A stretch of DNA of 64,000 bases from the NCBI RefSeq assembly GCF_028368995.1, contig NZ_JAQNDL010000003.1, forward strand, positions 2,592,001 through 2,656,000. The letters are read 5' to 3'. The notes under the pieces were generated by a model. It did no database searches and had not been told where the DNA came from. It saw nothing but the letters and a program-made list of their open reading frames with translations. A program made the position numbers and the translations under genes. The number at the start of each line of letters is the position of its first letter. Within the stretch, counting starts at the first letter, position 1. Shown here in pieces: positions 1 through 64,000 of this stretch. This DNA is from Nannocystis bainbridge. GTDB taxonomy: Bacteria; Myxococcota_A; Polyangia; Nannocystales; Nannocystaceae.

Positions 1-1025
<1,025 letters not shown>

Positions 1026-1216
1026 CCGGCGAGTATGCCAACCCCGCGCCACCCGCAGAAGTCGAAGCGACCGACCGGGCTCCGTGCAGGCGCCCACAAC
1101 ATGTCTTTCGAGACATGTTTTTAGAGACATTTGTCCGACGACCGTCCGCACGGCCTCTCTGGCGCGTTCCCGCGGACCGCGCGCAAGCAGGCGACCCGTG
1201 TTACACTGGCGCGCAC

Positions 1217-2248
1217 ATGCGGGTCTGCATCCTCGGCGCCACCGGTCTCGTCGGCCGCGAGCTGCTCCACCTCATCCCGCGCGCCTGGCCGGGCGCGCAG
1301 CTCGCCCTCCACGCCAGCCGCGACCAGGAGCTCGACCTCGACGGTCGCCGCTTCGAGGTCAAGGCGGCGCACCACCTCGACGACGTCGACGCCACCGGCG
1401 GCCAGCTCGCGTTCGTCGCGCTCGACGACGAGCACAGCGCCCGCTACGTCCCGCGGCTCCTGGCCCTCGGTTACCGCGTCATCGACAAGAGCAACGCCTA
1501 CCGCGGCGACCCTGCCGTCCCGCTGGTGTCTGCGGGCGTCAACGACGGCCTCGTCGGCGAGGAGGTCCGCCTCGTCGCCAACCCCAACTGCACCACCATC
1601 CCGCTGACACTCGCGCTCGCCCCGTTGCGGCGCAGCTTCGGCGTCCGCGCGGTGGCCGTCTCCACGTACCAGGCGATCAGCGGGGCCGGCATCGCCGCGC
1701 TCGACCAGTTCTTGCTCGACGCCCAGGTCGGCTACGCCGCGCACAACCGCCTGGGCGCAGCCTTTTCGCCCTCGGGGTACGCCGGCAACACGGTCCCGCA
1801 CAACGGCAAGACCGACGACACCGGCTTCTCGGCCGAGGAGCGCAAGCTCATGACCGAGAGCAGCAAGATCCTCGCCTTCCCCGACCTGCCGATCTCCGCC
1901 CAGGCCTGCCGCGTCCCCGTCGCCGTCGGCCACTACGAGCAGGTCTGGCTGACCTGCGAGCAGCCCGTCACCCTCGACGCCGTGGCCGCCGCGTGGCAGA
2001 GCGGCGCCTTCCTCCGCATCGTCCCCACCGTCGACGGCGCTGGCCTGTCGGCGCTCGCCTGCGTGCACGAACGCGACCTCGCGCTGGTCGGCCGCGTCCG
2101 CCTCGTCCCGCACGATCCGACCACCGTCTGCTTCACCGTCGCCGCCGACAACCTGCGCCTCGGCGCCGCCACCAACGCGGTGCGGATCGCCGCGCGCTGG
2201 TTCCCCGCCGTCGACCCGACCTTGCAGGCCCCTGCCAACCTGCCCTGA
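1217..2248 (+). CDS. asd: Aspartate-semialdehyde dehydrogenase
   Basis: ILGATGLVG Rossmann motif, catalytic ANPNCTT, STYQAISGAG, RVPVAVGH and DNLRLGAATNAV. Confidence 0.92.
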   Translation: MRVCILGATGLVGRELLHLIPRAWPGAQLALHASRDQELDLDGRRFEVKAAHHLDDVDATGGQLAFVALDDEHSARYVPRLLALGYRVIDKSNAYRGDPAVPLVSAGVNDGLVGEEVRLVANPNCTTIPLTLALAPLRRSFGVRAVAVSTYQAISGAGIAALDQFLLDAQVGYAAHNRLGAAFSPSGYAGNTVPHNGKTDDTGFSAEERKLMTESSKILAFPDLPISAQACRVPVAVGHYEQVWLTCEQPVTLDAVAAAWQSGAFLRIVPTVDGAGLSALACVHERDLALVGRVRLVPHDPTTVCFTVAADNLRLGAATNAVRIAARWFPAVDPTLQAPANLP

Positions 2249-2255
2249 AAGCCAG

Positions 2256-3353
2256 ATGACGACACCACCACGCAAGTTGGCGATCGCGACCGGCGGCGGC
2301 GACTGCCCCGGCCTCAACGCGGTCATCCGCGCCGTCGTCCTGCGGGCCCACGCCGCCGGCCTCGAGGTCCTCGGCGTCGAGGACGGCCTCAACGGCCTGC
2401 TCGAAGGGACAGGTGCCACCGTGCGCGCCTTGACCCCGCTCGAGGTCACCCCGATCCTCGGCCGCGGCGGCACCATCCTCGGCACCACCAACCGCTGCAG
2501 CCCGTTCGCCTGGCGCGACCCTGACGGCACCACCCGCGACCGCGGCGACGAGCTGCTGGGGCGGGCCCGGGCGCTCGGCATCGACGTCCTGATCAACGTC
2601 GGCGGCGACGGCTCGCAGGCCCTCTCGCTCGAGCTGACGCGCCGCGGCATGACCGTCATCGGCGTGCCGAAGACCATCGACAACGACCTCGACGCCACCG
2701 TCGAGACCTTCGGCTTCGGCACTGCTGTCCAGGTCGTCACCGACGCGCTCGACCGCCTGCGCACCACCGCCGAGTCGCATGACCGCACCATGATCCTCGA
2801 GGTCATGGGTCGTCACGCCGGGTGGATCGCCCTCCACAGCGGCATCGCCGGCGGCGCCGACGTCATCCTCATCCCCGAGCTGCCTTACGCCCCGGCCCAC
2901 GTCGCCCGCGACCTCATGCGCACGCTCGGCGGCGGCCGTCACTTCGCCCTCGTCGTCGTCGCCGAGGGATGCACCTGCGTCGGCGGCGAGGTCACGCAGC
3001 GGCCGGTCTCCGGTGGCCTCGGCCCTTCGAAGATCCTCGGCGGCGCCGGTCAGCGCGTGGCCGAGGAGATCGCCGCCGTCGTGCCCGAGCTCGAGCTTCG
3101 CGTCACCGCGCTGGGTCACATCCAGCGCGGCGGCACGCCCACCGCCTACGATCGCCTGCTCGCCAGCCGGCTCGGCGTCGAGGCCGTCGAGGCCGCCCTG
3201 CGCGGCGAACGGAGCGTGCTCGTCTCGTCGCAGCCGCCCGACATCAAGACCGTCCCGCTCGAGCTCGCCGTCAAGAAGATGCGGGCCGTCGACCCGAGCG
3301 GCCAGCTCGTCGCCCACGCCCGCGGCCTTGGCATCAGTTTCGGCGACCTCTGA
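2256..3353 (+). CDS. pfkA: 6-phosphofructokinase (ATP-dependent type)
   Basis: TGGGDCPGLNAVIRAVV, GGDGS, PKTIDNDL, EVMGRHAGWIA and LGHIQRGG. Confidence 0.93.
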   Translation: MTTPPRKLAIATGGGDCPGLNAVIRAVVLRAHAAGLEVLGVEDGLNGLLEGTGATVRALTPLEVTPILGRGGTILGTTNRCSPFAWRDPDGTTRDRGDELLGRARALGIDVLINVGGDGSQALSLELTRRGMTVIGVPKTIDNDLDATVETFGFGTAVQVVTDALDRLRTTAESHDRTMILEVMGRHAGWIALHSGIAGGADVILIPELPYAPAHVARDLMRTLGGGRHFALVVVAEGCTCVGGEVTQRPVSGGLGPSKILGGAGQRVAEEIAAVVPELELRVTALGHIQRGGTPTAYDRLLASRLGVEAVEAALRGERSVLVSSQPPDIKTVPLELAVKKMRAVDPSGQLVAHARGLGISFGDL

Positions 3354-3420
3354 TCGCTTGCGCGGCGATGCGCGATCTTGGTTGCGGCCCGACGCAACCC
3401 GCGCCATCCTCCCGCCTCCC

Positions 3421-3756
3421 ATGGACGGAATCAGTCAGGCGATCCTCGAGCACGCGGACGGTGCCGGCACCCGCGGCGTGGCCATGGGGCAGCTTGTCGA
3501 CGCGCTGGTCGGCCGCGGTTACACGCCCGAGGCCGTCGAGCAGGCGATCTGGTCGCTGCTCGGCGCCCGTCGCCTGACCCCGAGCGGCTTCCTCTGCCGT
3601 CAGCTGCGCCGCCGCGACACCTTCGGCGAGATGGTGCAGACCCGCTGCTACGAGCTCCTGCTGGCCCCCTGGTCGAGCGAGCTCGATCACCAGCTCGACC
3701 TCGACCTCGCCGCCGAAGCCGAGGTCGAGGCCGAGCGAGACGACCCCGCGCCATGA
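3421..3756 (+). CDS. Small hypothetical protein (possibly winged-helix-like)
   Basis: ATG at 3421, GC3-biased codons, and an ATGA overlap with the next gene. Confidence 0.6.
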   Translation: MDGISQAILEHADGAGTRGVAMGQLVDALVGRGYTPEAVEQAIWSLLGARRLTPSGFLCRQLRRRDTFGEMVQTRCYELLLAPWSSELDHQLDLDLAAEAEVEAERDDPAP

Positions 3757-4871
3757 CCCTCGGGGCCTGCGAGCGCTTCGTCGCCGACCCCGGCCAGCGC
3801 GTCGCCGAAGCTGTCCTCGAGGACATGCGCCGCGCCGGCCTCGCGACCTGGGCCGTCACCTGGTCCGAGCGTCACCGCGTCGCCGCGCGCCCTGGCGACC
3901 CCGGCCTCTACCTCGCCCTCGCGCCGATGGACGGCATCACCGACGCCGTCTATCGCCGCCTCTTGACCGACCAGTTCGGCGGGCGCAGCGGCATCAGCCT
4001 GTGCGTCTCCGAGTTCGTGCGGGTCACGCGAGACCCGGTGCCCGCCGCCGTGCTCTTGCGCGACGTCCCCGAGCTCGCCCACGGCGGCCACACCCGCGCC
4101 GGCGTCCCGGTGTACGTGCAACTGCTGGGCGGCGACCCCGAGCCGCTGGCCGAGACGGCTCGCCGCGCCGCCGAGCTCGGCGCTCCCGGCATCGACCTCA
4201 ACTTCGGCTGCCCGGCCAAGACCGTCAACAACCACGACGGCGGCGCCAGCTTGCTGCGCGCCCCGCAGCGGATCCACTCCATCGTCGCCCGCGTCCGCGA
4301 CCTCGTCCCCGCGCACATCCCCGTCACAGCCAAGGTCCGCGTCGGCTGGGACTCGAGCGACGGCCTCGAAGAGATCGCCGTCGCCGCGGCCAGCGGGGGC
4401 GCCGCCTGGCTCACCGTGCACGCCCGCACCCGCGCCCAGCTCTACCAGCCGCCTGTGCGCTGGCCCGACCTCGCCCGCGCCCGCGCGGCCGTCGCGATCC
4501 CCGTGGTCGCCAACGGCGACCTGCGGGCCCCGGGCGACCTGTCCCATTGTGCAGCCCAGAGCTGCTGCCACGCCTTCATGATCGGTCGGGCGGCGATGGC
4601 TCGCCCTGACCTGTTCGCCGTCATCCGCGGCGCGCGCCAGGACCGACCGCTGCCGCTCGCCGAGCTGGCCGGCATCGTCCGCGACTACCACGCCGCCATG
4701 CGCGACGACGGGCTGGAGCCGGGCCGCGCTGTCGCACGGGTCAAGCAGTGGCTGCGGCTCGCTGCCCAGCTCGACCCGCGCGTCGAGCCGCACTTCGCCG
4801 CCACCAAGACCGCCGTCGCCTGGCCGCCGATCGACGCCCACCTCGCCGGCATCGTCGACGACGATTCGTAA
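3753..4871 (+). CDS. dusC: tRNA-dihydrouridine synthase, DusC-like
   Basis: LAPMDGITD, QLLGGDP, IDLNFGCPAKTV, TVHART, VANGD and MIGR motifs. Confidence 0.85.
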   Translation: MTLGACERFVADPGQRVAEAVLEDMRRAGLATWAVTWSERHRVAARPGDPGLYLALAPMDGITDAVYRRLLTDQFGGRSGISLCVSEFVRVTRDPVPAAVLLRDVPELAHGGHTRAGVPVYVQLLGGDPEPLAETARRAAELGAPGIDLNFGCPAKTVNNHDGGASLLRAPQRIHSIVARVRDLVPAHIPVTAKVRVGWDSSDGLEEIAVAAASGGAAWLTVHARTRAQLYQPPVRWPDLARARAAVAIPVVANGDLRAPGDLSHCAAQSCCHAFMIGRAAMARPDLFAVIRGARQDRPLPLAELAGIVRDYHAAMRDDGLEPGRAVARVKQWLRLAAQLDPRVEPHFAATKTAVAWPPIDAHLAGIVDDDS

Positions 4872-4883
4872 GATCGTCCGCGC

Positions 4884-4931
4884 AAAAAACCCCGCACAGG
4901 CTGATTGTCGAGTTCTGCCTGCGCGGGGGTG
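4884..4931 (-). terminator. Intrinsic terminator candidate for the small membrane-protein gene
   Basis: Stem CCCCGCACAGGC/GCCTGCGCGGGG next to an A6 run, which is U6 on the minus strand. Confidence 0.55.
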
Positions 4932-4967
4932 CTGCGTCTGCTTGATTTTGTATGGAAGCCAGCGGCG

Positions 4968-5156
4968 TCACCAGCCGCGCACGAACCCGAGGCCCAGCGA
5001 CACGAGGGCCGCGAACAGGAACACCAGGAACAGCGCGCGCGCCATCCCGGTCGCCGTGGTCGCCGCGACCTTCGGGGCCGTGCTCACATAGCCCGAGAAC
5101 CCCAGCGCTCCGGCCAGGAGCGCGAGCGTCAAGAAGCTGACCGTCCAAATGAGCAT
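4968..5156 (-). CDS. Small membrane protein, DUF1328 (UPF0391/YtjA-like)
   Basis: MLIWTVSFLTLALLAGALGFSG...ARALFLVFL matches the family pattern. Confidence 0.8.
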   Translation of the reverse strand: MLIWTVSFLTLALLAGALGFSGYVSTAPKVAATTATGMARALFLVFLFAALVSLGLGFVRGW

Positions 5157-5417
5157 CGCTCGCCTCGCATCTGCGCAAGTTTCATGAAACGGCCCGCCGG
5201 ACCTGTCAAGCGCGCTACCGACCTCGAGCAACCCACGTCGCACCTGGCGCGCCCCGCGAAACCCCTGACACGATCTTGATGCCTCGCGGCACCACGCCCG
5301 CCTCGCGACCTGGCTTCAAGCGCACGCGATCGAAACGCGCCGAGCGTCGCGCACCGCCGATCGATGCACCGCCATCGATCGCGGCCGCTGTCCGAATGGA
5401 AGACGCGGTCTCGAGCT

Positions 5418-6689
5418 TCACCCGCCCGATGCGCAGTCGCCTCGCAGCACCAGGTCCTCGCCGCTCGCCTCGAGCTTCGTCCCCTGCGCCTCGCTCAGCG
5501 TCGACATCCGCGCCCGGACCGTCTTGCCCATGCCCTTCGTCGCCGGCACCGGGTGCTTGCTCGGCGTCCGCTTGATGTACGCCGGATGGAACGTCAGCGT
5601 CTCGAGGCACGAATTCCCGCTGAAGCGCGCCCGCAGCACCCCCGTCAGGCGCGGGACCTCGTGCGTGTTCTCGAACAAGAAGTTGCCCAGCGAGTACGCG
5701 ATCGCCTTTTTTCCGTATTGCTCGATCGCCTGCAGCACGTGCGGATGGTGCCCCACCACCAGGTCCGCCCCGCGGTCGAGCAGCGCCCGCGCCTGCCGCT
5801 GCTGATGGGCCCCCGGCGCATCCGCGTACTCCTCGCCCCAGTGCACGAACACGATGATCAAATCGTGGGACGCCCGCGCCGCGTCGATCACAGGACCCAG
5901 CGTCGCTTCAAAGTCATTCGTCGACAGGAACGGCAGCTCCGGCGTATCCGGGAACTGCGGCGCGTTGCGGCGTGAAGTCACCGCCAGCAGCCCGATCTTC
6001 CACCCGCGGCGCTCGAACGCCTCGACGCGGAAGATCGGCGGCTCGCTGCGCGACGCCCCCAGCGGCACGATGCCCAGCTCCTCGAGGATCTTGGGCGATT
6101 GCAGCAGCCCGTCCGTCCGTTGATCGAACGAGTGATTGTTGGCCAGGCTGAGCGCCGCGAACCCGCCGTCGACCAGGTGCTGCGCCATCGCCTTCGACGC
6201 CCCGAACGCGAACCTGGCCCCGATCGGGCTCTTCACCGGCAGCTCGTACACCAGCGGCGTCTCGAGGTTGCCGACCAGCAGGTCGCTCTTCATCGTCTCA
6301 AAAATGTCATCGAACGGCCGCTCACCCTCACCGACGATCGGGTCGAACGCCGACGCGCGGTAGCGGCCGAAGATGATGTCACCGACGAACGTGATCTCGA
6401 GCGGCTCGCGCGTCACCGCCGGCTCGACCTTCGCCGGCTCGGCCTCTTCCGCACTTCTGTCCTCCGGGACAGGTTCTTCGAACCGCCGCCCCGCCGCTTC
6501 GTTGCTGTCCTCCGGGACAGGCGCGGGCGCCACCGCCGGCGCCGTCGGCTGGGCCACCGTCGCGCTCTCGCGCCCTGCCCCCGAGCACCCCGGCAGTCCC
6601 GGGACGGAGACCAGAGCAGCGAGAGCGGCGATCCGAACCAGTCCTGGCAAGGCGCGCGGGAGATACGCCCAAACCCTCGCCGCGCGCAA
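5418..6689 (-). CDS. CapA/PgsA-family metallophosphatase-fold lipoprotein
   Basis: VGDIIFGR, GNLETPL, LSLANNHSFD, VHWGEEY, GHHPHVLQ and YSLGNFLF. Start is uncertain. Confidence 0.88.
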   Translation of the reverse strand: MRAARVWAYLPRALPGLVRIAALAALVSVPGLPGCSGAGRESATVAQPTAPAVAPAPVPEDSNEAAGRRFEEPVPEDRSAEEAEPAKVEPAVTREPLEITFVGDIIFGRYRASAFDPIVGEGERPFDDIFETMKSDLLVGNLETPLVYELPVKSPIGARFAFGASKAMAQHLVDGGFAALSLANNHSFDQRTDGLLQSPKILEELGIVPLGASRSEPPIFRVEAFERRGWKIGLLAVTSRRNAPQFPDTPELPFLSTNDFEATLGPVIDAARASHDLIIVFVHWGEEYADAPGAHQQRQARALLDRGADLVVGHHPHVLQAIEQYGKKAIAYSLGNFLFENTHEVPRLTGVLRARFSGNSCLETLTFHPAYIKRTPSKHPVPATKGMGKTVRARMSTLSEAQGTKLEASGEDLVLRGDCASGG

Positions 6690-6793
6690 GAGTTCGGCGC
6701 TTGCGCCGTCCTCGTGCGCGTCGCCGTGGCCCGTCCCCTGGGTCCATGCGCGCGAACTCCCCGCGCCTCGCCTCGTTCGCTACACTGCGTCCC

Positions 6794-7684
6794 GTGCCCC
6801 TCGACGCCACCCGACGCCGCGCCGCCGTCCTGCTCGGCCTCGTCGGCCTCGTCGCCGCCGTCGAGTGGATCGCCGCCGCTCGCGCTTATCGCTCGATCCT
6901 CGGCCCCGCCGACTGGGACGCTGCCGCTGCCGCTCTCGCTGCCCTCCCGCCCGACGAGCCCGTCCTGCTCGCCGACGACTGGCTCGGCCCCACCGCCCGC
7001 CGCCACCTCCTCCCGCTCCAGCGCTCTCTCGGCCGCCCCGACCTCCACGGCGCCCCCCGCTTCCACGTCCTCGCCCTCGGCGAAGCGCTGCCGGCCGACC
7101 TGCGCGCCGACCTCGGCGACCTCGCCCCCGAGCCGCTCGGCGTCGACCCGCTCGGTCCGCTTACCCTCCATCACTTCGCCACGCCTTCGGGACATGTCCT
7201 GTGGGACATCCTCGATCAGCCCGCCCTGCTCGCCGCCGACCGCGCCGGCCCCTGCCGCAAGGCTCAGCGGACCTGGGTCTGCAAGCACGGCCGCGCCACC
7301 GTCCGCCACGCCGAGATCGCCTACCGCCCACGCCGCTGCCTCGCCATCGACATGAGCGACGGCGCCGCCCTCGAACTGCGCGGCCGCGTCGACCTCGGCG
7401 CGCGCCTGCGCGGCCACCTCGGCTTCACCGACTTCAACGGCCGCCTCCGCAACGACGCCCCCGCCATCGTCGAGCTCGAGCTCGACGGCGTCCCGAAGGC
7501 CCGCTGGCTCGTCAGCGACAACCAGGGCTGGGCCGCCTTCGAGCTCGCCACCACCCCCGGCCCCGCCGAGCTCACCATCCGCGTCACCAACCTGCTCGCC
7601 GGCACCTTTAATCCGGGCGGCTACGACCCCGAAACGCGCCGGATCCCCTGCCTCGACCTGCGCGCCATCACGGAGCCCACGTGA
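6794..7684 (+). CDS. Hypothetical membrane-anchored protein
   Basis: Long ORF with GC3 bias and an N-terminal hydrophobic helix. Start is uncertain. Confidence 0.65.
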   Translation: MPLDATRRRAAVLLGLVGLVAAVEWIAAARAYRSILGPADWDAAAAALAALPPDEPVLLADDWLGPTARRHLLPLQRSLGRPDLHGAPRFHVLALGEALPADLRADLGDLAPEPLGVDPLGPLTLHHFATPSGHVLWDILDQPALLAADRAGPCRKAQRTWVCKHGRATVRHAEIAYRPRRCLAIDMSDGAALELRGRVDLGARLRGHLGFTDFNGRLRNDAPAIVELELDGVPKARWLVSDNQGWAAFELATTPGPAELTIRVTNLLAGTFNPGGYDPETRRIPCLDLRAITEPT

Positions 7685-7836
7685 CGCCCAGAACGCACCC
7701 GCGCCGCACGCACGCTCAGGAGCTCCCGTGGCGCCCCGAACGCACCCGTCGCAGCCGCACGCGCGCCCAGGAGCCCACGTGACGCCCGAAAACCACTCGC
7801 GCCGCCGCACGCACGCTCAGGAGCTCCCGTGACGCC
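7671..7836. repeat. Three degenerate ~49-bp tandem repeats at a gene junction
   Basis: Unit resembles GTGACGCCC(A/G)GAACGCACCCG..GCCGCACGCACGCTCAGGAGCTCCC. Confidence 0.8.
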
Positions 7837-9817
7837 GCGCGCCACTCGACGCCTCACGATCGCCGCCGCCCTCGCGCTCGGCCTCGCCGTCGTCCTCCTG
7901 CTCGCCCGCGGCCACCGCGATGTCGGCTACGTCCGTGACGAGGGCATCTACTTCCACGCCAGCCGCGCCTACGCCGACTGGGCCGTGCGCGGCCTGCAGT
8001 CGCCCTCCGTCCTGTTCGACCGCCCCGCCCGCGACCGCGCTTTTGCCGTCAACCACGAGCACCCGGCCCTGATGAAGCTCGCCGGCGGCCTGTCCGCCCG
8101 CCTGTTCTCCGCGCCAGGTCCTGGCGGCCAGCCCCCCGAGACCCGCGCCCAGCCCGGCCTCGCGCCGATCATGCCCGAAGGCGCCGCCATGCGCCTGCCC
8201 GCCCAGCTCCTCGCCGGCCTCGGCGTCGTCCTCCTGTTCCTCGCCGGCGCCGGCCTCACCCGCAAACGGCCTGTCCTCGGGGACAGCCCGCTATCCGCCC
8301 CTCCCGCATCGCCCCGCCCCGCGACGCCCGTCACTGACCTGTCCCCCGGGACATCCTCGCCCCGCGAACCCAACCTGTCCCCCGAGACATCCTCGCCTCG
8401 CGCGACCGACCTGTCCCCCGAGACATCCTCAACGCTCGGCTCAAGCAGGGTGTTCGCGACCGGCACAGCTCCCGCCGCCGACCCGTCCCCCGGGACATCC
8501 TCGCCCCGCGAGCCCAACCTGTCCCCCGGGACATCCTCGCCCTCCGACCTGTCCCCCGAGACATCCGCCCTCTCCCCGCTGATCCCCGCCGTCCTCGCCG
8601 CCCTGTGGTTCATCGGCTTGCCGCACGTGTGGTTCCACGCCGGCCTCCACTGCTTCGACGTCCCCGTCGCCGTCCTCACTCTCGCCGTCGTCCTCTGCTA
8701 TCGCCGCGCCCTCGCCTCCTGGCGCTGGTCCCTCTTGCTCGGCCCGCTCCTCGGCGTTGCCATCTCCGTCAAGCACAACGCCCTCTTCATCCCCGTCCTG
8801 CTCGGCGTCCACTACCTCGCCTGCCTCGCCCTCGCCCGCCGTCGCCCCAGCCGCGGCCAACTGCTCCCGCTGCCTTTCCTCAGCATGGCTCTGCTCGCCC
8901 CGCCGACCGTGCTCGCCCTGTGGCCGTGGTTATGGAGCGACCCGCTCGCGCGCCTCGGCGAATATCTCGAGTTTCACCGCCTCCACGCCTATTACAACAC
9001 CGAATATTTCTCCATCAATTACAACCAGCCGCCGCTGCCGTGGAGCTACCCGTTCGTCCTCACCTGGGCCACCGTACCCACCGCCCTGCTCCTGCTGGCC
9101 GCGATCGGCCTCGTGCTCGCTGTCCGCAGCGACCTGTCCTCCAGGCCATCCGCCGATCTCTGTCCCGCCCGCTTCACCGCCCCTCTGCGCGGCCACCCCG
9201 CCCGCGACGGCCTATTGTGGGCCCTGTTCGGCCTGTTCCCGCTGCTCCTCATCAGCCTGCCGACCATCCCGATCTTCGGCGGCACCAAGCACTGGATCAC
9301 CGCCTACCCCTTCCTCGCCCTCGCCGCCGCCTTCGCCTACGTCACCCTGTGGCGCAGCCTCGCCCTCACCGGCCGCGCCCGCCACCTGCCCGCCGCCCTG
9401 CTGCCGCTGCTGCTCGTGCCCGCGCTGTGGAGCACGCTCCACGGCCACCCCTACAACCTCTCGCAGTACGCCCCGCTGGCCGGCGGCGCCCGCGGGGCCG
9501 CCGACCTCGGCCTCATGCGCGGCTTCTGGGGCAGCGCCGTCCTCCCGCTGCTGGATGACCTGTCCGAACGACCAGGTCCGCTCCACCTCCACGACCTCCA
9601 CGAGCTGGCCCGCCTGCAGTACGAACGCGAGGGCCGCTGGCCCCCCGGCACCACCTCCGCCCCGCTGACGCGCGCCCGCGCCGCCCTGCTGTTCCACGAG
9701 CGCCACATGCTCTCCAACGAGGTCGACGCCTGGAACCATTTTCAAAACTCGGCCCCGCTCGACGTCATCACCCTCGACGACGTGCCGCTGACCAGCCTCT
9801 ACGCCGGCAGCAAGTGA
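7829..9817 (+). CDS. GT-C fold (GT39/ArnT/PMT-like) membrane glycosyltransferase
   Basis: N-terminal TM followed by RDEGIYF and HEHPALMK, then many TM helices. Contains an internal low-complexity insert. Confidence 0.75.
   Translation: MTPRATRRLTIAAALALGLAVVLLLARGHRDVGYVRDEGIYFHASRAYADWAVRGLQSPSVLFDRPARDRAFAVNHEHPALMKLAGGLSARLFSAPGPGGQPPETRAQPGLAPIMPEGAAMRLPAQLLAGLGVVLLFLAGAGLTRKRPVLGDSPLSAPPASPRPATPVTDLSPGTSSPREPNLSPETSSPRATDLSPETSSTLGSSRVFATGTAPAADPSPGTSSPREPNLSPGTSSPSDLSPETSALSPLIPAVLAALWFIGLPHVWFHAGLHCFDVPVAVLTLAVVLCYRRALASWRWSLLLGPLLGVAISVKHNALFIPVLLGVHYLACLALARRRPSRGQLLPLPFLSMALLAPPTVLALWPWLWSDPLARLGEYLEFHRLHAYYNTEYFSINYNQPPLPWSYPFVLTWATVPTALLLLAAIGLVLAVRSDLSSRPSADLCPARFTAPLRGHPARDGLLWALFGLFPLLLISLPTIPIFGGTKHWITAYPFLALAAAFAYVTLWRSLALTGRARHLPAALLPLLLVPALWSTLHGHPYNLSQYAPLAGGARGAADLGLMRGFWGSAVLPLLDDLSERPGPLHLHDLHELARLQYEREGRWPPGTTSAPLTRARAALLFHERHMLSNEVDAWNHFQNSAPLDVITLDDVPLTSLYAGSK
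8272..8570. repeat. In-frame array of TGTC-N6-GACA palindromes (mostly 36-bp period)
   Basis: Perfect copies at 8272, 8340, 8376, 8412, 8520 and 8550, plus a near copy at about 8484. Encodes DLSPGTSSPR-like peptides. Confidence 0.9.
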
Positions 9818-9829
9818 ACCGCCGCCTTT

Positions 9830-10060
9830 ACTCGCTCCACCCCGCTCACTGTCACTCGCGCTGCACCCCGCTCCACGCCGGCAGCGAGTGAGCCGTCGCC
9901 TCTGCTCGCTCCGCCCCATTACTCGCGCTGCTCTCCGCTCCATGCAACGAGTGAGCCGTCGCCTCTGCTCGCTCCGCCCCATTACTAGCGCTGCACCTCA
10001 GTCCACGTGGCAGCAAGTGAGCCACCGCTACTCGCTCCGCCGCACGTACTCGCGCTGCAA
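9830..10060. repeat. ~63-66-bp tandem repeats between convergent genes
   Basis: GTGAGCCGTCGCCTCTGCTCGCTCCGCCCCATTACT occurs twice exactly. A third copy overlaps the 3' end of the 10028 gene. Confidence 0.8.
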
Positions 10061-11587
10061 GCCGGTCCACGGCGTCACCATCCCCGCCGCCGACATATAC
10101 CCCGTCATCGGCACCACCCGCGCCTCGCCTGCGAGCTGGCGCCCCGCCGCGTAACTGCGCCGCAGCGGCCCCCGCAGCCAGCCTGGCACGTCGCCGTCGA
10201 TCCACACCGCCGCAAACTCCCCACGACCCACCGCCTCTGCCAGCGTCGCCTCGATCTGCTCCCGCCTGTCCTTCGGGACATCGTGGATCCCCATCGACCC
10301 CACGTGCCCCGGCCCGCCCGCCAGCACGCTCCACCACGGCCGGTGCAGCGCCAGGATCGCCCGCGGCTCGCCCGCGAGCTCGGCCCGCAGCGCCGCGGCC
10401 CGCTCCCACAGGTCGGCCGGTGGGATCGTCCGCCATGGGTCTTGCCGCGCGTAGCTGTCCCGAAGGCCAGCCAGCCCGCGGTCCTGGATCGGCTGATACA
10501 TCGGCTCGATCACCAGCGCGAACACCAGCTGCGCCGCCACCAGCCCCAGCGCCGCCGCCTCGCCGCGCCCCACCGGCAGCACCACCGCCAGCCACGCCGC
10601 CGCGAAGCACACCCCCGGCATGAACGCGTTCGGCTCGGCCCACTGCGTCGAGTACCCCAGCGCCGACACCAGCAAGCCCGCCGCCGCCATCACCCCCCAG
10701 TATACCGGCCCGCGCCAGCTGTCTTTTTCGCCCTGTCCCGAGCGCCATGTCCTCAGCGCCAGCATGCGCCCGGCGACCAACCCCGCCAGCGCCACCAGGA
10801 ACGGCGCCGCGTGTAAAAACATCCCCCACGTCTTGCGCCAGAACCTCACCGCGTTGAACGCGTGCGCTTGATGCAATTCATAAATGTACGTCCAGAGTCG
10901 CCCCTCGGTCAGCCACTGCCCGAGCAGCACCCCGCCGCCGTCGATCGCCGCGATCGTCGCCGCGTACATCCACACCAGCCGCGGCGCCACGATCAGCCCG
11001 CCCACCCCGCTCGCCAGCACGAACACCGCCGCCGTCTGCTTGGCCCAGAACGCCGCGCCCACCAGCACCCCCGCCGCCACGATCTTTCGCCGACGCCCCG
11101 CGCTCTCGCGCAGCAAGATCAGCCCCCACAGCAGCAGCGCCAGGAAAAAACTGTCCGCGCGGGCCACGTCGTACCAGCGGAACGTGAACACGTACCCCGA
11201 TAAAAACAGCCCGACCGCTGCCGCCGCGTGCGCGCGCGGCTTGCCCTCGAATCGCACCAGCCGCCACAGCCCCGCGCACACCGCCCCGATCGCCGCGACG
11301 CTCACCGCCCGCCCGAGCACGTACCCGAGCGGCAGCACCCACCCCAGCGCCGCCAGCACCGCCGGATACAGCGGCGTGTACAAAAACGGCACGAACTCCG
11401 CCGACGGCTCGGGATACGCGCTCAGCCCCTGCTGAATTCGCAGCGCCGTGTGCAGGCTCCCGCCCTCCATCCATTCGAGCTCGAGCGGGAAGCCGATCCG
11501 GCACGCGAACACCACGATCATCACGACCGCCCACGCGATCGCCAGCCCGCCCACCAGCGCCCGCAGGCGGGTCACCCACACGCTCAC
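10028..11587 (-). CDS. GT-C/ArnT-like polytopic membrane protein
   Basis: TM then LEWMEG and YTPLYP, with ARADS and AKQT motifs and many TM helices. Confidence 0.7.
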   Translation of the reverse strand: MSVWVTRLRALVGGLAIAWAVVMIVVFACRIGFPLELEWMEGGSLHTALRIQQGLSAYPEPSAEFVPFLYTPLYPAVLAALGWVLPLGYVLGRAVSVAAIGAVCAGLWRLVRFEGKPRAHAAAAVGLFLSGYVFTFRWYDVARADSFFLALLLWGLILLRESAGRRRKIVAAGVLVGAAFWAKQTAAVFVLASGVGGLIVAPRLVWMYAATIAAIDGGGVLLGQWLTEGRLWTYIYELHQAHAFNAVRFWRKTWGMFLHAAPFLVALAGLVAGRMLALRTWRSGQGEKDSWRGPVYWGVMAAAGLLVSALGYSTQWAEPNAFMPGVCFAAAWLAVVLPVGRGEAAALGLVAAQLVFALVIEPMYQPIQDRGLAGLRDSYARQDPWRTIPPADLWERAAALRAELAGEPRAILALHRPWWSVLAGGPGHVGSMGIHDVPKDRREQIEATLAEAVGRGEFAAVWIDGDVPGWLRGPLRRSYAAGRQLAGEARVVPMTGYMSAAGMVTPWTGLQREYVRRSE

Positions 11588-13173
11588 GGCGCGCCCTCGT
11601 CGACGAACGGCCCGACCGCGTGCCCGCGCCGGCGCAGGCAGCAGTAAAAACCGACCTCGAGCAGCCCGCCGGGCGCCGATGGATCACTCACCGTCCCGGG
11701 CTCGGCGCACGCCCACACCATGTCGCGCCCGAACCCGCGCTTTCGCGCCGCCGACGGCGTCGGCCGCTGCGGCCCGACGTGGCCGACGTGACACAGCAGA
11801 TCGGGCTCGCGCGCCAAAATCACCGCTTGCGGCGCCATCAACTGATGCCCCGGCCGCGCCTTGACCTGCGGCTCCACCTCGACCTCGCGGGGCCAGCGAT
11901 CGACCAGCCCGTAGACATCGACCGCCCGCAACCTCGAAGCATACGGCAACGCCCCCGCTGCCCCGACCGAGATCGAAGTGTCCTCCGGGACATGCTCTTT
12001 GAGCCATGTCCCTGCGGCCACCCGCTCGCGGGCGAACCGGTCCATCGCCGTCACCCCTTCCCAGCGACCGTCGAGCCACCCGCTCGCCGTCTCGCGATCT
12101 TTCACCACCCGGCCCCGCGCCAGCAGCCCCAGCGCGATCGCCAGCACCAGCCCGGCGCCGACCGCGACTGCCGGCCCGCGGCGCCTGAAGAACTTCTCGC
12201 CCGCCTCGATCAGCAGCCACCCGACCAGCCCGGCCGTCAGCGCCGTCGCCACCACCAGGAACCGCCCGTAGGCCATGAAGTCGCCGCCGACCGACCACGC
12301 GTAGCCCACCACCGCCGCGATCGGCAGCACCAGCGGCATGTGCCTCGCCCGCAGCAGCAGCGCCAGCGGCGTCAACCACACCAGCCGCAACGCGCTCGCC
12401 CACGCGGCCACGTAGGCCACCCCGAACGTGTCGCGCAGCAGCCGGCCGTGCTGCTTGATCGCCCACGTGTTCGGCAGCCACTCCCCATAATAGGCGTGTC
12501 GCCACAGCAGGTGCACCACCAGCGGCCCGCCCGCGATCACCGTCGCGATCGCCGCCTCGCGCAGCGGAGGCAACCGCTCACGCCTGCCCCCGAGGACATG
12601 ACCGATCGACCAGACTATTAAAAACACCCCGATCGGCAGCACCGCGTCGGGTCGCGTCAATCCTGCCAGCGCCGTGAGCGTCCCTGCCCACCGCCAGCGC
12701 CCCTGCGCCGTCGCTGCCATCGCCGCGATCGTCAGCGCCGCGGCCCACGACGTCTCGAGCCCGCCGTGGGCCCACACCACGTACTCCGGCGCCGCCGCCA
12801 GCAGCAGCCCCGGGATCAGGTCCACCGCCGTCCACGGCCCGCTCGCCCCCCGCAGCCCCCGGATCAGCACGATCGTCGCCGCCGCTCCGGCCAGCGCCCC
12901 CAGCTGCGTCAGCCACGGCGCCAGCGCCTCGGGCAGCGCTCCGAGACATGTCCCGAGGGCCAGCACGATCACCCACAGGAAATTCGTATAGCCCTCGACC
13001 CGCTCGCCGAGGTTGTACTCGAGCGCCCCGTGCTCGGCCAGGTTCCACGCGTAGCGGAACGAGATATACGCGTCGTCGCAGATGAACTGCCAGGCGCGCG
13101 CGTGCACCAGCAGCAGCGCCGCGGTCGCGGCCGCCAGCGCCATCGCGGCCCTGCTCTGCCCGGCCGGCATCAC
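11584..13173 (-). CDS. GT-C-like membrane glycosyltransferase (DDAYISFRYA family)
   Basis: CDDAYISFRYAWNL...GERVEGYTNFLW, GGLET and LTRPD. Overlaps both neighbours by 4 bp. Confidence 0.75.
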   Translation of the reverse strand: MMPAGQSRAAMALAAATAALLLVHARAWQFICDDAYISFRYAWNLAEHGALEYNLGERVEGYTNFLWVIVLALGTCLGALPEALAPWLTQLGALAGAAATIVLIRGLRGASGPWTAVDLIPGLLLAAAPEYVVWAHGGLETSWAAALTIAAMAATAQGRWRWAGTLTALAGLTRPDAVLPIGVFLIVWSIGHVLGGRRERLPPLREAAIATVIAGGPLVVHLLWRHAYYGEWLPNTWAIKQHGRLLRDTFGVAYVAAWASALRLVWLTPLALLLRARHMPLVLPIAAVVGYAWSVGGDFMAYGRFLVVATALTAGLVGWLLIEAGEKFFRRRGPAVAVGAGLVLAIALGLLARGRVVKDRETASGWLDGRWEGVTAMDRFARERVAAGTWLKEHVPEDTSISVGAAGALPYASRLRAVDVYGLVDRWPREVEVEPQVKARPGHQLMAPQAVILAREPDLLCHVGHVGPQRPTPSAARKRGFGRDMVWACAEPGTVSDPSAPGGLLEVGFYCCLRRRGHAVGPFVDEGAP

Positions 13174-14732
13174 AGCGAGCGGCGCAGCGCCTCGGGGTCC
13201 TGCGCCGCGCCCATCGCCGCCTCGAGCGACACCTTGCGCGCCCGCACCAGCGCCGCCAGCGACTGCTCGAGCGACACCATCCCGTCGGCTCGACCGGTCT
13301 GGATCGCCGTGGCGATCTGGTGCCCGCGGCCCTCGCGGATCTGGGCCGCCACCGCCGAGGTCACCAGCATCTTCTCAAAAGCCACCGCCCGCTCGTTGCG
13401 CGACACCGGCACCAGCACCTGCGTCACGATCGCCCGCAGCGTGCCTGCCAGCTGCAGCCGCACCTGCGTCTGCTGGTGGCCCGAGAACCCGTCGATGATG
13501 CGGTCGACCGCCATCGCCGCCCCGGCCGCGTGCAGCGTCGAGAGCACCAGGTGGCCCGTCTCTGCCGCCGTGAGCGCCGCCGAGATCGTCTCCGGGTCGC
13601 GCATCTCGCCGACCAAAATGATGTCGGGCGCCTCGCGCAGCGACGCCCGCAGCCCCTCGGCGAAGCTCGACACGTCCTTGCCGACCTCGCGCTGGTGGAT
13701 CAGCGCCTTCTTGCTCGTGAACACGTGCTCGACCGGGTCCTCGAGCGTCACCACGTGCCGGGCCGCCGTGCGGTTGACGTGCTCGACCAGCGCCGCCAGC
13801 GTCGTCGACTTGCCCGAGCCCGTCGGCCCCGTGAACAGCACCAGCCCCGCCGGATAGCCGACCAGCGCCGTGAAGTCCTCCGGCAATCCGAGCTCCGCCA
13901 GCGTCGGCGCCTTGTCGCGCACCGGCCGGAGCGCCGCCGACAGCCCGCGCTGCTGGCGGAACACGTTGGCGCGGAAGCGCAGCCCGCCGAGGTCGAGCGC
14001 CGTGTCGACGCTGCCTGCCGCGCGCAGCCGGGCCCGCTGCTCCGGGCTCAGCACCTCGGCGAACAGCGCCGCGATCGCGGCCTCCGACGCCTGTGTCCCG
14101 ATCTCGCGCAGGTCGCCGGCCGTGCGCACCCGCGGCGCCAGCCCGGCCGAGAAGATCACGTCCGCCGCCCCCTCCCAGTGGGCCCGCTGCAGCACCCCAC
14201 GCAGCTCGTCGGCCGCCCGCTGCGCCTCCTCGTCGGGCTCTTCGGACATGTCCTCCGGGACATATTCGTGGACCACCGGCGCCGGCGCCGGCTGCACCGG
14301 CGCCTCGGTCCGGCGCCCAGGCGTCGGCGGTCGCACCGGCGGCGGCGGCGCGGGCGTGCGCACCGGCGGCAGGTCGGGCACCGGGTGGCTGTCCTGAGGG
14401 ACAGGTCTCGAAGCACCTGTCCCTGCGGTCACCCGCGCCTTGGCCAGGCTCAGGTGGTAGCGCCCGCCGTCGATCTTGAGCTCGCCGGAGAACCGCTGGC
14501 CCTCGAACGTGTGCTCGACCTTGACCGACTTGCGCAGGTCGAGCTCCTGGCGCTGCTCCGGCGTCACCAGGTCTTCGAAGAACATCGCCACCATCTCGTG
14601 GCTGACCTTCGGCATCGACAGCGGCACGTCGGCGCCGGCGCGTTTGAGCGAGGGGACGCGTTCGGAGGCGAGGACCAGGCCGTCGGCCTTCTGGGCGTCG
14701 AGGATCTTGAGCAGCGAGTCGATCGCGGCCAT
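13170..14732 (-). CDS. pilT: PilT/PilU-family ATPase with N-terminal extension
   Basis: Walker A GPTGSGKSTT, TLEDPVE, QREVG, LREAPDIILVGEMRD and AAETGHLVLSTLH. Confidence 0.85.
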   Translation of the reverse strand: MAAIDSLLKILDAQKADGLVLASERVPSLKRAGADVPLSMPKVSHEMVAMFFEDLVTPEQRQELDLRKSVKVEHTFEGQRFSGELKIDGGRYHLSLAKARVTAGTGASRPVPQDSHPVPDLPPVRTPAPPPPVRPPTPGRRTEAPVQPAPAPVVHEYVPEDMSEEPDEEAQRAADELRGVLQRAHWEGAADVIFSAGLAPRVRTAGDLREIGTQASEAAIAALFAEVLSPEQRARLRAAGSVDTALDLGGLRFRANVFRQQRGLSAALRPVRDKAPTLAELGLPEDFTALVGYPAGLVLFTGPTGSGKSTTLAALVEHVNRTAARHVVTLEDPVEHVFTSKKALIHQREVGKDVSSFAEGLRASLREAPDIILVGEMRDPETISAALTAAETGHLVLSTLHAAGAAMAVDRIIDGFSGHQQTQVRLQLAGTLRAIVTQVLVPVSRNERAVAFEKMLVTSAVAAQIREGRGHQIATAIQTGRADGMVSLEQSLAALVRARKVSLEAAMGAAQDPEALRRSL

Positions 14733-14820
14733 GGCGCCCGGTATAGCGCGAGGGCCGGCGTCCTCGCCAGTGCTCGCCGTCCGATGCGCGCCCAGCCGGC
14801 CCGTGGCATCGTCGGGGCGC

Positions 14821-15723
14821 GTGCACGTGTTTTATTCCGACCAATTCGTGCTGCCGCTCCCGCCCGGCCACCGGTTCCCGATGGCCAAATACGCGGCCCT
14901 GCGCGCGCGCGTGGCCGCCAGCGGCCTGGTCGATCCCGCCGACATGCACGTGCCCGAGCGCGCCACCCCGGACCAGCTCGCCCTGGCCCACGACCCCGGC
15001 TACGTCGACCGCGTCTGCCGCGGCGAGCTCAGCGCCCGCGAGCAGCGCGAGATCGGCTTCCCCTGGTCCGAGGCCATGGTCGAGCGCTCGCTGCGGTCGA
15101 CCGGCGCCACCATCGGCGCCTGCCGGGCCGCGCTGATCCACGGCGGCTTCGCGGTCAACCTCGCCGGCGGCACCCACCACGCCTTCCGCGATCGCGGCGA
15201 CGGCTACTGCGTGTTCAACGACAGCGCCGTGGCGGCCCGCGTGATGCAGGCCGAACGCCGCGCCGCCCGCGTGCTCGTCGTCGACTGCGACGTCCACCAG
15301 GGCGACGGCACCGCCAGCATCCTCGCCGGCGACGACACGATCTTCACGTTCTCGATCCACGCCGCCAAGAACTACCCGTTCAAAAAACAGGAAAGCGACC
15401 TCGACATCCACCTGCCCGACCGCACCGGCGACGACGACTACCTCGCGGCGCTGGGGCGCGGCCTCACCGAGGCCCTCGGCCGCGCCAGCCCCGACCTCGC
15501 CATCTACCTGGCCGGCGCCGACCCCTACGAAGGCGACCGCCTCGGCCGCCTCGCCCTCACGAAGGAGGGCCTGGCCCAGCGCGATCACCTGGTCCTCGGG
15601 ACATTGCGAAAAGCACATGTCCCGACGGCCATCTCGATGGCCGGCGGCTACGCGAAGGAGCTCGACGACGTGGTCGAGATCCATTTTAAAACGGTGAGCA
15701 TCGCCGCCGAGCTCGCGCCCTGA
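14821..15723 (+). CDS. Histone deacetylase-family (HDAC11-like) amidohydrolase
   Basis: HRFPMAKY, GGTHHA, GYCVFND, DCDVHQGDGT, GADPYEGDRLG and GGY. Confidence 0.9.
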   Translation: MHVFYSDQFVLPLPPGHRFPMAKYAALRARVAASGLVDPADMHVPERATPDQLALAHDPGYVDRVCRGELSAREQREIGFPWSEAMVERSLRSTGATIGACRAALIHGGFAVNLAGGTHHAFRDRGDGYCVFNDSAVAARVMQAERRAARVLVVDCDVHQGDGTASILAGDDTIFTFSIHAAKNYPFKKQESDLDIHLPDRTGDDDYLAALGRGLTEALGRASPDLAIYLAGADPYEGDRLGRLALTKEGLAQRDHLVLGTLRKAHVPTAISMAGGYAKELDDVVEIHFKTVSIAAELAP

Positions 15724-15783
15724 GCTCGCGGATCTCTCCGGGCTTCACACGTTCTGGAAGATCGAGCCGTCTCGCGTTGGCCG

Positions 15784-16785
15784 TCAGACCCGCCGGATCT
15801 TCGCCCCGAGCTCCTGCAGCCGCTGCATCGCGCGCTCCGGCTCGAGCAGGCTCTCCGGGTGATACAACCCGGGTTCCGGCGCCTCGTGCCCCGCGAGGCC
15901 GAGCAGCCTCTCGGTGGCCAGCGCCGCCCCGTACGCGCTGAGGTTCGCGTACACGTCGTCGTCGGTGATCTCGATCCGGACTTGCTTCGCGGCGCCCTCG
16001 TGATCCTCGCCGGCGATCTCGACGATCAACTCCGTCGCAGGCCCCCGGCCGCTCACCGCCTCGCGCGTCGCGAAATCGACGCGGATCGACCTCGCCTCGG
16101 TCGCGGCCGCGAGGCTGACCACGTCGAGCAGCGCCAGCACCCCGCCCTGGCGCTTCACCCCCGTGACATCGACGATCTCGCGCGCCGCCTCCTCGCCGGC
16201 GACCCACCGCCAAAGCCCGTCCTCGCGGATCAGCGCGCTGGGGAACGCGCTCCCGAGCCGCTCGAAGTCGGCCTGCGACGCCGGCCCGCCCTGATCCTCC
16301 GGATCGACGACCCCCGCCAGCGCGATCGACTCCACTTTCTTAAACTCGCGCGCGAGGTGCAGCGCCGCGAGCGTACCGACACCGCCGAACACGTGGCCGA
16401 GGAGCAAGATCGGCGCCCTCCCGGGGTTTTGAATGAAGTGCGCCACCTCGGGGCCGATCTCGAAGGCGAAGCTGGCGAACGACAGGTACGCGAGCCCCCG
16501 TGCCTGCGCGAACTTCAATGAATTCAGCCAGGGGTCCGTCAGCAGCGTGACGACCGCGCCGAAGCTCGCTCCCTCGAGACCCAGGTCCTCGCGCGCCAGG
16601 TCGACGCGCGTCGCCGTCGTCGGCCCGCCGATCTGCGCCGCCACGGCCGTGGCCTTCGCCACGTCACGAGCGGCCAGCACGATCGGCAATTCGGGGTGCA
16701 GGCGGCGCAGCGCCCTGGCGACGCGACGGCCGACCACCCCCGAGCCCCCGAGCAACAACACCGGATTCTTCATCGATGCAGACAT
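15784..16785 (-). CDS. NAD(P)-dependent oxidoreductase (saccharopine dehydrogenase-like)
   Basis: VLLLGGSGVVG Rossmann motif. Paralog of the adjacent upstream gene. Confidence 0.8.
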   Translation of the reverse strand: MSASMKNPVLLLGGSGVVGRRVARALRRLHPELPIVLAARDVAKATAVAAQIGGPTTATRVDLAREDLGLEGASFGAVVTLLTDPWLNSLKFAQARGLAYLSFASFAFEIGPEVAHFIQNPGRAPILLLGHVFGGVGTLAALHLAREFKKVESIALAGVVDPEDQGGPASQADFERLGSAFPSALIREDGLWRWVAGEEAAREIVDVTGVKRQGGVLALLDVVSLAAATEARSIRVDFATREAVSGRGPATELIVEIAGEDHEGAAKQVRIEITDDDVYANLSAYGAALATERLLGLAGHEAPEPGLYHPESLLEPERAMQRLQELGAKIRRV

Positions 16786-16829
16786 ACGCATGAACTCCCT
16801 TCATCTCTCAAGGACAGCAACAGTCGGCC

Positions 16830-17840
16830 TCAAGCCCGACGGGTCTGCGTGCCGAACTCCGCCAGCCGGCGCAGCAGGTACTCCGGCTCGACGATCACGT
16901 GCGGCAGATAGAGCCCCGGCGGCACCGCCGGGCCGCCTGCGAGGCCGAGCAGCCGCTCGACGCCGACCGCGACGCCGACCGCGGTGACCGGCGCCTGCCC
17001 CTCTGGATGGACCAGCTCGATGCGCACGCGGCCGCTCGTACCATCGCTGCGCGTGCCGGCGATCTCGACCACGATCTCGGTGGAGAACGGCTCGCCGCGG
17101 CGACGGCTGGCAGACTCGCCGACGGCGACGTCGGTGCGGATCGATCTCGCCCCGGTCGCGGTGCCGAGGCTCAGGACATCGAGCATCGAGTAGGCCTGCC
17201 CGGTCATCGCGCGCCCGTCGACGGCCGTGAACACGCGCTCGGCCGCGGGCCCGCCGATCCACTGCCACTTGCCGCCCGCGAGCACCAGCGCGCTCGTCTG
17301 CGCCTTCGTCTGCCGCTCGAGGTCGGCGTAGGCCGCCGGCCCGCCGACGTCCTGCTCGTCGAGCACCGCGGCGATCTCGATCGACTCGACGCTGCGGAAC
17401 TCGCGGACGCCTCGCAGCGCCGCCGCCGTGGCCGCGCCCGCCAGCCAGCTGCCGGCCATGAGGATCGGCGCGCTCCTGGGTCTCGCCACGTGCAGCCCGA
17501 CCACGGGCCCGAGCTCGAACGCCACCGTCGAGATCTCGAGGTAGGGGATCTCGCGCGCCTGGGCGAACCCGACCGAGTGCAGCGTGTCGTCCTTCACGAA
17601 CATCACCACCGCGCCGAACCTGCGCTCGGCCGGCTGCCCGAGGTCGGCGCGCGCGAGGTCGACGGCGACGGCATCGGCGTTGCCGAGCTCGCGGGCCACG
17701 GCGCGCGCCTTTTCGAGGTCGCGTCCGCCGATCGTGATCGGCAATTCGGGGTGGAGTCGGCGCAGGATCTGGGCGGCGCGCGAACCGACGACGCCGGAGC
17801 CGCCGATGATGAGGACGGGTGCTTGGGTGCTCGTGGACAT
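16830..17840 (-). CDS. NAD(P)-dependent oxidoreductase (saccharopine dehydrogenase-like)
   Basis: VLIIGGSGVVG...LHPELPITIGGRD, with ATG at 17840. Confidence 0.8.
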   Translation of the reverse strand: MSTSTQAPVLIIGGSGVVGSRAAQILRRLHPELPITIGGRDLEKARAVARELGNADAVAVDLARADLGQPAERRFGAVVMFVKDDTLHSVGFAQAREIPYLEISTVAFELGPVVGLHVARPRSAPILMAGSWLAGAATAAALRGVREFRSVESIEIAAVLDEQDVGGPAAYADLERQTKAQTSALVLAGGKWQWIGGPAAERVFTAVDGRAMTGQAYSMLDVLSLGTATGARSIRTDVAVGESASRRRGEPFSTEIVVEIAGTRSDGTSGRVRIELVHPEGQAPVTAVGVAVGVERLLGLAGGPAVPPGLYLPHVIVEPEYLLRRLAEFGTQTRRA

Positions 17841-17908
17841 GACAAAACCTCGCTCTCGCGCGGCGGACTGAACCGCCGCGAGTGGCCATGACGCCGGGCT
17901 GGCGCCGC

Positions 17909-17927
17909 AACTTACTCTTAGTAAGTT
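17909..17927. promoter_or_regulatory. Putative TetR operator
   Basis: Perfect inverted repeat AACTTACT-CTT-AGTAAGTT in the AT-rich divergent spacer. Confidence 0.7.
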
Positions 17928-18002
17928 ACGGATGGTAATATGGCCCGACGGTGCTACTGTCAAGGACGGCCCGCGAAGAAATCTCGAGGCGACACGACGA
18001 CG

Positions 18003-18593
18003 ATGACGGGGACCACGACCAGCCGACTGCCGAAGGCCGAGCGACGCACGCAGCTGCTCGAGACCGCCCAGCAGATCGTGCGCGAGGAAGGGACCGACGC
18101 GCTGACGCTCGGCCGCCTCGCCGAGCGCGCCGGCGTCAGCAAGCCGATCACCTACAACCACTTCGAGACGCGCTCGGGCCTGCTCGTCGCCCTCGCGCGC
18201 GAGGTCGACGACCGCAGCATCGCCACCTTGCACGAGGCCCTGAAGCGCACGCGCCCGCGCCTGCCCGACGTCGCCCGCGTGCTCGGCACCGCGTACATGC
18301 GCTGCTACTCGCAGAACGGCCCCGAGTGGCTGGCCATCCTCGCCGCGCTCAAGGGCGACAGCGCGATGGAGTCGGTGCAAGAGGAGCTGCTCGACCGCTA
18401 CGTCACGATCTACCGCACCGCCCTGGCCCCGCTCACCGAGCTGACGCCGCGCGAGCTCCAGCGCCGCTGCGTCGCCATCATCGGCGCCGCCGAAGCCCTC
18501 GGCCGCGACCTGTCCCGCGGCCGCCTCGACGAACCCGCCGCCGCCGCGACCCTGACCTCGCTGATCGTCGCCTGGCTCGGCAAGCAAGGTTGA
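18003..18593 (+). CDS. TetR/AcrR-family transcriptional regulator
   Basis: HTH LTLGRLAERAGVSKPITYNHF. Divergent from the oxidoreductase pair. Confidence 0.9.
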   Translation: MTGTTTSRLPKAERRTQLLETAQQIVREEGTDALTLGRLAERAGVSKPITYNHFETRSGLLVALAREVDDRSIATLHEALKRTRPRLPDVARVLGTAYMRCYSQNGPEWLAILAALKGDSAMESVQEELLDRYVTIYRTALAPLTELTPRELQRRCVAIIGAAEALGRDLSRGRLDEPAAAATLTSLIVAWLGKQG

Positions 18594-18656
18594 AACGACG
18601 CGCCCGCGATCGACCTCGCGATCATGAAGCGCAGCGCCCTGCTCGGCCGCTGATCC

Positions 18657-20051
18657 TCACCGCAGGCGATCGAGCTCGCCGGTGCAGTCGAGCTTCGCGC
18701 CGTTCTTGAGCGGCACCGAAGTCAGCCCGACCGCGTCGCGCTCGACCCCCATCGCCCGGGCGATCGACACCAGCAGGCGGTTGTGCGGCGGGCCTTGCAG
18801 CTCGTCGCCGAGCAGGCCGGGCACCACGTTCGTCTGCCGCCAGTGGATGTACCGCCCCGGCTTGTCGAAGTATCCCGTCCCGCCGGCCAGCACCACCGGC
18901 AGGCGATGGAGCTGATGCTCGGGCGTCCCCAGCTCGCTCGACCACACCACCAGCGTATCGTCGAGCAGCGTCCCGCCGGCGCTCGGGATGTCCTCGAGCA
19001 CATCCAGCAGCTTCGCCACGTCGTTCGCGTGGTAGCGGCCGAAGTTGGCCATCACCTGCGCCGCGACCGGGTCGCTCGACACCGCGTGGGCGAAGTCGTT
19101 GTGGATGTCGCCGGGCGGCGCCCCGACCTGCTCGTTGCGCAGGCCCCACAGCGCCAGCAAACCGACGCGGGTCAGGTCGCACGACAGCGCCAGCGCCGTC
19201 AGCGTCGTGAACAGCTGCGTGCGCTGGTCGTACCACGCCGGGTCTTCCCACGGCGCCGCCGCCCCCGGCGGGTCCGGCACCTCACATGGCTTTTGGGACA
19301 GCGCCTCCAGCTGCAGCTCGAGCGCGCGCAGCAGGTCGCGGTGTTGCTCGACCTTGAGGCGGTCATCCGCGCCGAGCCGGGGCGCCACCGCCGAGAACTG
19401 CGCCCGCGCCAGCTCGACCACCGCGCTCTGGCGGGCCCGGATCGCCGCCGCGTCGCTCGACAGCGGCGCCTCGCCGTCGGGGAACAGCCGCGTGTAGAGC
19501 TCGGCCGGCTCGTAGATGTACGGCAGCGTCTTGCCGCCCGGATCGTACGAGTAGGGCCAGCTGCCGTGCGACACCTGCAGCGAACCGATCTGGCCCGGCT
19601 CGGCGATCGCCGCCGCCACGATCTGGTCGATCGAAGGCCCTTGCGCGTGCGCCGGCCCGTTCTCGAGCTCGACCGCCTGCGTGCCCGTCAGCGCCGTCGC
19701 GTGCCCCTCCTTGTGCTCGTTGAGCGCGGTCGTCATCCCGACCGCGTTGCCGAGCCCGTCGAGGATCGAAAGCCGCGCGCGGTGGCGGTGCAGGGGTCGC
19801 AAGATCTCGCTGAACTCCGCTTCGGCGAGCGGCGAGAGCGGCGCCTCCCAGTCCGCGTCCTCCGACGGATCGCCGGGGCGCATGCGCCAGCGCGGGTACA
19901 CCGCGCCGTGCTCCGTCATCACCACCAGCAGGCGTCGCACCGGCGCCTCGGCCTGTGCTCTCGCGCCGCGCGGCAGCAGCGACGGCAGGCACAGCGCCCC
20001 CAACCCGAGTCCCAGCCCGCCGCGCAGCCACGTGCGGCGCGAGGTCGTCAT
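18657..20051 (-). CDS. DUF1552-family Tat-exported protein
   Basis: SRRTWLRG Tat signal, GPSIDQIVA, ALSCDLTRV, GTLLDDTLVVWSSELG and LPVVLAGG. Confidence 0.8.
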   Translation of the reverse strand: MTTSRRTWLRGGLGLGLGALCLPSLLPRGARAQAEAPVRRLLVVMTEHGAVYPRWRMRPGDPSEDADWEAPLSPLAEAEFSEILRPLHRHRARLSILDGLGNAVGMTTALNEHKEGHATALTGTQAVELENGPAHAQGPSIDQIVAAAIAEPGQIGSLQVSHGSWPYSYDPGGKTLPYIYEPAELYTRLFPDGEAPLSSDAAAIRARQSAVVELARAQFSAVAPRLGADDRLKVEQHRDLLRALELQLEALSQKPCEVPDPPGAAAPWEDPAWYDQRTQLFTTLTALALSCDLTRVGLLALWGLRNEQVGAPPGDIHNDFAHAVSSDPVAAQVMANFGRYHANDVAKLLDVLEDIPSAGGTLLDDTLVVWSSELGTPEHQLHRLPVVLAGGTGYFDKPGRYIHWRQTNVVPGLLGDELQGPPHNRLLVSIARAMGVERDAVGLTSVPLKNGAKLDCTGELDRLR

Positions 20052-20276
20052 CGACGCGTCTCCGTCGCGCGGGTCGACTCCGCGCCTGCGCCTGGGCGCA
20101 CGATCGCGCCCGCATGTGGGCTCTCGACGGCGAGCGTGTCGCTGTTGCGGACATGCACATGCATCGCTCGCGCGGCCATCGCTGTCACCCTACGAGGCCC
20201 GTCGCGGTGGGTCAAGGCGCTCTCGCGGCGAGAGCGCGTTGACACGTTCGCGCGAGCTTCTTTAAAGTGACAGGCA

Positions 20277-20903
20277 GTGTCGGTCACGATCGAGGGCGAG
20301 CGCGTCGACCAGCTGCTGCGCATCATCGTGGCCGCCGCCACCGGCGACTACGAGCTGCGGGTCCCGCTGCTCGAAGAGGACGACGACGAGTTCCTCGAGG
20401 TCGAGCTCGGCGTCAACTACTTGCTCGAGGAGCTGGCGCTCGGCAAGGCCAAGAGCGACAGCCAGCGCCAGCAGCTCGAGGTGCGCGCCGAGGAGCTGGC
20501 CCACCAGCAGAGCGAGCTCGTGCAGGCGCTGTCGACCCCGGTGATCGCCGTGTGGCCGGGCGTGCTGGCGCTGCCGCTGGTCGGTCGCGTCGACGACGAG
20601 CGGGCCGCCACGATCACCGCCGTCTTGCTCGAGCGCGTCGCCGCCGAGCGTGCCACCCACGTCATCCTCGATCTCACCGGCGTCGGTGCGATCGCCGGCA
20701 ACACCATGCCGGCGCTGCTCCGCATGGTCCGCGCGATCGGCCTGCTCGGCGCCAGCTGCCTGCTCACCGGCATCAGCGCGCCCGTCGCCCAGCAGATCGT
20801 CGCGCTCGGGGCCGCCGAGGGCGGCGCGCCGGTGCGTGCGCTGGCCCAGCTGAGCGACGCGCTCGCGCTCGTGCTGGCCCAGAAAGGCGCGCTGGGGCGC
20901 TGA
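20277..20903 (+). CDS. RsbR-like STAS domain protein
   Basis: LSTPVIAVWPGVLALPLVGRVDDERA, VILDLTGV and LLGASCLLTGI. Confidence 0.85.
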   Translation: MSVTIEGERVDQLLRIIVAAATGDYELRVPLLEEDDDEFLEVELGVNYLLEELALGKAKSDSQRQQLEVRAEELAHQQSELVQALSTPVIAVWPGVLALPLVGRVDDERAATITAVLLERVAAERATHVILDLTGVGAIAGNTMPALLRMVRAIGLLGASCLLTGISAPVAQQIVALGAAEGGAPVRALAQLSDALALVLAQKGALGR

Positions 20904-20904
20904 C

Positions 20905-21255
20905 ATGCCGTTCCGCTACGAGGAGCTGGTGACGCCCATGGGCCGGCCTTACGTGCGCGTGCACGTGTCGGGCGACATCGACCTGCGCGATGCCGAGGAG
21001 TACGTGGCCAGGTTCGAGGGCGCGTACCAGCGACGGCGCGTGCTGTCGGTGGTCGCCAGCGGCACCGAGTACTCGGCCAAGGCGCGCAAGCACCTGCTGG
21101 CGATGCGCGAGAGCAGCCCGCACGCGACCGTGACGACCAGCGCGCTGGTGCGGGCGGCGATCCACCTGATGACGCGGTCCGCCGCCGGCGGCACATATCG
21201 CGTGTTCACCGACGAACCCGAGGCGCTGGCCTGGCTCGACGACCAGGAGGCATGA
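20905..21255 (+). CDS. Small STAS/SEC14 (SpoIIAA-like) protein
   Basis: 116 aa, with YSAKARK and a C-terminal RVFTDEPEALAWL signature. Confidence 0.65.
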   Translation: MPFRYEELVTPMGRPYVRVHVSGDIDLRDAEEYVARFEGAYQRRRVLSVVASGTEYSAKARKHLLAMRESSPHATVTTSALVRAAIHLMTRSAAGGTYRVFTDEPEALAWLDDQEA

Positions 21256-21882
21256 ATGTCGCTGACGATCACCGAGGCGCGCATCAACGGGCTCCTGAAC
21301 ACGCTCGTCACCGCCGCCAGCGGCGACTACGACGTCCGCGTCGCGCTCGAGGAGCACGAGGATCCGTTGCTCGACGTCGAGCTCGGCATCAACTACCTGC
21401 TCGACGAGCTGATCGAGCGCCGGACCCAGAACGAGGCCCAGGAGGAGGAGTTGCTGACGCGCGCGCGCCAGCTCGCGCGCCAGCAGGACGAGCTGGTGCA
21501 GGCGCTCTCGACCCCGGTGATCGCCGTGTGGCCCGGCGTGCTGGCGCTGCCGCTGGTCGGTCGCATCGACGACGCGCGGGCCGCCGTCATCACCGCCACC
21601 CTGCTGGAGCGCATCGCCGCCGAGCGGGCAAGCCACGTCATCCTCGATCTCACCGGCGTCGCCGCGATCGCCGACGCCACCATGCCGGCGCTGCTCCGCA
21701 TGATCCGCGCGATCGGCCTGCTCGGCGCCCGCTGCTTGCTCACTGGCATCCGCGCCGAAGTCGCCCCGCAGATCGTCGCGCTCGGCGGCAACGACCTCCA
21801 CGTCCGCGCCCTCGCGCGACTGTCCGACGCGCTCGCCCTGGTGCTCGCCGACAAGGGCGCGCTCGACCAGCCCCACCGATAG
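21256..21882 (+). CDS. RsbR-like STAS domain protein (paralog)
   Basis: Near-identical STAS core to the 20277 gene. Confidence 0.85.
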   Translation: MSLTITEARINGLLNTLVTAASGDYDVRVALEEHEDPLLDVELGINYLLDELIERRTQNEAQEEELLTRARQLARQQDELVQALSTPVIAVWPGVLALPLVGRIDDARAAVITATLLERIAAERASHVILDLTGVAAIADATMPALLRMIRAIGLLGARCLLTGIRAEVAPQIVALGGNDLHVRALARLSDALALVLADKGALDQPHR

Positions 21883-21895
21883 GACCTGACCGCCC

Positions 21896-22258
21896 ATGCC
21901 GTTCGTTTTCGCAGAGGCCACGACCCCGCAGGGCAAACCACTGCTGCGGATCCACGTCCGCGACGAGGTCACGATCACCGACGCCGAGGCGCTCGGCGCC
22001 CGCATCGAGGACGACGGGCCCAACCATCGCTGGCGGATCCTCAGCGTCGTCGAGAAGGGCACCGAATACTCGCCCGCGGCCCGCAGGTACTTCCCCAACC
22101 TGCAGCCCAAGTACGGCGCGATCGCCGTCGCCGTCACCAGCCCGATCGTGCGCGCCGCGATCAACATGATGATGCGGCTGACGGGCCAGGCGCCGAACTT
22201 GCGCCTGTTCTCCAGCGAGGCCGAGGCCCTGGCCTGGCTGGACCAGCTCGAGATCTGA
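21896..22258 (+). CDS. Small STAS/SEC14 (SpoIIAA-like) protein (paralog)
   Basis: GTEYSPAARR and RLFSSEAEALAWL. Similar to the 20905 gene. Confidence 0.65.
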   Translation: MPFVFAEATTPQGKPLLRIHVRDEVTITDAEALGARIEDDGPNHRWRILSVVEKGTEYSPAARRYFPNLQPKYGAIAVAVTSPIVRAAINMMMRLTGQAPNLRLFSSEAEALAWLDQLEI

Positions 22259-22340
22259 CGCCGGCCTCGGCCCGCGCGCCGATTCGCCCAGCGGCGCGCG
22301 GATCCGCCGCGCCGTGGTATAAGGTGCGCCGCCCGGGCCC

Positions 22341-23366
22341 GTGAAGCTCATCATCCAGATCCCCTGCCTCAACGAGCGGGAGCACCTGCCGGCGACCTTC
22401 GCCGACCTGCCGCGCGCGCTGCCGGGGATCGACAGCATCGAGGTGCTCGTCATCGACGACGGCAGCACCGACGGCACCGCCGCCGTGGCCGAGCAGATCG
22501 GCGTCCATCATGTGCTGCGGTTCCCCGGCCACCGCGGGCTCGCGGTCGCGTTCCAGGCCGGCGTCGACGCCTGCCTCGCGCTCGGGGCCGACATCATCGT
22601 CAACACCGACGCCGACAATCAGTACCCGGGCGCCGACATCGTCCGCCTGTGCGCGCCGATCCTCGAGGGCCGCGCGGACCTGGTGGTGGGCGACCGGCAG
22701 ACCGACCAGATCCCGCACTTCGGCCCGCTCAAGCGGCTGCTGCAGCGCTGGGGCTCGCGCGTGGTCCGGCGCGCCTCGGGCACGACGGTGCGCGACTCGA
22801 CCAGCGGCTTTCGGGCCATGAACCGGCGGGCCGCCGCCGCGCTGTTCGTGCACAACCGCTTCACCTACACCCTCGAGTCGATCATCCAGGCCGGCGCCGC
22901 CGGCCTCACGATCGCCGACGTCACGATCACCACCAACCCGGAGCTCCGGCGCTCGCGCCTGTTCCGCTCGATGGGCAGCTACGTCCGCCGCAACGGCGCC
23001 GTCATCGTCCGCTCGTACGGCATGTACTGGCCGGTCCAGACCTTCGGCCTGATAAGCCTGCTGCTGCTCGCGTTCGGCCTCGCGCTCGGCGGCCGCTTCA
23101 CCTACTACTACCTGTCCCGTTGGCCAGACGAGAGCGGCCACACCGAGTCGCTGCTGGTCGGCGTCGGCGCGGTCGTGCTGGCCTTTTTGGTCGCGCTGAT
23201 GGCGTTCCTCGGCGACCTCAGCGCCGCCAACCGACGGCTGACCGAGCAGGTGCTGACGCAGGTCCGCGGCCTGTCGGCGGCGCTCGCGGCCCAGCAGGCC
23301 GCGCCGGCCATCGCCGGCCACCGCCGCACCGCCGCCGCCCCGTGGCAGCCGGAGGCGCGCGCGTGA
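22341..23366 (+). CDS. GT2 glycosyltransferase (polyprenol-phosphate sugar synthase-like)
   Basis: IQIPCLNE, IDDGSTDGT, NTDADNQY and DSTSGFRA, with two C-terminal TM helices. Confidence 0.9.
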   Translation: MKLIIQIPCLNEREHLPATFADLPRALPGIDSIEVLVIDDGSTDGTAAVAEQIGVHHVLRFPGHRGLAVAFQAGVDACLALGADIIVNTDADNQYPGADIVRLCAPILEGRADLVVGDRQTDQIPHFGPLKRLLQRWGSRVVRRASGTTVRDSTSGFRAMNRRAAAALFVHNRFTYTLESIIQAGAAGLTIADVTITTNPELRRSRLFRSMGSYVRRNGAVIVRSYGMYWPVQTFGLISLLLLAFGLALGGRFTYYYLSRWPDESGHTESLLVGVGAVVLAFLVALMAFLGDLSAANRRLTEQVLTQVRGLSAALAAQQAAPAIAGHRRTAAAPWQPEARA

Positions 23367-23965
23367 GGGTCGACGCCGGCAACGTCGTCGGCAACGCCGA
23401 GGCCAAGTACGACCACCCCAACCCGATCGCCCGCCGCCTGGTCGCCGGCTTCAAGCGGGCCGTCGGCGACCTGTACCTTCGGACATGTCCCGAGAGCGTG
23501 CTCGAGGTCGGCTGCGGCGAGGGCCTGCTGGCCGACAGCCTGATCCGCCTGCGCCGGCCGGCCTCGTTCGCGGCCTGCGACGTCGACCTCTCGCGGCTCG
23601 CCCCCGACCTCGATCCGCACCTGAACTTTCAGACAGCCTCGATCTATCAGCTGCCGCAGGCCGACCGCAGCGTCGACCTGGTGATCGCCTGCGAGGTGCT
23701 GGAGCACCTCGAGGACCCGGCCGCCGGCCTGCGCGAGCTGGCCCGCGTCGCTCGCCGGGCCGTGCTGATCAGCACCCCGTGGGAGCCGGTGTGGCGCCTG
23801 CTCAACCTCGCCCGCGGCCGCTACGTGCGCGCGCTCGGCAACACCCCCGGGCACATCCAGCACTTCTCGCGGCGGGGCCTGCTGCGGCTGGCCGACACGC
23901 GCCTGCGCGTGGTCGAGGTGCGACGGCCCTTGCCGTGGACGGTGATCCTCGGTGAGCCGCGATGA
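23363..23965 (+). CDS. Class I SAM-dependent methyltransferase
   Basis: VLEVGCGEG and ACEVLEHLEDP. GTGA overlap with the GT2 gene. Confidence 0.88.
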   Translation: MRVDAGNVVGNAEAKYDHPNPIARRLVAGFKRAVGDLYLRTCPESVLEVGCGEGLLADSLIRLRRPASFAACDVDLSRLAPDLDPHLNFQTASIYQLPQADRSVDLVIACEVLEHLEDPAAGLRELARVARRAVLISTPWEPVWRLLNLARGRYVRALGNTPGHIQHFSRRGLLRLADTRLRVVEVRRPLPWTVILGEPR

Positions 23966-26889
23966 GCGGCGCGGGCTCTCGCGGCCGGCTGCTTCGACTG
24001 GCCGTTCGGACATGGCCCTTCGCGCTGGTCACCGCGCTCGGCCTGTGGCTGCTGTGGCCGGTGCCCGCCGGCGTGATGCCGCTGTCGGCCGATCACACGG
24101 TGCACCTCACGCGCGCCTGGCTCTACGGCCAGCAGCTCGCCGGCGGCCACCTGGTCGGCTGGAGCCCGTTCTGGTTCTTCGGCTTCCCGCTCGGCGAGCT
24201 CTACCCGCCGCTCGGTGACCTGCTGGTCCTCGCCGTCCGCGGGCTCAGCCTCGGCCTGCTCGACTGGGCCCAGGCGTACGCGCTCGCGTTCACCCTCGTG
24301 TTCCTGCTGCAGGGCTGGGCCCTGCTCCGCTGCGGCCGCGCCCTCGGCCTCGGCCCGCTCGCCGGGCTCGTCGCCGCCGCCCTGGCCCTGCTCGACGCGG
24401 GGGCCTACCGCGAGGGCGGGTGGGTCTACACCGTCACTTACGGGGTCTGGCCGCAGGCCCTGGCCACCAGCCTGGCCTACTGGGCCCTCGCCGAGCTGGC
24501 CCTCGCCGCACGTGTCCGCGAGGGCATGTCCCCGGGGACACATCACCGCCACCTCGCCCTCGCCGCCTTCGCCACCGCCGGCGCCGTGCTGGCCCACCCG
24601 ATGAGCCTGCCGATGCTCGCCATGGCCGCCCCGCTGTGGCTGCTCACCGTCGGCTTGCGCGGCCCCGGGGGGCCGCAGGGCCGGAACGATTCGAGCGCGC
24701 CGGGGGTCGCAGGGAGGCCTGTCCCTGCGGCTATCTCGTCCAGCGCAGCCTCGCCTGTCCCTTCGGCCATCTCGGCCTGCGCGAACTCGCCTGTCCCTGC
24801 GGCCATCTCGGCCAGTGCAGCCTCGCCTGTCCTTTCGGCCATCTCCACCGGCTCGCGCTCACCTGTCCCTTCGGCCATCTCGGCCTGCGCGAACTCGCCT
24901 GTCCCTGCGGCCATCTCGGCCAGTGCAGGCTCGCCTGTCCTTTCGGCCATCTCCACCGGCTCGCGCTCACCTGTCCCTTCGGTCAGCCCCATCACCCGCC
25001 GCGAGCGGCTCGCCGGCGCCGCCCTCGACCTCGCGCTGGCGCTCGGCCTCGGCCTCGCGCTGGCCGCCTGGTGGCTGTGGCCGATGAGCGCCCACCGCGG
25101 CTACATGGCCAGCTACGGCTGGCTCTACGCCCCGCTCGACGCCATGGTGCGCATGCTGCGGGCGGGCCAGTGGACCCAGCTCATGGCGCCCGCGGCCGGC
25201 TTCACGGCGCTGCTCGGGCTCGGGATCGCCGCCGTGCGCGGCTCCGGCTTCCTCCGCTTCCTCGCCCTGCTCGCCCTGCTCCACTGGCTGCTCGCCAGCA
25301 CCGACGTGTTCTGGACCCTGCGCCTCGATCGCCTCAGCAGCGGCTTCTCGCACATCCAGTACCAGCGGTTCCTGACGGCCGCCAAGCCGGCCCTGTTCCT
25401 GCTCGCCGGCGCCGTCGTCGGCGGTCTCGCGGTCCTGGCCCGCAGGACATGGTCCAAACGCCCTGCCCTACGAGCCATGTCTATCGGGACAGCCGTCGTC
25501 GCCGCCGCGCTCGTCGCCTGGCTCGCGCGCGACGCCTGGAACCTGGCCCGGCGCCACGGCGTCGGCGTGGTCCAGGTCGAGCGAGTGCCCGGAGATCCCG
25601 CCTTCGAGGCCGCGTACCAGCAGTTCCTCGCGTGGGCCGCGAGCGCCCGCCAGGGCCAGCCCGCGGGCGGGCGGATCGCCGTCCGCACCGACCGCAACGC
25701 CCACTGGTTCATGGACAGCCCGGTCTACACCGGCGCGCCGATCTACAAGCTCGGCTTCACCCCCGGCGACAACTTCGTCCACAAGCCCGAGGCCGGCTCT
25801 TCGCGCATCCTCGACCTCGCCCAGGCCCGCTATCTGCTCACCACCGGCGGCAGCGGGGCCTCGCAGATCGCCAGCTTCGGCCCCCTCCGCGTGTTCGAGC
25901 GCCCCGGCGCCGCCGGCATCGCCCGCGTCGACGGCCCCGGCGAGCTCCGCGTCGAGGCGGCCGACCTGCAGGCCGGCCGCGTGCGCGTGCGCCTGACCGG
26001 CACCGCGCCTGACTCGCGCCTGGTGTTCCACGTCGCCGGCTACCCGCGCTGGGACCTGTCCTTTCAGCCAGGCGACGACGCGCCCGCCGAGTCGGTCCCG
26101 TGGATCGAGGTCCCCGTGGTCGGCGACGGCCCGACCGCCACGCCGGAGCAGCGGCTGCGCGGCGAGCTGCGCGGCGGCAAGGCCCTCGGCGACGACGGCA
26201 GCGAGCCGACGCTGATCGCCGCGCCCGCGCGCGACGGCGTGTTCGAGCTCCACTACGCCCGCTGGCGCTGGTTCGACGCCGCCGGCCTGCTGGCCAGCCT
26301 CGCGGCCCTGATCGCATGTGTCTCTTTGCTCAGGTCGCCGCGCCTGGTCGATCGCCTGGGCCCGCTCGCCCGCCGCCTCGCCCACCCCGCCGTGCTCGCC
26401 GCCCTCGTCGCCGCCGCGCTGCTCGTCGCCGGCCTGCGCTGGCGCGCCGCTGCCGGGCGCGAGCGCCCGCAGGCCAGCGCCCGCCTCGCCGACGGCCGCG
26501 CGACCGCCACGCACGCGCGCAGCGGCCCGCTGAAGACCGACATGTTGATCTTCCCGGCCGTGCTCGCCGACCCGCGCCGCCCCACCGAGGTCGTCTTCGA
26601 GGGCGTCGCCCCCGGGCCCACGCTCGACGCCTGGTTCGCGCTCGACGACGACGACGCCAAGCAGCGCCGCCGCGGCTCCTACCGCGTCCAGGTCGACGCC
26701 CGCGCGCCCGGCAGCCCCGCGTGGACCCCCCTCGCCGACTTCACCGCGGCCCACCGCCCCGATCGCCAGCGCCCACGCATACCTGTCCCCGAGGACATGC
26801 AACGCGCCGCCGACCTCACCGTCCGCATCACCCCCTCGGGCGAAGCACCGCCGAGGTTCGGCTTCGACGTCGTGCTGGCAGATCCGTGA
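23962..26889 (+). CDS. Large polytopic membrane protein (GT-C / 'PTPS-related' membrane family-like)
   Basis: DHTVH...W...GFPLGELYPPL pattern and many TM helices. Contains an internal repeat insert. Confidence 0.65.
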   Translation: MSGAGSRGRLLRLAVRTWPFALVTALGLWLLWPVPAGVMPLSADHTVHLTRAWLYGQQLAGGHLVGWSPFWFFGFPLGELYPPLGDLLVLAVRGLSLGLLDWAQAYALAFTLVFLLQGWALLRCGRALGLGPLAGLVAAALALLDAGAYREGGWVYTVTYGVWPQALATSLAYWALAELALAARVREGMSPGTHHRHLALAAFATAGAVLAHPMSLPMLAMAAPLWLLTVGLRGPGGPQGRNDSSAPGVAGRPVPAAISSSAASPVPSAISACANSPVPAAISASAASPVLSAISTGSRSPVPSAISACANSPVPAAISASAGSPVLSAISTGSRSPVPSVSPITRRERLAGAALDLALALGLGLALAAWWLWPMSAHRGYMASYGWLYAPLDAMVRMLRAGQWTQLMAPAAGFTALLGLGIAAVRGSGFLRFLALLALLHWLLASTDVFWTLRLDRLSSGFSHIQYQRFLTAAKPALFLLAGAVVGGLAVLARRTWSKRPALRAMSIGTAVVAAALVAWLARDAWNLARRHGVGVVQVERVPGDPAFEAAYQQFLAWAASARQGQPAGGRIAVRTDRNAHWFMDSPVYTGAPIYKLGFTPGDNFVHKPEAGSSRILDLAQARYLLTTGGSGASQIASFGPLRVFERPGAAGIARVDGPGELRVEAADLQAGRVRVRLTGTAPDSRLVFHVAGYPRWDLSFQPGDDAPAESVPWIEVPVVGDGPTATPEQRLRGELRGGKALGDDGSEPTLIAAPARDGVFELHYARWRWFDAAGLLASLAALIACVSLLRSPRLVDRLGPLARRLAHPAVLAALVAAALLVAGLRWRAAAGRERPQASARLADGRATATHARSGPLKTDMLIFPAVLADPRRPTEVVFEGVAPGPTLDAWFALDDDDAKQRRRGSYRVQVDARAPGSPAWTPLADFTAAHRPDRQRPRIPVPEDMQRAADLTVRITPSGEAPPRFGFDVVLADP
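24717..24985. repeat. In-frame 36-bp tandem array (8 units) with a higher-order 108-bp duplication
   Basis: Unit CCTGTCCCT(G/T)CGGCCATCTC..., encoding SPVP(S/A)AIS repeats. Confidence 0.9.
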
Positions 26890-27029
26890 TTTTTTGTCCG
26901 TTGCAGGCTGTCCTCGAGGACATGTGAAGCTTGCTCCCAGCCCCTCCGACGCAACGACGTAGCTCGCCCCGTTGCGGCCAGCCTGCAAACGAGTAGCCCT
27001 GCCCCGCGCGCCCGCGTGGGCTCCCTCAG

Positions 27030-27455
27030 CACCTCGACCTCCGCCTGCTCTCGCTCGCTCATGCAATCGCGTGGCGCCCACGCAATCCGGTAGACCTCGA
27101 CTTCGACCTTGCCCGCTCGCGCTCGACCCACGCAATCACGAAGTGACTCGCAAGCCCCTCGACCTCGCCTGCTCTCGCTCCCGTTCACCGCAGACATCAC
27201 GTAGCGCCCGCACAATCCGGCAGTTCCCTCGACCTCGACTGCTCGCGCTTGCCCCCAAGCGATCACGTAGTGCCCACACAATCCGGTAGCCCTCGACCTC
27301 GACTGCCCTCGCTCGCCGACACAATCACGTAGCGCCACTCGATCCGGAGGCCTCACCTGCTCGCGCTCGCACCACGCAATCACATAGTGCCCGCGCAATC
27401 CGGAAGACGCTCGACCTCTTGCACCGCTCGCGCTCGCCCACGCAACCGCGTAGGC
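27030..27455. repeat. Degenerate ~55-70-bp intergenic tandem array (6-7 units)
   Basis: Recurrent blocks CAATCACGTAG(T/C)GCCC, CAATCCGG, CCTCGACCTCGAC and GCTCGCGCTCG. Confidence 0.8.
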
Positions 27456-27554
27456 GGACTCGGGCCCGCTCACGAGCCTCCCGCAAAGCGGCCCAGGAAC
27501 CGGGCAGCGTCGCTCGGCCTCGCGCACCCTGCCGACTTCCGCTAAGCTGAGAAC

Positions 27555-28130
27555 ATGCAGCCCGCCGCCCACGGCGCCACGCTCGCCGACCTGCTCGCCG
27601 TCTCTGACGAGAAGCCCTACTTCGAGTTGCTCGAGGGCGAGTTGAGTCAGAAGGCCGCGCCGCTCTTCAGCCACGGGGACACACAGTTCTCGATCGGCGA
27701 ACAAGTCCGTCGCCACTTCCGCGGCCCACCGGGCGGAGACAAGCTCGGTGGCTGGTGGATCGGCGGCGAAGTGCACGTCGAGCTCGCGCCGAACGAGGTC
27801 GTCGTCCCGGACGTGGTCGGCTGGCGCATCGATCGCCTCCCCGAGCCGCCCGCGGGCTTCCCGGTCAAGAGTCGCCCTGACTGGATCTGTGAGGTCGCCT
27901 CGCCCTCCAGCCCCTCGCGCGACACCGTCCGCAAGCTCCGCATGTACCACCGCGCTGGCGTCCCTCACTACTGGATCGCCGACCCCGATCAGCAGACGCT
28001 CACCGTGTTCCGCTGGCAGCCCGAGGGTTACCTCGTGGTGCTCACCACCCAGCCGCCCGAGCAGGTCCGCCCCGAGCCGTTCGAGGCTGTCGAGTACAGC
28101 GTCGCCGCGCTGCTCGGCGTCGGCGAGTAG
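27555..28130 (+). CDS. Uma2-family (DUF820) PD-(D/E)XK endonuclease
   Basis: ELLEGEL, VVPDVVGWR, PDWICEVASPS and K..MYHRAGVPHYWIADP. Confidence 0.9.
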   Translation: MQPAAHGATLADLLAVSDEKPYFELLEGELSQKAAPLFSHGDTQFSIGEQVRRHFRGPPGGDKLGGWWIGGEVHVELAPNEVVVPDVVGWRIDRLPEPPAGFPVKSRPDWICEVASPSSPSRDTVRKLRMYHRAGVPHYWIADPDQQTLTVFRWQPEGYLVVLTTQPPEQVRPEPFEAVEYSVAALLGVGE

Positions 28131-28211
28131 GCCGCGCTCTTCAGCGTCGGCAAGGACGCCACGCTGCTCGCCGTCCGCAAGTAGACCGCGCTGCTTGCTG
28201 TCGGCAAGGGC
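28104..28211. repeat. Four 27-bp degenerate repeats echoing the Uma2 3' end
   Basis: GCCGCGCTGCTCGGCGTCGGCGAGTAG followed by three variants. Confidence 0.75.
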
Positions 28212-28645
28212 GATGCGCCTCGCGGTCGACCCTCAGCTCCGTCGTCCGGGCGGGCGCCCTGTCGCGCACAGCCGAGCCCGCTGCGAATCCATGGCAGCCG
28301 CGGTGAGCTGGAGACTCTCGAGCGCCCCTCGATATCCTGTCTGAAGGGACAGGTTATTTTTAAAGAATCCCGCTTCCTCCTCCCGGCTCGCCGCCCGCGA
28401 ACTCGAGCGCTGCTGTCGGGCCGCCTGGATGCTCACCGCTCGCCGGCTCGCCTCAAGGCGCGAGTGCGCCCGTGCCGGGCGACGGGCTGGCCGGCGCCTT
28501 CGCGCGAGCCGGGCTGGCCGCTGCCTTCGCGCGGACTGGGCTGGCCCCGCCCGCTGCGGGTGATAGCCTTCTCGGACCGCGATGTCGGCCTTTGCGTCGC
28601 GCCGCGGTTTGCGCGAACCTCTCGAGGCGTCCTCGCCGGAGTCCC

Positions 28646-29551
28646 GTGCGCCGAACCGTCGCTCTCACTGTCCTCGTCGCTCTCGCCTTGCCGGTCCACG
28701 CCGCGCGGGCCGACGACGATCATCGCCCCTTCCGCCGCGGCACCATCTTGCCCAGCCTCTCCCTCGGCGGCTCCTTCTCGCGCAACTACGGCGGCTCCTT
28801 GCTCGTCGGCGCCGGCGCCAGCTACTTCGTCGTCGGCGGTCTCGCCGTCGGCCTGCACCTGCGCAACGTCACCACCTTTTACTCGCAGTACTTCAAGGAC
28901 CAGGTCGGCTCCGACATCTTCGCCAAGATCCCCACCAACGAGCTGAGCCTCACCCCCAGCCTCCTGTGGGTCGTCTATCGCGGCGAGCGATTCGCCCCCT
29001 ACGTCTCCTTCGGCGTCGGCCCCGTGTTCCTCAACAAGCAGCGCGGCGTCCTCGGTCAGTGGACCGTCGGCCCTGGCGTCATGATCCGCGCTGGCGGCTC
29101 GCTTTGGCTCGACCTCGGCTTCGGCCTCGGCATGCGCTTCACCAAGGACCGCTGCCAGGACGCCTACGGTTACCTCGAACCCGTCACCGAGTACGCCTGC
29201 AGCCTCACCTGGGGCTTCCGCGGCGGCCTCGTGTTCGGCCTCGGCGGGCGCAAGCCGGCCCAGCCCTCCGCCCAGCCCTCTCCGCCGGCCAACTACCAGC
29301 CGCCGCCCGCCTCCTCCTACCCGCCGCCCCAGCCGCAACCTGTCCCGAACGCCAGCCCGCCGAGCCCTGCCCCGCCGGTCGAGGCCCCGCTCGAGGGTCC
29401 GCCGCCGCCCGCCACGCCCGCGCCGATGCCGGTCGAGACCCCCACGCCCGCGAACCCGCCCGCCCCGGCCACGCCGCCGCCCGCGATCGCCCCGACCGAC
29501 ACGACCCCCATCCCGCCGGGCGAGAACCTGCCGATCCCGCCTCCCGCTTGA
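28646..29551 (+). CDS. Secreted or outer-membrane beta-barrel-like protein with Pro-rich tail
   Basis: Signal peptide, amphipathic Gly/aromatic strands and a C-terminal Pro-rich region. Confidence 0.6.
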   Translation: MRRTVALTVLVALALPVHAARADDDHRPFRRGTILPSLSLGGSFSRNYGGSLLVGAGASYFVVGGLAVGLHLRNVTTFYSQYFKDQVGSDIFAKIPTNELSLTPSLLWVVYRGERFAPYVSFGVGPVFLNKQRGVLGQWTVGPGVMIRAGGSLWLDLGFGLGMRFTKDRCQDAYGYLEPVTEYACSLTWGFRGGLVFGLGGRKPAQPSAQPSPPANYQPPPASSYPPPQPQPVPNASPPSPAPPVEAPLEGPPPPATPAPMPVETPTPANPPAPATPPPAIAPTDTTPIPPGENLPIPPPA

Positions 29552-29651
29552 GGCCGCGCAGCCGCTCGAGCGAGCCCTGGTGCCTCGCGCCCGTGATTCG
29601 TCGATCCTGGCCGCCTTGATCCGCCCCCTCGCGCCCCGCGTAACCTCGCCC

Positions 29652-31490
29652 GTGCCCGCTCGCCTCGCCGTCGCGCTCGCCGCTTCGCTCCTGTCCTTCG
29701 GGACATCTTGCAACAAGCAGCCGGCCGCCCCGCCGCCCGTCGCCCCGACCGCGCACGTCGAGCCGGCCTGGCGCGCCTGGGAGCCCGCGGCGTTCGAGGC
29801 CGCCAGGACCGGGCGCAAGATCATCCTCGTCGACGTGATCGCCAGCTGGTGTCACTGGTGCCACGTCATGGACGAGGAGACCTACGCCGACCCCGAGGTC
29901 GCCGCCCTGCTCGCCGAGCACTTCGTCGCCATCCGCGTCGACAGCGACGCCCGCCCCGACGTCGCCGAGCGCTACGCCGACTGGGGCTGGCCTGCCACCG
30001 CGATCCTCACCAGCGACGCTCGCCCCGTGCTCGAGCTGCGCGGCTACCAGGACCCGCGCGAGTTCGCCGCTCTCCTGCGCAAGCTCGTCGCCGACCAGCA
30101 GGCCGGCAACCTCACCGGCCGCGTCTCCCTGCCCGCTCCGCCGCCGCGCGGCGGTGACCTCGTCGACCTGCGCAAGCTCGCCAGCGACCAGCTCGACCGC
30201 ACCTGGGATCCCGACCAGGCCGGCTGGGGCCGCAAGCAGAAGTACCCGCTGGCCGCCAACAACGAGTACAGCCTGTTGCGCGCCTACCTGTACCAAGAGA
30301 CAGCCTGGCAAGAGCGCGGCCTGCTCGTCCTCGACCGCCAGCGCAACCTCATCGACCCGGTGTGGGGCGGCATGTACCAGTACAGCGTCCACGGCGTGTG
30401 GACCGACCCGCACTTCGAGAAGATCGCCCCCATCCAGGCCGGCGCGCTCGAGAGCTACGCCCTCGCCTGGCGCCGCACCCACGACCCGAAGTGGCGCGCC
30501 GCCGCCGGCGACATCGCCCGCTACCTCCTGCAGTTCTGGCGCGACCCCGACGGCGGCTTCTACACCAGCCAGGACGCCGACCTGCGCCTTCCGACAGGTC
30601 GCAAAGGACCTGTCCTTGGGGACGAATACTACGCCAAGGACGACGCCGCCCGCCGCGCTCTCGGCGTCCCCGTCATCGACACCCACGTCTACGCCGACCG
30701 CAACGGGGCCATCCTGCGCGGCCTCCTGCTGCTCGACGCCGTCGCCCCGGACGAGGCCGTGCGGGCCGCCGCGCTGCAGGCCGGCGAGCGGCTGGTCCGC
30801 ACCCACCGCGACGACCGCGGCGGCTTTCGCCACGCCGCCGCCGACCGCGGGCTGTTGCATCTGAGCGACCAGGTCGAGGTCGGCCGCGGCCTGCTCGCGC
30901 TGTGGCGCACGACCGGCGACCCGAAGTGGCAGCAGCTCGCGCGCGACGTCGCCGATTTCGCCCTGCGCGAGCTCGCCGACCCCGCCGGAGGGTTTTACGC
31001 CCACACCGTCGATCCCGCGGCGACCGGCGCCTTCGCCGAGCGGCGCAAGCCGTTCGACGACAACGCTCGCATGGCTCGCTTCCTGCTCGAGCTGCACCGC
31101 GGCCTCGACCACGACGCCGACGACCTGCCCTACGCCAGAGCGGCCGAGCTGGCGATTCGCGCCATCGCCCAGCCCGAGGCCGTCAAGGCGCAGATGCGCC
31201 AGGTCGGCGACTACTTGCTCGCGCTCGCCGAGCTGACCGCCACCCCGATCGACATCACCGTGGTCGGCCGCCCCGACCAGCCGGCCGCGCAGGCGCTCCT
31301 GCGCGCCGCCCTCGCCTACGACGAGCCGCGCGCCAACATCAGCCTCAGCCCGCCCGGCGCCCGCTACCCCGACCTGAAGCAGCCGGCCGCCTACCTCTGC
31401 ACCGACTCCGCCTGCTCGACCCCGATCACCGCGGTCGATCGCTTCGAAAAGTCAGCCGAGGCGTTCCTGCGCGGCGTCCCTCGCCCCTGA
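29652..31490 (+). CDS. Thioredoxin/DUF255 (YyaL/SPATA20-like) protein
   Basis: WCHWCHVMDEETY, RPDV, GWP, PHFEK and GGFYTSQDAD. Confidence 0.85.
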   Translation: MPARLAVALAASLLSFGTSCNKQPAAPPPVAPTAHVEPAWRAWEPAAFEAARTGRKIILVDVIASWCHWCHVMDEETYADPEVAALLAEHFVAIRVDSDARPDVAERYADWGWPATAILTSDARPVLELRGYQDPREFAALLRKLVADQQAGNLTGRVSLPAPPPRGGDLVDLRKLASDQLDRTWDPDQAGWGRKQKYPLAANNEYSLLRAYLYQETAWQERGLLVLDRQRNLIDPVWGGMYQYSVHGVWTDPHFEKIAPIQAGALESYALAWRRTHDPKWRAAAGDIARYLLQFWRDPDGGFYTSQDADLRLPTGRKGPVLGDEYYAKDDAARRALGVPVIDTHVYADRNGAILRGLLLLDAVAPDEAVRAAALQAGERLVRTHRDDRGGFRHAAADRGLLHLSDQVEVGRGLLALWRTTGDPKWQQLARDVADFALRELADPAGGFYAHTVDPAATGAFAERRKPFDDNARMARFLLELHRGLDHDADDLPYARAAELAIRAIAQPEAVKAQMRQVGDYLLALAELTATPIDITVVGRPDQPAAQALLRAALAYDEPRANISLSPPGARYPDLKQPAAYLCTDSACSTPITAVDRFEKSAEAFLRGVPRP

Positions 31491-31606
31491 GCGATCGCCG
31501 ACCCCTCGAATCATAGGACTTCCCGGCGACGCGAACATTCGCGCCGCCGGCGCAATGCGCATACCACGGGCCTCGCGGATCCGCGGACAATGTGCATTCC
31601 TTCCGG

Positions 31607-31679
31607 TGCCCAGAGTTGGACTCGAACCAACCCCTCTCCGTCTTCAGCGGAGTGCTTCCACCCGGTTAGCTTTCTGGGC
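31607..31679 (-). tRNA. tRNA-Phe(GAA), non-canonical, CCA not encoded
   Basis: Folds as acceptor GCCCAGA/TCTGGGC, anticodon arm CTCCG-CTGAAGA-CGGAG and T arm GTTGG-TTCGAGT-CCAAC (73 nt). Confidence 0.85.
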
Positions 31680-31803
31680 GCTGATACGCACCGCTGCGAC
31701 GGCCCGTCCTGCGGCTCCGCGCGCCGCAAAGGCGACGAAACGAACCGGAGAGAGGGGCCGGAGCGCACGCCAGGGCAGCTCCGGAGGCCCGGAGCCGACC
31801 TGG

Positions 31804-31896
31804 CTACGTAAACAGCGAACCCTGGGCGACAACCACACGCACCACCCGCGCGGCGTGGAGCCGCGCGCCGTGGTCGAGATGTCGTGCCGCCTGCAT
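31804..31896 (-). CDS. Putative leader peptide MQAARHLDHGARLHAARVVRVVVAQGSLFT
   Basis: ATG just after the promoter, with the stop directly before a strong hairpin. Too short for the ORF track. Confidence 0.45.
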   Translation of the reverse strand: MQAARHLDHGARLHAARVVRVVVAQGSLFT

Positions 31897-31906
31897 GGTG
31901 ATTACG

Positions 31907-31935
31907 GGTATAGAAGCACCCGCCGCCATTGTCAA
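31907..31935 (-). promoter_or_regulatory. Sigma70-type promoter pointing at the leader and tRNA
   Basis: TTGACA-17 bp-TATACC on the minus strand. Confidence 0.7.
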
Positions 31936-32024
31936 CAGTATGACCCGACCTTTTTTCGTATCGCCGGGCCCGCGCGCTCCTGCGCTTGACGGCCCGCCGG
32001 CCGCGATGCTGTATTGCGGTGCAA

Positions 32025-32672
32025 ATGCGCCGACTCCTCCCCCTCGCGCTGGTGACCCTGGCGACCGCCTGCACCGATCGCCCGGTCGGCGAGGACAGCG
32101 ACGCCGGCTCGTCGACGACCTCCAATTCGACGACGACCTCGACCGCGACCACCGAGTCCCCGACCACCGAGGCCCCGACCACCGGCGGCACCACCGACGC
32201 GCCCGACCCTTGCCTCGAGCACCGCTACGCCAGCGGCGGCTCGCACGCGTGGATGCTGACCTGCGGGCTGCCCGAGCTGTGCGGCGGCGCCGAACCGCTG
32301 CTCTTCTCGACCACCACGCTCGAGCCGAGCGCTCCGGAAGAGATCGAGGTCGACGACCTCGACCGCGCGCGCTGCATGGCCGCGGCCCTGCGCGACCGCA
32401 CGCCGGGGCAGATCGCCTGGTCGCAGGTCGTCGGCCCCGACGTCATCTTCAGCCCCCTCTCGCTGGAGATCGTCCAGGGCACCGCCCTGGTGCGCAACGT
32501 GGACGGCCTCCAAGAGTTTGTGCTCCCCGACACCTACGAGGGCATGTACCCGCTGCGCCCGCCGGAGTTCTTCGCCGCCTGCGCCGAGGGCGACGCGCTC
32601 GCCCTGTGGCAATGCCTCATGGACGCCGTCGAACCGGCGTGCCTGCCCGGCCCCATGACCTGTCCCAAGTGA
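32025..32672 (+). CDS. Lipoprotein with Thr-rich linker
   Basis: Lipobox LATAC, then a S/T-rich stretch and a Cys-containing domain. Confidence 0.75.
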   Translation: MRRLLPLALVTLATACTDRPVGEDSDAGSSTTSNSTTTSTATTESPTTEAPTTGGTTDAPDPCLEHRYASGGSHAWMLTCGLPELCGGAEPLLFSTTTLEPSAPEEIEVDDLDRARCMAAALRDRTPGQIAWSQVVGPDVIFSPLSLEIVQGTALVRNVDGLQEFVLPDTYEGMYPLRPPEFFAACAEGDALALWQCLMDAVEPACLPGPMTCPK

Positions 32673-32725
32673 CATGTGATTTCGGCGCCGGCGACCCGAC
32701 GCACCCGAACCGGCCGCGGCTTGTT

Positions 32726-34096
32726 ATGCTCCTCGCGCCCGTGACCCGGCTCCGCTCCCTCGCCGTCTTCGTCGTCGCCTTCGCGGTGCTCGCGGTGCTC
32801 GCGGGCAAGGACCTGCTGCAGCCGAGCGCCAACAATCACCACGCGCACATGGCCCAGGGCTGGCTCGAAGGTCGGCTCGCGCTCCCGGGCGAGCCGCCGG
32901 GCTACCCGCGCAACTTCGACGACTGGGGCCGCGTCCACAGCCTCACCCTCAAGGACGGCACCGTCCTGCGCGGCTTCCCGTGCCGCACCCCGGCCTGCGT
33001 CGACCGGCGCCGGCGCGAGCGCATCGAGAGCTTCCGCGCCACCGACGGTCGCGTCCACGAAGTCCCGCTCGCGCAGGTCGCCGCGCGCGGCGGCACCTGG
33101 TACGTGACCTTTCCGCCAGGTCCGGCGCTGATCATGTTGCCCGGCGTCGCCCTGCTCGGCCTCGGCTTCCCCGACATCCTGCTCACCGTCGTCGTCGGCG
33201 CGCTGATCCCCGCGTTTCTGCTGCGCCTGCTCGAGCGCGTCCGCCCCGGCCGCACGCGCGAGCACCTGCTCGCCTGCGTCGCCTGGACCCTCGCCAGCCC
33301 GGCCTGCTTCGTCGCCGCCCACGGCAGCGTGTGGTTCACCGCGCAGGTCCTCGCGGCCATGTTCCTCGTGCTGCACATCGGCGCCGCGTGGGCCGCCGAG
33401 CGCCCGCTCCGCGCTGGTCTGTGGCTCGGCCTCGCCGCCGCCTGTCGCCCGCAGGTCGCGTTCGCGCTGCCGTTCTTCCTGCTCGAGTGGCGCCGCTTCG
33501 ATCGCCGGCCCGCCACGCTGCTGCGCTTCTTCGCCCCGCTGGCGCTGATCGGCGCCGCGCTGGCGCTGCTCAACTGGGCCCGCTTCGACGACATCTTCGA
33601 GTTCGGCCACCGCTACCTCGAGATCCGCTGGCAGGCGCGGATCCAGGAGCACGGGATGTTCGGCCTGCACTACCTGTGGCGCAACCTCGAGTGCATGGTC
33701 TGGCTGTGGCCGCAGATCCAGCTGTCACCGCTGCACGTGCGCTGGTCGATCCACGGCATGGGCCTCTTGATCGGCTCACCGTGGCTGCTGTGCCTGCTCG
33801 CCGCCCGCGATCCGCTGCCGCAGCGGTGGGGCCTCGTGCTCGCCGCCAGCGCCGTCGCAGTGCCCGCGCTGCTGTATCAGAACAGCGGCCAGGTCCAGTT
33901 CTCATACCGCTTCGCGCTCGATTTCCTGCCGTTCGTGCTGGTCCTGCTGGTCGCCGGCGGCGGCGCGCGCAGCCGGTGGTTCATGCCGCTCGTGCTCGCC
34001 TCGGCCGCTCTGCAGCTTTACGGCGCATGGCTGTTCCAGCGCGCCCCGGGCCGGCTGTTCGTCGCCGACCCGTGGTGGCCGTTCGCGCCGGAGTGA
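32726..34096 (+). CDS. Polytopic membrane protein (GT-C-like)
   Basis: Many TM helices, with YVTFPPGPA, ACRP, NWARF..FEFG and YRFALDF motifs. Confidence 0.6.
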   Translation: MLLAPVTRLRSLAVFVVAFAVLAVLAGKDLLQPSANNHHAHMAQGWLEGRLALPGEPPGYPRNFDDWGRVHSLTLKDGTVLRGFPCRTPACVDRRRRERIESFRATDGRVHEVPLAQVAARGGTWYVTFPPGPALIMLPGVALLGLGFPDILLTVVVGALIPAFLLRLLERVRPGRTREHLLACVAWTLASPACFVAAHGSVWFTAQVLAAMFLVLHIGAAWAAERPLRAGLWLGLAAACRPQVAFALPFFLLEWRRFDRRPATLLRFFAPLALIGAALALLNWARFDDIFEFGHRYLEIRWQARIQEHGMFGLHYLWRNLECMVWLWPQIQLSPLHVRWSIHGMGLLIGSPWLLCLLAARDPLPQRWGLVLAASAVAVPALLYQNSGQVQFSYRFALDFLPFVLVLLVAGGGARSRWFMPLVLASAALQLYGAWLFQRAPGRLFVADPWWPFAPE

Positions 34097-34281
34097 AGCT
34101 CGCCCGGCGCTCCGTCGCCGAACCCGCAGCTCGCCGGACCGGCTCCTGGAGACCAGCCCGGCGAACTCGAGTCACAGCACGTCTCGCGTGACTCACTGCG
34201 AAGCGACCGCCGCCTCATCGGCGAGAAGAGGCGAGGATGACCTCGAGCTGGCGCGCGGCGGAGCCAGCCGTCGCCCTCGAG

Positions 34282-36066
34282 TCAGCGCAGCTCGACCGTC
34301 GCCCCGACCGCGTGCAGCAGCTCCTGGTGCGCCATCGCGGCCTCGCGGGCGACCGCCGCCTTGATCAGCGTCGGCGCGGCCTCGACCAGGTCCTTGGCCT
34401 CCTTGAGCCCGAGCCCGGTGATGGCGCGCACCTCCTTGATCACCGAGATCTTGTTCGGCCCGCACACCTGCAGGAACAGGTCGACCTCGGCCGCCACGCC
34501 CCGCTCCGCCTCGCGCAGCTCGACGGCCGCCCCGAGCGCGACGAGCTGCTGCGCCAGCGCGCTCGCCTCGCTGCGCGGCAGCCCCGAGCGCACCACCGCG
34601 CCGGCCGTCTCCGACATGTCCTTGGACTCCTTGAGCCCGAGCCCGGTCACCTCGCGGATCAGCTTGATCACCATGATCTTCTGCGGCCCGCAGTCGTTCA
34701 GCACCACGTCGATCGGCGTCAGGTCGTCGTCCTCGTCCTCGTCCAGCGCCTGGCCGCGGATCTCCACCCGCGCGCCCGCGGCCGTCAGCGCCTCCGCGAG
34801 CCTGCGCGCCTCGTCCCCGCGCAGGCCCTCCTTGATCATGACGTCGGTCGACTCGGACAAGTCCTTGGCGTCCTTGAGCCCGAGCCCCGTAGCCTCGCGG
34901 ATCAGCTTGATCACGCTGATCTTGTTCTCGCCGTGGTGGCGCAAGATCACCCCGAAGCCGCGGCTCGGCTCGGGCAGCGCTGCCGGCGGCGGCGGGGCTG
35001 CGGCACGGAGCTCGACCTGTGCGCCCACGAGCAGCAGCGCCTGCTGGAGCACCCGCGCATCGAACTCGCCCACGCCCTGCTTGATCACCGAGTCGGCGGC
35101 CTCGGACAGGTCCTTGGCGTCCTTGAGCCCGAGCGTGGTGTGGTCGCGGATGACCTTGATGACGTTGATCTTGTTCGGCCCGTGGTGCTGCAGCACCACG
35201 TCGAAGCGCGAGCCCGACGCGAATTGCGGCGTCGCTGTCGGCGCCGCACGTGGCGCCCCGCGGACCGACACCTGCGCGCCCACGGCTGCCAGCGCCCGCT
35301 CGAGCGCCCGCGCCTCCGGCTCGTCCAGGCCTTGTCGGATCACCACGTCGATCGACTCGGACAGATCCTTGGCCTCCTTCAGCCCGAGCCCGGTGGCCTC
35401 GCGGACCAGCTTGACGACATCGATCTTGCGCGTGCCGAAGTGGTGGAGGATCACCGCGAAGCCGTCCGCAGGCGCGCTCGCCGGGGCCGCGCCGCCGGTC
35501 ACCAGGGTCGGCGTTGCGCTGCTGCCCGTCGCGCCCCACGTCACCGCCGCCGACGCTCCGCTTGTCTCGCGCTCCGCCGGCGCGCTGCCGTCGTGCCCGC
35601 GGACCTCGACGATCGCCCCGGCCTCGACCAACTCGTGGCGCAGCGCCTCTGCCTCGTCCTGGGCGAGCCGCCGCTTCAGCAGGCACGGCGCGTCGTCGAC
35701 CAGCTCGACCGCCTCGCGCAGCCCGAGGCCCATCATCATCTTCAGCGCGCGCACGACGTTGATCTTGTTGTCGCCGCGGTCGCGCAGGTACACGTCGAAG
35801 AACGCCGGCGCTGGCGCGGCGCCGTGGGTCCGCAGCTCGACCGTCGCGCCGACGGCCACCAGCTTGACGCGCAGCGCCTCGGCCAGCGCCGGGGCGATCC
35901 GCGTCCGGATCGCGCTCGGGGCCCGGGCCACCAGCTCGGCGGCCGCGGCCGCCTCGAGGCCCGTCATCGCCCGCACCGCCTCGGCCACCGCCGCCGGGTT
36001 CGCCCCGGCTTCGCGCAGGATCACGTCCTGCGGGACAAATTCGCCCGTCTGGCCTCCGCCCGTCAT
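34282..36066 (-). CDS. Protein of seven tandem ribosomal bL12 (L7/L12) C-terminal domains
   Basis: Seven ~68-aa repeats of FDV.L...G.NKI.VIK.IRE.TGLGLKEAKDL.E...GA.VELR. Confidence 0.88.
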   Translation of the reverse strand: MTGGGQTGEFVPQDVILREAGANPAAVAEAVRAMTGLEAAAAAELVARAPSAIRTRIAPALAEALRVKLVAVGATVELRTHGAAPAPAFFDVYLRDRGDNKINVVRALKMMMGLGLREAVELVDDAPCLLKRRLAQDEAEALRHELVEAGAIVEVRGHDGSAPAERETSGASAAVTWGATGSSATPTLVTGGAAPASAPADGFAVILHHFGTRKIDVVKLVREATGLGLKEAKDLSESIDVVIRQGLDEPEARALERALAAVGAQVSVRGAPRAAPTATPQFASGSRFDVVLQHHGPNKINVIKVIRDHTTLGLKDAKDLSEAADSVIKQGVGEFDARVLQQALLLVGAQVELRAAAPPPPAALPEPSRGFGVILRHHGENKISVIKLIREATGLGLKDAKDLSESTDVMIKEGLRGDEARRLAEALTAAGARVEIRGQALDEDEDDDLTPIDVVLNDCGPQKIMVIKLIREVTGLGLKESKDMSETAGAVVRSGLPRSEASALAQQLVALGAAVELREAERGVAAEVDLFLQVCGPNKISVIKEVRAITGLGLKEAKDLVEAAPTLIKAAVAREAAMAHQELLHAVGATVELR

Positions 36067-36287
36067 CGCTCGACCTCCGGGGCCGACGATACCCGAATCA
36101 CCGCGGCACCGTCGCGTCCGCGGACACGGGCGTGTTCGCACCGAGCACCCCGTCGGTGGTCTCGCCCCCCACACCGCGTCCCGGGCGCGATCTCCCGCCA
36201 GCGCCGGGCCGTCCCGCTGCTGCGCTCGCCGGGTCGCTCGAGCAATCCCCCTCGCGCCTCGGCCGACTTCGCCCCGCACCCGGTCGT

Positions 36288-36343
36288 ATCACCTCAGGAC
36301 ATGTCCTCAAGAACATATCCTCAAGGACATGCCCCTTCAGACA
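36288..36343. repeat. Head-to-tail chain of 14-bp TGTC-N6-GACA variants
   Basis: ...GGACA|TGTCCTCAAGAACA|TATCCTCAAGGACA|TGCCCCTTCAGACA. Confidence 0.75.
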
Positions 36344-36345
36344 TC

Positions 36346-37844
<1,499 letters not shown>

Positions 37845-37848
<4 letters not shown>

Positions 37849-37883
37849 TGAAATGTCAGTGCTGCATCACTGAGATTTAAGTG
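37845..37883. promoter_or_regulatory. Tandem palindromes, a putative enhancer for the sigma54 activator
   Basis: CACTGA-AATG-TCAGTG and CACTGA-GATT-TAAGTG, 22 bp apart (about two helical turns). Confidence 0.6.
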
Positions 37884-37999
37884 CGATCGACTCGGTGCGT
37901 CGCCGCACGGCCCGCAAGCCCCTGTTTTGCAAGCCCTTCTCCTCGCTGGGTCCGACGGCGCGAGGCGTGCTCAGGGCTGCCCCAGGAGACAGATTTTTC

Positions 38000-38302
38000 A
38001 TGCCGCATGTCATCACCCGTCATTGCGTCGGCACCTGCGACACGGTTTGCGTCGAGGCCTGCCCGGTCGAGTGCATCCACGGTCCCATCCCGCACGCGAC
38101 GCTGCGCGCGGTCCCTGCTGCCGAGCGCGGCGTGCGGTTCCCCGGGGTCCAGCTCTACATCGATCCGGACGAATGCATCGACTGCGGCGCGTGCCTCGGG
38201 CAGTGCCCGGTCTCGGCCATTCACATGGACTGCGACGTCCCGGGCGAGCTGCGGGACGACATCGAGGTCAATGCGCGCTTCTTCGGCCGCAAGGTGCGGT
38301 GA
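38000..38302 (+). CDS. Dicluster 4Fe-4S ferredoxin (FdxA-like)
   Basis: CVGTCDTVCVEACPVECI and CIDCGACLGQCPVSAI, with AGGAG upstream. Confidence 0.9.
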   Translation: MPHVITRHCVGTCDTVCVEACPVECIHGPIPHATLRAVPAAERGVRFPGVQLYIDPDECIDCGACLGQCPVSAIHMDCDVPGELRDDIEVNARFFGRKVR

Positions 38303-38368
38303 ATTGCGCCGACGCCGCGGCCGATTGGGCGCGTGACAGTCGTCGCGCGGGGACCCTACACTCTCGGC

Positions 38369-39142
38369 GTGCTTCGTCGCGTCGTCGCCGCTCGCTATGT
38401 CGTTCCGTTGCGGGAGGGCGGCTCGTTACCCGGCGTCGTCGAGGCCGACGACGGCCGCTCCTACGTCGTGAAGTTCCGCGCCGCTGGCCAGGGAGCGCGC
38501 GCTCTGGTCGCCGAGATCGTGGTCGGCGAGCTGGGCCGCACGCTCGGCTTGCCGGTGCCGGAGCTGGTGATCGTCGAGCTCGACGCGGGCGTCGGCCGCA
38601 ACGAGGGCGACCCCGAGATCCGCGACCTCGTGGTGGCGAGCGCCGGCGACAACGTCGGCATGACTTTCTTGGCCAGCGCGATCGGCTTCGACCCCGCGGC
38701 CCGGCCGAAGCTCGATCCGTCGCTCGCCGCCCGCACCGTCGCCTTCGACGCCTTCGCCCAGAACATGGACCGCACGGCCAAGAACACCAACCTGCTGTGG
38801 TGCGCCGGCAAGCTGTGGCTCATCGATCACGGCGCGGCGCTCTACTGGCAGCACGACTGGGACGGCGGCCTCGCCGGCGTCGACTCCAAGTTCCCGCTGA
38901 TCGCCAACCACGTGCTGCTCCCGTGGGCCAGCCCCATCGCGGCCGAGGCCGAGTGGTTGACCGCGGGCCTCACCGACGCGGCGATCGACGCGGCCACCGC
39001 GGCGGTGCCCGAGGCGTGGTGGACGGCCCCGCCCGCGCTGCCGCCTGACGAGTTCCGGGCCGCCTTCACTGCCCGTCTGCGAGCCCGCCGCGACGCCGCG
39101 GCCGTCTACCTGGAGGAGGCCGACCGTGCGCGCGCCGTTTGA
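38369..39142 (+). CDS. HipA-like kinase (HipA_2 type)
   Basis: RYVVPLREGGSLP, VVKFRAAGQG, NMDRTAKNTNLL and LIDHGA. Confidence 0.8.
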   Translation: MLRRVVAARYVVPLREGGSLPGVVEADDGRSYVVKFRAAGQGARALVAEIVVGELGRTLGLPVPELVIVELDAGVGRNEGDPEIRDLVVASAGDNVGMTFLASAIGFDPAARPKLDPSLAARTVAFDAFAQNMDRTAKNTNLLWCAGKLWLIDHGAALYWQHDWDGGLAGVDSKFPLIANHVLLPWASPIAAEAEWLTAGLTDAAIDAATAAVPEAWWTAPPALPPDEFRAAFTARLRARRDAAAVYLEEADRARAV

Positions 39143-39503
39143 TTACGCGATCGTCCGGGTGGTCCCGCGGGTCGAGCGGGAGGAGTTCGTCAACGTGGGC
39201 GTCATCGTCCACGCGCCGACCCTCGGCTTCCTCGGCTGCGCCCTCGCCCTCGACCGCCACCGCGTGCACGCCCTCGCCGACACCGTCGACCTCGAGGCGC
39301 TCACCCGCCACTTGGACGCCTTCCGCGCGGTCTGCTACGGCGACCAGGGCGCCGGCTCGATCGCCGCCCTGCCGATCTCCGAGCGCTTCCACTGGCTGGT
39401 CGCCCCGCGCAGCACCATCATCCAGACCTCCGCGGTCCACGGCGGCGTGTGCACCGACGCGACCTTCGCTCTGCGCGACCTGTTTAAAAAACGCGTGGTC
39501 TGA
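39126..39503 (+). CDS. DUF3037-family protein
   Basis: FDYAIVRVVPRVEREEFVNVGVI and ERFHWLVAPRSTIIQTS. Overlaps the kinase gene. Confidence 0.85.
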   Translation: MRAPFDYAIVRVVPRVEREEFVNVGVIVHAPTLGFLGCALALDRHRVHALADTVDLEALTRHLDAFRAVCYGDQGAGSIAALPISERFHWLVAPRSTIIQTSAVHGGVCTDATFALRDLFKKRVV

Positions 39504-40054
39504 GCGGCGCGCGAGCCGGCTCGCAAGCATCGTGCGAGAGGACCGCGTGCGGCCAGCGCGGCGCATCGCATCCACGTGCGAGCAGGCGGCGCGCCGCCCC
39601 ACCTCGTCGGTCGCGCGCGAGCGACTCGCCCGGCGCTGCCGGCAATGCTTCGACTCTGCGCGAGCGATCGCTGCGCCGTGCCAGAGGTTCGATGGAGGCG
39701 AGGCGTCGCGGCGCGACCGCCCTCGACGCATGGCCGCGAGTCGCGGCGACCGCAGCGAGGCGTGAATCTTCGATGCGGCCGCGCGCGAGGCATCGCCGTC
39801 CGAATCGCCTCGACCTCCTGCGAGGCGTCGCTTCCGCCGCATGCGGCCCGGCCGCGCCAGCGCTCGAGCGACTCCAACCTTATGCGAGTACGCGGGGCAT
39901 GCCTTCGTCGCGCGGCCCGCTCGCCGTGGACGCGGGCTGCGGGTGCTGAACTCTACGTCTCGGCCCACCCCGTGACGAGCACCGCGCGGTCGGCAGCGAC
40001 AGGCTCGCTGCGCCGACGGCGAGCCGCATGGTTATCCGCAAAGAGGATTCATCC

Positions 40055-40591
40055 ATGCGCAAAGCATCGATCATCACCGCTTCTCTCCTCGCGCTCGTCG
40101 GCACGCTCGCCGTCGCCGCCCCGCCGATGTTCAAGGCCGCCACCACCTTCAACGACGACGGCCTCACCTTGACCGTCGCGGGCAGCCTGTCGGGCCTCCC
40201 GAGCGGCGACCTCGAGTTCAAGCTGTCGGCCACCGGCACCGAGACCGTGGTGTGCGGCGTCCCGGGCGTCGTCGACCCGCCGCCGGCCGAGGTGGTGCTG
40301 GCCGGCTCCAAGGTGGTGACGGTCCCGGCGAACGGAGGCGTGGGCGGCACGTTCGCCGACCTCGCGTCCCTGGCCCCGGCGGCCCCGGCGTGCCCGCAGG
40401 CCGACGGCGAGGCGATCGCGGCCCAGCACGACATCGCGTTCACCAAGGCGTCGATCGAGATCCGCCCGGTCCAGCTCGACCCGGCGCTGCCCCCCGCGAA
40501 GACCGTGCGGTGCATCCAGTGCACCTTCAAGGCCCCCACGATCGACGGCCCGGCCAAGCCGCAGCAGTGCTTGACCCTGTCCGCGTGCTGA
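40055..40591 (+). CDS. Secreted hypothetical protein
   Basis: Signal peptide and a GAGGA RBS. Confidence 0.7.
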   Translation: MRKASIITASLLALVGTLAVAAPPMFKAATTFNDDGLTLTVAGSLSGLPSGDLEFKLSATGTETVVCGVPGVVDPPPAEVVLAGSKVVTVPANGGVGGTFADLASLAPAAPACPQADGEAIAAQHDIAFTKASIEIRPVQLDPALPPAKTVRCIQCTFKAPTIDGPAKPQQCLTLSAC

Positions 40592-40604
40592 CGAACCGGG
40601 CGGC

Positions 40605-40816
40605 ATCCTCTTCGGACATGTTTTACGAGACATGTCCGATCGCGCACGCTGCGATCGCCACGATGCCGCGCGGTCAGGCTACGCCTCGACCTCCGGGACC
40701 TGCTCGACGGCCGCGGTCGCGACCCGTCAGGCCTTCGTCTCGACATGTCTCTCGAGACATGCCCAATCGCGCATGCCCTTCAGGACATGCCCGTCAGAGC
40801 ATGTCCGTCGGGCCAT
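40605..40816. repeat. Two chains of 14-bp TGTC-N6-GACA variants in a convergent spacer
   Basis: GGACA|TGTTTTACGAGACA|TGTC, and five consecutive 14-bp units starting at 40746. Confidence 0.8.
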
Positions 40817-40823
40817 CTGCGTC

Positions 40824-42194
<1,371 letters not shown>

Positions 42195-42427
42195 GGAGAG
42201 GTTCTCAGCGGCCCGCTGAGGGCCATGTCTTCGCCCGGGCGGTGCGATGCGACCGCGAGTCCAGGCCCGGAGGCCGATATGCTCGGCTCGCCAGACTCGC
42301 GGGGGTCGGCGCCAATCAAGGCGCAGGCCGAGGCGCAGGCGACCTCGCGCCGCGGACGAAAGACGCGCGGACGGGTACCATGCCTCGGCGGCCGACGCAA
42401 CGACGCGGCCAGACGGTCGCGTCGAGC

Positions 42428-42892
42428 TCAGCGACGCTCGGTGGCGATGTTGACCACGATCGAGGAGCCCTTGAGGTCGGCGCCGTTCAGCGCCTCGATG
42501 ACCCGGGGGGCGTCCTTGCGATTGCCCATGGTGACAAAGCCGAACCCGCGCGAAGCGCCGGTCTCTCGCTCGGTCATGACGACCGCGTCGGCGACCGGGC
42601 CGTAGTTGGCGAATGCATTGCGGAGGTCGCTCGCGGTGGTGCTGCTGCTCAAGCTGCCGACGAACAGGCGCACCGGGATCGTCGCGGCCGAGCGCTCCTG
42701 GCCCGGATTCTCGATCGCCCGCATCGCATCCTCGATCGAGGGGAGCGAGCCCGTGAGGTCCTCGGCGGTAGCGACAGGGATCTCCCGCGGACCGCGCTCG
42801 CGGCGGGCCTCGCGGGCCTGCGCCTTCTCTTGCTGCTTCTTGGCTTTATTGGCCTCGCGGGATCGCTTCCCGGAAGAGTAGTAGTTGCTCAC
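42428..42892 (-). CDS. RRM RNA-binding protein with basic N-terminal extension
   Basis: RNP2 LFVGSL and RNP1 RGFGFVTM, with GGGAGA before the GTG start. Confidence 0.88.
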   Translation of the reverse strand: MSNYYSSGKRSREANKAKKQQEKAQAREARRERGPREIPVATAEDLTGSLPSIEDAMRAIENPGQERSAATIPVRLFVGSLSSSTTASDLRNAFANYGPVADAVVMTERETGASRGFGFVTMGNRKDAPRVIEALNGADLKGSSIVVNIATERR

Positions 42893-43131
42893 GTCTGGTC
42901 TCCCTGGTGAAGGTCGCGCGCGTGACAGCGGGAAGTGTGATATTTGTTCAAATGCGTCTCGAGGGTTGTCGGCGAACGATCGCCCGGGTCCGTGCAGCTT
43001 ACGGCAAAAACCGCCGCGGCGCCGCACCCTTCTCGCCGGCACAGGCGCCGGTCCGCATACCACGGCCGCCCTGCCCTTGTGACGGGCGTTTGCGGCGCCT
43101 GCGTTCGCTTGCGCACACGCCGGCCTTGCGC

Positions 43132-43794
43132 TCACGCGGGGCCGCGGTCCAGCGGGAACACGGCCACGGTGCACAGCCGGTTGCCGAGGCGGTCGCCGAT
43201 CGCCACGGACCGCTGCTCACGAGGCATCAGCCGCAGCCCGCGCAGGCTGGCGGCGGACGACCATACGCCGAGATCGTGCACGGCGACCTCGGCGTCGCCG
43301 GTGAACAGCACCAGCACGGCGGCGCCGTGGCGGATGTGCGGGTCGGCGGCCAGCTTGTCGATGTCCTTCCAGACAGGTCGCTGGAGGGCGCTGGCGTAGG
43401 CGCGGTTGGGCCCGCGCTCGTTGTGCTGGGCGACGACCTTGACCTCGAGCCAGGCGGCGTCGACCAGCTCGACCGCGTCGGTCGGGGCGAACAGCCCGAC
43501 CTGCGCCGCGGGGTCGACCAGCGGCCTGCCACCTGGCGTGACGACCATGTCGCAACGGACACCCTCGGAGCGGCGCCGCAGGATCCGGTCGCGCGGGAAC
43601 CTGACCTCGGCCGTCACGCCGTAGCCGGCCCCCCGCAGGCCCTCGCGCAGGACCGGGTGCAGCTCGAGCTCGCTGCGGGCGTCGAGGCCCCGGACCGCCT
43701 GCTCGAGCTCGACCTCGGCCGACGCGGCCCCGAGCCCCGCCACCAGGGCGTCGGCGAGGTCGTCCCAGCGCCAGTCGATCGCGGTCGTGTTCAC
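43132..43794 (-). CDS. Hypothetical protein, possible PD-(D/E)XK fold
   Basis: E...AEVRFP...RCDMVV...WLEVK...DIDKL pattern. Confidence 0.6.
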   Translation of the reverse strand: MNTTAIDWRWDDLADALVAGLGAASAEVELEQAVRGLDARSELELHPVLREGLRGAGYGVTAEVRFPRDRILRRRSEGVRCDMVVTPGGRPLVDPAAQVGLFAPTDAVELVDAAWLEVKVVAQHNERGPNRAYASALQRPVWKDIDKLAADPHIRHGAAVLVLFTGDAEVAVHDLGVWSSAASLRGLRLMPREQRSVAIGDRLGNRLCTVAVFPLDRGPA

Positions 43795-44086
43795 GGCGGG
43801 CGAGCTTAGCGCTCGCCCTCCGCCGCGCCCGCACCCGCCCGCAGCGCCGCGACGGACGCGAAGATTCGCCGCCCTCGCCCCGCCGCCGAGGTCTGACTCA
43901 CACGCCGCGGCGCTCGCGTCGCAGGGCCGCGCGGCGCCTCGCCATCAACCTGTCTCTTCAGACATCTCACCGCCTCGCTGCGGTCGTCGGCTCGTTCGTC
44001 GTCAGCGACGGCTGTGCGGAGCGCGCGCTTGCGGCTCGCGACGGCCCTCGGCTATGCCTCGCGCTCCCCGACAGGAAGGTCCCCCC

Positions 44087-45094
44087 ATGTCTCTGCTCTC
44101 CCCGGGCGCCCTGCTCCGCTACGAGATGGCCGACTTCGACGCCTCCGACAATTACGAATTCCAGATCCTCGAGACCGACGATCAACTCGTGCTGTCGAGC
44201 GCCTTCGAAGAAGGCGAGCCGGAGGCCGTGATCGCCTTCTCGAACGAGAGCCTGACGGACAGCCGCACCATCGCCGTGCTGTCGCAAGGGTCGTGGCTGT
44301 CCGCCGCGCTCGAAGAGCCGACCCGCGACGACGAGTGTGACCGCCTCGACGCCGACCTGCCGCCGTTCCTGCTCAGCCGCACGCAGCTGATGGAGCTGCG
44401 GGCCGGGGCCACGCGGCTGCGGCGGGAGTGGGCGCCCCCCGGCAGCCAGCCGGGGCAGCTGACGCTGAAGGAGCGGGTGGTCGTCGAGGTCGAGATCGAC
44501 GACGAGCCGCAGGAGTTCACGGCGCTGGTGGCCGCCGGCGACGGGGTCGAGGTGACCGTGATCGACGACGAGGCGTGGCCGCTGGTGGTCGAGCGCATCG
44601 AGGGCGACAACTTCTGGCGCCTGCTCGCGCTCGACCACGGCGAGCTCGGCGACGGCGAGAACGACGACGACGACGACCTGCCGCCGCCCGAGCCCGCCGG
44701 CCCGCTCGCGGCCACCGGCCAGATCGGCAGCGACGCGTTCGTGGCCCTGTGCCAGCGCCTCGGCGTCAGCGGCATGGACATGGACTACCAGGGCTCGCGC
44801 TTCTCGCTGCTCGACGCCGAGCGCAAGATCGTCATCTCCGCCGAGTACAAGATCGTCCTGGTCGCCATGCCCGGCGGGGTGCTTCGCCGCGCTCACGTGT
44901 TCGATCGCTACATCCCCGACCAGGTGCTGGGCCCGCTCACCAGTGACGACCCCGTCGAACAACCCGGCACCCTGAAGGACGGCCTCGCCGCCGCCGAGAA
45001 GCTGGCCGAACGCGCCGGCGCCGACGTGCTCTACCCCGACGCCCTCGGCCCGATGTACATCGCCCTCTTCAACGTCCGCGCCCTCGCGGACTGA
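44087..45094 (+). CDS. Acidic hypothetical protein
   Basis: Long GC3-biased ORF with AGGAAGG upstream. Confidence 0.7.
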   Translation: MSLLSPGALLRYEMADFDASDNYEFQILETDDQLVLSSAFEEGEPEAVIAFSNESLTDSRTIAVLSQGSWLSAALEEPTRDDECDRLDADLPPFLLSRTQLMELRAGATRLRREWAPPGSQPGQLTLKERVVVEVEIDDEPQEFTALVAAGDGVEVTVIDDEAWPLVVERIEGDNFWRLLALDHGELGDGENDDDDDLPPPEPAGPLAATGQIGSDAFVALCQRLGVSGMDMDYQGSRFSLLDAERKIVISAEYKIVLVAMPGGVLRRAHVFDRYIPDQVLGPLTSDDPVEQPGTLKDGLAAAEKLAERAGADVLYPDALGPMYIALFNVRALAD

Positions 45095-45154
45095 TCCGAC
45101 CTGCCTCGCGCTCGGCGTCCTCGCAACGCGAGGCGCCGGCGCAGCCTGCGTCTT

Positions 45155-45306
45155 CGCGGCCTGTGTCTTCGCTGCCGAGGCATCGACGCTCGCGGCCTGC
45201 GTCTCCGCTGCCCGAGGCGTCGATGCTCGCGGCCCGCGTCTTCGCTGCCCGAGGCGTCGACGCTCGCGGCCTGCGTCTTCGCTGCCCGAGGCGTCGACGC
45301 TCGCGG
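45155..45306. repeat. Four ~37-bp near-identical tandem repeats
   Basis: Unit CGCGGCCTGCGTCTTCGCTGCCCGAGGCGTCGACGCT, with no spacers. Confidence 0.9.
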
Positions 45307-45433
45307 CGACCTCGAGGTCGTCCTCGCAGCGCGAGGTCCCGACCTCCGCGGCGCGTCTCGGGCGACGCAGCAGGACCGGCCGCTGCGCCGCCGCTGACCG
45401 GCCGCGGCGGCCGCGTGTATAGTCGCCGCCTTC

Positions 45434-47371
45434 GTGGCCGACGCGCGACCTCTGAGCCCCGCCGCCGCGGTCGTCTTCGCCTGGGCCGGGCTCGCGCTCG
45501 TCAACGCCGGCTGCATCGCCGCCCGCGCTTTGCCCAATGGCGGCCCGCGGGTGCGCGCGCTGAACCATTTGTTCGACGCCGGCCAGCTGCTGTTCCTCGG
45601 CCTCGTCGGCGGCCTCGCTACCCTGCTGTGGCAGCGCTTCGCCCCGCCGCGCCGATGGCTCGCCCCGCTGGTCCTGGGCCTCGCCACCGGGCTCCTCGGT
45701 TGGGCGATGCTCGCCCCCGACCTCGACAACTTCACCTTGCGCCTCGCCGGTCGCGAGCGCGCCGCGGCCCTCGCCGTCCTCCTGGCCGTCGTACTCGCCC
45801 AGGCCGTGCCCGTCGCCTACCTCGCGGGCCGGCGAATGGCCCGACCTCGCATTCGCTGGTTCGCCGTCGCGGTCGCGGCCATCGCCGCGATTCTAAACAC
45901 CCGCATCCTGCCGCTCGACTATCCGGGCGTGCACGTTTTCCTAGCGATGGCCGCGAGCACCCTCGCCGCCGCCGCGCTCACCGGCATGCTCCCGCGCTGG
46001 CGGCTCCGCCCCGCGTCACGCCGGGTCGCCCTCGCCGTCGTCACCACCCTCGCCGTCGTCACGGTGGTCACCGATCCAGGCAACGCGGCCCGCGTCGAGC
46101 TGACGCGCCTCGACTCCGCCCCCCTCGCCGCGCACGTGCCCCCGTGGCGCGTGACGATCGATGATTCGCAGTACAAGCACATAACGATCCCGCCCGAGCT
46201 CGCCCCGTCGTTCGCCTCGCGCCAGGACGCCCCGCCGATCGCCGCGACCGAGCCGCCGCTCCTGCCGCCCGACGCGATCGTGCTGTTCTTCACCCTCGAC
46301 TCGATGCGCGCCGAGGTGCTGCAAAACCCGACCAACCGCGAGCTGCTGCCGACGCTGCACCGCTGGCGCGACGCCGGCTTCTCCGTCCCGCGGGCCATCA
46401 GCCCCTCGACGGTCACGCGCTTCACCCTCGCCAGCCTGTTCACCGGCGTCGATGTCCCGCAGCTGCGGTGGGCCCGCGACAGCGCCACCCAGGGCTCGCT
46501 CGTCAAGGAGGATCGGCCGCGCATCGCCGATCTGCTGACCGCGCGCGGGGTCACCACGGTGCACGTCCTCAGTCAGTTCGAGCTGGTCAATCATATCAAT
46601 AAAATCGGTCGCGGCTTCTCGGAGGAGATCGAAGCGACGATCCACGCCGGCGACAAATTGGCCTACGCGCCCGCGGTGATGGACGCGATCGTCACGCGCC
46701 TGCGGCAGCACGGCGACGGCCCGCTGTTCCTGTTCGCGCACTTCATGGACGCGCACCACCCGTTCGACTCGGGCGACCGCAAGGGCCGGGCCTACGCGCG
46801 CCACGTGTCCGAGCTCGCCAACATCGACCGCGAGCTGGCCCGCCTCGACGCCTGGCTCGGCGAGGCCGGGCTGTGGCCGCGCACGCTGGTGATCGTCAGC
46901 GCCGACCACGGGCAGGCGTTCGGCCAGCACGGGGTGCAGCACCACGGCGGACCGCCCTACGAGGAGCAGTGCCGGGTGCCGCTCGTCATCACCGGCCCGG
47001 CCGTGCCCGCGCACGAGAGCCCGTGCGACCTGCCGCTGCTCGACCTGTCGCCGACCTTGCTCGACCTGTTCGGCGTCGAGACCCCGGGCCCGTTCGTCGG
47101 CCGCACGCTGGTGCCGGCCCTCCGCGGCGAATCCCCGCAGTGCGAGAGGCCGGTCCTCAGCGCCACGTGGGACGTGTTCGCCCTGCTCCTGCCCGACGGC
47201 CTCAAGGTGATCGACAACCGCCGCAAGCGGACGCTCGAGGTCTACGACCTGAAGGCCGACCCGCGCGAGACGAAGAACCTGTGCGACACGGACCCCGCCG
47301 GCTGCGACGCCCGCGTCGGCCTGCTGCGCCGCTACCTCGAGCTGCAAGGCGCGATCGCGGCGCCGCGCTGA
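45434..47371 (+). CDS. Membrane-anchored sulfatase-like hydrolase/transferase
   Basis: N-terminal TMs, then TLDSMRA, HFMDAHHPF, SADHGQAFGQHG and YDLKADPRE. Confidence 0.8.
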   Translation: MADARPLSPAAAVVFAWAGLALVNAGCIAARALPNGGPRVRALNHLFDAGQLLFLGLVGGLATLLWQRFAPPRRWLAPLVLGLATGLLGWAMLAPDLDNFTLRLAGRERAAALAVLLAVVLAQAVPVAYLAGRRMARPRIRWFAVAVAAIAAILNTRILPLDYPGVHVFLAMAASTLAAAALTGMLPRWRLRPASRRVALAVVTTLAVVTVVTDPGNAARVELTRLDSAPLAAHVPPWRVTIDDSQYKHITIPPELAPSFASRQDAPPIAATEPPLLPPDAIVLFFTLDSMRAEVLQNPTNRELLPTLHRWRDAGFSVPRAISPSTVTRFTLASLFTGVDVPQLRWARDSATQGSLVKEDRPRIADLLTARGVTTVHVLSQFELVNHINKIGRGFSEEIEATIHAGDKLAYAPAVMDAIVTRLRQHGDGPLFLFAHFMDAHHPFDSGDRKGRAYARHVSELANIDRELARLDAWLGEAGLWPRTLVIVSADHGQAFGQHGVQHHGGPPYEEQCRVPLVITGPAVPAHESPCDLPLLDLSPTLLDLFGVETPGPFVGRTLVPALRGESPQCERPVLSATWDVFALLLPDGLKVIDNRRKRTLEVYDLKADPRETKNLCDTDPAGCDARVGLLRRYLELQGAIAAPR

Positions 47372-47386
47372 GTCGCCGCTTGCACA

Positions 47387-47575
47387 TGTCCGATGGGACA
47401 TGTCATCGCGGCTCTCCACGCGCGATGACGCCTGTCCTCGGGGACATGCCATTCGCCGGCGAGCCCAGGCACCCCGGCCCGACGGGCCATGTCATCGCGG
47501 CTCTCCAAGTTCGATGACGCCGATCCTCGGGGACATGTCACTCGCCAGCGATCCCCGGCGCCCCGGCCGAGCCCG
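47387..47575. repeat. Two ~89-bp direct repeats with internal hairpin and TGTC-N6-GACA
   Basis: CATGTCATCGCGGCTCTCCA..CGATGACGCC..TCCTCGGGGACATG occurs twice. Confidence 0.75.
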
Positions 47576-47618
47576 CCGCTTCGTCCTTACGAAATCGCGC
47601 CGACCCGTCGCAAGACCC

Positions 47619-47677
47619 TTGACAGGCGGCTCTACGCCTTTTATTTAACCAAAAGGTTCGGTAACCGAACGGTTCAC
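47619..47677 (+). promoter_or_regulatory. Sigma70 promoter and ArsR operator candidates
   Basis: TTGACA-17 bp-TATTTA, followed by the palindromes AACCAAAAGGTT and AACCGAACGGTT. Confidence 0.7.
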
Positions 47678-47684
47678 CACTAAC

Positions 47685-48035
47685 ATGCCGGCCAACGACC
47701 TCGACGCCACCTTCGCCGCCCTCGCCGACCCCACCCGGCGGGCGATCCTCGCTCGACTCGCGCACGGGGAGGCCTCCGTGTCGGAGCTGGCGGCCCCGTT
47801 CGCCATGAGCCTGCCTGCCATCTCGAAGCATCTGCGCGTGCTGCAGCGCGCGGGGCTCATCAGCCGCGGGCGCAACGCCCAGCAGCGGCCGTGCCGGCTC
47901 GAGGGCGCCCCGCTACGCGCGGTGGCAGCCTTCACCGAGCACTACCGCCAATTCTGGGACGAGAGCTTCGACCGCCTCGACGATTACCTGCGCGAGCTCC
48001 AGGGCGACGACGAGAAGCCGCGACGCAAGCACTGA
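47685..48035 (+). CDS. ArsR/SmtB-family regulator
   Basis: FAALADPTRRAIL...SLPAISKHLRVL. Confidence 0.92.
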   Translation: MPANDLDATFAALADPTRRAILARLAHGEASVSELAAPFAMSLPAISKHLRVLQRAGLISRGRNAQQRPCRLEGAPLRAVAAFTEHYRQFWDESFDRLDDYLRELQGDDEKPRRKH

Positions 48036-48208
48036 CCGTCGACCTCTCCTGCGCGCGCCCCCGGGCGCGCGAGCACCCGTACCGCACCGGTCGCGTGGCT
48101 TCGCCGCGCCCACGGCTCGGACGAGCACGCCACGCCCGCGCCCATTCCCCATATGACCGTCTGACGATTGTCCCCCCATTGCACGGATCGCACCGACCAG
48201 GAGAACGC

Positions 48209-49162
48209 ATGACCGCAACGACCTCCCATCCCTTCGAGACTGCCGGCGACCGCGAGCTGGTGATCACCCGCGTGTACGCAGCCCCGCGCGAGCTGGTGTT
48301 CAAGACCTGGACCGAGCCCCAGCACGTCGTGCGCTGGTGGGGCCCGCGCGGCTGCACCACCACGATCCAGGAGATGGACGTGCGCCCCGGCGGCGTGTGG
48401 CGCTACGTGATGCGCACGGCCGACGGCACCGACTGGACCAACCGGATCCGCTACCGCGAGGTCGTCGTGCCCGAGCGCCTCGTCTACGACCACGGCTCCG
48501 ACGTCGAAGACGACCCGAACGGATTCCACGTGATCACCGAGTTCCACGACCGCGGCCAGCAGACCGAGGTCGTGATGCGCATGCAGTTCGCCTCGGTCGA
48601 GGCGCGCGACCGGGCCGCCGGGTACGCCGGCGCCAATTCGACGTTCGACCGCCTGCACGAGCTGCTGGACGACCTCGCGGTCGAGTTCGTCGTGCGCCGC
48701 GAATTCGCGGCCCCGCGCGAGCTGGTCTACCGCGCCTTCACCGAGGCCGACCGGCTGGCGCGCTGGTGGGGCCCGAAGGGCTTCACGATGCAGACGCGCC
48801 GCCACGACCCCCGCCCCGGGGGGATCTACCACTACTCGATGCGCGCCGCCGACGGCCACGAGATGTGGGGCAAGATGAAGTACGTGGAGCTGACTCCGCC
48901 CGAGCGCCTGGTGTTCGTCAATTCGTTCGCCGACGGCGAGGGCAACATCATCGCGCCGCCGTTCGCCGACGACTGGCCGCAGGAGATCTTGCACACGATC
49001 ACGCTGACGGAACAGGACGGCAAGACGCTCGTGACGCTCCGCGGCCTGCCGATCCACGCGACGCCAGCCCAGCGCGCGACGTTCCTCGCGGGCCACGCTT
49101 CAATGCAAGGCGGCTACGGGTCGAGCCTCGACCAGCTCACCGAGCTGCTCGCGACCGAGTGA
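48209..49162 (+). CDS. Tandem SRPBCC/AHSA1 domain protein
   Basis: Two copies of APRELV...RWWGP...PGG. Classic ArsR partner gene. Confidence 0.88.
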   Translation: MTATTSHPFETAGDRELVITRVYAAPRELVFKTWTEPQHVVRWWGPRGCTTTIQEMDVRPGGVWRYVMRTADGTDWTNRIRYREVVVPERLVYDHGSDVEDDPNGFHVITEFHDRGQQTEVVMRMQFASVEARDRAAGYAGANSTFDRLHELLDDLAVEFVVRREFAAPRELVYRAFTEADRLARWWGPKGFTMQTRRHDPRPGGIYHYSMRAADGHEMWGKMKYVELTPPERLVFVNSFADGEGNIIAPPFADDWPQEILHTITLTEQDGKTLVTLRGLPIHATPAQRATFLAGHASMQGGYGSSLDQLTELLATE

Positions 49163-49303
49163 GTAATCTTCTTGTAAGGACATGTTTTGAAAGACATGTC
49201 CTTACAATCATATTACCGGAATTGCGCCGGATGATAGCCTGAAGACCGACATGTCCCTTGGAGCATGTTCATGAGAGCACCCTCGCAACCGGCGCTCTTG
49301 CCC

Positions 49304-52165
<2,862 letters not shown>

Positions 52166-52328
52166 AGCCTCGCCAGTGTCGCCCTCGCGGCCGTTCGCGA
52201 CAAGGTCCGCGCGTGCGTTCCGCGACCTCGGGCGTTCTCCTGCGAGGAACGCTGTGTCGCAGCGGACGGGCCCGCGAAGTCCGGGGCGAGGGCCCGGCGA
52301 CCTACGCGGACCCTGTTACACTGCTCGC

Positions 52329-54317
52329 GTGAATCCCCCTTCGGTCTTGACGGCGGACCTCCGTGGACGCCAGGTGAGGCGGCGCGCGCTCGCCGTCCTC
52401 CTGTTTATCCTGCTCGGCCTCGGCCTCGCGCTCGGTGACACGGTCGAGCCCGCTGGTCACGTGCTCGACGAGTCGGCGCTCATGCACGCGACCACCGCCT
52501 CGCCACCGCTCGAGGTCGCGGCCCCGCCGACGCTCGAGCAGCTGCAGGCCCGCATCGCCGCCGTGCTGAAGCGCGAGGGCGTGCCCGGCGTCGGCCTCGC
52601 CCTGGTCGACCGCGACGGCGTGCAGTGGGCCGGCGGCGTCGGCCTCGCCGACCGCGACCTCGGCGTCCCCGTCGGCCCCGACACCCAGTTTCGCGTCGCC
52701 TCGATCACCAAGAGCTTCGTCGCGCTCGGCGTCATGCGCCTGGTCGAGCAGGACCGCCTCGACCTCGACCAGCCGCTGCGCGAGCGCATGCCCGACATCG
52801 CGCTGACAAACGACTGGGACGCCTCCTCGCCGATCACCCTCGCGCACGCGCTCGAGCACACCGCCGGCTTCGACGAGATGCGCTTCAACGAGTACTGGAG
52901 CCCCGACGACGGCCCCGCCCCGCGCGACGCCCTCGCCATCAACCCGCACTCGCGCGTCGCTCGCTGGCGGCCGGGCAGCCGCGCGTCGTACTCGAACCCC
53001 GGCTACACGCTCGCCGGTCACGCCATCGAGCTCGCCACCGGCGAATCGTACGAGTCGTTCCTCGAGCGCGAGGTGCTGCGCCCGCTCGGCATGCCGACGG
53101 CCCGCTTTCGTCGCACCCGCGAATACGCCGACCGCCTCGCCACCGGCTATCACGGCATCGAGCGCGCCGCCACCTTCCAGCCGATCTACCACGCCCCGGC
53201 CGGCGCGCTGCTGGCCTCCCCGCGCGAGCTCGGGCAGCTGGTCCACTTCTGGCTGCGCCGCGGCGACCTCGGCGGCCCGGCGATCGTCGGCCCCGAGTCG
53301 CTCGCGCGCATCGAGCGGACCGGCACCCTGGCGTACCTCGGCACCGACACCAATTACGGCCTCGGCAATTACGGCGACGTGCTGCACGCGTCGCGCGGCC
53401 GCGGCCACGACGGCGGCCTGCCGGGCTTCCTCTCGAGCTACCGCTATTTCCCCGAGCTCGGGGTCGGCTACGTCATGCTGCTGAACAGCACGCATTCGCT
53501 GCCGGCATACCTCGAGATCCGCGCGCTGCTGTTCGCCTACCTCACCGGCGGTCGCGCCGTCCCGCCGCCGCCGCCGCCGCTCGCGCCCGACCCGAAGGCG
53601 ATCGCGGCGCTCACCGGCTATTACGGGTACGCCAACCCGCGCGTGCAGCTGTTCGGCTTCCTCGAGCGGGCGATGATCGGCATCTCCGTGCGCCCCGACC
53701 CCGCCGGCGTCGACCTCGAGATGCTGACCGGCGGCCGCGTGCAGATGGTCCCGACCGGTGACGGCGGCTTCCGTCACTGGCGCGAGGGCGGCACCAGCAT
53801 CCGCCTCACCCGCGGCGACGACGACCGGAAGATCCTCTTCGGCGGCCTCGCCTACTTCGAGGAGGGCTCGTACGCGTGGGCCCGCGCGCGCCTGCTGGCG
53901 CTCGCAGCGGCCAACTTCCTGACCCAGCTCGCCCCGCTGTGGGCGCTCGGGTGGGCGCTGTGGGCCGCGTTCCGCCGCCTGCGCGGCCGCGCGATCGCCA
54001 GCGGCGAGTTCGCGCTGCACGCCTGGCCCGCCGCGGCCGGGCTGACGTGGGTCGCGCTGCCGCTGCTGTTCATGCACATGGCCCGCGCCGAGGCCTACAC
54101 CACCGCCAACCCGCTGAGCGTCGGGCTCTGCCTCGGCACCCTGGTGTTCGCCGCCTGCTCGGCCGCCGCTGTGGCCGAGGTCGTGCGCGCCGGGGTGGCG
54201 CGCACGGTGCCGCTGTCCGTGCGGCTGGTCCCGAGCGCCGCCGCGCTCGCCAGCTTCGGCATGACCCTCTACTTGATGTTCCACGGCATCATCGGCGTGC
54301 GCCTGTGGGCGTGGTGA
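52329..54317 (+). CDS. Beta-lactamase-family serine hydrolase with C-terminal TMs
   Basis: SxxK in ASITK, YSN and HDGG. Start is uncertain. Confidence 0.85.
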   Translation: MNPPSVLTADLRGRQVRRRALAVLLFILLGLGLALGDTVEPAGHVLDESALMHATTASPPLEVAAPPTLEQLQARIAAVLKREGVPGVGLALVDRDGVQWAGGVGLADRDLGVPVGPDTQFRVASITKSFVALGVMRLVEQDRLDLDQPLRERMPDIALTNDWDASSPITLAHALEHTAGFDEMRFNEYWSPDDGPAPRDALAINPHSRVARWRPGSRASYSNPGYTLAGHAIELATGESYESFLEREVLRPLGMPTARFRRTREYADRLATGYHGIERAATFQPIYHAPAGALLASPRELGQLVHFWLRRGDLGGPAIVGPESLARIERTGTLAYLGTDTNYGLGNYGDVLHASRGRGHDGGLPGFLSSYRYFPELGVGYVMLLNSTHSLPAYLEIRALLFAYLTGGRAVPPPPPPLAPDPKAIAALTGYYGYANPRVQLFGFLERAMIGISVRPDPAGVDLEMLTGGRVQMVPTGDGGFRHWREGGTSIRLTRGDDDRKILFGGLAYFEEGSYAWARARLLALAAANFLTQLAPLWALGWALWAAFRRLRGRAIASGEFALHAWPAAAGLTWVALPLLFMHMARAEAYTTANPLSVGLCLGTLVFAACSAAAVAEVVRAGVARTVPLSVRLVPSAAALASFGMTLYLMFHGIIGVRLWAW

Positions 54318-54390
54318 CCGCGAACGGCGGCGCGGGCCTGCTCGAGCGAGCAAGCGCCGCGCCGCCGCGGTGGTGACAGTCGGCTGTCGC

Positions 54391-55200
54391 TCAGTTGCAG
54401 AGCTGATTGCGGGGGATGCAGCCCTCTTCCTCGCCGCAATGGCAATCGTAGTTGCCCTGGCACGGGCCGCAGGTGGGCTCCTCGGGCGGGGCGCAGTAGC
54501 CCTTGATGTCGTTGATCTTCCAGGTCGAGTAGTAGTTGCTGGCCGCGTACGCGTACGACTGGCAGGCCGACGACGCGCTGGAGAGGGTCGAGGTCGAGCC
54601 GCAGCCGACCGAGAGGCCGGTCTTCGGGCCGCAGCTATGGGTCGTGGTGATCACGCCGCAGGTCGCGTAAGTGTACGTATTGATCGTCTCGGTGATCGCG
54701 TTGCAGGCGTTGTTGTACGTCACGCCCGCGTTGGCCTGGACCGCGTTGCAGGTGCTCGGGCCGGCCAGGGCCGTGTGCGTCAGCTGGGCCTGACAGCGGA
54801 ACGACTCGGCGCTGGGCGCCGCGATCTCCTTGTTCTCGATCTCGACGATGAGGGCGCGGATCTCCGCCAGCTGCCCCGGCGAGGTCTCGCTGCCCGGGAC
54901 CTCCGCCGCGATCGCCAGGTGCTCCTCCGCCGCGTACAGGCTGGCCAGCCCGTGCAGCTTGCCCGGCTCGCCGACGCCGACGAACTCCTCCTGGCCGTCG
55001 GCGCCGATCCGGCTCCACAGGCCTTTGTCTTGCTCGACCCAGCCGTCGCCGAGGCCCAGCTCCGCGGGCGTGAGCAGCGTCGGCTGCGACTCCGGGGTGG
55101 CGCCGTCGTCACCGGGGGCGTCGCAGGCGGACAGCGTGAGCGCCGAGGCGGCGGCGCAGAGGAACGAGAGGGCGAAGAAGTTACGGATGTGCTTGTGCAT
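54391..55200 (-). CDS. Lipoprotein with Cys-rich C-terminus
   Basis: Lipobox LSAC, with GAGG before the ATG. Confidence 0.75.
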   Translation of the reverse strand: MHKHIRNFFALSFLCAAASALTLSACDAPGDDGATPESQPTLLTPAELGLGDGWVEQDKGLWSRIGADGQEEFVGVGEPGKLHGLASLYAAEEHLAIAAEVPGSETSPGQLAEIRALIVEIENKEIAAPSAESFRCQAQLTHTALAGPSTCNAVQANAGVTYNNACNAITETINTYTYATCGVITTTHSCGPKTGLSVGCGSTSTLSSASSACQSYAYAASNYYSTWKINDIKGYCAPPEEPTCGPCQGNYDCHCGEEEGCIPRNQLCN

Positions 55201-55631
55201 GGTGACCTCGATACAAAAACGTGGGCTGTGAATGCGCTGGTTCGGGCGCACGAGGGCCCGACGTCCGACCGCAAGGGTCGGGCGGGAGCGACGGACGCCA
55301 TGCGTCGTCGCGGGCCTCGTGCGTGCCGGGCGGAGAGCGTCCGGCTTCATGAAGGGGTTGCTCGGGCGCGCCGGTTCCTGACACCCGCCTCGCGAATATT
55401 TTCAGGTCCGCCGCGACGGCGCGGATTCGGGCCGGGCGCCCCCGGCCCTTCGGCGAGTCCGACGGCGGTGGGATGGCCAGGCCTGTCCGGGCGCCCATGC
55501 ACGAGATGTCCCTTCGGACATTTTACATGGCCTTCAGGACATCTCGCTGGATCATCCACGAGCCCCGAATGTTAAAACGAAGCGCGGCGCCGACGGTTCA
55601 CCCGTCGCCGCCGCGCCTCGTCGAGCTCAGC

Positions 55632-56954
55632 TCACTGCGGGATGACGCCGCAGCTGTCGACCTCGTTCGGCACGCAGCCGGCGCAGTCCCAGCGGAACTT
55701 GTCGATCACGCCGACCGTGTCCCACACCGTGTCGCCGAGGTCGAACACCGAGATGGCGAGCGTGAAGCTCTCGCCCGGCTTGGCGGAGCCCTTGGCGGTG
55801 TACCAGCCGGTCGCGGCGCCCTCGCCGTCGCCGGGGAAGCCGGTGCCGGCGAGCAGCGGGTCGCCGGGCAGGATCGTCATGTACGGGTCGAGCGCGGTGA
55901 CCGTCAGCGGCTGCTCGTCGATGAAGGTGACGTTGCCGGTGAAGGTCTCGCTGGTCGACCACACGATCAGCATGTCGTTGACCGACGCGCCGACGAAGTT
56001 CGGCCACTCCTCGGTGAAGTAGACGAAGTCGAGCAGGTAGCCGTGGGTGCCCTGCGGGACCTGGAGGTCGAACGACATGTAGAACACGTCGTGAGCGACG
56101 CCAGCGCCGATCCCGTTCCACTGGTTGGCGATCGTGTCGGAGCAGTCGTGGACGCCGTCGCAGTTCATGAACGGGGTCCCGCCGGCGCCGTTGTTGCTGC
56201 CCACCTCGTGGTGCATGACGCCCGGGAGCTGCATCAGGTTGTCGGGGTTGCCGTTCCCCTGGCTGTCCTGGTTGTTCTGCTCGACCAGGCCGCCGTCGGC
56301 CTCGAGGTTCGGGAACGTGCCCGAGCCGATCACGAGGAACCGCGAGCCCTCCTTCGGCGCCCACGCCCACTGGTTCGGGTCCATCGGATCCTTGGCGGTC
56401 CCGAAGTGGGTGGCGACGCGGTAGCTGCTGGTGTCCGGCGCCATGATCACGGGGTTGGTGATCGGGATCGCGGCCGCGGGGTTGTCCGAGCAGTTGAGGC
56501 CGATCGCCTTGAAGATGTCGTCGCCGGCCTCATCACATGGCGGCTGGGTCGCCGGCGCCTGACAATCGTCGCTGCCGCCGGTGGTGTCGTTGCCGGTGGT
56601 GGTGTCGTCGGTCGTCGACGAGGTGCCGTCGGTCGTCGTCGTATCGTCGGTCGTCGCCGAGGTGTCGTCGCTCGTCGCGGCCTCGGTCGTCGAGCCGGTC
56701 CCGGTCGCGTCGGCGGTCGTGCTGGTCGCCGGCTCGGTGGCCGACTCCGAGTCGCTCATCGTGCCCGACGGGTCGCCGGTGGTGCCGGTGGAGGTCGGCT
56801 CGTCGACGCCGGTGGTCGACACGCCCGGACCGCTCGGGTTCAGCGTCGCCGTGATGTTCGCGGTGTCCGAGCTCGAGGCGTCGCCGTCGTCACCGCAAGC
56901 GGCGAGGGAGAGGGACAGGCAAGCGGAGAGGGTAATGCTTCGTGTAGGGAGCAT
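55632..56954 (-). CDS. Lipoprotein, Thr-rich linker plus choice-of-anchor-L-like domain
   Basis: Lipobox LAAC, T/S/D-rich stretch, FVYFTEEWPNFVG..VND and FDLGDTVWDT. Confidence 0.7.
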   Translation of the reverse strand: MLPTRSITLSACLSLSLAACGDDGDASSSDTANITATLNPSGPGVSTTGVDEPTSTGTTGDPSGTMSDSESATEPATSTTADATGTGSTTEAATSDDTSATTDDTTTTDGTSSTTDDTTTGNDTTGGSDDCQAPATQPPCDEAGDDIFKAIGLNCSDNPAAAIPITNPVIMAPDTSSYRVATHFGTAKDPMDPNQWAWAPKEGSRFLVIGSGTFPNLEADGGLVEQNNQDSQGNGNPDNLMQLPGVMHHEVGSNNGAGGTPFMNCDGVHDCSDTIANQWNGIGAGVAHDVFYMSFDLQVPQGTHGYLLDFVYFTEEWPNFVGASVNDMLIVWSTSETFTGNVTFIDEQPLTVTALDPYMTILPGDPLLAGTGFPGDGEGAATGWYTAKGSAKPGESFTLAISVFDLGDTVWDTVGVIDKFRWDCAGCVPNEVDSCGVIPQ

Positions 56955-57222
56955 GTGGGTATCGTGGCCGTCTCGCGCGCGCTCGCCGTTCGTCACGAAC
57001 GGCCGGCGAGATCGACGGGCCACCTTAGCCCGCTTCGCGGCCAACGATCTCTCGGGTTCGCAAGCTTCGCGGCGACGAGGCGGGGGCATCTCCCTGGGCG
57101 ATGCCCTGCCCGCGACGAGGCGAGTGACTTTGCCAACTGCACGGCGCGCACCGCTCGCTGCATGGACCCAGCGAGCGATGTCCTGGAGCGCAGCCGCGGC
57201 TGCGAGTCACATGTCCCTCGGG

Positions 57223-58407
57223 TCAGGTGAGGCGGAGCGAGCCGGTCGGCGAGCGAGCCCCGGGCGGCACGCTGGCGACGCGGTCCGAGTAGCGGCGTTG
57301 CGGACGCAGCGCCACCAGCACCCGCGCATCGGGCGACGGCGTGTCCTGCCCCGGCGCGAGCACCCCGAGCTGCTGCAAAGCCTCGCGCTGGATCAGCACC
57401 TGCGTCGGCGGCGAGCCAGGCGGCGTGTCGCTGGCGAACACGGCCTGCGCCGGGGTCCAGACCGCACGGAAGTGCGGCGCGCGGCCCTGGACCACGGCGA
57501 CGATGCCGGGCTGAGCCGACGCGTCGGGCTCGCCGACCACCGGCGCGTAGCCCTGCGTGTCGCGGACGATCGTCACCTGGTCGGTGTCGGCCTCGTAGTG
57601 CGGGCCGCCGTCGAACGGGTCGACGCGGCCGCTGTACTGGAAGCCGATGCTCTCGAGCAGCCGCTTGGCTCCGACAGTGTTGGGGCCGACCTGACCGACG
57701 ATGTCCTGCACGCCCTCGGGCAGCAAGCACGCGTGGATCGGCATGGTCGGGAACAGCCGCCAGATGAACTCTTTGTTGAAGCGGCTCAGGCGGTCGGCCT
57801 CGTGATAGGTGAGGCCGGTGAACTTGTGGCCGAGCGCGTCCCACAGCGGCGAGCGCGTGGTGCCACCTGGCCCTTGGACCAGGGGCGGCAGCAGCTCGGC
57901 GAGCAGGCGATCGCGGAACCACCCGCGGTGGCTCGAGATGAACACGAAGCGCGCCAGCGACAGCAGGCGGCCGAGCTTCTCCGGGTGGTGGCGCAGCTCG
58001 GGGCGCAGCACCAGGCCGCCGAGCTCGGTCGGACCGTCGTAGGTCTGGCCGAGGTACAGCATCGTGTGCGTCATGTGGACGTCGTGCACCTCGGAGTTCG
58101 GGGTGACGCGGAGGTCGGCGTAGCGCTCCTCGTGCATGACGCGGAAGAACACGTGCGGCTCGTCGGTGTCGCCGTGCTGGGCGTGGATCATCGAAGTGCC
58201 GACGACCTGGCCGTCGTCGCCCTCGAGCACGAACAGGAAGCGGCGGGTCGGGTCGAAGTCGGGGCTGCCGCGGAACGAGGCCAACGAGCGCTGGAGGAGC
58301 TCGTGGATGTAGGGCCGCTCGGGCGGCAGATTGAGGCTGTTGAGGTGGCGCGCGAGCTCGAAGATCGCGTCTTCGTCGCTCATTGCTGCCTCGCGGAACA
58401 GGAACAT
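57223..58407 (-). CDS. astA: Arginine N-succinyltransferase
   Basis: NLPP, TELGGLVL.P, GRLLSLARF, LLAEL, SPLWDALG..F and VDPFDGGP. Confidence 0.85.
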   Translation of the reverse strand: MFLFREAAMSDEDAIFELARHLNSLNLPPERPYIHELLQRSLASFRGSPDFDPTRRFLFVLEGDDGQVVGTSMIHAQHGDTDEPHVFFRVMHEERYADLRVTPNSEVHDVHMTHTMLYLGQTYDGPTELGGLVLRPELRHHPEKLGRLLSLARFVFISSHRGWFRDRLLAELLPPLVQGPGGTTRSPLWDALGHKFTGLTYHEADRLSRFNKEFIWRLFPTMPIHACLLPEGVQDIVGQVGPNTVGAKRLLESIGFQYSGRVDPFDGGPHYEADTDQVTIVRDTQGYAPVVGEPDASAQPGIVAVVQGRAPHFRAVWTPAQAVFASDTPPGSPPTQVLIQREALQQLGVLAPGQDTPSPDARVLVALRPQRRYSDRVASVPPGARSPTGSLRLT

Positions 58408-58539
58408 CGGGGCACCTTCCAGGGCTCGATCGAGCGCGTCCGATGCCGCTCCGAATCGCCGCTGGCCGCCTCTAGTGTGGCACCGGGGCACGCACGCGGG
58501 CGCTCGCAGTGCGAGCCCTCACTGCGTCCGGCACTCACA

Positions 58540-59580
58540 TCACGGCTCGCGCAACACCGTGACCTTGTCGCCGACGATCTCGAGCGCCTCGGGGTGTCCG
58601 CCGTAGTAGGCCGCCATGCCGACGTCGATGCACCACACCGCGCCGTCGCAGGCCGTCATCACGCCCTCCTTGTGCACGGTGTGACCGACGACCAGTCGCT
58701 TGGCCGGCACCGCGGCGAGCGTCTCGCGCAGCACCTCGCACTCGGCCGGCTTGGGCTCGAGGCAGTAGCGACGCACCCAGACCGGGCTCTCGTCGTCTTG
58801 CAGGAGCTCGGGGGAGATCTCCCCGTCACCGCGGAGCCAGCGCTGGACCTCGTCGTTGATCGTGTCGAGGCCGCGACGCACGTGCTGCGGCAGCAGGCCG
58901 CCGTGGGTGAACACGGTTTCGCCGATGACGAGCACGACCGGCCGTTGCGCCAGCTTGCGCGCCCACGGCCCGCCGGGCGCGAACGCGAGCCAGCGGCCGC
59001 GCATGGGCTCGGGCACGCGGGCGGCGCGCGGGTCGGCGAGGTCGACGCCGGGCTCGCGCTCGAAGTCGAGGAAGCCGCCCGCGGTCACGTAGCGCAGGTC
59101 GCCGGCCGCGTTCATCAGCTCGTGATTGCCGTTCAACACGTGCAAAGCGCCGCCGGCCTCCCTGGCCTCGCCCTGCAGGCGCTCGAGCAGCTCGAGGATC
59201 TTGCGCTCGCCGTCGCCGCGGTCGAGCTGGTCGCCGGTCTGCACGACCACCAGATCCTTGCCGATCCACCGATCTTGGGGGTCGATCGCCCCGGCCAGCC
59301 GCAGCGCCGCGCGCGTCGCCTCGAAGTCGCCGTGCACGTCGCCGAGCGCGACCAGCCGCGGCGGCGCGGGCAACCGCGTGGTCGTCGGCGCGGCGGCGGG
59401 CGCGGCGGTCGTGGTCGGCGCCGACGGAGCAGCGTTCTCCGCGGTCGCCGCCGGGCGCGATGCCTGCTGCGCGCTCGCGGGTTTACGCGCCGAGTCGCAC
59501 GCCGCGGAGGCCCACGCCCCGACCGCCAGGATCGCCCCGCACAGGGCAGTACGCGTCGCTCGCCGCGGGTCCTCACGCAT
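58540..59580 (-). CDS. Calcineurin-like metallophosphatase (Shewanella-like), probably a lipoprotein
   Basis: GDVHGD, GDQLDRG, GNHE, HGG, VVGHT and IDVGM. Confidence 0.88.
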   Translation of the reverse strand: MREDPRRATRTALCGAILAVGAWASAACDSARKPASAQQASRPAATAENAAPSAPTTTAAPAAAPTTTRLPAPPRLVALGDVHGDFEATRAALRLAGAIDPQDRWIGKDLVVVQTGDQLDRGDGERKILELLERLQGEAREAGGALHVLNGNHELMNAAGDLRYVTAGGFLDFEREPGVDLADPRAARVPEPMRGRWLAFAPGGPWARKLAQRPVVLVIGETVFTHGGLLPQHVRRGLDTINDEVQRWLRGDGEISPELLQDDESPVWVRRYCLEPKPAECEVLRETLAAVPAKRLVVGHTVHKEGVMTACDGAVWCIDVGMAAYYGGHPEALEIVGDKVTVLREP

Positions 59581-59652
59581 GGACCGGGAGCCTACCACGA
59601 CGCGCGGATCCGCGGGCCCCGCGGGCGCCGCGATCCGCGGTAACGTCGGACC

Positions 59653-60795
59653 ATGGACAGCGGCGCTCCGCAGCAGCACGGCGGCCGAATCCTCGTCGTC
59701 GACGACGAAGCGACGATGCGCCGGCTGCTCGAGAAATTGCTGCGCCTGGAGGGCTACGACGTCGCCCTCGCCAGCTCGGGCGAGCAGGCGCTGCAGGAGG
59801 TGTTCGCCCGCGGCGCCGACACCGTGCTGCTCGACATGCGACTGCCCGGCATGAGCGGGCTCGATGTATGTCGCAACATCCGCGCGCACCCGCGGGGCAC
59901 ACACACGCCGATCGTGTTCATCACCGCGGTGAACGACCGCGAGCTGCGCCGCAAGGGCATGGAGGCCGGCGCCGACGATTTCCTCAGCAAGCCGTTCGAC
60001 GAGGTCGAGCTGCTGGCACGGATCCGCAACTGCGTGCGGGTCAAGCGCTACTACGACAACGTCGAGCAGCAGAAGGGCGCGCTGGCGCGGGCCGTCGACG
60101 ACCGCACCGCCGAGCTGGCGACGGTGGTGTCCGAGCTGACGCGCATCCAGAACGAGCTGCGGGCCTCGCACGAGGAGACGATCTATCGCCTGTCGCGCGC
60201 GGCCGAGTTCCGCGACGACGAGACCGGGCAGCACCTGCAGCGCATGAGCTGGTACTGCCACATGATCGGCAGCAAGATCGGCCTGTCCCCCAGTACATGT
60301 GAGCTGCTGCGGATCGCCAGCCCGATGCACGACGTCGGCAAGCTGGGGATCCCCGACCGGATCCTCCTCAAGCCCGGGAGGCTGACGCCGGAGGAGTTCA
60401 CGATCATGAAGACGCACGCGGAGATCGGGTACCGGATCCTCCACGGCTCGACGGCGGCGCCGCTGGAGATGGCGGCGATGATCGCCCACACGCACCACGA
60501 GAAGTGGGACGGCAGCGGCTACCCCCACGGCCTGCGCGGCGAGGACATCCCGCTGGCCGGCCGGATCGCGGCCATCGCCGACGTGTTCGACGCCCTCACC
60601 AGCGCCCGCCCCTACAAGTCGGCCTGGCCGCTCGAGGCGGCGCTCGACCTGCTGCGCAAGAGCGCCGGCTCGCACTTCGACCCGCACCTCGTCCACGTGT
60701 TCCTCGACAACATCGACGAGGTGCTGGCGATCCGCGAGCGCTTCGTCGACGGCACCCCGGCGCCGCACCCCGAGGCGGCCGTCGTGGTCCACTGA
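59653..60795 (+). CDS. Response regulator with HD-GYP phosphodiesterase (RpfG-like)
   Basis: REC domain (VVDDE, LLDMRLP, KPF), then HDVGK and HHEKWDGSGYP. Confidence 0.92.
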   Translation: MDSGAPQQHGGRILVVDDEATMRRLLEKLLRLEGYDVALASSGEQALQEVFARGADTVLLDMRLPGMSGLDVCRNIRAHPRGTHTPIVFITAVNDRELRRKGMEAGADDFLSKPFDEVELLARIRNCVRVKRYYDNVEQQKGALARAVDDRTAELATVVSELTRIQNELRASHEETIYRLSRAAEFRDDETGQHLQRMSWYCHMIGSKIGLSPSTCELLRIASPMHDVGKLGIPDRILLKPGRLTPEEFTIMKTHAEIGYRILHGSTAAPLEMAAMIAHTHHEKWDGSGYPHGLRGEDIPLAGRIAAIADVFDALTSARPYKSAWPLEAALDLLRKSAGSHFDPHLVHVFLDNIDEVLAIRERFVDGTPAPHPEAAVVVH

Positions 60796-61031
60796 CTTTT
60801 TTCGTGGGAGGCCGCGGCGCGGCGGCCGGGGCCGTCGCGCGCGCGCCCTGAGCCGGCCGCGGCGAGGGCCCGCGGGAAAGTCGGGGCCCTCGCCAAATTG
60901 TTTGGGCGGTCGGGGGGCACTGACCCTGTGAGCGGCGCCTCCGACGAGCGCGGCGCGAGCAGCGGACGCTCGCGACCTGCGCGCGGCGCGAGGGCCTGCG
61001 TATTCTTTCGTTCAAAAAAGCGAGCGGCATC

Positions 61032-62162
61032 ATGTTTGGTCATTTCGGCGACAATCATCAAAGGCACGGGTATGTACATTGTCGCGGCCTCGCGGCCGCG
61101 GCCGCGGCCCTGGTGCTGCTGGGCTGTCCCGGCGGCGGCGGCGATGGCGAGACCGAAGCGGCCCCGAGTTCGAGCGACGACACCGGCGAGACCGGCGGCA
61201 CCAGCGAGACCGGCGGCCCCGCCGATCCACCCACCAGCACGAGCAGCACCAGCGGCACCGACACTACCTCGCCGGAGACGACGGTCACCGCCACTTCCGT
61301 CGACCCGGGCTCGACGACCGACACCACCGGTGAGCCGCCGGTCGACGCCTGTCACCTGGCCGACGACAACGTCGCCTGCGATCCGCTCGTCGATCGCAGC
61401 GGCGACATCGCCGTCTCGCACGAGCATCTCTATCCCCACGCGACCCTGCTCGCGGCCCCGGACCAGCCGACCGCGCTCGAGGCTTGCGACATCTACGCCC
61501 AGGACTGCCCCGAAGGCCAGAAGTGCACCGTCATCGGCGCCCAGTGGGACGCGCTCGCCTGCGTGCCGCTGACCCAGTTCCCGCGCCAGCGCGGCGAGTT
61601 CTGCGGCACCGAGGACGACGGCGACACCTGCGACGCCGGGCTCCTGTGCCAGTTCGACGCGATGGTCGGCAGCCAGGTCTGCCAGCCGCTGTGCGGCTGC
61701 AGCCAGACCAACCCGACCTGCGGCGAGAACGAGCGCTGCGTCCTCTACAACAGCTGGATCCTGCCCAAGTGCGAGCGCCTGTGCGATCCGCTCGACCTGT
61801 CGACCTGCGGCGCCGGCGAGGTGTGCATCAAGGGCCAGTGGGTCAACGATTTCTTCTGCGAGGTGGACCTCTCGGGCGCCACCGGCGAGTTCGGCGACGC
61901 GTGCGACAAGGGCAACGGCTGCGACCCCGGCTATTCGTGCGAGGCCCCCGAGTACGTGCCCGGCGGCTGCCCCGACGGCGCGATCGCCTGCTGCACGCCC
62001 ATGTGCAATCTCGGCGACCCGCAGTGCCCCGACGGCACCGAGTGCCGCGATTACTTCGGCGGCTTCGGCCTCGCTCCGGCGCAGTGCCTCGATGACGTCG
62101 GCTTCTGCACCGTCGAGGCCATGTCACGGGTCGAGCGGACCGAGCTGCCCTGGACGCGCTGA
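61032..62162 (+). CDS. Cys-rich lipoprotein with Thr-rich linker
   Basis: Lipobox LLGC, CDIYAQDCPEGQKC and CDPLD repeats. Start is uncertain. Confidence 0.75.
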   Translation: MFGHFGDNHQRHGYVHCRGLAAAAAALVLLGCPGGGGDGETEAAPSSSDDTGETGGTSETGGPADPPTSTSSTSGTDTTSPETTVTATSVDPGSTTDTTGEPPVDACHLADDNVACDPLVDRSGDIAVSHEHLYPHATLLAAPDQPTALEACDIYAQDCPEGQKCTVIGAQWDALACVPLTQFPRQRGEFCGTEDDGDTCDAGLLCQFDAMVGSQVCQPLCGCSQTNPTCGENERCVLYNSWILPKCERLCDPLDLSTCGAGEVCIKGQWVNDFFCEVDLSGATGEFGDACDKGNGCDPGYSCEAPEYVPGGCPDGAIACCTPMCNLGDPQCPDGTECRDYFGGFGLAPAQCLDDVGFCTVEAMSRVERTELPWTR

Positions 62163-62466
62163 GCTCGCGCGATCCGCCGAATCATCACACCACACATTCC
62201 CTCGCCGCGCGCGCTCCCCACCGGGCGCGCGCGCCGCCAGAATGCAACGGCAGACACCCGCCGACGCGGTCAGCAACTGCATTTGCGCCGCGCCCGCCGC
62301 GTTCACGCTCGCGTCCGCGGAGGGCTCGCCGCTGCCACTCGATCGCACCCTCGTCGCCGACCTCGACTTCGAATGTTCATAGCAGTCGCGAACGCAGATT
62401 CGAGGACGGCCTGATTCACAGCACCCGAGCTTCTCTCTATAAAGGGAGTCACCAAGGGGGTTGGGA

Positions 62467-64000
62467 GTGAGGGGATTGAAGCATCGATTCTTGACGGGCG
62501 CTTGTGGCCTGGCGCTGACCGCGGGCTGTGGGAGCGACGTGCCCGCGAGCAGCGCCACGACGACCGAGGGCGCGAATACCACCGACGTGATGACGGGCTC
62601 GACCGAGCCGGGCACGTCTTCGACCACCAACACGAACCCGACGACCCCGCCGACCACCTCGGCGAGCGCGAGCGGCGATCCGACCACGACGACCGGCGCC
62701 ACGACCACGTCGACCACTGACGACCCTTCGACATCCACGACCGAGCCCGAGCCGGCTTGCGGAGACGGCGCGGTCGATCCCGGCGAGGCCTGCGACGACG
62801 GGGGCGACAACGGCCCCGGGCAGCCGTGCAACGCCGCCTGCCAGGCCAACGCCTGCGGCGACGACGACAAGGGCCCCGGCGAGGAGTGTGACAACGGCGC
62901 CATGAACGGCGACACGAACGGCTGCAAGTCGGACTGCACCAACAACGTGTGCGGCGACGGCTTCACCGGGCCGGGCGAGGGCTGCGACGACGGCAACCAG
63001 GTCGACGACGACGCGTGTACCAACGCGTGCAACCTCGCCAGCTGCGGCGACGGCATCGTCGCGCCGACCGAGCAGTGTGACGACGGCAACCTCGAGGACA
63101 CCGACAGCTGCACCAACAACTGCACCGACGCCAGCTGCGGCGACGGCTTCGTGCAATTGGCGGAGACGTGCGACGACGGCGTCGGCAACTCCAACAACGG
63201 CGCCTGCACCCTGGCGTGCACCGCGGCGGTCTGCGGCGACGGCTCGGTCTTCAACCAGGACCCGGGCACCGAGGAATGTGACGACGGGGTCGACAACGGC
63301 CCGGGTCAGGCCTGCAACGCGACCTGCGGCTTCAACGTGTGCGGCGACGGCGACCCCGGCCCCGACGAGCAGTGCGACGACGGCGACCTCGACGGCGGCG
63401 ACGGCTGCAGCGCCGGCTGCAAGCTCGAGGAGTGCGGCAACAGCGTGCTCGACCCGGGCGAGGCGTGCGACGACGGCCAGGACGGCGACAACGACGACGG
63501 CTGCACCGACGCCTGCAAGCTGCCGACCTGCGGCGACGGCTTCGTGCAGGCGAACCTGAGCGAGCAGTGCGACGATGGCGGCGCCAACAGCAACGCCGGC
63601 AGCTGCACCCTCGCTTGCAAGCTCGCCACCTGCGGCGACGGCCTGGTCCAGGCCCTCGTCGAGCAGTGCGACGACGGCGCCAACAACGGCAACAGCAACG
63701 CTTGCAAGGCCAACTGCACCCTCAACGTCTGCGGCGACGGCTTCAAGGGCCCGAGCGAGGCGTGCGACGACGGCAACGGCAACAACGAGGACGCCTGCAC
63801 CAACGTCTGCAAGCTCGCCACCTGCGGCGACGGCTTCAAGCAGCCGGGCGAGGAGTGCGACAGCGGGGCCAACAACAGCAACACCGGCGCCTGCACCCTC
63901 GCCTGCAAGCTTCCGGTCTGCGGCGACAACTTCACCCAGGCCAACGCCGGTGAAGAGTGCGACGACGGCAACATGAGCAGCACCGACGCCTGCGTCGCGT
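62467..64000 (+). CDS. DUF4215 / myxobacterial Cys-rich repeat lipoprotein, runs off the window edge
   Basis: LTAGC lipobox, T-rich linker and many CGDG...E.CDDGN repeats. Confidence 0.88.
   Translation, partial: MRGLKHRFLTGACGLALTAGCGSDVPASSATTTEGANTTDVMTGSTEPGTSSTTNTNPTTPPTTSASASGDPTTTTGATTTSTTDDPSTSTTEPEPACGDGAVDPGEACDDGGDNGPGQPCNAACQANACGDDDKGPGEECDNGAMNGDTNGCKSDCTNNVCGDGFTGPGEGCDDGNQVDDDACTNACNLASCGDGIVAPTEQCDDGNLEDTDSCTNNCTDASCGDGFVQLAETCDDGVGNSNNGACTLACTAAVCGDGSVFNQDPGTEECDDGVDNGPGQACNATCGFNVCGDGDPGPDEQCDDGDLDGGDGCSAGCKLEECGNSVLDPGEACDDGQDGDNDDGCTDACKLPTCGDGFVQANLSEQCDDGGANSNAGSCTLACKLATCGDGLVQALVEQCDDGANNGNSNACKANCTLNVCGDGFKGPSEACDDGNGNNEDACTNVCKLATCGDGFKQPGEECDSGANNSNTGACTLACKLPVCGDNFTQANAGEECDDGNMSSTDACVA

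Follow-up and report, generated by a model that had tools for sequence, protein, structure and literature searches.

A rigid 14-bp palindrome, hyper-abundant in Nannocystis and two sister genera, with HIP1-like behaviour and REP-like location

Hyper-abundant short palindromes have been a puzzle for a long time, and several kinds of iterated short DNA elements offer themselves for comparison. REP and BIME elements consist of short palindromic units which are clustered 3' of genes or between convergent genes and can fold in RNA. Uptake sequences, such as the DUS of Neisseria and the USS of Pasteurellaceae, are single asymmetric words which frequently occur as inverted pairs downstream of genes. 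MetJ metboxes and ParR iterons, in turn, are contiguous, linker-free repeats bound by one dimer per unit, with a strict phase that sets cooperativity. According to PMC5861425 and PMC13756078, the cyanobacterial palindrome HIP1 is enriched 15-300-fold, conserved within and between ORFs, and neither a peptide motif nor a regulatory motif; because it is conserved between genomes, a palindrome of this type is considered to be held by selection and not by chance. PMC13756078 also names two methylases which recognise HIP1, and an uptake-like drive is proposed there and in a 2024 bioRxiv preprint. In PMC5861425 and PMC13756078, the elucidation of HIP1 function is described as only beginning, three decades after the description of the motif.

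An independent and cleaner case, in a distant phylum, is found in Nannocystis. For a stretch of 64,000 nucleotides (the window), an initial annotation had pointed to the gapped palindrome TGTC-N6-GACA, and all 29 start positions which it listed are indeed perfect copies, to which a scan adds the overlooked copy at 43548. These 30 copies compare with 0.68 expected (sd 0.79, max 3) from 100 dinucleotide-preserving shuffles, none of which reached 30, in line with the annotation's estimate of less than one copy per 64 kb by chance. With one mismatch allowed, 89 matches are found versus 17.2 expected (largest 26), including the degenerate copies reported at 12585, 36302, 37978, 49183 and 60284. Throughout the 11-Mb genome, k=6 is the sole spacing peak of TGTC-Nk-GACA, with 3,663 copies compared to 29-155 for each k of 0-5 and 7-15; the absence of a specific peak, named by the annotation as a refuting outcome, was hence not observed. 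The fuller consensus is RNM-TGTCC-N4-GGACA-KNY, the core TGTCC-N4-GGACA being present 1,987 times and the control pattern, read backwards, 3 times. The literature searched contained no description of this iterated palindrome, and an Rfam scan of the window at gathering score returned one tRNA as its only find and no match to the motif. Units in the window are arranged as follows (minus denotes genes called on the minus strand):

1102-1129: a perfect unit abutting a one-mismatch unit, in the spacer between two oppositely oriented gene calls
3812-3825: single unit in a Dus gene, reading A-V-L-E-D-M
6458-6519, minus: single units at 6458 and 6506 in the N-terminal part of a PGA_cap gene, each reading P-V-P-E-D and perfect in close species although the flanks diverge
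7195-7208: single unit in gene 6794-7684, reading H-V-L-W-D-I; absent from the aligned position of distant orthologs
8272-8563: six perfect units and one with one mismatch in the membrane-protein gene 7829-9817, sitting in a 36-bp coding repeat (12 aa, DLSPGTSSPREPN-like) whose copy number varies among species
9121-9148: two abutting one-mismatch units within gene 7829-9817
10267-10280, minus: single unit in gene 10028-11587, reading D-V-P-K-D-R; distant orthologs have DVPPEH, DVRPDE or DVDPEA without a gap
10734-10761: two abutting one-mismatch units, a period-14 repeat
11979-12020, minus: perfect unit (H-V-P-E-D-T) and an in-phase one-mismatch unit 28 bp on, in gene 11584-13173; distant orthologs have NLPAST, NLPQET and similar without a gap
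14249-14431, minus: units at 14249 and 14390 and an in-phase unit at 14418, in the N-terminal region of a T2SSE ATPase gene
24513-24540: two abutting units in a stretch of 14 aa (42 bp, three unit lengths) missing from three distant orthologs
24756-24985: seven one-mismatch units (TGTCC-N4-GGCCA), recurring every 36 bp within a coding repeat of gene 23962-26889
25478-25491: single unit, reading M-S-I-G-T
26784-26797: single unit, reading P-V-P-E-D-M
26909-26922: unit 20 nt past the stop codon of gene 23962-26889
28338-28351: intergenic unit ahead of a T-rich run
29692-29705: single unit, reading L-S-F-G-T, in the N-terminal region of a thioredoxin-like gene
32661-32674: unit overlapping the stop codon of gene 32025-32672
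36302-36343: three abutting one-mismatch units, ending 3 nt from the stop codon of gene 36346-37833 (minus)
40746-40815: phased array of five units in a convergent spacer, with 40746 perfect, 40774 and 40802 carrying one mismatch and the two between degenerate
43362-43561, minus: single units at 43362 and 43548 in gene 43132-43794
43951-43964: single intergenic unit
47387-47446: two units flanking another hairpin, from 16 nt past the stop codon of a sulfatase gene, belonging to an 89-bp tandem repeat at 47390-47568
50738-50751, minus: single unit in gene 49304-52165
55507-55520: intergenic unit in the spacer downstream of gene 55632-56822 (minus)

The geometry of the unit is rigid, with 1,987 N4 loops as opposed to 16 N3 and 5 N5 loops, and neighbouring units abut at distance 5 in 956 cases versus 11 at distance 6. 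Such 14-bp arrays run head-to-tail in strict phase and without any linker, comprise up to 12 units with a bump at 5-6, and have as their most regular letter group the junction CATG, which follows the preceding CATG at 14 bp 3,736 times. Enrichment belongs to the exact inverted pair and not to the single word: a TGTCC-like partner stands at N4 from 4,027 of the 11,418 GGACA words, and the 7,391 partnerless ones match the Markov expectation of 6,943. Furthermore, the half-sites vary almost independently (T..A 1,987, C..G 146, mixed 695), and degenerate units carry one-sided changes in 2,498 cases versus double changes in 417, of which 224 are still paired.

Inside genes, the annotation had supposed that selection acts on the DNA and not on the protein, and this is borne out by two comparisons. 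Called genes contain 1,266 copies at k=6, compared to a mean of 89.2 (max 96) in eight synonymous shuffles keeping the protein sequence and the codon usage of each gene, a 14-fold excess which a codon-aware null fails to explain, with neighbouring k values lying close to their nulls. In addition, 200 (96.6%) out of 207 comparisons of a site with another species show the same third-codon letter within the motif, versus 81.9% elsewhere, A/T third positions outside the motif being conserved in 33-37% only, and the motif is kept in 56 of 66 site-species pairs, in a small sample of 19 sites and five related, non-independent species. Between ORFs, 16 of 16 letters are conserved in the tiny sample of one site. 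The motif is read as V-P-x-D or L-S-x-G-T, and PVPEDS- and LSPGTS-type repeats are its traces in the proteome. Judging from protein alignments, in-gene copies probably arise mostly by substitution, since orthologs lacking the site align without gaps at 10267, 11979 and 26784; gaps of 1-5 residues occur in some orthologs at 7195, 25478 and 29692.

As gene calls were home-made (82% coverage, imprecise starts), the split into coding and intergenic sites is approximate. Based on these calls, 64% of copies lie outside genes, where the motif is 9-fold denser, and 1,266 of the 3,663 perfect copies (35%) lie wholly within them, evenly spread along 921 of 7,940 called genes. The hosts are unrelated, as had been noted: Dus, PGA_cap, T2SSE ATPase and thioredoxin-like genes as well as genes for proteins without a Pfam family. 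Convergent spacers are richest (2.83 sites/kb; 51% with at least one unit), followed by tandem (1.13) and divergent ones (0.41). First units mostly start 0-25 nt past stop codons, and 22.6% of genes are followed by a unit within 120 nt, compared to only four of 102 tRNA genes. In three of four anchor-matched related genomes, the spacer after gene 23962-26889 carries a different unit, at +3, +3 and +100. Two proposals of the annotation do not agree with this distribution. Sites of the MatP/matS, Noc and SlmA class number in the tens and are confined to, or excluded from, one region, while here thousands of copies occupy every 200-kb bin of five contigs and are not limited to a zone around ori or ter; a classical global regulator, in turn, is not supported, promoter-bearing divergent spacers being the poorest. 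Within the family, the motif is confined to three genera, Nannocystis and two sister genera, and enriched in all of their genomes (7 of 7, 5 of 5 and 7 of 7 per genus); 14 other genera of the family have at most 20 copies and 200 other Myxococcota genomes at most 14. In essence, what the annotation had seen was correct and even stronger than claimed, but the arrays, the placement behind stop codons and the confinement to three genera had escaped it.

Of the options put forward by the annotation, the analogy to HIP1 holds best. Both are short palindromes which are many-fold over-represented in one lineage, occur in and between genes, are conserved among genomes and represent neither peptide nor regulatory motifs. 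Their sequences, however, are unrelated (GCGATCGC for HIP1), and the Nannocystis site is bipartite (5+4+5) with a free spacer, forms zero-linker 14-bp arrays, prefers the space outside genes, hugs stop codons and is enriched far more strongly in its exact form (1,987 vs. 3). By analogy, the nearest model for the working of the arrays may be the tandem operators and plasmid centromeres of ribbon-helix-helix proteins, likewise linker-free contiguous short repeats, although MetJ and ParR each have only a few sites, located at particular promoters or centromeres, and Nannocystis has thousands genome-wide.

Our preferred reading, to which we assign a rough probability of 0.45, is that the motif is a duplex-DNA site of a symmetric, lineage-specific protein, with HIP1-like behaviour and REP-like location. 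Two TGTCC half-sites face one another, separated by exactly 4 bp of free sequence, and the flanks show weaker preferences, R-N-M on the left and K-N-Y on the right. We infer that the reader is a DNA-binding dimer, specific to this sequence and present only in Nannocystis and the two sister genera, and the symmetric recogniser envisaged by the annotation is compatible with the rigid N4 spacing. Copies would be maintained at the DNA level by selection or by recognition-dependent drive. In genes they would appear mostly by point substitution where the protein tolerates one of the two peptide readings, and sometimes via in-frame 36- or 42-bp repeats. Sites 3' of ORFs, above all between convergent genes, would be free to abut in the absence of coding and promoter constraints, and abutment should be easy because the outer ACA/TGT flank equals the first three letters of the next site; phased arrays of typically up to 5-6 units would be the outcome. 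As to purpose, we would guess that the sites mark resident DNA or act as architectural or insulating elements where genes end.

A bolder version of the same idea, which we consider doubtful, is genome-wide marking by a new, abundant, putative dimer polymerising on the arrays. With three units corresponding to 42 bp or about four helical turns, it might form protein blocks at the 3' ends of roughly a quarter of genes and half of convergent pairs, which could insulate adjoining transcription units or relieve their supercoiling, while in-gene copies would let recombination or uptake recognise resident DNA as self. If true, selection for marking would be strong enough to rewrite hundreds of proteins with V-P-x-D and L-S-x-G-T.

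Alternatively, the units could be REP-like transcribed hairpins, i.e., stems of 5-8 bp closed by a tetraloop and located in the 3' UTR, which shield mRNA 3' ends, make transcription stop or pause, or stall ribosomes at termination; arrays would form larger structures, and in-gene copies would be by-products. A role at mRNA 3' ends fits the strong position bias (units after stop codons and in convergent spacers, few at tRNA genes) at least as well as the protein-site reading, and the recurrence of a unit after the same stop codon in related genomes, with differing sequence and offset, as well as array folding (z -2.7 to -4.2 if transcribed) point in the same direction. Mild Watson-Crick covariation is seen at the -1/+14 pair (A-T 1,214 vs. 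1,082 expected; C-G 294 vs. 175) and is lacking among loop positions; this and the paired double changes could reflect mixing of array and single sites, transition bias or true pairing. Nevertheless, we regard transcribed hairpins as unlikely. A 3'-end role fails to explain the in-gene third of perfect copies with its strongly conserved synonymous letters, a feature that also sets the motif apart from extragenic REP elements. The stem sequence is fixed beyond mere complementarity, N3 and N5 loops are almost nonexistent, and a lone unit is structurally marginal (-7.7 kcal/mol, z -0.6). There is little transcript-strand asymmetry, as G.U-type mismatches are not favoured over A.C-type ones in sense orientation (1,712 vs. 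1,536; 641 vs. 518 in a second count) and loop orientation is roughly even between strands. The 1,204 sense-oriented sites show no T enrichment past the TGT flank, i.e., no U-tract, and intrinsic (Rho-independent) termination, which combines hairpin and U-tract, was rejected on this basis. Moreover, in contrast to the REP/RAYT systems of enterobacteria and pseudomonads, no RAYT gene (Y1 transposase, PF01797) was matched in the 90.5% complete genome, with a control matching in six of 14 reference genomes. REP units also alternate in orientation, whereas those of Nannocystis are just 14 bp long, with variable loops in strict head-to-tail phase.

Molecular drive without cellular function seems improbable to us. 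Here, the motif would be restored and spread by recombination wherever the sequence is tolerant, because a receptor or repair enzyme prefers palindrome-bearing DNA. Like uptake sequences, it is lineage-specific, evenly spread at about one unit per kb, made by substitution in tolerated frames of genes, visibly shaping the proteome, and missing from recently acquired DNA. Still, known uptake signals are single asymmetric words, whereas in Nannocystis only the exact inverted pair is enriched, and zero-linker phased arrays are not predicted by drive, while the conservation data fit drive and selection alike. The pattern is also similar to the current HIP1 proposal put forward in PMC13756078 and the 2024 bioRxiv preprint.

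Even less probable is a methylation target, with a lineage-specific methyltransferase, possibly with a repair partner, recognising the palindrome or the CATG junction. This option draws on the regular CATG junctions, on about nine N6_N4 methylase loci and one D12-class methylase in the genome, and on the HIP1 methylases named in PMC13756078. Profiling of methylases across family genomes, which covered the D12-class enzyme, found it in 41 of 41, however, motif-free genera included; no C5 methylase was found, and methylation alone gives no reason for the thousand-fold enrichment and the post-stop position. Finally, a mobile miniature element pasted by a transposase (REP/RAYT or MITE mechanism) is highly improbable despite the 42-bp insertion relative to three distant orthologs, the units carried by 36- and 42-bp repeats, the array bump at 5-6 units and neighbouring units sharing a loop in 93 cases vs. 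34 by chance, given that no Y1 transposase was matched, most informative in-gene sites lack a unit-length insertion, no conserved ends were found beyond the unit, and the copies, differing in their loops, did not descend recently from a master.

Because the site is longer than that of HIP1 and bipartite, fishing out a specific binder should be easy, and phylogenetic profiling can name candidate genes because the trait appears within a single family (three genera have it, fourteen do not); cultured strains exist, e.g., N. exedens DSM 71 and N. pusilla Na p29. With 921 called genes affected, a DNA motif visibly shapes protein sequences, and gene calling as well as terminator and repeat annotation in Nannocystis should account for it. 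The motif can also serve to spot newly acquired DNA in these genomes with their wealth of natural-product genes: a strain-specific 128-kb island with an integrase, for which ten congeners offer no syntenic counterpart, lacks it.

A palindromic site that is lineage-restricted, selectively maintained, geometrically rigid and accumulates in resident DNA is present throughout the genome of Nannocystis bainbridge. In the 64-kb window, the form TGTC-N6-GACA occurs 30 times, while 0.68 copies are expected from 100 dinucleotide-preserving shuffles (largest value 3). The initial annotation, which had anticipated fewer than one copy by composition, listed 29 start positions; all of them are right, and one further copy is located at 43548. 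With one mismatch allowed, 89 matches are obtained (17.2 expected), among them every one-mismatch example given there. Genome-wide (11.05 Mb, 71.5% G+C, five contigs), 3,663 perfect copies were counted compared to 29-155 at all other half-site spacings within 0-15, and the suspected peak is indeed specific to six nucleotides. The fuller unit, TGTCC-N4-GGACA, reaches 1,987 copies, the same pattern read backwards only 3. Its spacing is rigid (N3 16 copies, N5 5), the four spacer letters follow ordinary dinucleotide preferences, and Watson-Crick covariation within this 4-nt spacer was sought and not detected. The unit prefers ACA/TGT flanks; in units without an abutting neighbour, the left flank is R-S-C and the right flank mirrors it. 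The enriched object is the pair of half-sites, not the single word: GGACA occurs 11,418 times, with a TGTCC-like partner across four bases in 4,027 cases, and the 7,391 partnerless words are near the Markov expectation of 6,943. When 8 or more matching letters in the 10-letter core are required, 13,775 units are counted, covering 1.74% of the genome, while the reversed control yields 3,316.

Abutting units are arranged in 14-bp phase, and half-site spacing spectra display peaks at 14, 28, 42, 56 and 70 bp. GGACA directly abuts TGTCC 956 times, and 11 times with one base interposed, while the CATG created at such junctions is followed by another CATG at exactly 14 bp in 3,736 cases. Since 1,145 of the 1,987 units are solitary and only 196 of the 956 junction words lack a completing partner, the N4 unit is basic and arrays are abutted units. 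Arrays contain up to 12 units, with a bump at 5-6 outside genes. The loops of neighbouring units mostly differ (identical in 93 of 2,784 pairs, 34 expected); hence, most arrays are not fresh duplications. Higher-order palindromy of adjacent units is only weak and was rejected as organising principle; reverse-complement loops were found in 58 of these pairs with 34 expected.

Genes were delimited with a home-made codon-usage caller (7,940 genes, 82% of the genome), in which stops are reliable and starts are not. By this criterion, 2,358 perfect copies lie outside genes (1.20 per kb), 1,266 inside (0.14 per kb) and 39 across a gene edge. The in-gene copies are distributed over 921 genes, are evenly spread along gene length and, within the window, occur in hosts that share no relation, as had been noted initially. 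When each protein and the per-gene codon usage are kept, eight shuffles yield 89 in-gene copies (maximum 96), so that the excess also holds against a codon-preserving null. In these shuffles, the count at a spacing of six is about twice that of the in-phase spacings of three and nine (42 and 46), which indicates that the proteins themselves are nudged toward the motif. In-gene copies place their first T mostly at codon position 3 (646) or 2 (521) and rarely at position 1 (99), and the frame reading Cys-Pro...Gly-His is avoided; due to this bias, they encode x-V-(P/L)-x-D-x or (L/M)-S-x-G-T. Repeats of the PVPEDS-, AVPADS- and LSPGTS-type built on the unit crowd disordered linkers.

Selection at the DNA level, also suggested initially, is borne out by comparison with five congeners (87-89% nucleotide identity, 15-31 kb aligned per genome). 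Where fixed motif letters occupy the third codon position, they agree in 200 of 207 comparisons, compared to 81.9% for third positions elsewhere, and A or T third positions outside the motif are kept in only 33-37%; with 19 sites from related species, this is a large effect in a modest sample. TGTC-N6-GACA is kept in 56 of 66 site-species pairs, and six of the ten losses lie within a 36-bp repeat region. The origin of individual sites was examined against orthologs at a greater distance (protein identity about 45-65%). Those at 10267, 11979 and 26784 lie in gap-free alignments with orthologs whose residues do not encode the motif, while at 7195, 25478 and 29692 some orthologs display gaps of only 1-5 residues. 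These six sites arose without a unit-length insertion, most simply by substitution. Site 24527 lies within a 14-residue stretch (42 bp, three unit lengths) missing from three orthologs. Spacer sequence turns over fast, and in three of four anchor-matched related genomes a unit recurs past the same stop codon with another offset and loop.

What is selected could be a hairpin, i.e. structure rather than sequence, or the duplex sequence itself. Arrays are predicted to fold well (z -2.7 to -4.2), whereas one unit by itself is only marginally structured as RNA (z -0.6). Variation in one half-site is almost independent of that in the other (T..A 1,987, C..G 146, mixed 695), and in degenerate units beside strong ones one-sided changes (2,498) lie far above double changes (417), although 224 of the latter retain the paired state and the -1/+14 pair displays mild covariation. 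Furthermore, sense-strand G.U-type and A.C-type mismatches occur near parity (1,712 vs 1,536; 641 vs 518), and three- or five-base loops are essentially missing despite the free loop sequence. Weighed alongside in-gene conservation, these observations favour a symmetric protein that recognises duplex DNA, without settling the question; we place the probability of this reading at roughly 0.45. Hence, while the observation made in the initial annotation is confirmed and extended, its interpretation is supported in part: a dimeric binding protein is the favoured reading, but a restriction to ori/ter or to a macrodomain was not found, as no contig part is exempt or privileged. For a putative dimeric DNA-binding reader of the unit, array growth might be facilitated because three letters of each further site are present beforehand in the ACA/TGT flank of its neighbour, and the zero-linker phase would let neighbouring dimers touch. 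In tandem operators of ribbon-helix-helix repressors, adjacent dimers are in contact. A unit is present within 200 nt upstream of 76 small genes in divergent spacers, which might encode self-regulated binders; such a promoter site is undiscriminating, however, because the genome contains about 10,000 units.

Outside genes, copies are densest in convergent spacers (2.83 per kb), followed by tandem (1.13) and divergent ones (0.41). With a slightly looser pattern, at least one unit is found in 660 of 1,305 convergent, 819 of 3,763 tandem and 180 of 1,456 divergent spacers. A unit starts within 120 nt past the stop codon of 1,790 of 7,937 genes, mostly at +2 to +25. This 3' location may reflect a job at gene ends or mere freedom from coding and promoter constraints. 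A general terminator role is argued against by the scarcity of units in the 120 nt downstream of tRNA genes (4 of 102, a small sample); upstream, the count is 0 of 102. No U-tract was found after units, and their loops are oriented almost evenly with respect to the upstream gene. First units peak at +11, which fits a TGA stop that provides the initial TG of a degenerate first unit; called genes end in TGA (6,591), TAG (1,000) or TAA (346). The tRNA gene at 31607-31679 (minus strand) is the sole match in an Rfam scan of the window, and the spacer downstream of it contains an ordinary G+C-rich hairpin and no unit. Across full 200-kb bins, density varies about fourfold. Cumulative GC skew flips sign near 1.6 Mb on contig C3, marking a candidate origin or terminus, and this contig has a somewhat higher density of long arrays (129 per Mb vs 60-116 on the others).

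The suggested comparison with other myxobacteria revealed a narrow distribution, which rests on sampled genomes, absence meaning not found among the genomes searched. The Nannocystaceae sample comprised 19 motif-positive genomes in three genera and 41 others with at most 20 copies each.

Copies of TGTCC-N4-GGACA by lineage
This genome: 1,987 (backwards pattern 3)
Other genomes of the genus (10 of 10): 114-2,090
Second genus of the family (5 of 5 genomes): 87-169
Third genus of the family (7 of 7 genomes): 67-696
14 other genera of the family: at most 20
200 other Myxococcota genomes: at most 14, like their controls

Nannocystis exedens DSM 71 and N. pusilla Na p29 possess orthologs with 90% identity to a window protein. 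Within the genome under study, motif deserts of 30-48 kb were found (Poisson maximum about 22 kb), and a 128-kb stretch outside the window (C1:1138240-1266582) contains only three units at a lower G+C content of 0.67-0.70. Nine genes of this stretch were scanned (ten randomly sampled); five match no Pfam family, one encodes a phage-type integrase and one a terpene-synthase/FAD-oxidase fusion. For a 20-kb piece of the stretch, none of 10 congeners contains a syntenic counterpart. The stretch is probably a recently acquired island, and DNA gained recently thus lacks the mark.

Among known systems, the unit behaves like HIP1 of cyanobacteria as summarised in abstracts, which describe 15-300-fold enrichment, conservation within and between ORFs and no peptide, RNA or regulatory role (PMC5861425, PMC13756078), as well as two methylases and a recent proposal as uptake signal (PMC13756078). 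It differs from HIP1 in sequence, bipartite form, arrays and stop-codon proximity. Its population behaviour is similar to that of uptake sequences; these, however, are single words, whereas the Nannocystis unit is an enriched pair. With regard to methylation, another initial proposal, a D12-class adenine methylase (C1:3591256-3592797, in a 679-codon open frame) was rejected as lineage-specific factor, because every Nannocystaceae genome searched (41 of 41) carries it, a distribution suggestive of a housekeeping (orphan) enzyme. Additionally, roughly nine N6_N4 methylase loci were found in this genome, and no C5 methylase. A REP/RAYT system, which the location of the units resembles, is dismissed, as a third of the copies are genic and a RAYT/Y1 transposase search of this genome gave 0 matches. 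No description of the motif for Nannocystis or myxobacteria was found in the open full-text literature searched.

Several repeat families are abundant in the spacers of this genome. In the window, an 89-bp tandem duplication (47390-47568) repeats a composite element in which two 14-bp units flank an unrelated 10-bp-stem hairpin, GTCATCGCG...CGCGATGAC; folded as RNA, this composite element reaches -36.4 kcal/mol (z -4.2). Two large multi-pass membrane proteins (7829-9817 and 23962-26889) each contain a loop in which the unit underlies 12-residue repeats, DLSPGTSSPREPN and SPVPSAISACAN. Species differ in the number of repeats; elsewhere, the ortholog match spans 1,731-1,815 nt, compared to a 1,989-nt gene here. 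A 'glycosyltransferase-like' identity of both proteins was dropped, as no Pfam family was matched at 1e-5. A 249-bp-period repeat (34765-35414; 2.6 copies, 73% matches) lies within the minus-strand gene 34282-36066, and other intergenic tandem repeats at 7672-7836, 9854-10059, 27196-27439 and 45154-45307, with periods of 50, 63, 64 and 37 bp, are unrelated to the 14-bp unit.

Follow-up and report, generated by a model that had tools for sequence, protein, structure and literature searches.

We propose that the 225-nt leader upstream of a divergent, supernumerary tRNA-Phe(GAA) gene in the 11 Mb genome of Nannocystis bainbridge is probably a translation-sensing regulatory leader for this spare tRNA. 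Its organization, together with that of related leaders at four further spare-tRNA clusters, suggests that failure to decode their own codons is what switches the spare tRNAs on. Reading of the sequence places all of the elements named in the initial annotation of the 64,000-nt stretch of DNA analyzed here (the window) on the minus strand, upstream of the tRNA; these include the promoter TTGACA-17-TATACC and a 30-codon open reading frame. The positions of these features, and of those identified in this work, are given in Table 1.

Table 1. Features of the spare tRNA-Phe locus, all on the minus strand of the window.
Feature	Position	Basis or remark
-35 hexamer TTGACA	31930..31935	sequence reading; invariant in 6/6 genomes
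-10 hexamer TATACC	31907..31912	17-nt spacer to -35; TATA[C/A/T]C in relatives
Domain A, long imperfect hairpin over most of the leader frame	31819..31899	predicted in 6/6 genomes
Leader frame	31804..31896	ATG start, 30 codons, TAG at 31806-31804
P1 5' strand, Ala/Ser-Leu-Phe codons	31811..31818	RNAalifold consensus and single folds
Putative regulatory codon UUU (Phe), penultimate sense codon	31810..31812	invariant in 6/6 genomes; lies in the P1 5' strand
P2, annotated hairpin extended to the stop codon	31765..31807	17 pairs, 15 of which never vary; predicted -31.8 kcal/mol
Region 1, GGCUCCGG	31796-31789	within P2
Region 2, CCGGAGC	31784-31778	within P2
P3, base formed by regions 3 and 4	31696..31764	forms in 6/6 single folds
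Region 3, GCUCCGGCC	from 31764	
Region 4, GGCCGUCGC	31704-31696	
P1 3' strand, AGCGGUGC	31688..31695	inside an invariant 25-nt block adjoining the tRNA
Spacer between junction and tRNA +1, GUAUCAGC	31680..31687	8 nt
Divergent supernumerary tRNA-Phe(GAA)	31605..31679	ARAGORN; Rfam tRNA 56.6 bits (cut-off 29 bits); CCA not encoded
Trailer inverted repeat, GAAUGCACAUUG ... UAUGCGCAUUG	31553..31599	possible 3' end or terminator hairpin; no U-tract

Promoter, leader frame and tRNA

By sequence criteria the tRNA at this locus is a bacterial elongator tRNA-Phe, with a cloverleaf, a GAA anticodon and the discriminator A73 all present. It had been described as unusual, and indeed it has A8 in place of U8, an odd D-loop and G37, while a canonical tRNA-Phe lies elsewhere in the genome (G000:C1:3913162-3913235). 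Among the six genomes compared, the acceptor stem (7:66) and the anticodon stem carry compensatory changes in G001 and G003; the cloverleaf and GAA anticodon are thus kept, which argues that the tRNA itself is under selection. The tRNA is the sole cargo of the leader, the next gene being convergent, and the trailer GAATGCACA..TGTGCATTC is conserved in relatives. The neighboring genes are unrelated (a DUF255 thioredoxin-like protein and a lipoprotein). The flanks of the locus vary between species.

The promoter is of the same type as those of the housekeeping tRNAs in this genome (TTGACR-17-TAYNCM), and -10 elements of other tRNA promoters read TACCAC, TACACA, TATACA and TACGCA; a simple promoter scan, which requires T as the sixth base of the -10 hexamer, for that reason returned no entry at the Phe leader. 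The ATG (31896-31894) lies 10 nt past the -10 hexamer, and 10-12 nt past it across the six genomes, a distance into which a Shine-Dalgarno sequence would not fit. On this spacing the transcript is predicted to be leaderless or nearly so. Inspection by eye revealed no direct repeats between the -35 hexamer and the ATG, and a sigma-54 promoter was rejected on its spacing.

The frame, translated as MQAARHLDHGARLHAARVVRVVVAQGSLFT, has the same ATG and the same TAG in 6/6 genomes, is 30 or 31 codons long, and its sole indel across these genomes is one of 3 nt. It ends in CTG-TTT-ACG-TAG, as annotated, at a position 1 nt from the one that the annotation implied, and in this genome the TTT is its only Phe codon and a rare one, at 1.47 per 1000 codons compared with 28.7 per 1000 for TTC. 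The proposal that this frame reports ribosome stalling is borne out in part. The conservation of ATG, UUU and UAG in every genome, and the cognate-rich sister leaders described below, lend it strong comparative support; the single Phe codon, taken alone, is not significant (p 0.31-0.59, about 0.3-0.6, as a residue; 0.04-0.07 as TTT), and the Ser and Glu leaders each also contain one Phe.

These properties of the frame have to be weighed against an explanation at the level of RNA alone, which we regard as unlikely: that the region is the structured leader of a pre-tRNA and serves the processing (by RNase P, E or III, for example), stability or folding of the long primary transcript, the frame being accidental and untranslated. 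The lack of significance of the lone Phe codon fits such an account. Between G005 and G010 the frame has one change at the first codon position, five at the second and three at the third, with no third-position bias or codon periodicity, and at its conserved ends the synonymous sites are conserved too; constraint on the RNA therefore explains the frame as well as coding does. The other two reading frames are also open, open frames being uninformative at 71% GC, and the region of the frame itself is predicted to form a hairpin in all six genomes (domain A), albeit one only weakly better than shuffled sequences (z -0.86 to -2.34). What constraint on the RNA leaves unexplained here is the ATG held 10-12 nt past the -10 hexamer in every genome.

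Five of 10 other genomes of the genus have the whole 225-nt unit, with its invariant blocks, at 75-83% identity. BLAST against 50 genomes outside the genus gave merely four chance matches of 23-44 nt, two metagenome scans gave 0 matches, and an nhmmer search of the window's own genome for further copies returned only the locus itself. A D-arm pattern search of genome contigs gave 94 stretches, of which 4 were real; all of these were from Nannocystis and identical to loci already in the comparison. Among the sequencing runs that contain the locus, none is on record as RNA: contigs from four runs labelled RNA-Seq or metatranscriptomic, and flagged as 'probably DNA', extend over 31607-31817 or 31607-31704, with a likeness to the locus that is under 90% or lies at 95-99%, and these come from relatives and are uninformative on expression.

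Predicted fold of the leader RNA

Past the frame, the RNA is predicted to form a three-way junction of helices P1, P2 and P3. This fold is obtained independently in each of the six genomes despite a wholly different P3 apex, with z-scores of -3.84 to -5.63 and 0-1 of 200 shuffles folding as well. It is the best-supported feature of the leader, and as such it also speaks for the account at the level of RNA alone. The 5' strand of P1 is UCGCUGUU here and GCGCUGUU in relatives, and the helix contains three G-U pairs and displays no covariation. P2 incorporates the hairpin of the initial annotation, which we find at 31803-31770 as CCAGG (31803-31799), TC, GGCTCCGG (31796-31789), GCCT, CCGGAGC (31784-31778), TGC and CCTGG (31774-31770), and which is part of the conserved fold; the full helix reads GUAGCCAGG.CGGCUCCGG-loop-CCGGAGCUG.CCCUGGC.GUGC. 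Since P1 and P2 are invariant, they are without covariation support. The apical 40-50 nt of P3 are variable in sequence and form a hairpin in every genome, and the base of P3 covaries at column 166:218 (UA in three genomes, CG in two and GC in one). The covariation score was reached by 41 of 500 shuffles.

The annotation had further proposed that CCGGAGC can pair alternatively with a downstream GCTCCGG that precedes a pyrimidine-rich tract. A second GCTCCGG is present at 31764-31758, followed by CCCCTCTCTCC, and its pairing with region 2 (2:3) is feasible, at a calculated -14.2 kcal/mol, and is predicted when a ribosome footprint is placed over the stop codon. In the conserved fold, however, the downstream GCTCCGG pairs with GGCCGTCGC adjoining the tRNA, with covariation just above that helix, and what was taken for a pyrimidine-rich tract belongs to the long P3 hairpin, as its variable 5' strand. 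The predicted ground state thus combines the pairings 1:2 and 3:4. With UUU in the A site of the ribosome, the upper part of P2 (1:2) is predicted to remain intact; region 2 is freed only by a ribosome at the stop codon.

An output of the terminator type was not borne out. P2, the 2:3 hairpin, P3 and P1 all lack a U-run behind them, so a classical terminator is missing from the Phe leader, as the account at the level of RNA alone would have it; the interval 30500-33000 contains 0 terminator-like sites, and such sites are not enriched in this region of the genome (4, compared with 4.4 in shuffles). Lacking an intrinsic terminator, the Phe leader is not classed as a classical attenuator, and it may work like one through another output. 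A search of 4227 Rfam families (cmscan, E up to 10) returned the tRNA and two chance matches, with no family for the leader, and a hammerhead or other ribozyme was rejected as the junction has just 3 unpaired bases.

Leaders at other spare-tRNA clusters

We scanned 51 tRNA loci for a frame of 8-60 codons that opens with an ATG 3-16 nt after a promoter. There were five matches, four of them at spare-tRNA loci, and one more cognate-rich leader, the fifth, starts with GTG; we chose the start codon of the Leu leader ourselves. Four other spare-tRNA clusters share the plan of the Phe locus, with short frames rich in cognate, mostly rare codons. The frame upstream of the Ser x3 cluster ends ...RSSSSSR* (Ser 8/25), that of the Glu-Glu-Asn cluster contains N x4 and E x4 (Glu+Asn 8/30), that of the Pro-Leu-Tyr cluster is rich in L, P and Y (Leu+Pro+Tyr 20/41), and that of the Cys x3 cluster ends ...SLCRR* (Cys 1/23; 1-3 TGT); the corresponding value for the Phe leader is 1/29. 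Rare U-ending cognate codons in these leaders comprise AAU x3, AGU x3, UAU x2, UGU and UUU.

This family pattern, though recognized post hoc, is the decisive evidence for a leader that senses ribosome stalling. Over the five leaders, the cognate enrichment has a Fisher combined p of 6e-10 and 3e-9 on two backgrounds, and the true assignment of leaders to clusters is the best among 120 permutations. The strict motif of promoter, ATG and short frame has 11 matches in the whole genome (22.1 Mb searched), of which the Phe frame is one; three lie at spare tRNAs, where 0.01 would be expected (p 1.7e-7). The main tRNA array and an Ala-Ala cluster have no promoter-plus-frame with cognate enrichment within 700 nt.

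The four other leaders are conserved in 5/5 relatives, and the Glu leader has the same distribution as the Phe leader. Ser is retained in the Ser leader across AGY and UCN codons, and the Cys frame, which shows an in-frame expansion of its TGT codon, is frameshifted in one of the six genomes (G007). Gap events are a multiple of three in 7 of 9 cases inside the five leader frames, compared with 9 of 68 downstream (p 1.3e-4). Over their first ~45 nt the four leaderless frames are rich in C and poor in G, the sole hint at a Rho loading site. In 4/5 leaders the regulatory codons lie 1-5 codons from the stop, which makes a ribosome positioned at the 3' end of the frame the likely switch.

A textbook attenuator of the same leaderless design is found in this genome before a truncated ThrRS paralog (G000:C3:626568). 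It has a promoter of the Phe-leader type, an ATG 7 nt past the -10 hexamer, a 24-codon frame with Thr codons (MLRRATTATTTTTLSGGVGRVRVR*), a hairpin-UUU terminator (GCCCCGCC-loop-GGCGGGGC-UUUGG) and an obvious antiterminator (GGGUGGGG:CCCCGCCC). The Phe leader shares its leaderless start and, in contrast, has no classical terminator or obvious antiterminator. This attenuator indicates that the organism senses charged tRNA via leaderless leader peptides. Neither its presence, nor the cognate rare codons and frame-preserving indels of the four other spare-tRNA leaders, is explained by a leader that acts as untranslated RNA.

Proposed mechanism and relation to known systems

In the translation-sensing mechanism that we propose, transcription would begin a few bases before the AUG, giving a leaderless or near-leaderless mini-mRNA. 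A ribosome would read its 30-31 codons, the last of which (GCG CUG UUU NNG UAG) double as the 5' strand of P1 and the foot of P2. Where the rare, wobble-read UUU is promptly decoded by Phe-tRNA, the ribosome would terminate and depart, and the RNA would close into the three-way junction (P1, P2 as 1:2, P3 as 3:4) ending 8 nt before the tRNA. Slow decoding of UUU, or slow release at UAG, would keep the ribosome on P1 and the foot of P2, blocking the junction and leaving region 2 free for region 3. We infer that the closed junction is the OFF state, acting through factor-dependent or hairpin-dependent premature termination or pausing or through blocked 5' maturation, and that the open state allows mature tRNA to be made. 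With these signs, the spare tRNA would be produced when the housekeeping tRNA-Phe fails; stalling would turn the tRNA ON, as the initial annotation supposed, and antibiotics might act likewise. Roughly speaking, termination or pausing is a quite plausible output of the switch, processing or stability a somewhat less plausible one, and any other output is unlikely.

The reverse sign strikes us as improbable. In that case a stalled ribosome would free the 3' strand of P1 (CAGCGGUGC) to mispair with the body of the tRNA, so that output falls, in a local stringent-like control, for instance under Phe starvation. In the window, 9 Watson-Crick pairs are possible between this strand and tRNA positions 24-34, at the D-stem and anticodon stem (GCAC-UC-CGCUG); the 3' arm freed in the Glu leader, GCCCGC, matches GCGGGC at the 5' end of the tRNA, and full-length minimum-energy folds do mispair leader with tRNA, although such folds are unreliable for unmodified tRNA. 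In G003, however, the tRNA stem changes from CCGCUG to UCCCUG without a matching change in the leader, and a leader change in G001 breaks one pair; leader-tRNA pairing is thus without comparative support, and homeostatic logic favors induction. Leader-tRNA mispairing as a conserved trap was likewise rejected for want of covariation, and a complementarity of CCCCUCUCUCC in the window to tRNA GGAGAGGGG is confined to this genome. It is more doubtful still that the upstream RNA is itself the product, as a 30-31-residue protein or a stable small RNA with an RNase P-made 3' end for which the tRNA is mainly a processing signal: the conserved start and stop of the frame and a very stable junction that could shield the upstream RNA at its would-be 3' end agree with this, but the middle two thirds of the peptide, which are not conserved, the compensatory changes that keep the cloverleaf and GAA, the lack of an Rfam match for the leader and the cognate codons of the sister leaders do not.

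Extending the translation-sensing reading of the Phe leader to the other clusters, we put forward tentatively, as a possibility short of probable, that Nannocystis species with large genomes have a back-up system for decoding that can be induced, made up of scattered units that are each induced by their own leaderless leader peptide sensing failed decoding of the codons that the unit can rescue. Its proposed parts are an EF-Tu paralog, the truncated ThrRS paralog and a set of divergent spare tRNAs that serves nine or more amino acids (Phe, Cys, Ser, Glu, Asn, Leu, Pro and Tyr, plus an array of ~23 genes). If this is correct, the cell gauges the decoding of a codon and responds with a different tRNA for the same codon, and the system would be a tRNA-level damage response, possibly directed against anticodon nucleases, other toxins or antibiotics that hit housekeeping tRNAs or factors; this would tie it to current interest in tRNA-targeting toxins and in phage tRNAs that evade them. 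The supernumerary tRNA sets of bacteria, which are puzzling, would also gain a function and an induction signal open to testing. Nannocystis exedens DSM 71, which is culturable and has all five leaders, allows the idea to be tested directly.

Leader-peptide attenuation is a textbook control of amino-acid biosynthesis and of a few synthetase operons, and the usual view places the control of tRNA genes at their promoters, by growth rate, the stringent response or, in Anabaena, a repressor. The initial annotation remarked that leader-peptide control of a tRNA gene would be unusual, and no published case was found in the limited literature searched; the back-up system, if real, would be the first. 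Coupling a codon-specific ribosome sensor to the matching tRNA genes would amount to a new regulatory logic.

Ribosome-mediated attenuators with leader peptides include E. coli trpL, hisL, thrL, pheL before pheA and pheM before pheST. As in these classical systems, the Phe leader has a short frame just after the promoter, with codons cognate to what the operon supplies and with its end overlapping the first in a set of exclusive pairings (1:2, 2:3, 3:4); the sister leaders share their runs of cognate codons (SSSSS, LLLL). In contrast to them, the cargo here is a tRNA gene and not biosynthetic or synthetase genes, and the Phe leader has one regulatory codon in place of a run, no hairpin-plus-U terminator, and a predicted leaderless mRNA without a Shine-Dalgarno sequence; its 3:4 element is a 62-71-nt hairpin in a three-way junction closed by the last codons of the frame. 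In tnaC, speFL and mgtL/mgtP, ribosome occupancy at or near the stop codon controls Rho-dependent termination. These resemble the leaders described here in that occupancy is at the 3' end of the frame and an intrinsic terminator is unneeded; however, they sense a small molecule or proline via a conserved nascent peptide, whereas here conservation does not extend to the body of the peptide, and the codons correspond to the tRNAs downstream. The T-box riboswitches, like the Phe leader, are leader RNAs that report the state of one tRNA and control translation-related genes. The Phe leader differs from them in having no Stem I, specifier loop or T-box sequence, with no Rfam T-box match at E up to 10, and sensing would be through the translating ribosome.

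A parallel in content is the trn operon of Anabaena sp. PCC 7120, a long tRNA array induced by translational stress (PMC8421152, PMC10272220). Its control is by a DNA-binding repressor of the RHH type, TrcR, on direct repeats over the -10 element and transcription start, and 'leader' or 'attenuat' occurs 0 times in the text examined (PMC8421152). Anabaena and Nannocystis both have divergent supernumerary tRNAs beside a housekeeping set, proposed to be made under impaired translation; in contrast to the Anabaena array, each small Nannocystis cluster has its own amino-acid-specific leader frame.

The Phe leader and its reading frame

The initial annotation had read this region as an attenuator-like leader that switches on a tRNA-Phe through ribosome stalling. 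All of the elements it named are present in the sequence (promoter, frame, hairpin, repeated GCTCCGG and tRNA-Phe; see the table), confirming the observation; there is partial support for the interpretation. A simple promoter scan of the leader region listed no promoter because it demands that the -10 end in T. In this genome (11.05 Mb, 71.5% GC, five contigs), promoters of housekeeping tRNAs have the form TTGACR-17-TACCAC, TACACA, TATACA or TACGCA, and TATACC is therefore an ordinary -10 element here. For the canonical tRNA-Phe the promoter lies only some 40 nt upstream and the leader is about 5 nt, against about 225 nt for the spare tRNA-Phe.

Coordinates of the Phe leader, related leaders and neighbouring genes (G000, source genome; C1-C3, its contigs; L, locus labels; other positions are those of the window, G000:C2:2592001-2656000)
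Feature	Position	Strand	Detail
-35 TTGACA	31935-31930	minus	
-10 TATACC	31912-31907	minus	17 nt after -35
ATG of Phe frame	31896	minus	10 nt past -10; 30 codons, MQAARHLDHGARLHAARVVRVVVAQGSLFT
Frame end CTG-TTT-ACG-TAG	TTT 31812-31810; TAG 31806-31804	minus	peptide ending GSLFT-stop, one UUU
Hairpin CCAGG-TC-GGCTCCGG-GCCT-CCGGAGC-TGC-CCTGG	31803-31770	minus	
Second GCTCCGG	31764-31758	minus	
Pyrimidine tract CCCCUCUCUCC	31747-31757	minus	
tRNA-Phe(GAA)	31679-31605	minus	ARAGORN; Rfam tRNA, 56.6 bits
tRNA segment GGAGAGGGG	31631-31639	minus	
L7/L12-repeat protein	34282-36279	minus	665 aa
Sigma-54 activator	36346-37848	minus	
Uma2-family putative endonuclease	27555-28130	plus	
HipA-like kinase	38333-39142	plus	
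Divergent tRNA array	G000:C2:2556665-2559233	plus	33 kb left of window start
Ser(gct)-Ser(gga)-Ser(cga)	G000:C3:526095-526700, L106	minus	TTGACG-17-TACATC, ATG 6 nt later, frame MLPRRTDRTRSPRSVSGFGRSSSSSR-stop
Glu(ctc)-Glu(ttc)-Asn(gtt)	G000:C1:1430260-1430676, L105	plus	TTGACG-17-GATACT, frame MSRLNPNTSNPARFRVLGNEERELERILRGG-stop
Pro(tgg)-Leu(gag)-Leu(caa)-Tyr(gta)-Leu(cag)x2-Leu(gag)	G000:C2:2356727-2357900, L109	minus	GTG-started frame ending AGLLLLPELLDPRPYLRLLPYLPR-stop
Cys x3	G000:C1:3057230-3057900, L107	minus	frame ending TSSLCRR-stop, one UGU
ThrRS paralog leader	G000:C3:626480-628000, L144; peptide at C3:626568	plus	Thr-rich, leaderless MLRRATTATTTTTLSGGVGRVRVR-stop; strict motif match
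EF-Tu paralog leader	G000:C1:3117600-3119760, L143; C1:3119643	minus	MLRATRIVQSQLALSQPQLLDLSCA-stop, ending DLSCA-stop; strict motif match

ARAGORN predicted 102 tRNAs in the genome, some of them GC-rich false positives, and these include, besides the canonical tRNA-Phe on C1, a further and divergent set to which the spare tRNA-Phe belongs; this set comprises an array of about 23 genes and smaller clusters elsewhere. The array is closely packed (Gln, Met, Asn, Lys, Asp x3, Gly, Thr, Val, Arg x3, Trp, Glu, Pro and Ile), with non-U8 or odd T-loops in many of its tRNAs, and the 700 nt upstream of it showed no promoter-plus-frame. The spare tRNA-Phe is as unusual as had been noted, with A8 rather than U8, an odd D-loop, G37 and no encoded CCA. 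Among six genomes it shows compensatory changes at acceptor pair 7:66 and at two anticodon-stem pairs, and GAA is retained, a pattern which indicates selection on it as a tRNA. The pyrimidine tract of the leader is complementary to the 3' strand of the anticodon stem and variable loop of this tRNA in the source genome and in 0/5 relatives.

A BLAST search of 60 related genomes found the leader and tRNA as a unit in 5 of 10 other genomes of the genus, at 75-83% identity over almost the full length; the five that lack it are all assemblies in fragments (4.5-9.1 Mb, 64-88% complete). The 50 genomes outside the genus gave just four chance matches of 23-44 nt, and pattern scans of genome and metagenome collections returned no further homologues of the Phe leader, which is single-copy in the source genome. 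Flanking genes vary between species, so promoter, leader and tRNA act as a module. Almost no change is seen in the promoter, the opening ~27 nt of the frame, GCGCTGTTTA-GTAG, the entire hairpin as far as GCGCTCCGGCC and the 25 nt abutting the tRNA; the variable parts are the DNA upstream, the mid-frame sequence and one stretch of about 50 nt. Elsewhere in the window, the L7/L12-repeat protein carries seven ribosomal protein L7/L12 C-terminal domains (Pfam PF00542, seven stretches, E 5.5e-138) and its gene adjoins that of the sigma-54 activator; no link between the Phe leader and the putative endonuclease or kinase was seen in the window.

The ATG, UUU and UAG of the frame are retained in 6/6 genomes. 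Its length is 30 or 31 codons, the sole indel being of 3 nt, and the peptide has a conserved N-terminus (MQATR[H/Q]LD) and C-terminus (ALF-x-stop) around a variable middle. Taken on its own, this frame gives equivocal evidence for coding, because both other frames are also open, changes between close relatives fall mainly at codon position 2, synonymous sites are conserved along with the conserved ends, the region forms a hairpin with a weak advantage over shuffles (z -0.86 to -2.34), and neither one Phe in 29 residues (binomial p 0.31 against a short-frame background, 0.59 against the proteome) nor one TTT (p 0.04-0.07) is a strong signal.

Folding of the leader RNA

RNAalifold and separate folds of each of the six sequences give one three-way junction (z -3.84 to -5.63; 0-1 of 200 shuffles equally stable). 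In helix P1 the last sense codons, GCGCUGUU, pair with AGCGGUGC, whose end lies 8 nt ahead of the tRNA; P2 is the annotated hairpin extended over the stop codon, with 15 of its 17 pairs invariant; and in P3 the downstream GCUCCGGCC pairs with GGCCGUCGC. The P3 apex, 40-50 nt, is wholly different between species and is a hairpin every time. Covariation is confined to the P3 base (column 166:218; UA in three, CG in two, GC in one), the overall covariation score is matched by 41 of 500 shuffles, and P1 and P2 are supported by conservation and energy without covariation. The minimum-energy fold of the window's own sequence has a slightly shifted P1 register.

This topology is that of the classical four-region leader, with pairings 1:2 (GGCUCCGG:CCGGAGC) and 3:4 (the P3 base) and the alternative 2:3. 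The proposed CCGGAGC:GCTCCGG alternative is predicted to form when a ribosome footprint lies over the stop codon and not when UUU occupies the A site; its hairpin has a predicted energy of -14.2 kcal/mol, against -31.8 for P2. Pairing of regions 2 and 3 would account for the UC/UC internal loop conserved at the base of P3. The proposed terminator is unsupported: no U-run follows any stem of the Phe leader, and U-tract terminators are not enriched in the surrounding genome region (4 found, 4.4 expected).

Leaders of other spare tRNAs and translation genes

At 51 tRNA loci (grouped from the 93 of 102 predictions that passed a T-loop filter), 400 nt of upstream sequence were scanned for TTGMMN-16..18-KANNNN followed 3-16 nt later by an ATG and a frame of 8-60 codons. 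Four of the five matches lie at spare-tRNA loci; the fifth, at an odd tRNA-Arg, was discounted for its poor promoter. A looser search added one leader, with a GTG start, before the Pro-Leu-Tyr cluster. The Ser frame has 8 Ser in 25 residues, and its AGY, UCC and UCG codons match the three anticodons of its cluster. The Glu-Glu-Asn frame has four N (three AAU) and four E, and its final codons make up the 5' arm of a 10-bp hairpin whose loop contains the stop codon. The Pro-Leu-Tyr frame is 20/41 L, P and Y, with CUC, UUG, CUG and UAU codons. The Cys leader contains, in the source genome only, about seven copies of a tandem 10-nt repeat, GCGCGTGCCT.

Binomial p-values against the short-frame and proteome backgrounds were 0.023 and 3e-5 for Ser, 6e-6 and 1.3e-3 for Glu+Asn, 6e-7 and 1.2e-5 for Leu+Pro+Tyr, and 0.53 and 0.28 for Cys; combined over all five leaders they give Fisher p 6e-10 and 3e-9, to be read knowing that the family pattern was found post hoc, that we chose the start codon of the Leu frame and that the relatives are not independent. 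The true pairing of leaders and clusters scores highest among 120 permutations. The cognate codons are rare, wobble-read ones: AAU x3 (p 1e-5 to 9e-5), AGU x3 (2e-6 to 9e-5), UAU x2 (0.002 to 0.004) and CUA x2 (2e-4 to 1.5e-3). Over 22.1 Mb (both strands) the strict motif (TTGACN-17-TANNNN, ATG, short frame) has 11 occurrences, and three of them lie at spare tRNAs, against an expected 0.01 (p 1.7e-7); for the loose motif, five are observed and 0.57 expected (p 3e-4).

All four sister leaders are conserved in 5/5 relatives searched (for Pro-Leu-Tyr, 5/5 large Nannocystis genomes), and their distribution by genus matches that of the Phe leader. In relatives, codon 6 of the Ser leader is AGC, UCC or ACC and codon 24 AGU, UCG or CCG; the Cys leader has one to three UGU, with in-frame expansion to three in G005 and G010; and the Pro-Leu-Tyr leader has in-frame indels that retain its L/P/Y content. 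Post-stop hairpins change in compensatory fashion (CCCCG/CGGGG to CCCUG/CAGGG; GCUCCG/CGGAGU to GCCCCG/CGGGGU). Gaps are multiples of three in 7 of 9 events inside the five frames, against 9 of 68 downstream (Fisher p 1.3e-4); the two others in frames, each of 2 nt, lie at the boundary of the Glu stop and in the Cys frame of G007, where the frameshift may be real or an assembly error. The alignments thus show reading-frame constraint on the five frames as a set, and it is this family pattern, at the level of sequence, that decides the reading of the Phe leader as a putative leader-peptide switch.

The same design precedes two other translation genes. The Thr-rich peptide is followed by a textbook antiterminator, GGGUGGGG:CCCCGCCC, and terminator, GCCCCGCC-loop-GGCGGGGC-UUUGG, and then by a ThrRS paralog of 406 aa without N-terminal domains (TIGR00418, 452 bits, profile positions 170-548). 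The leader of the EF-Tu paralog (382 aa; NF000766, 523 bits) is a paralog of the Cys-tRNA leader and shares its post-stop hairpin. This organism therefore does sense charged tRNA by leaderless leader peptides, placed before duplicate parts of the translation apparatus.

Proposed mechanism and known systems

We propose that translation of the Phe frame takes place on a leaderless transcript, and that the closed junction represents the OFF state. With a ribosome held up at UUU or UAG, P1 and the foot of P2 would stay open, leaving the junction unclosed and region 2 free for region 3. A footprint at UUU only is predicted to leave 1:2 closed, and a pause at the stop codon is therefore kept as an option. 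At the output step, transcription may end early or pause with no classical terminator, perhaps through Rho, or 5' maturation may be impaired; induction would provide a divergent back-up tRNA upon failure of the housekeeping tRNA. The initial idea of leader-peptide control of a tRNA is right in outline, and the sister leaders strengthen it considerably; its terminator is unsupported.

A T-box riboswitch was rejected by Rfam search. In the limited literature collection searched, no account of tRNA genes controlled by leader peptides was found. Spare tRNAs that can be induced have been studied in a single case, the trn array of Anabaena, where a repressor acts at the promoter (PMC8421152, PMC10272220). 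The Phe leader would work like the known leader-peptide attenuators but without the hairpin-U terminator that defines them, and its cargo is a tRNA gene.
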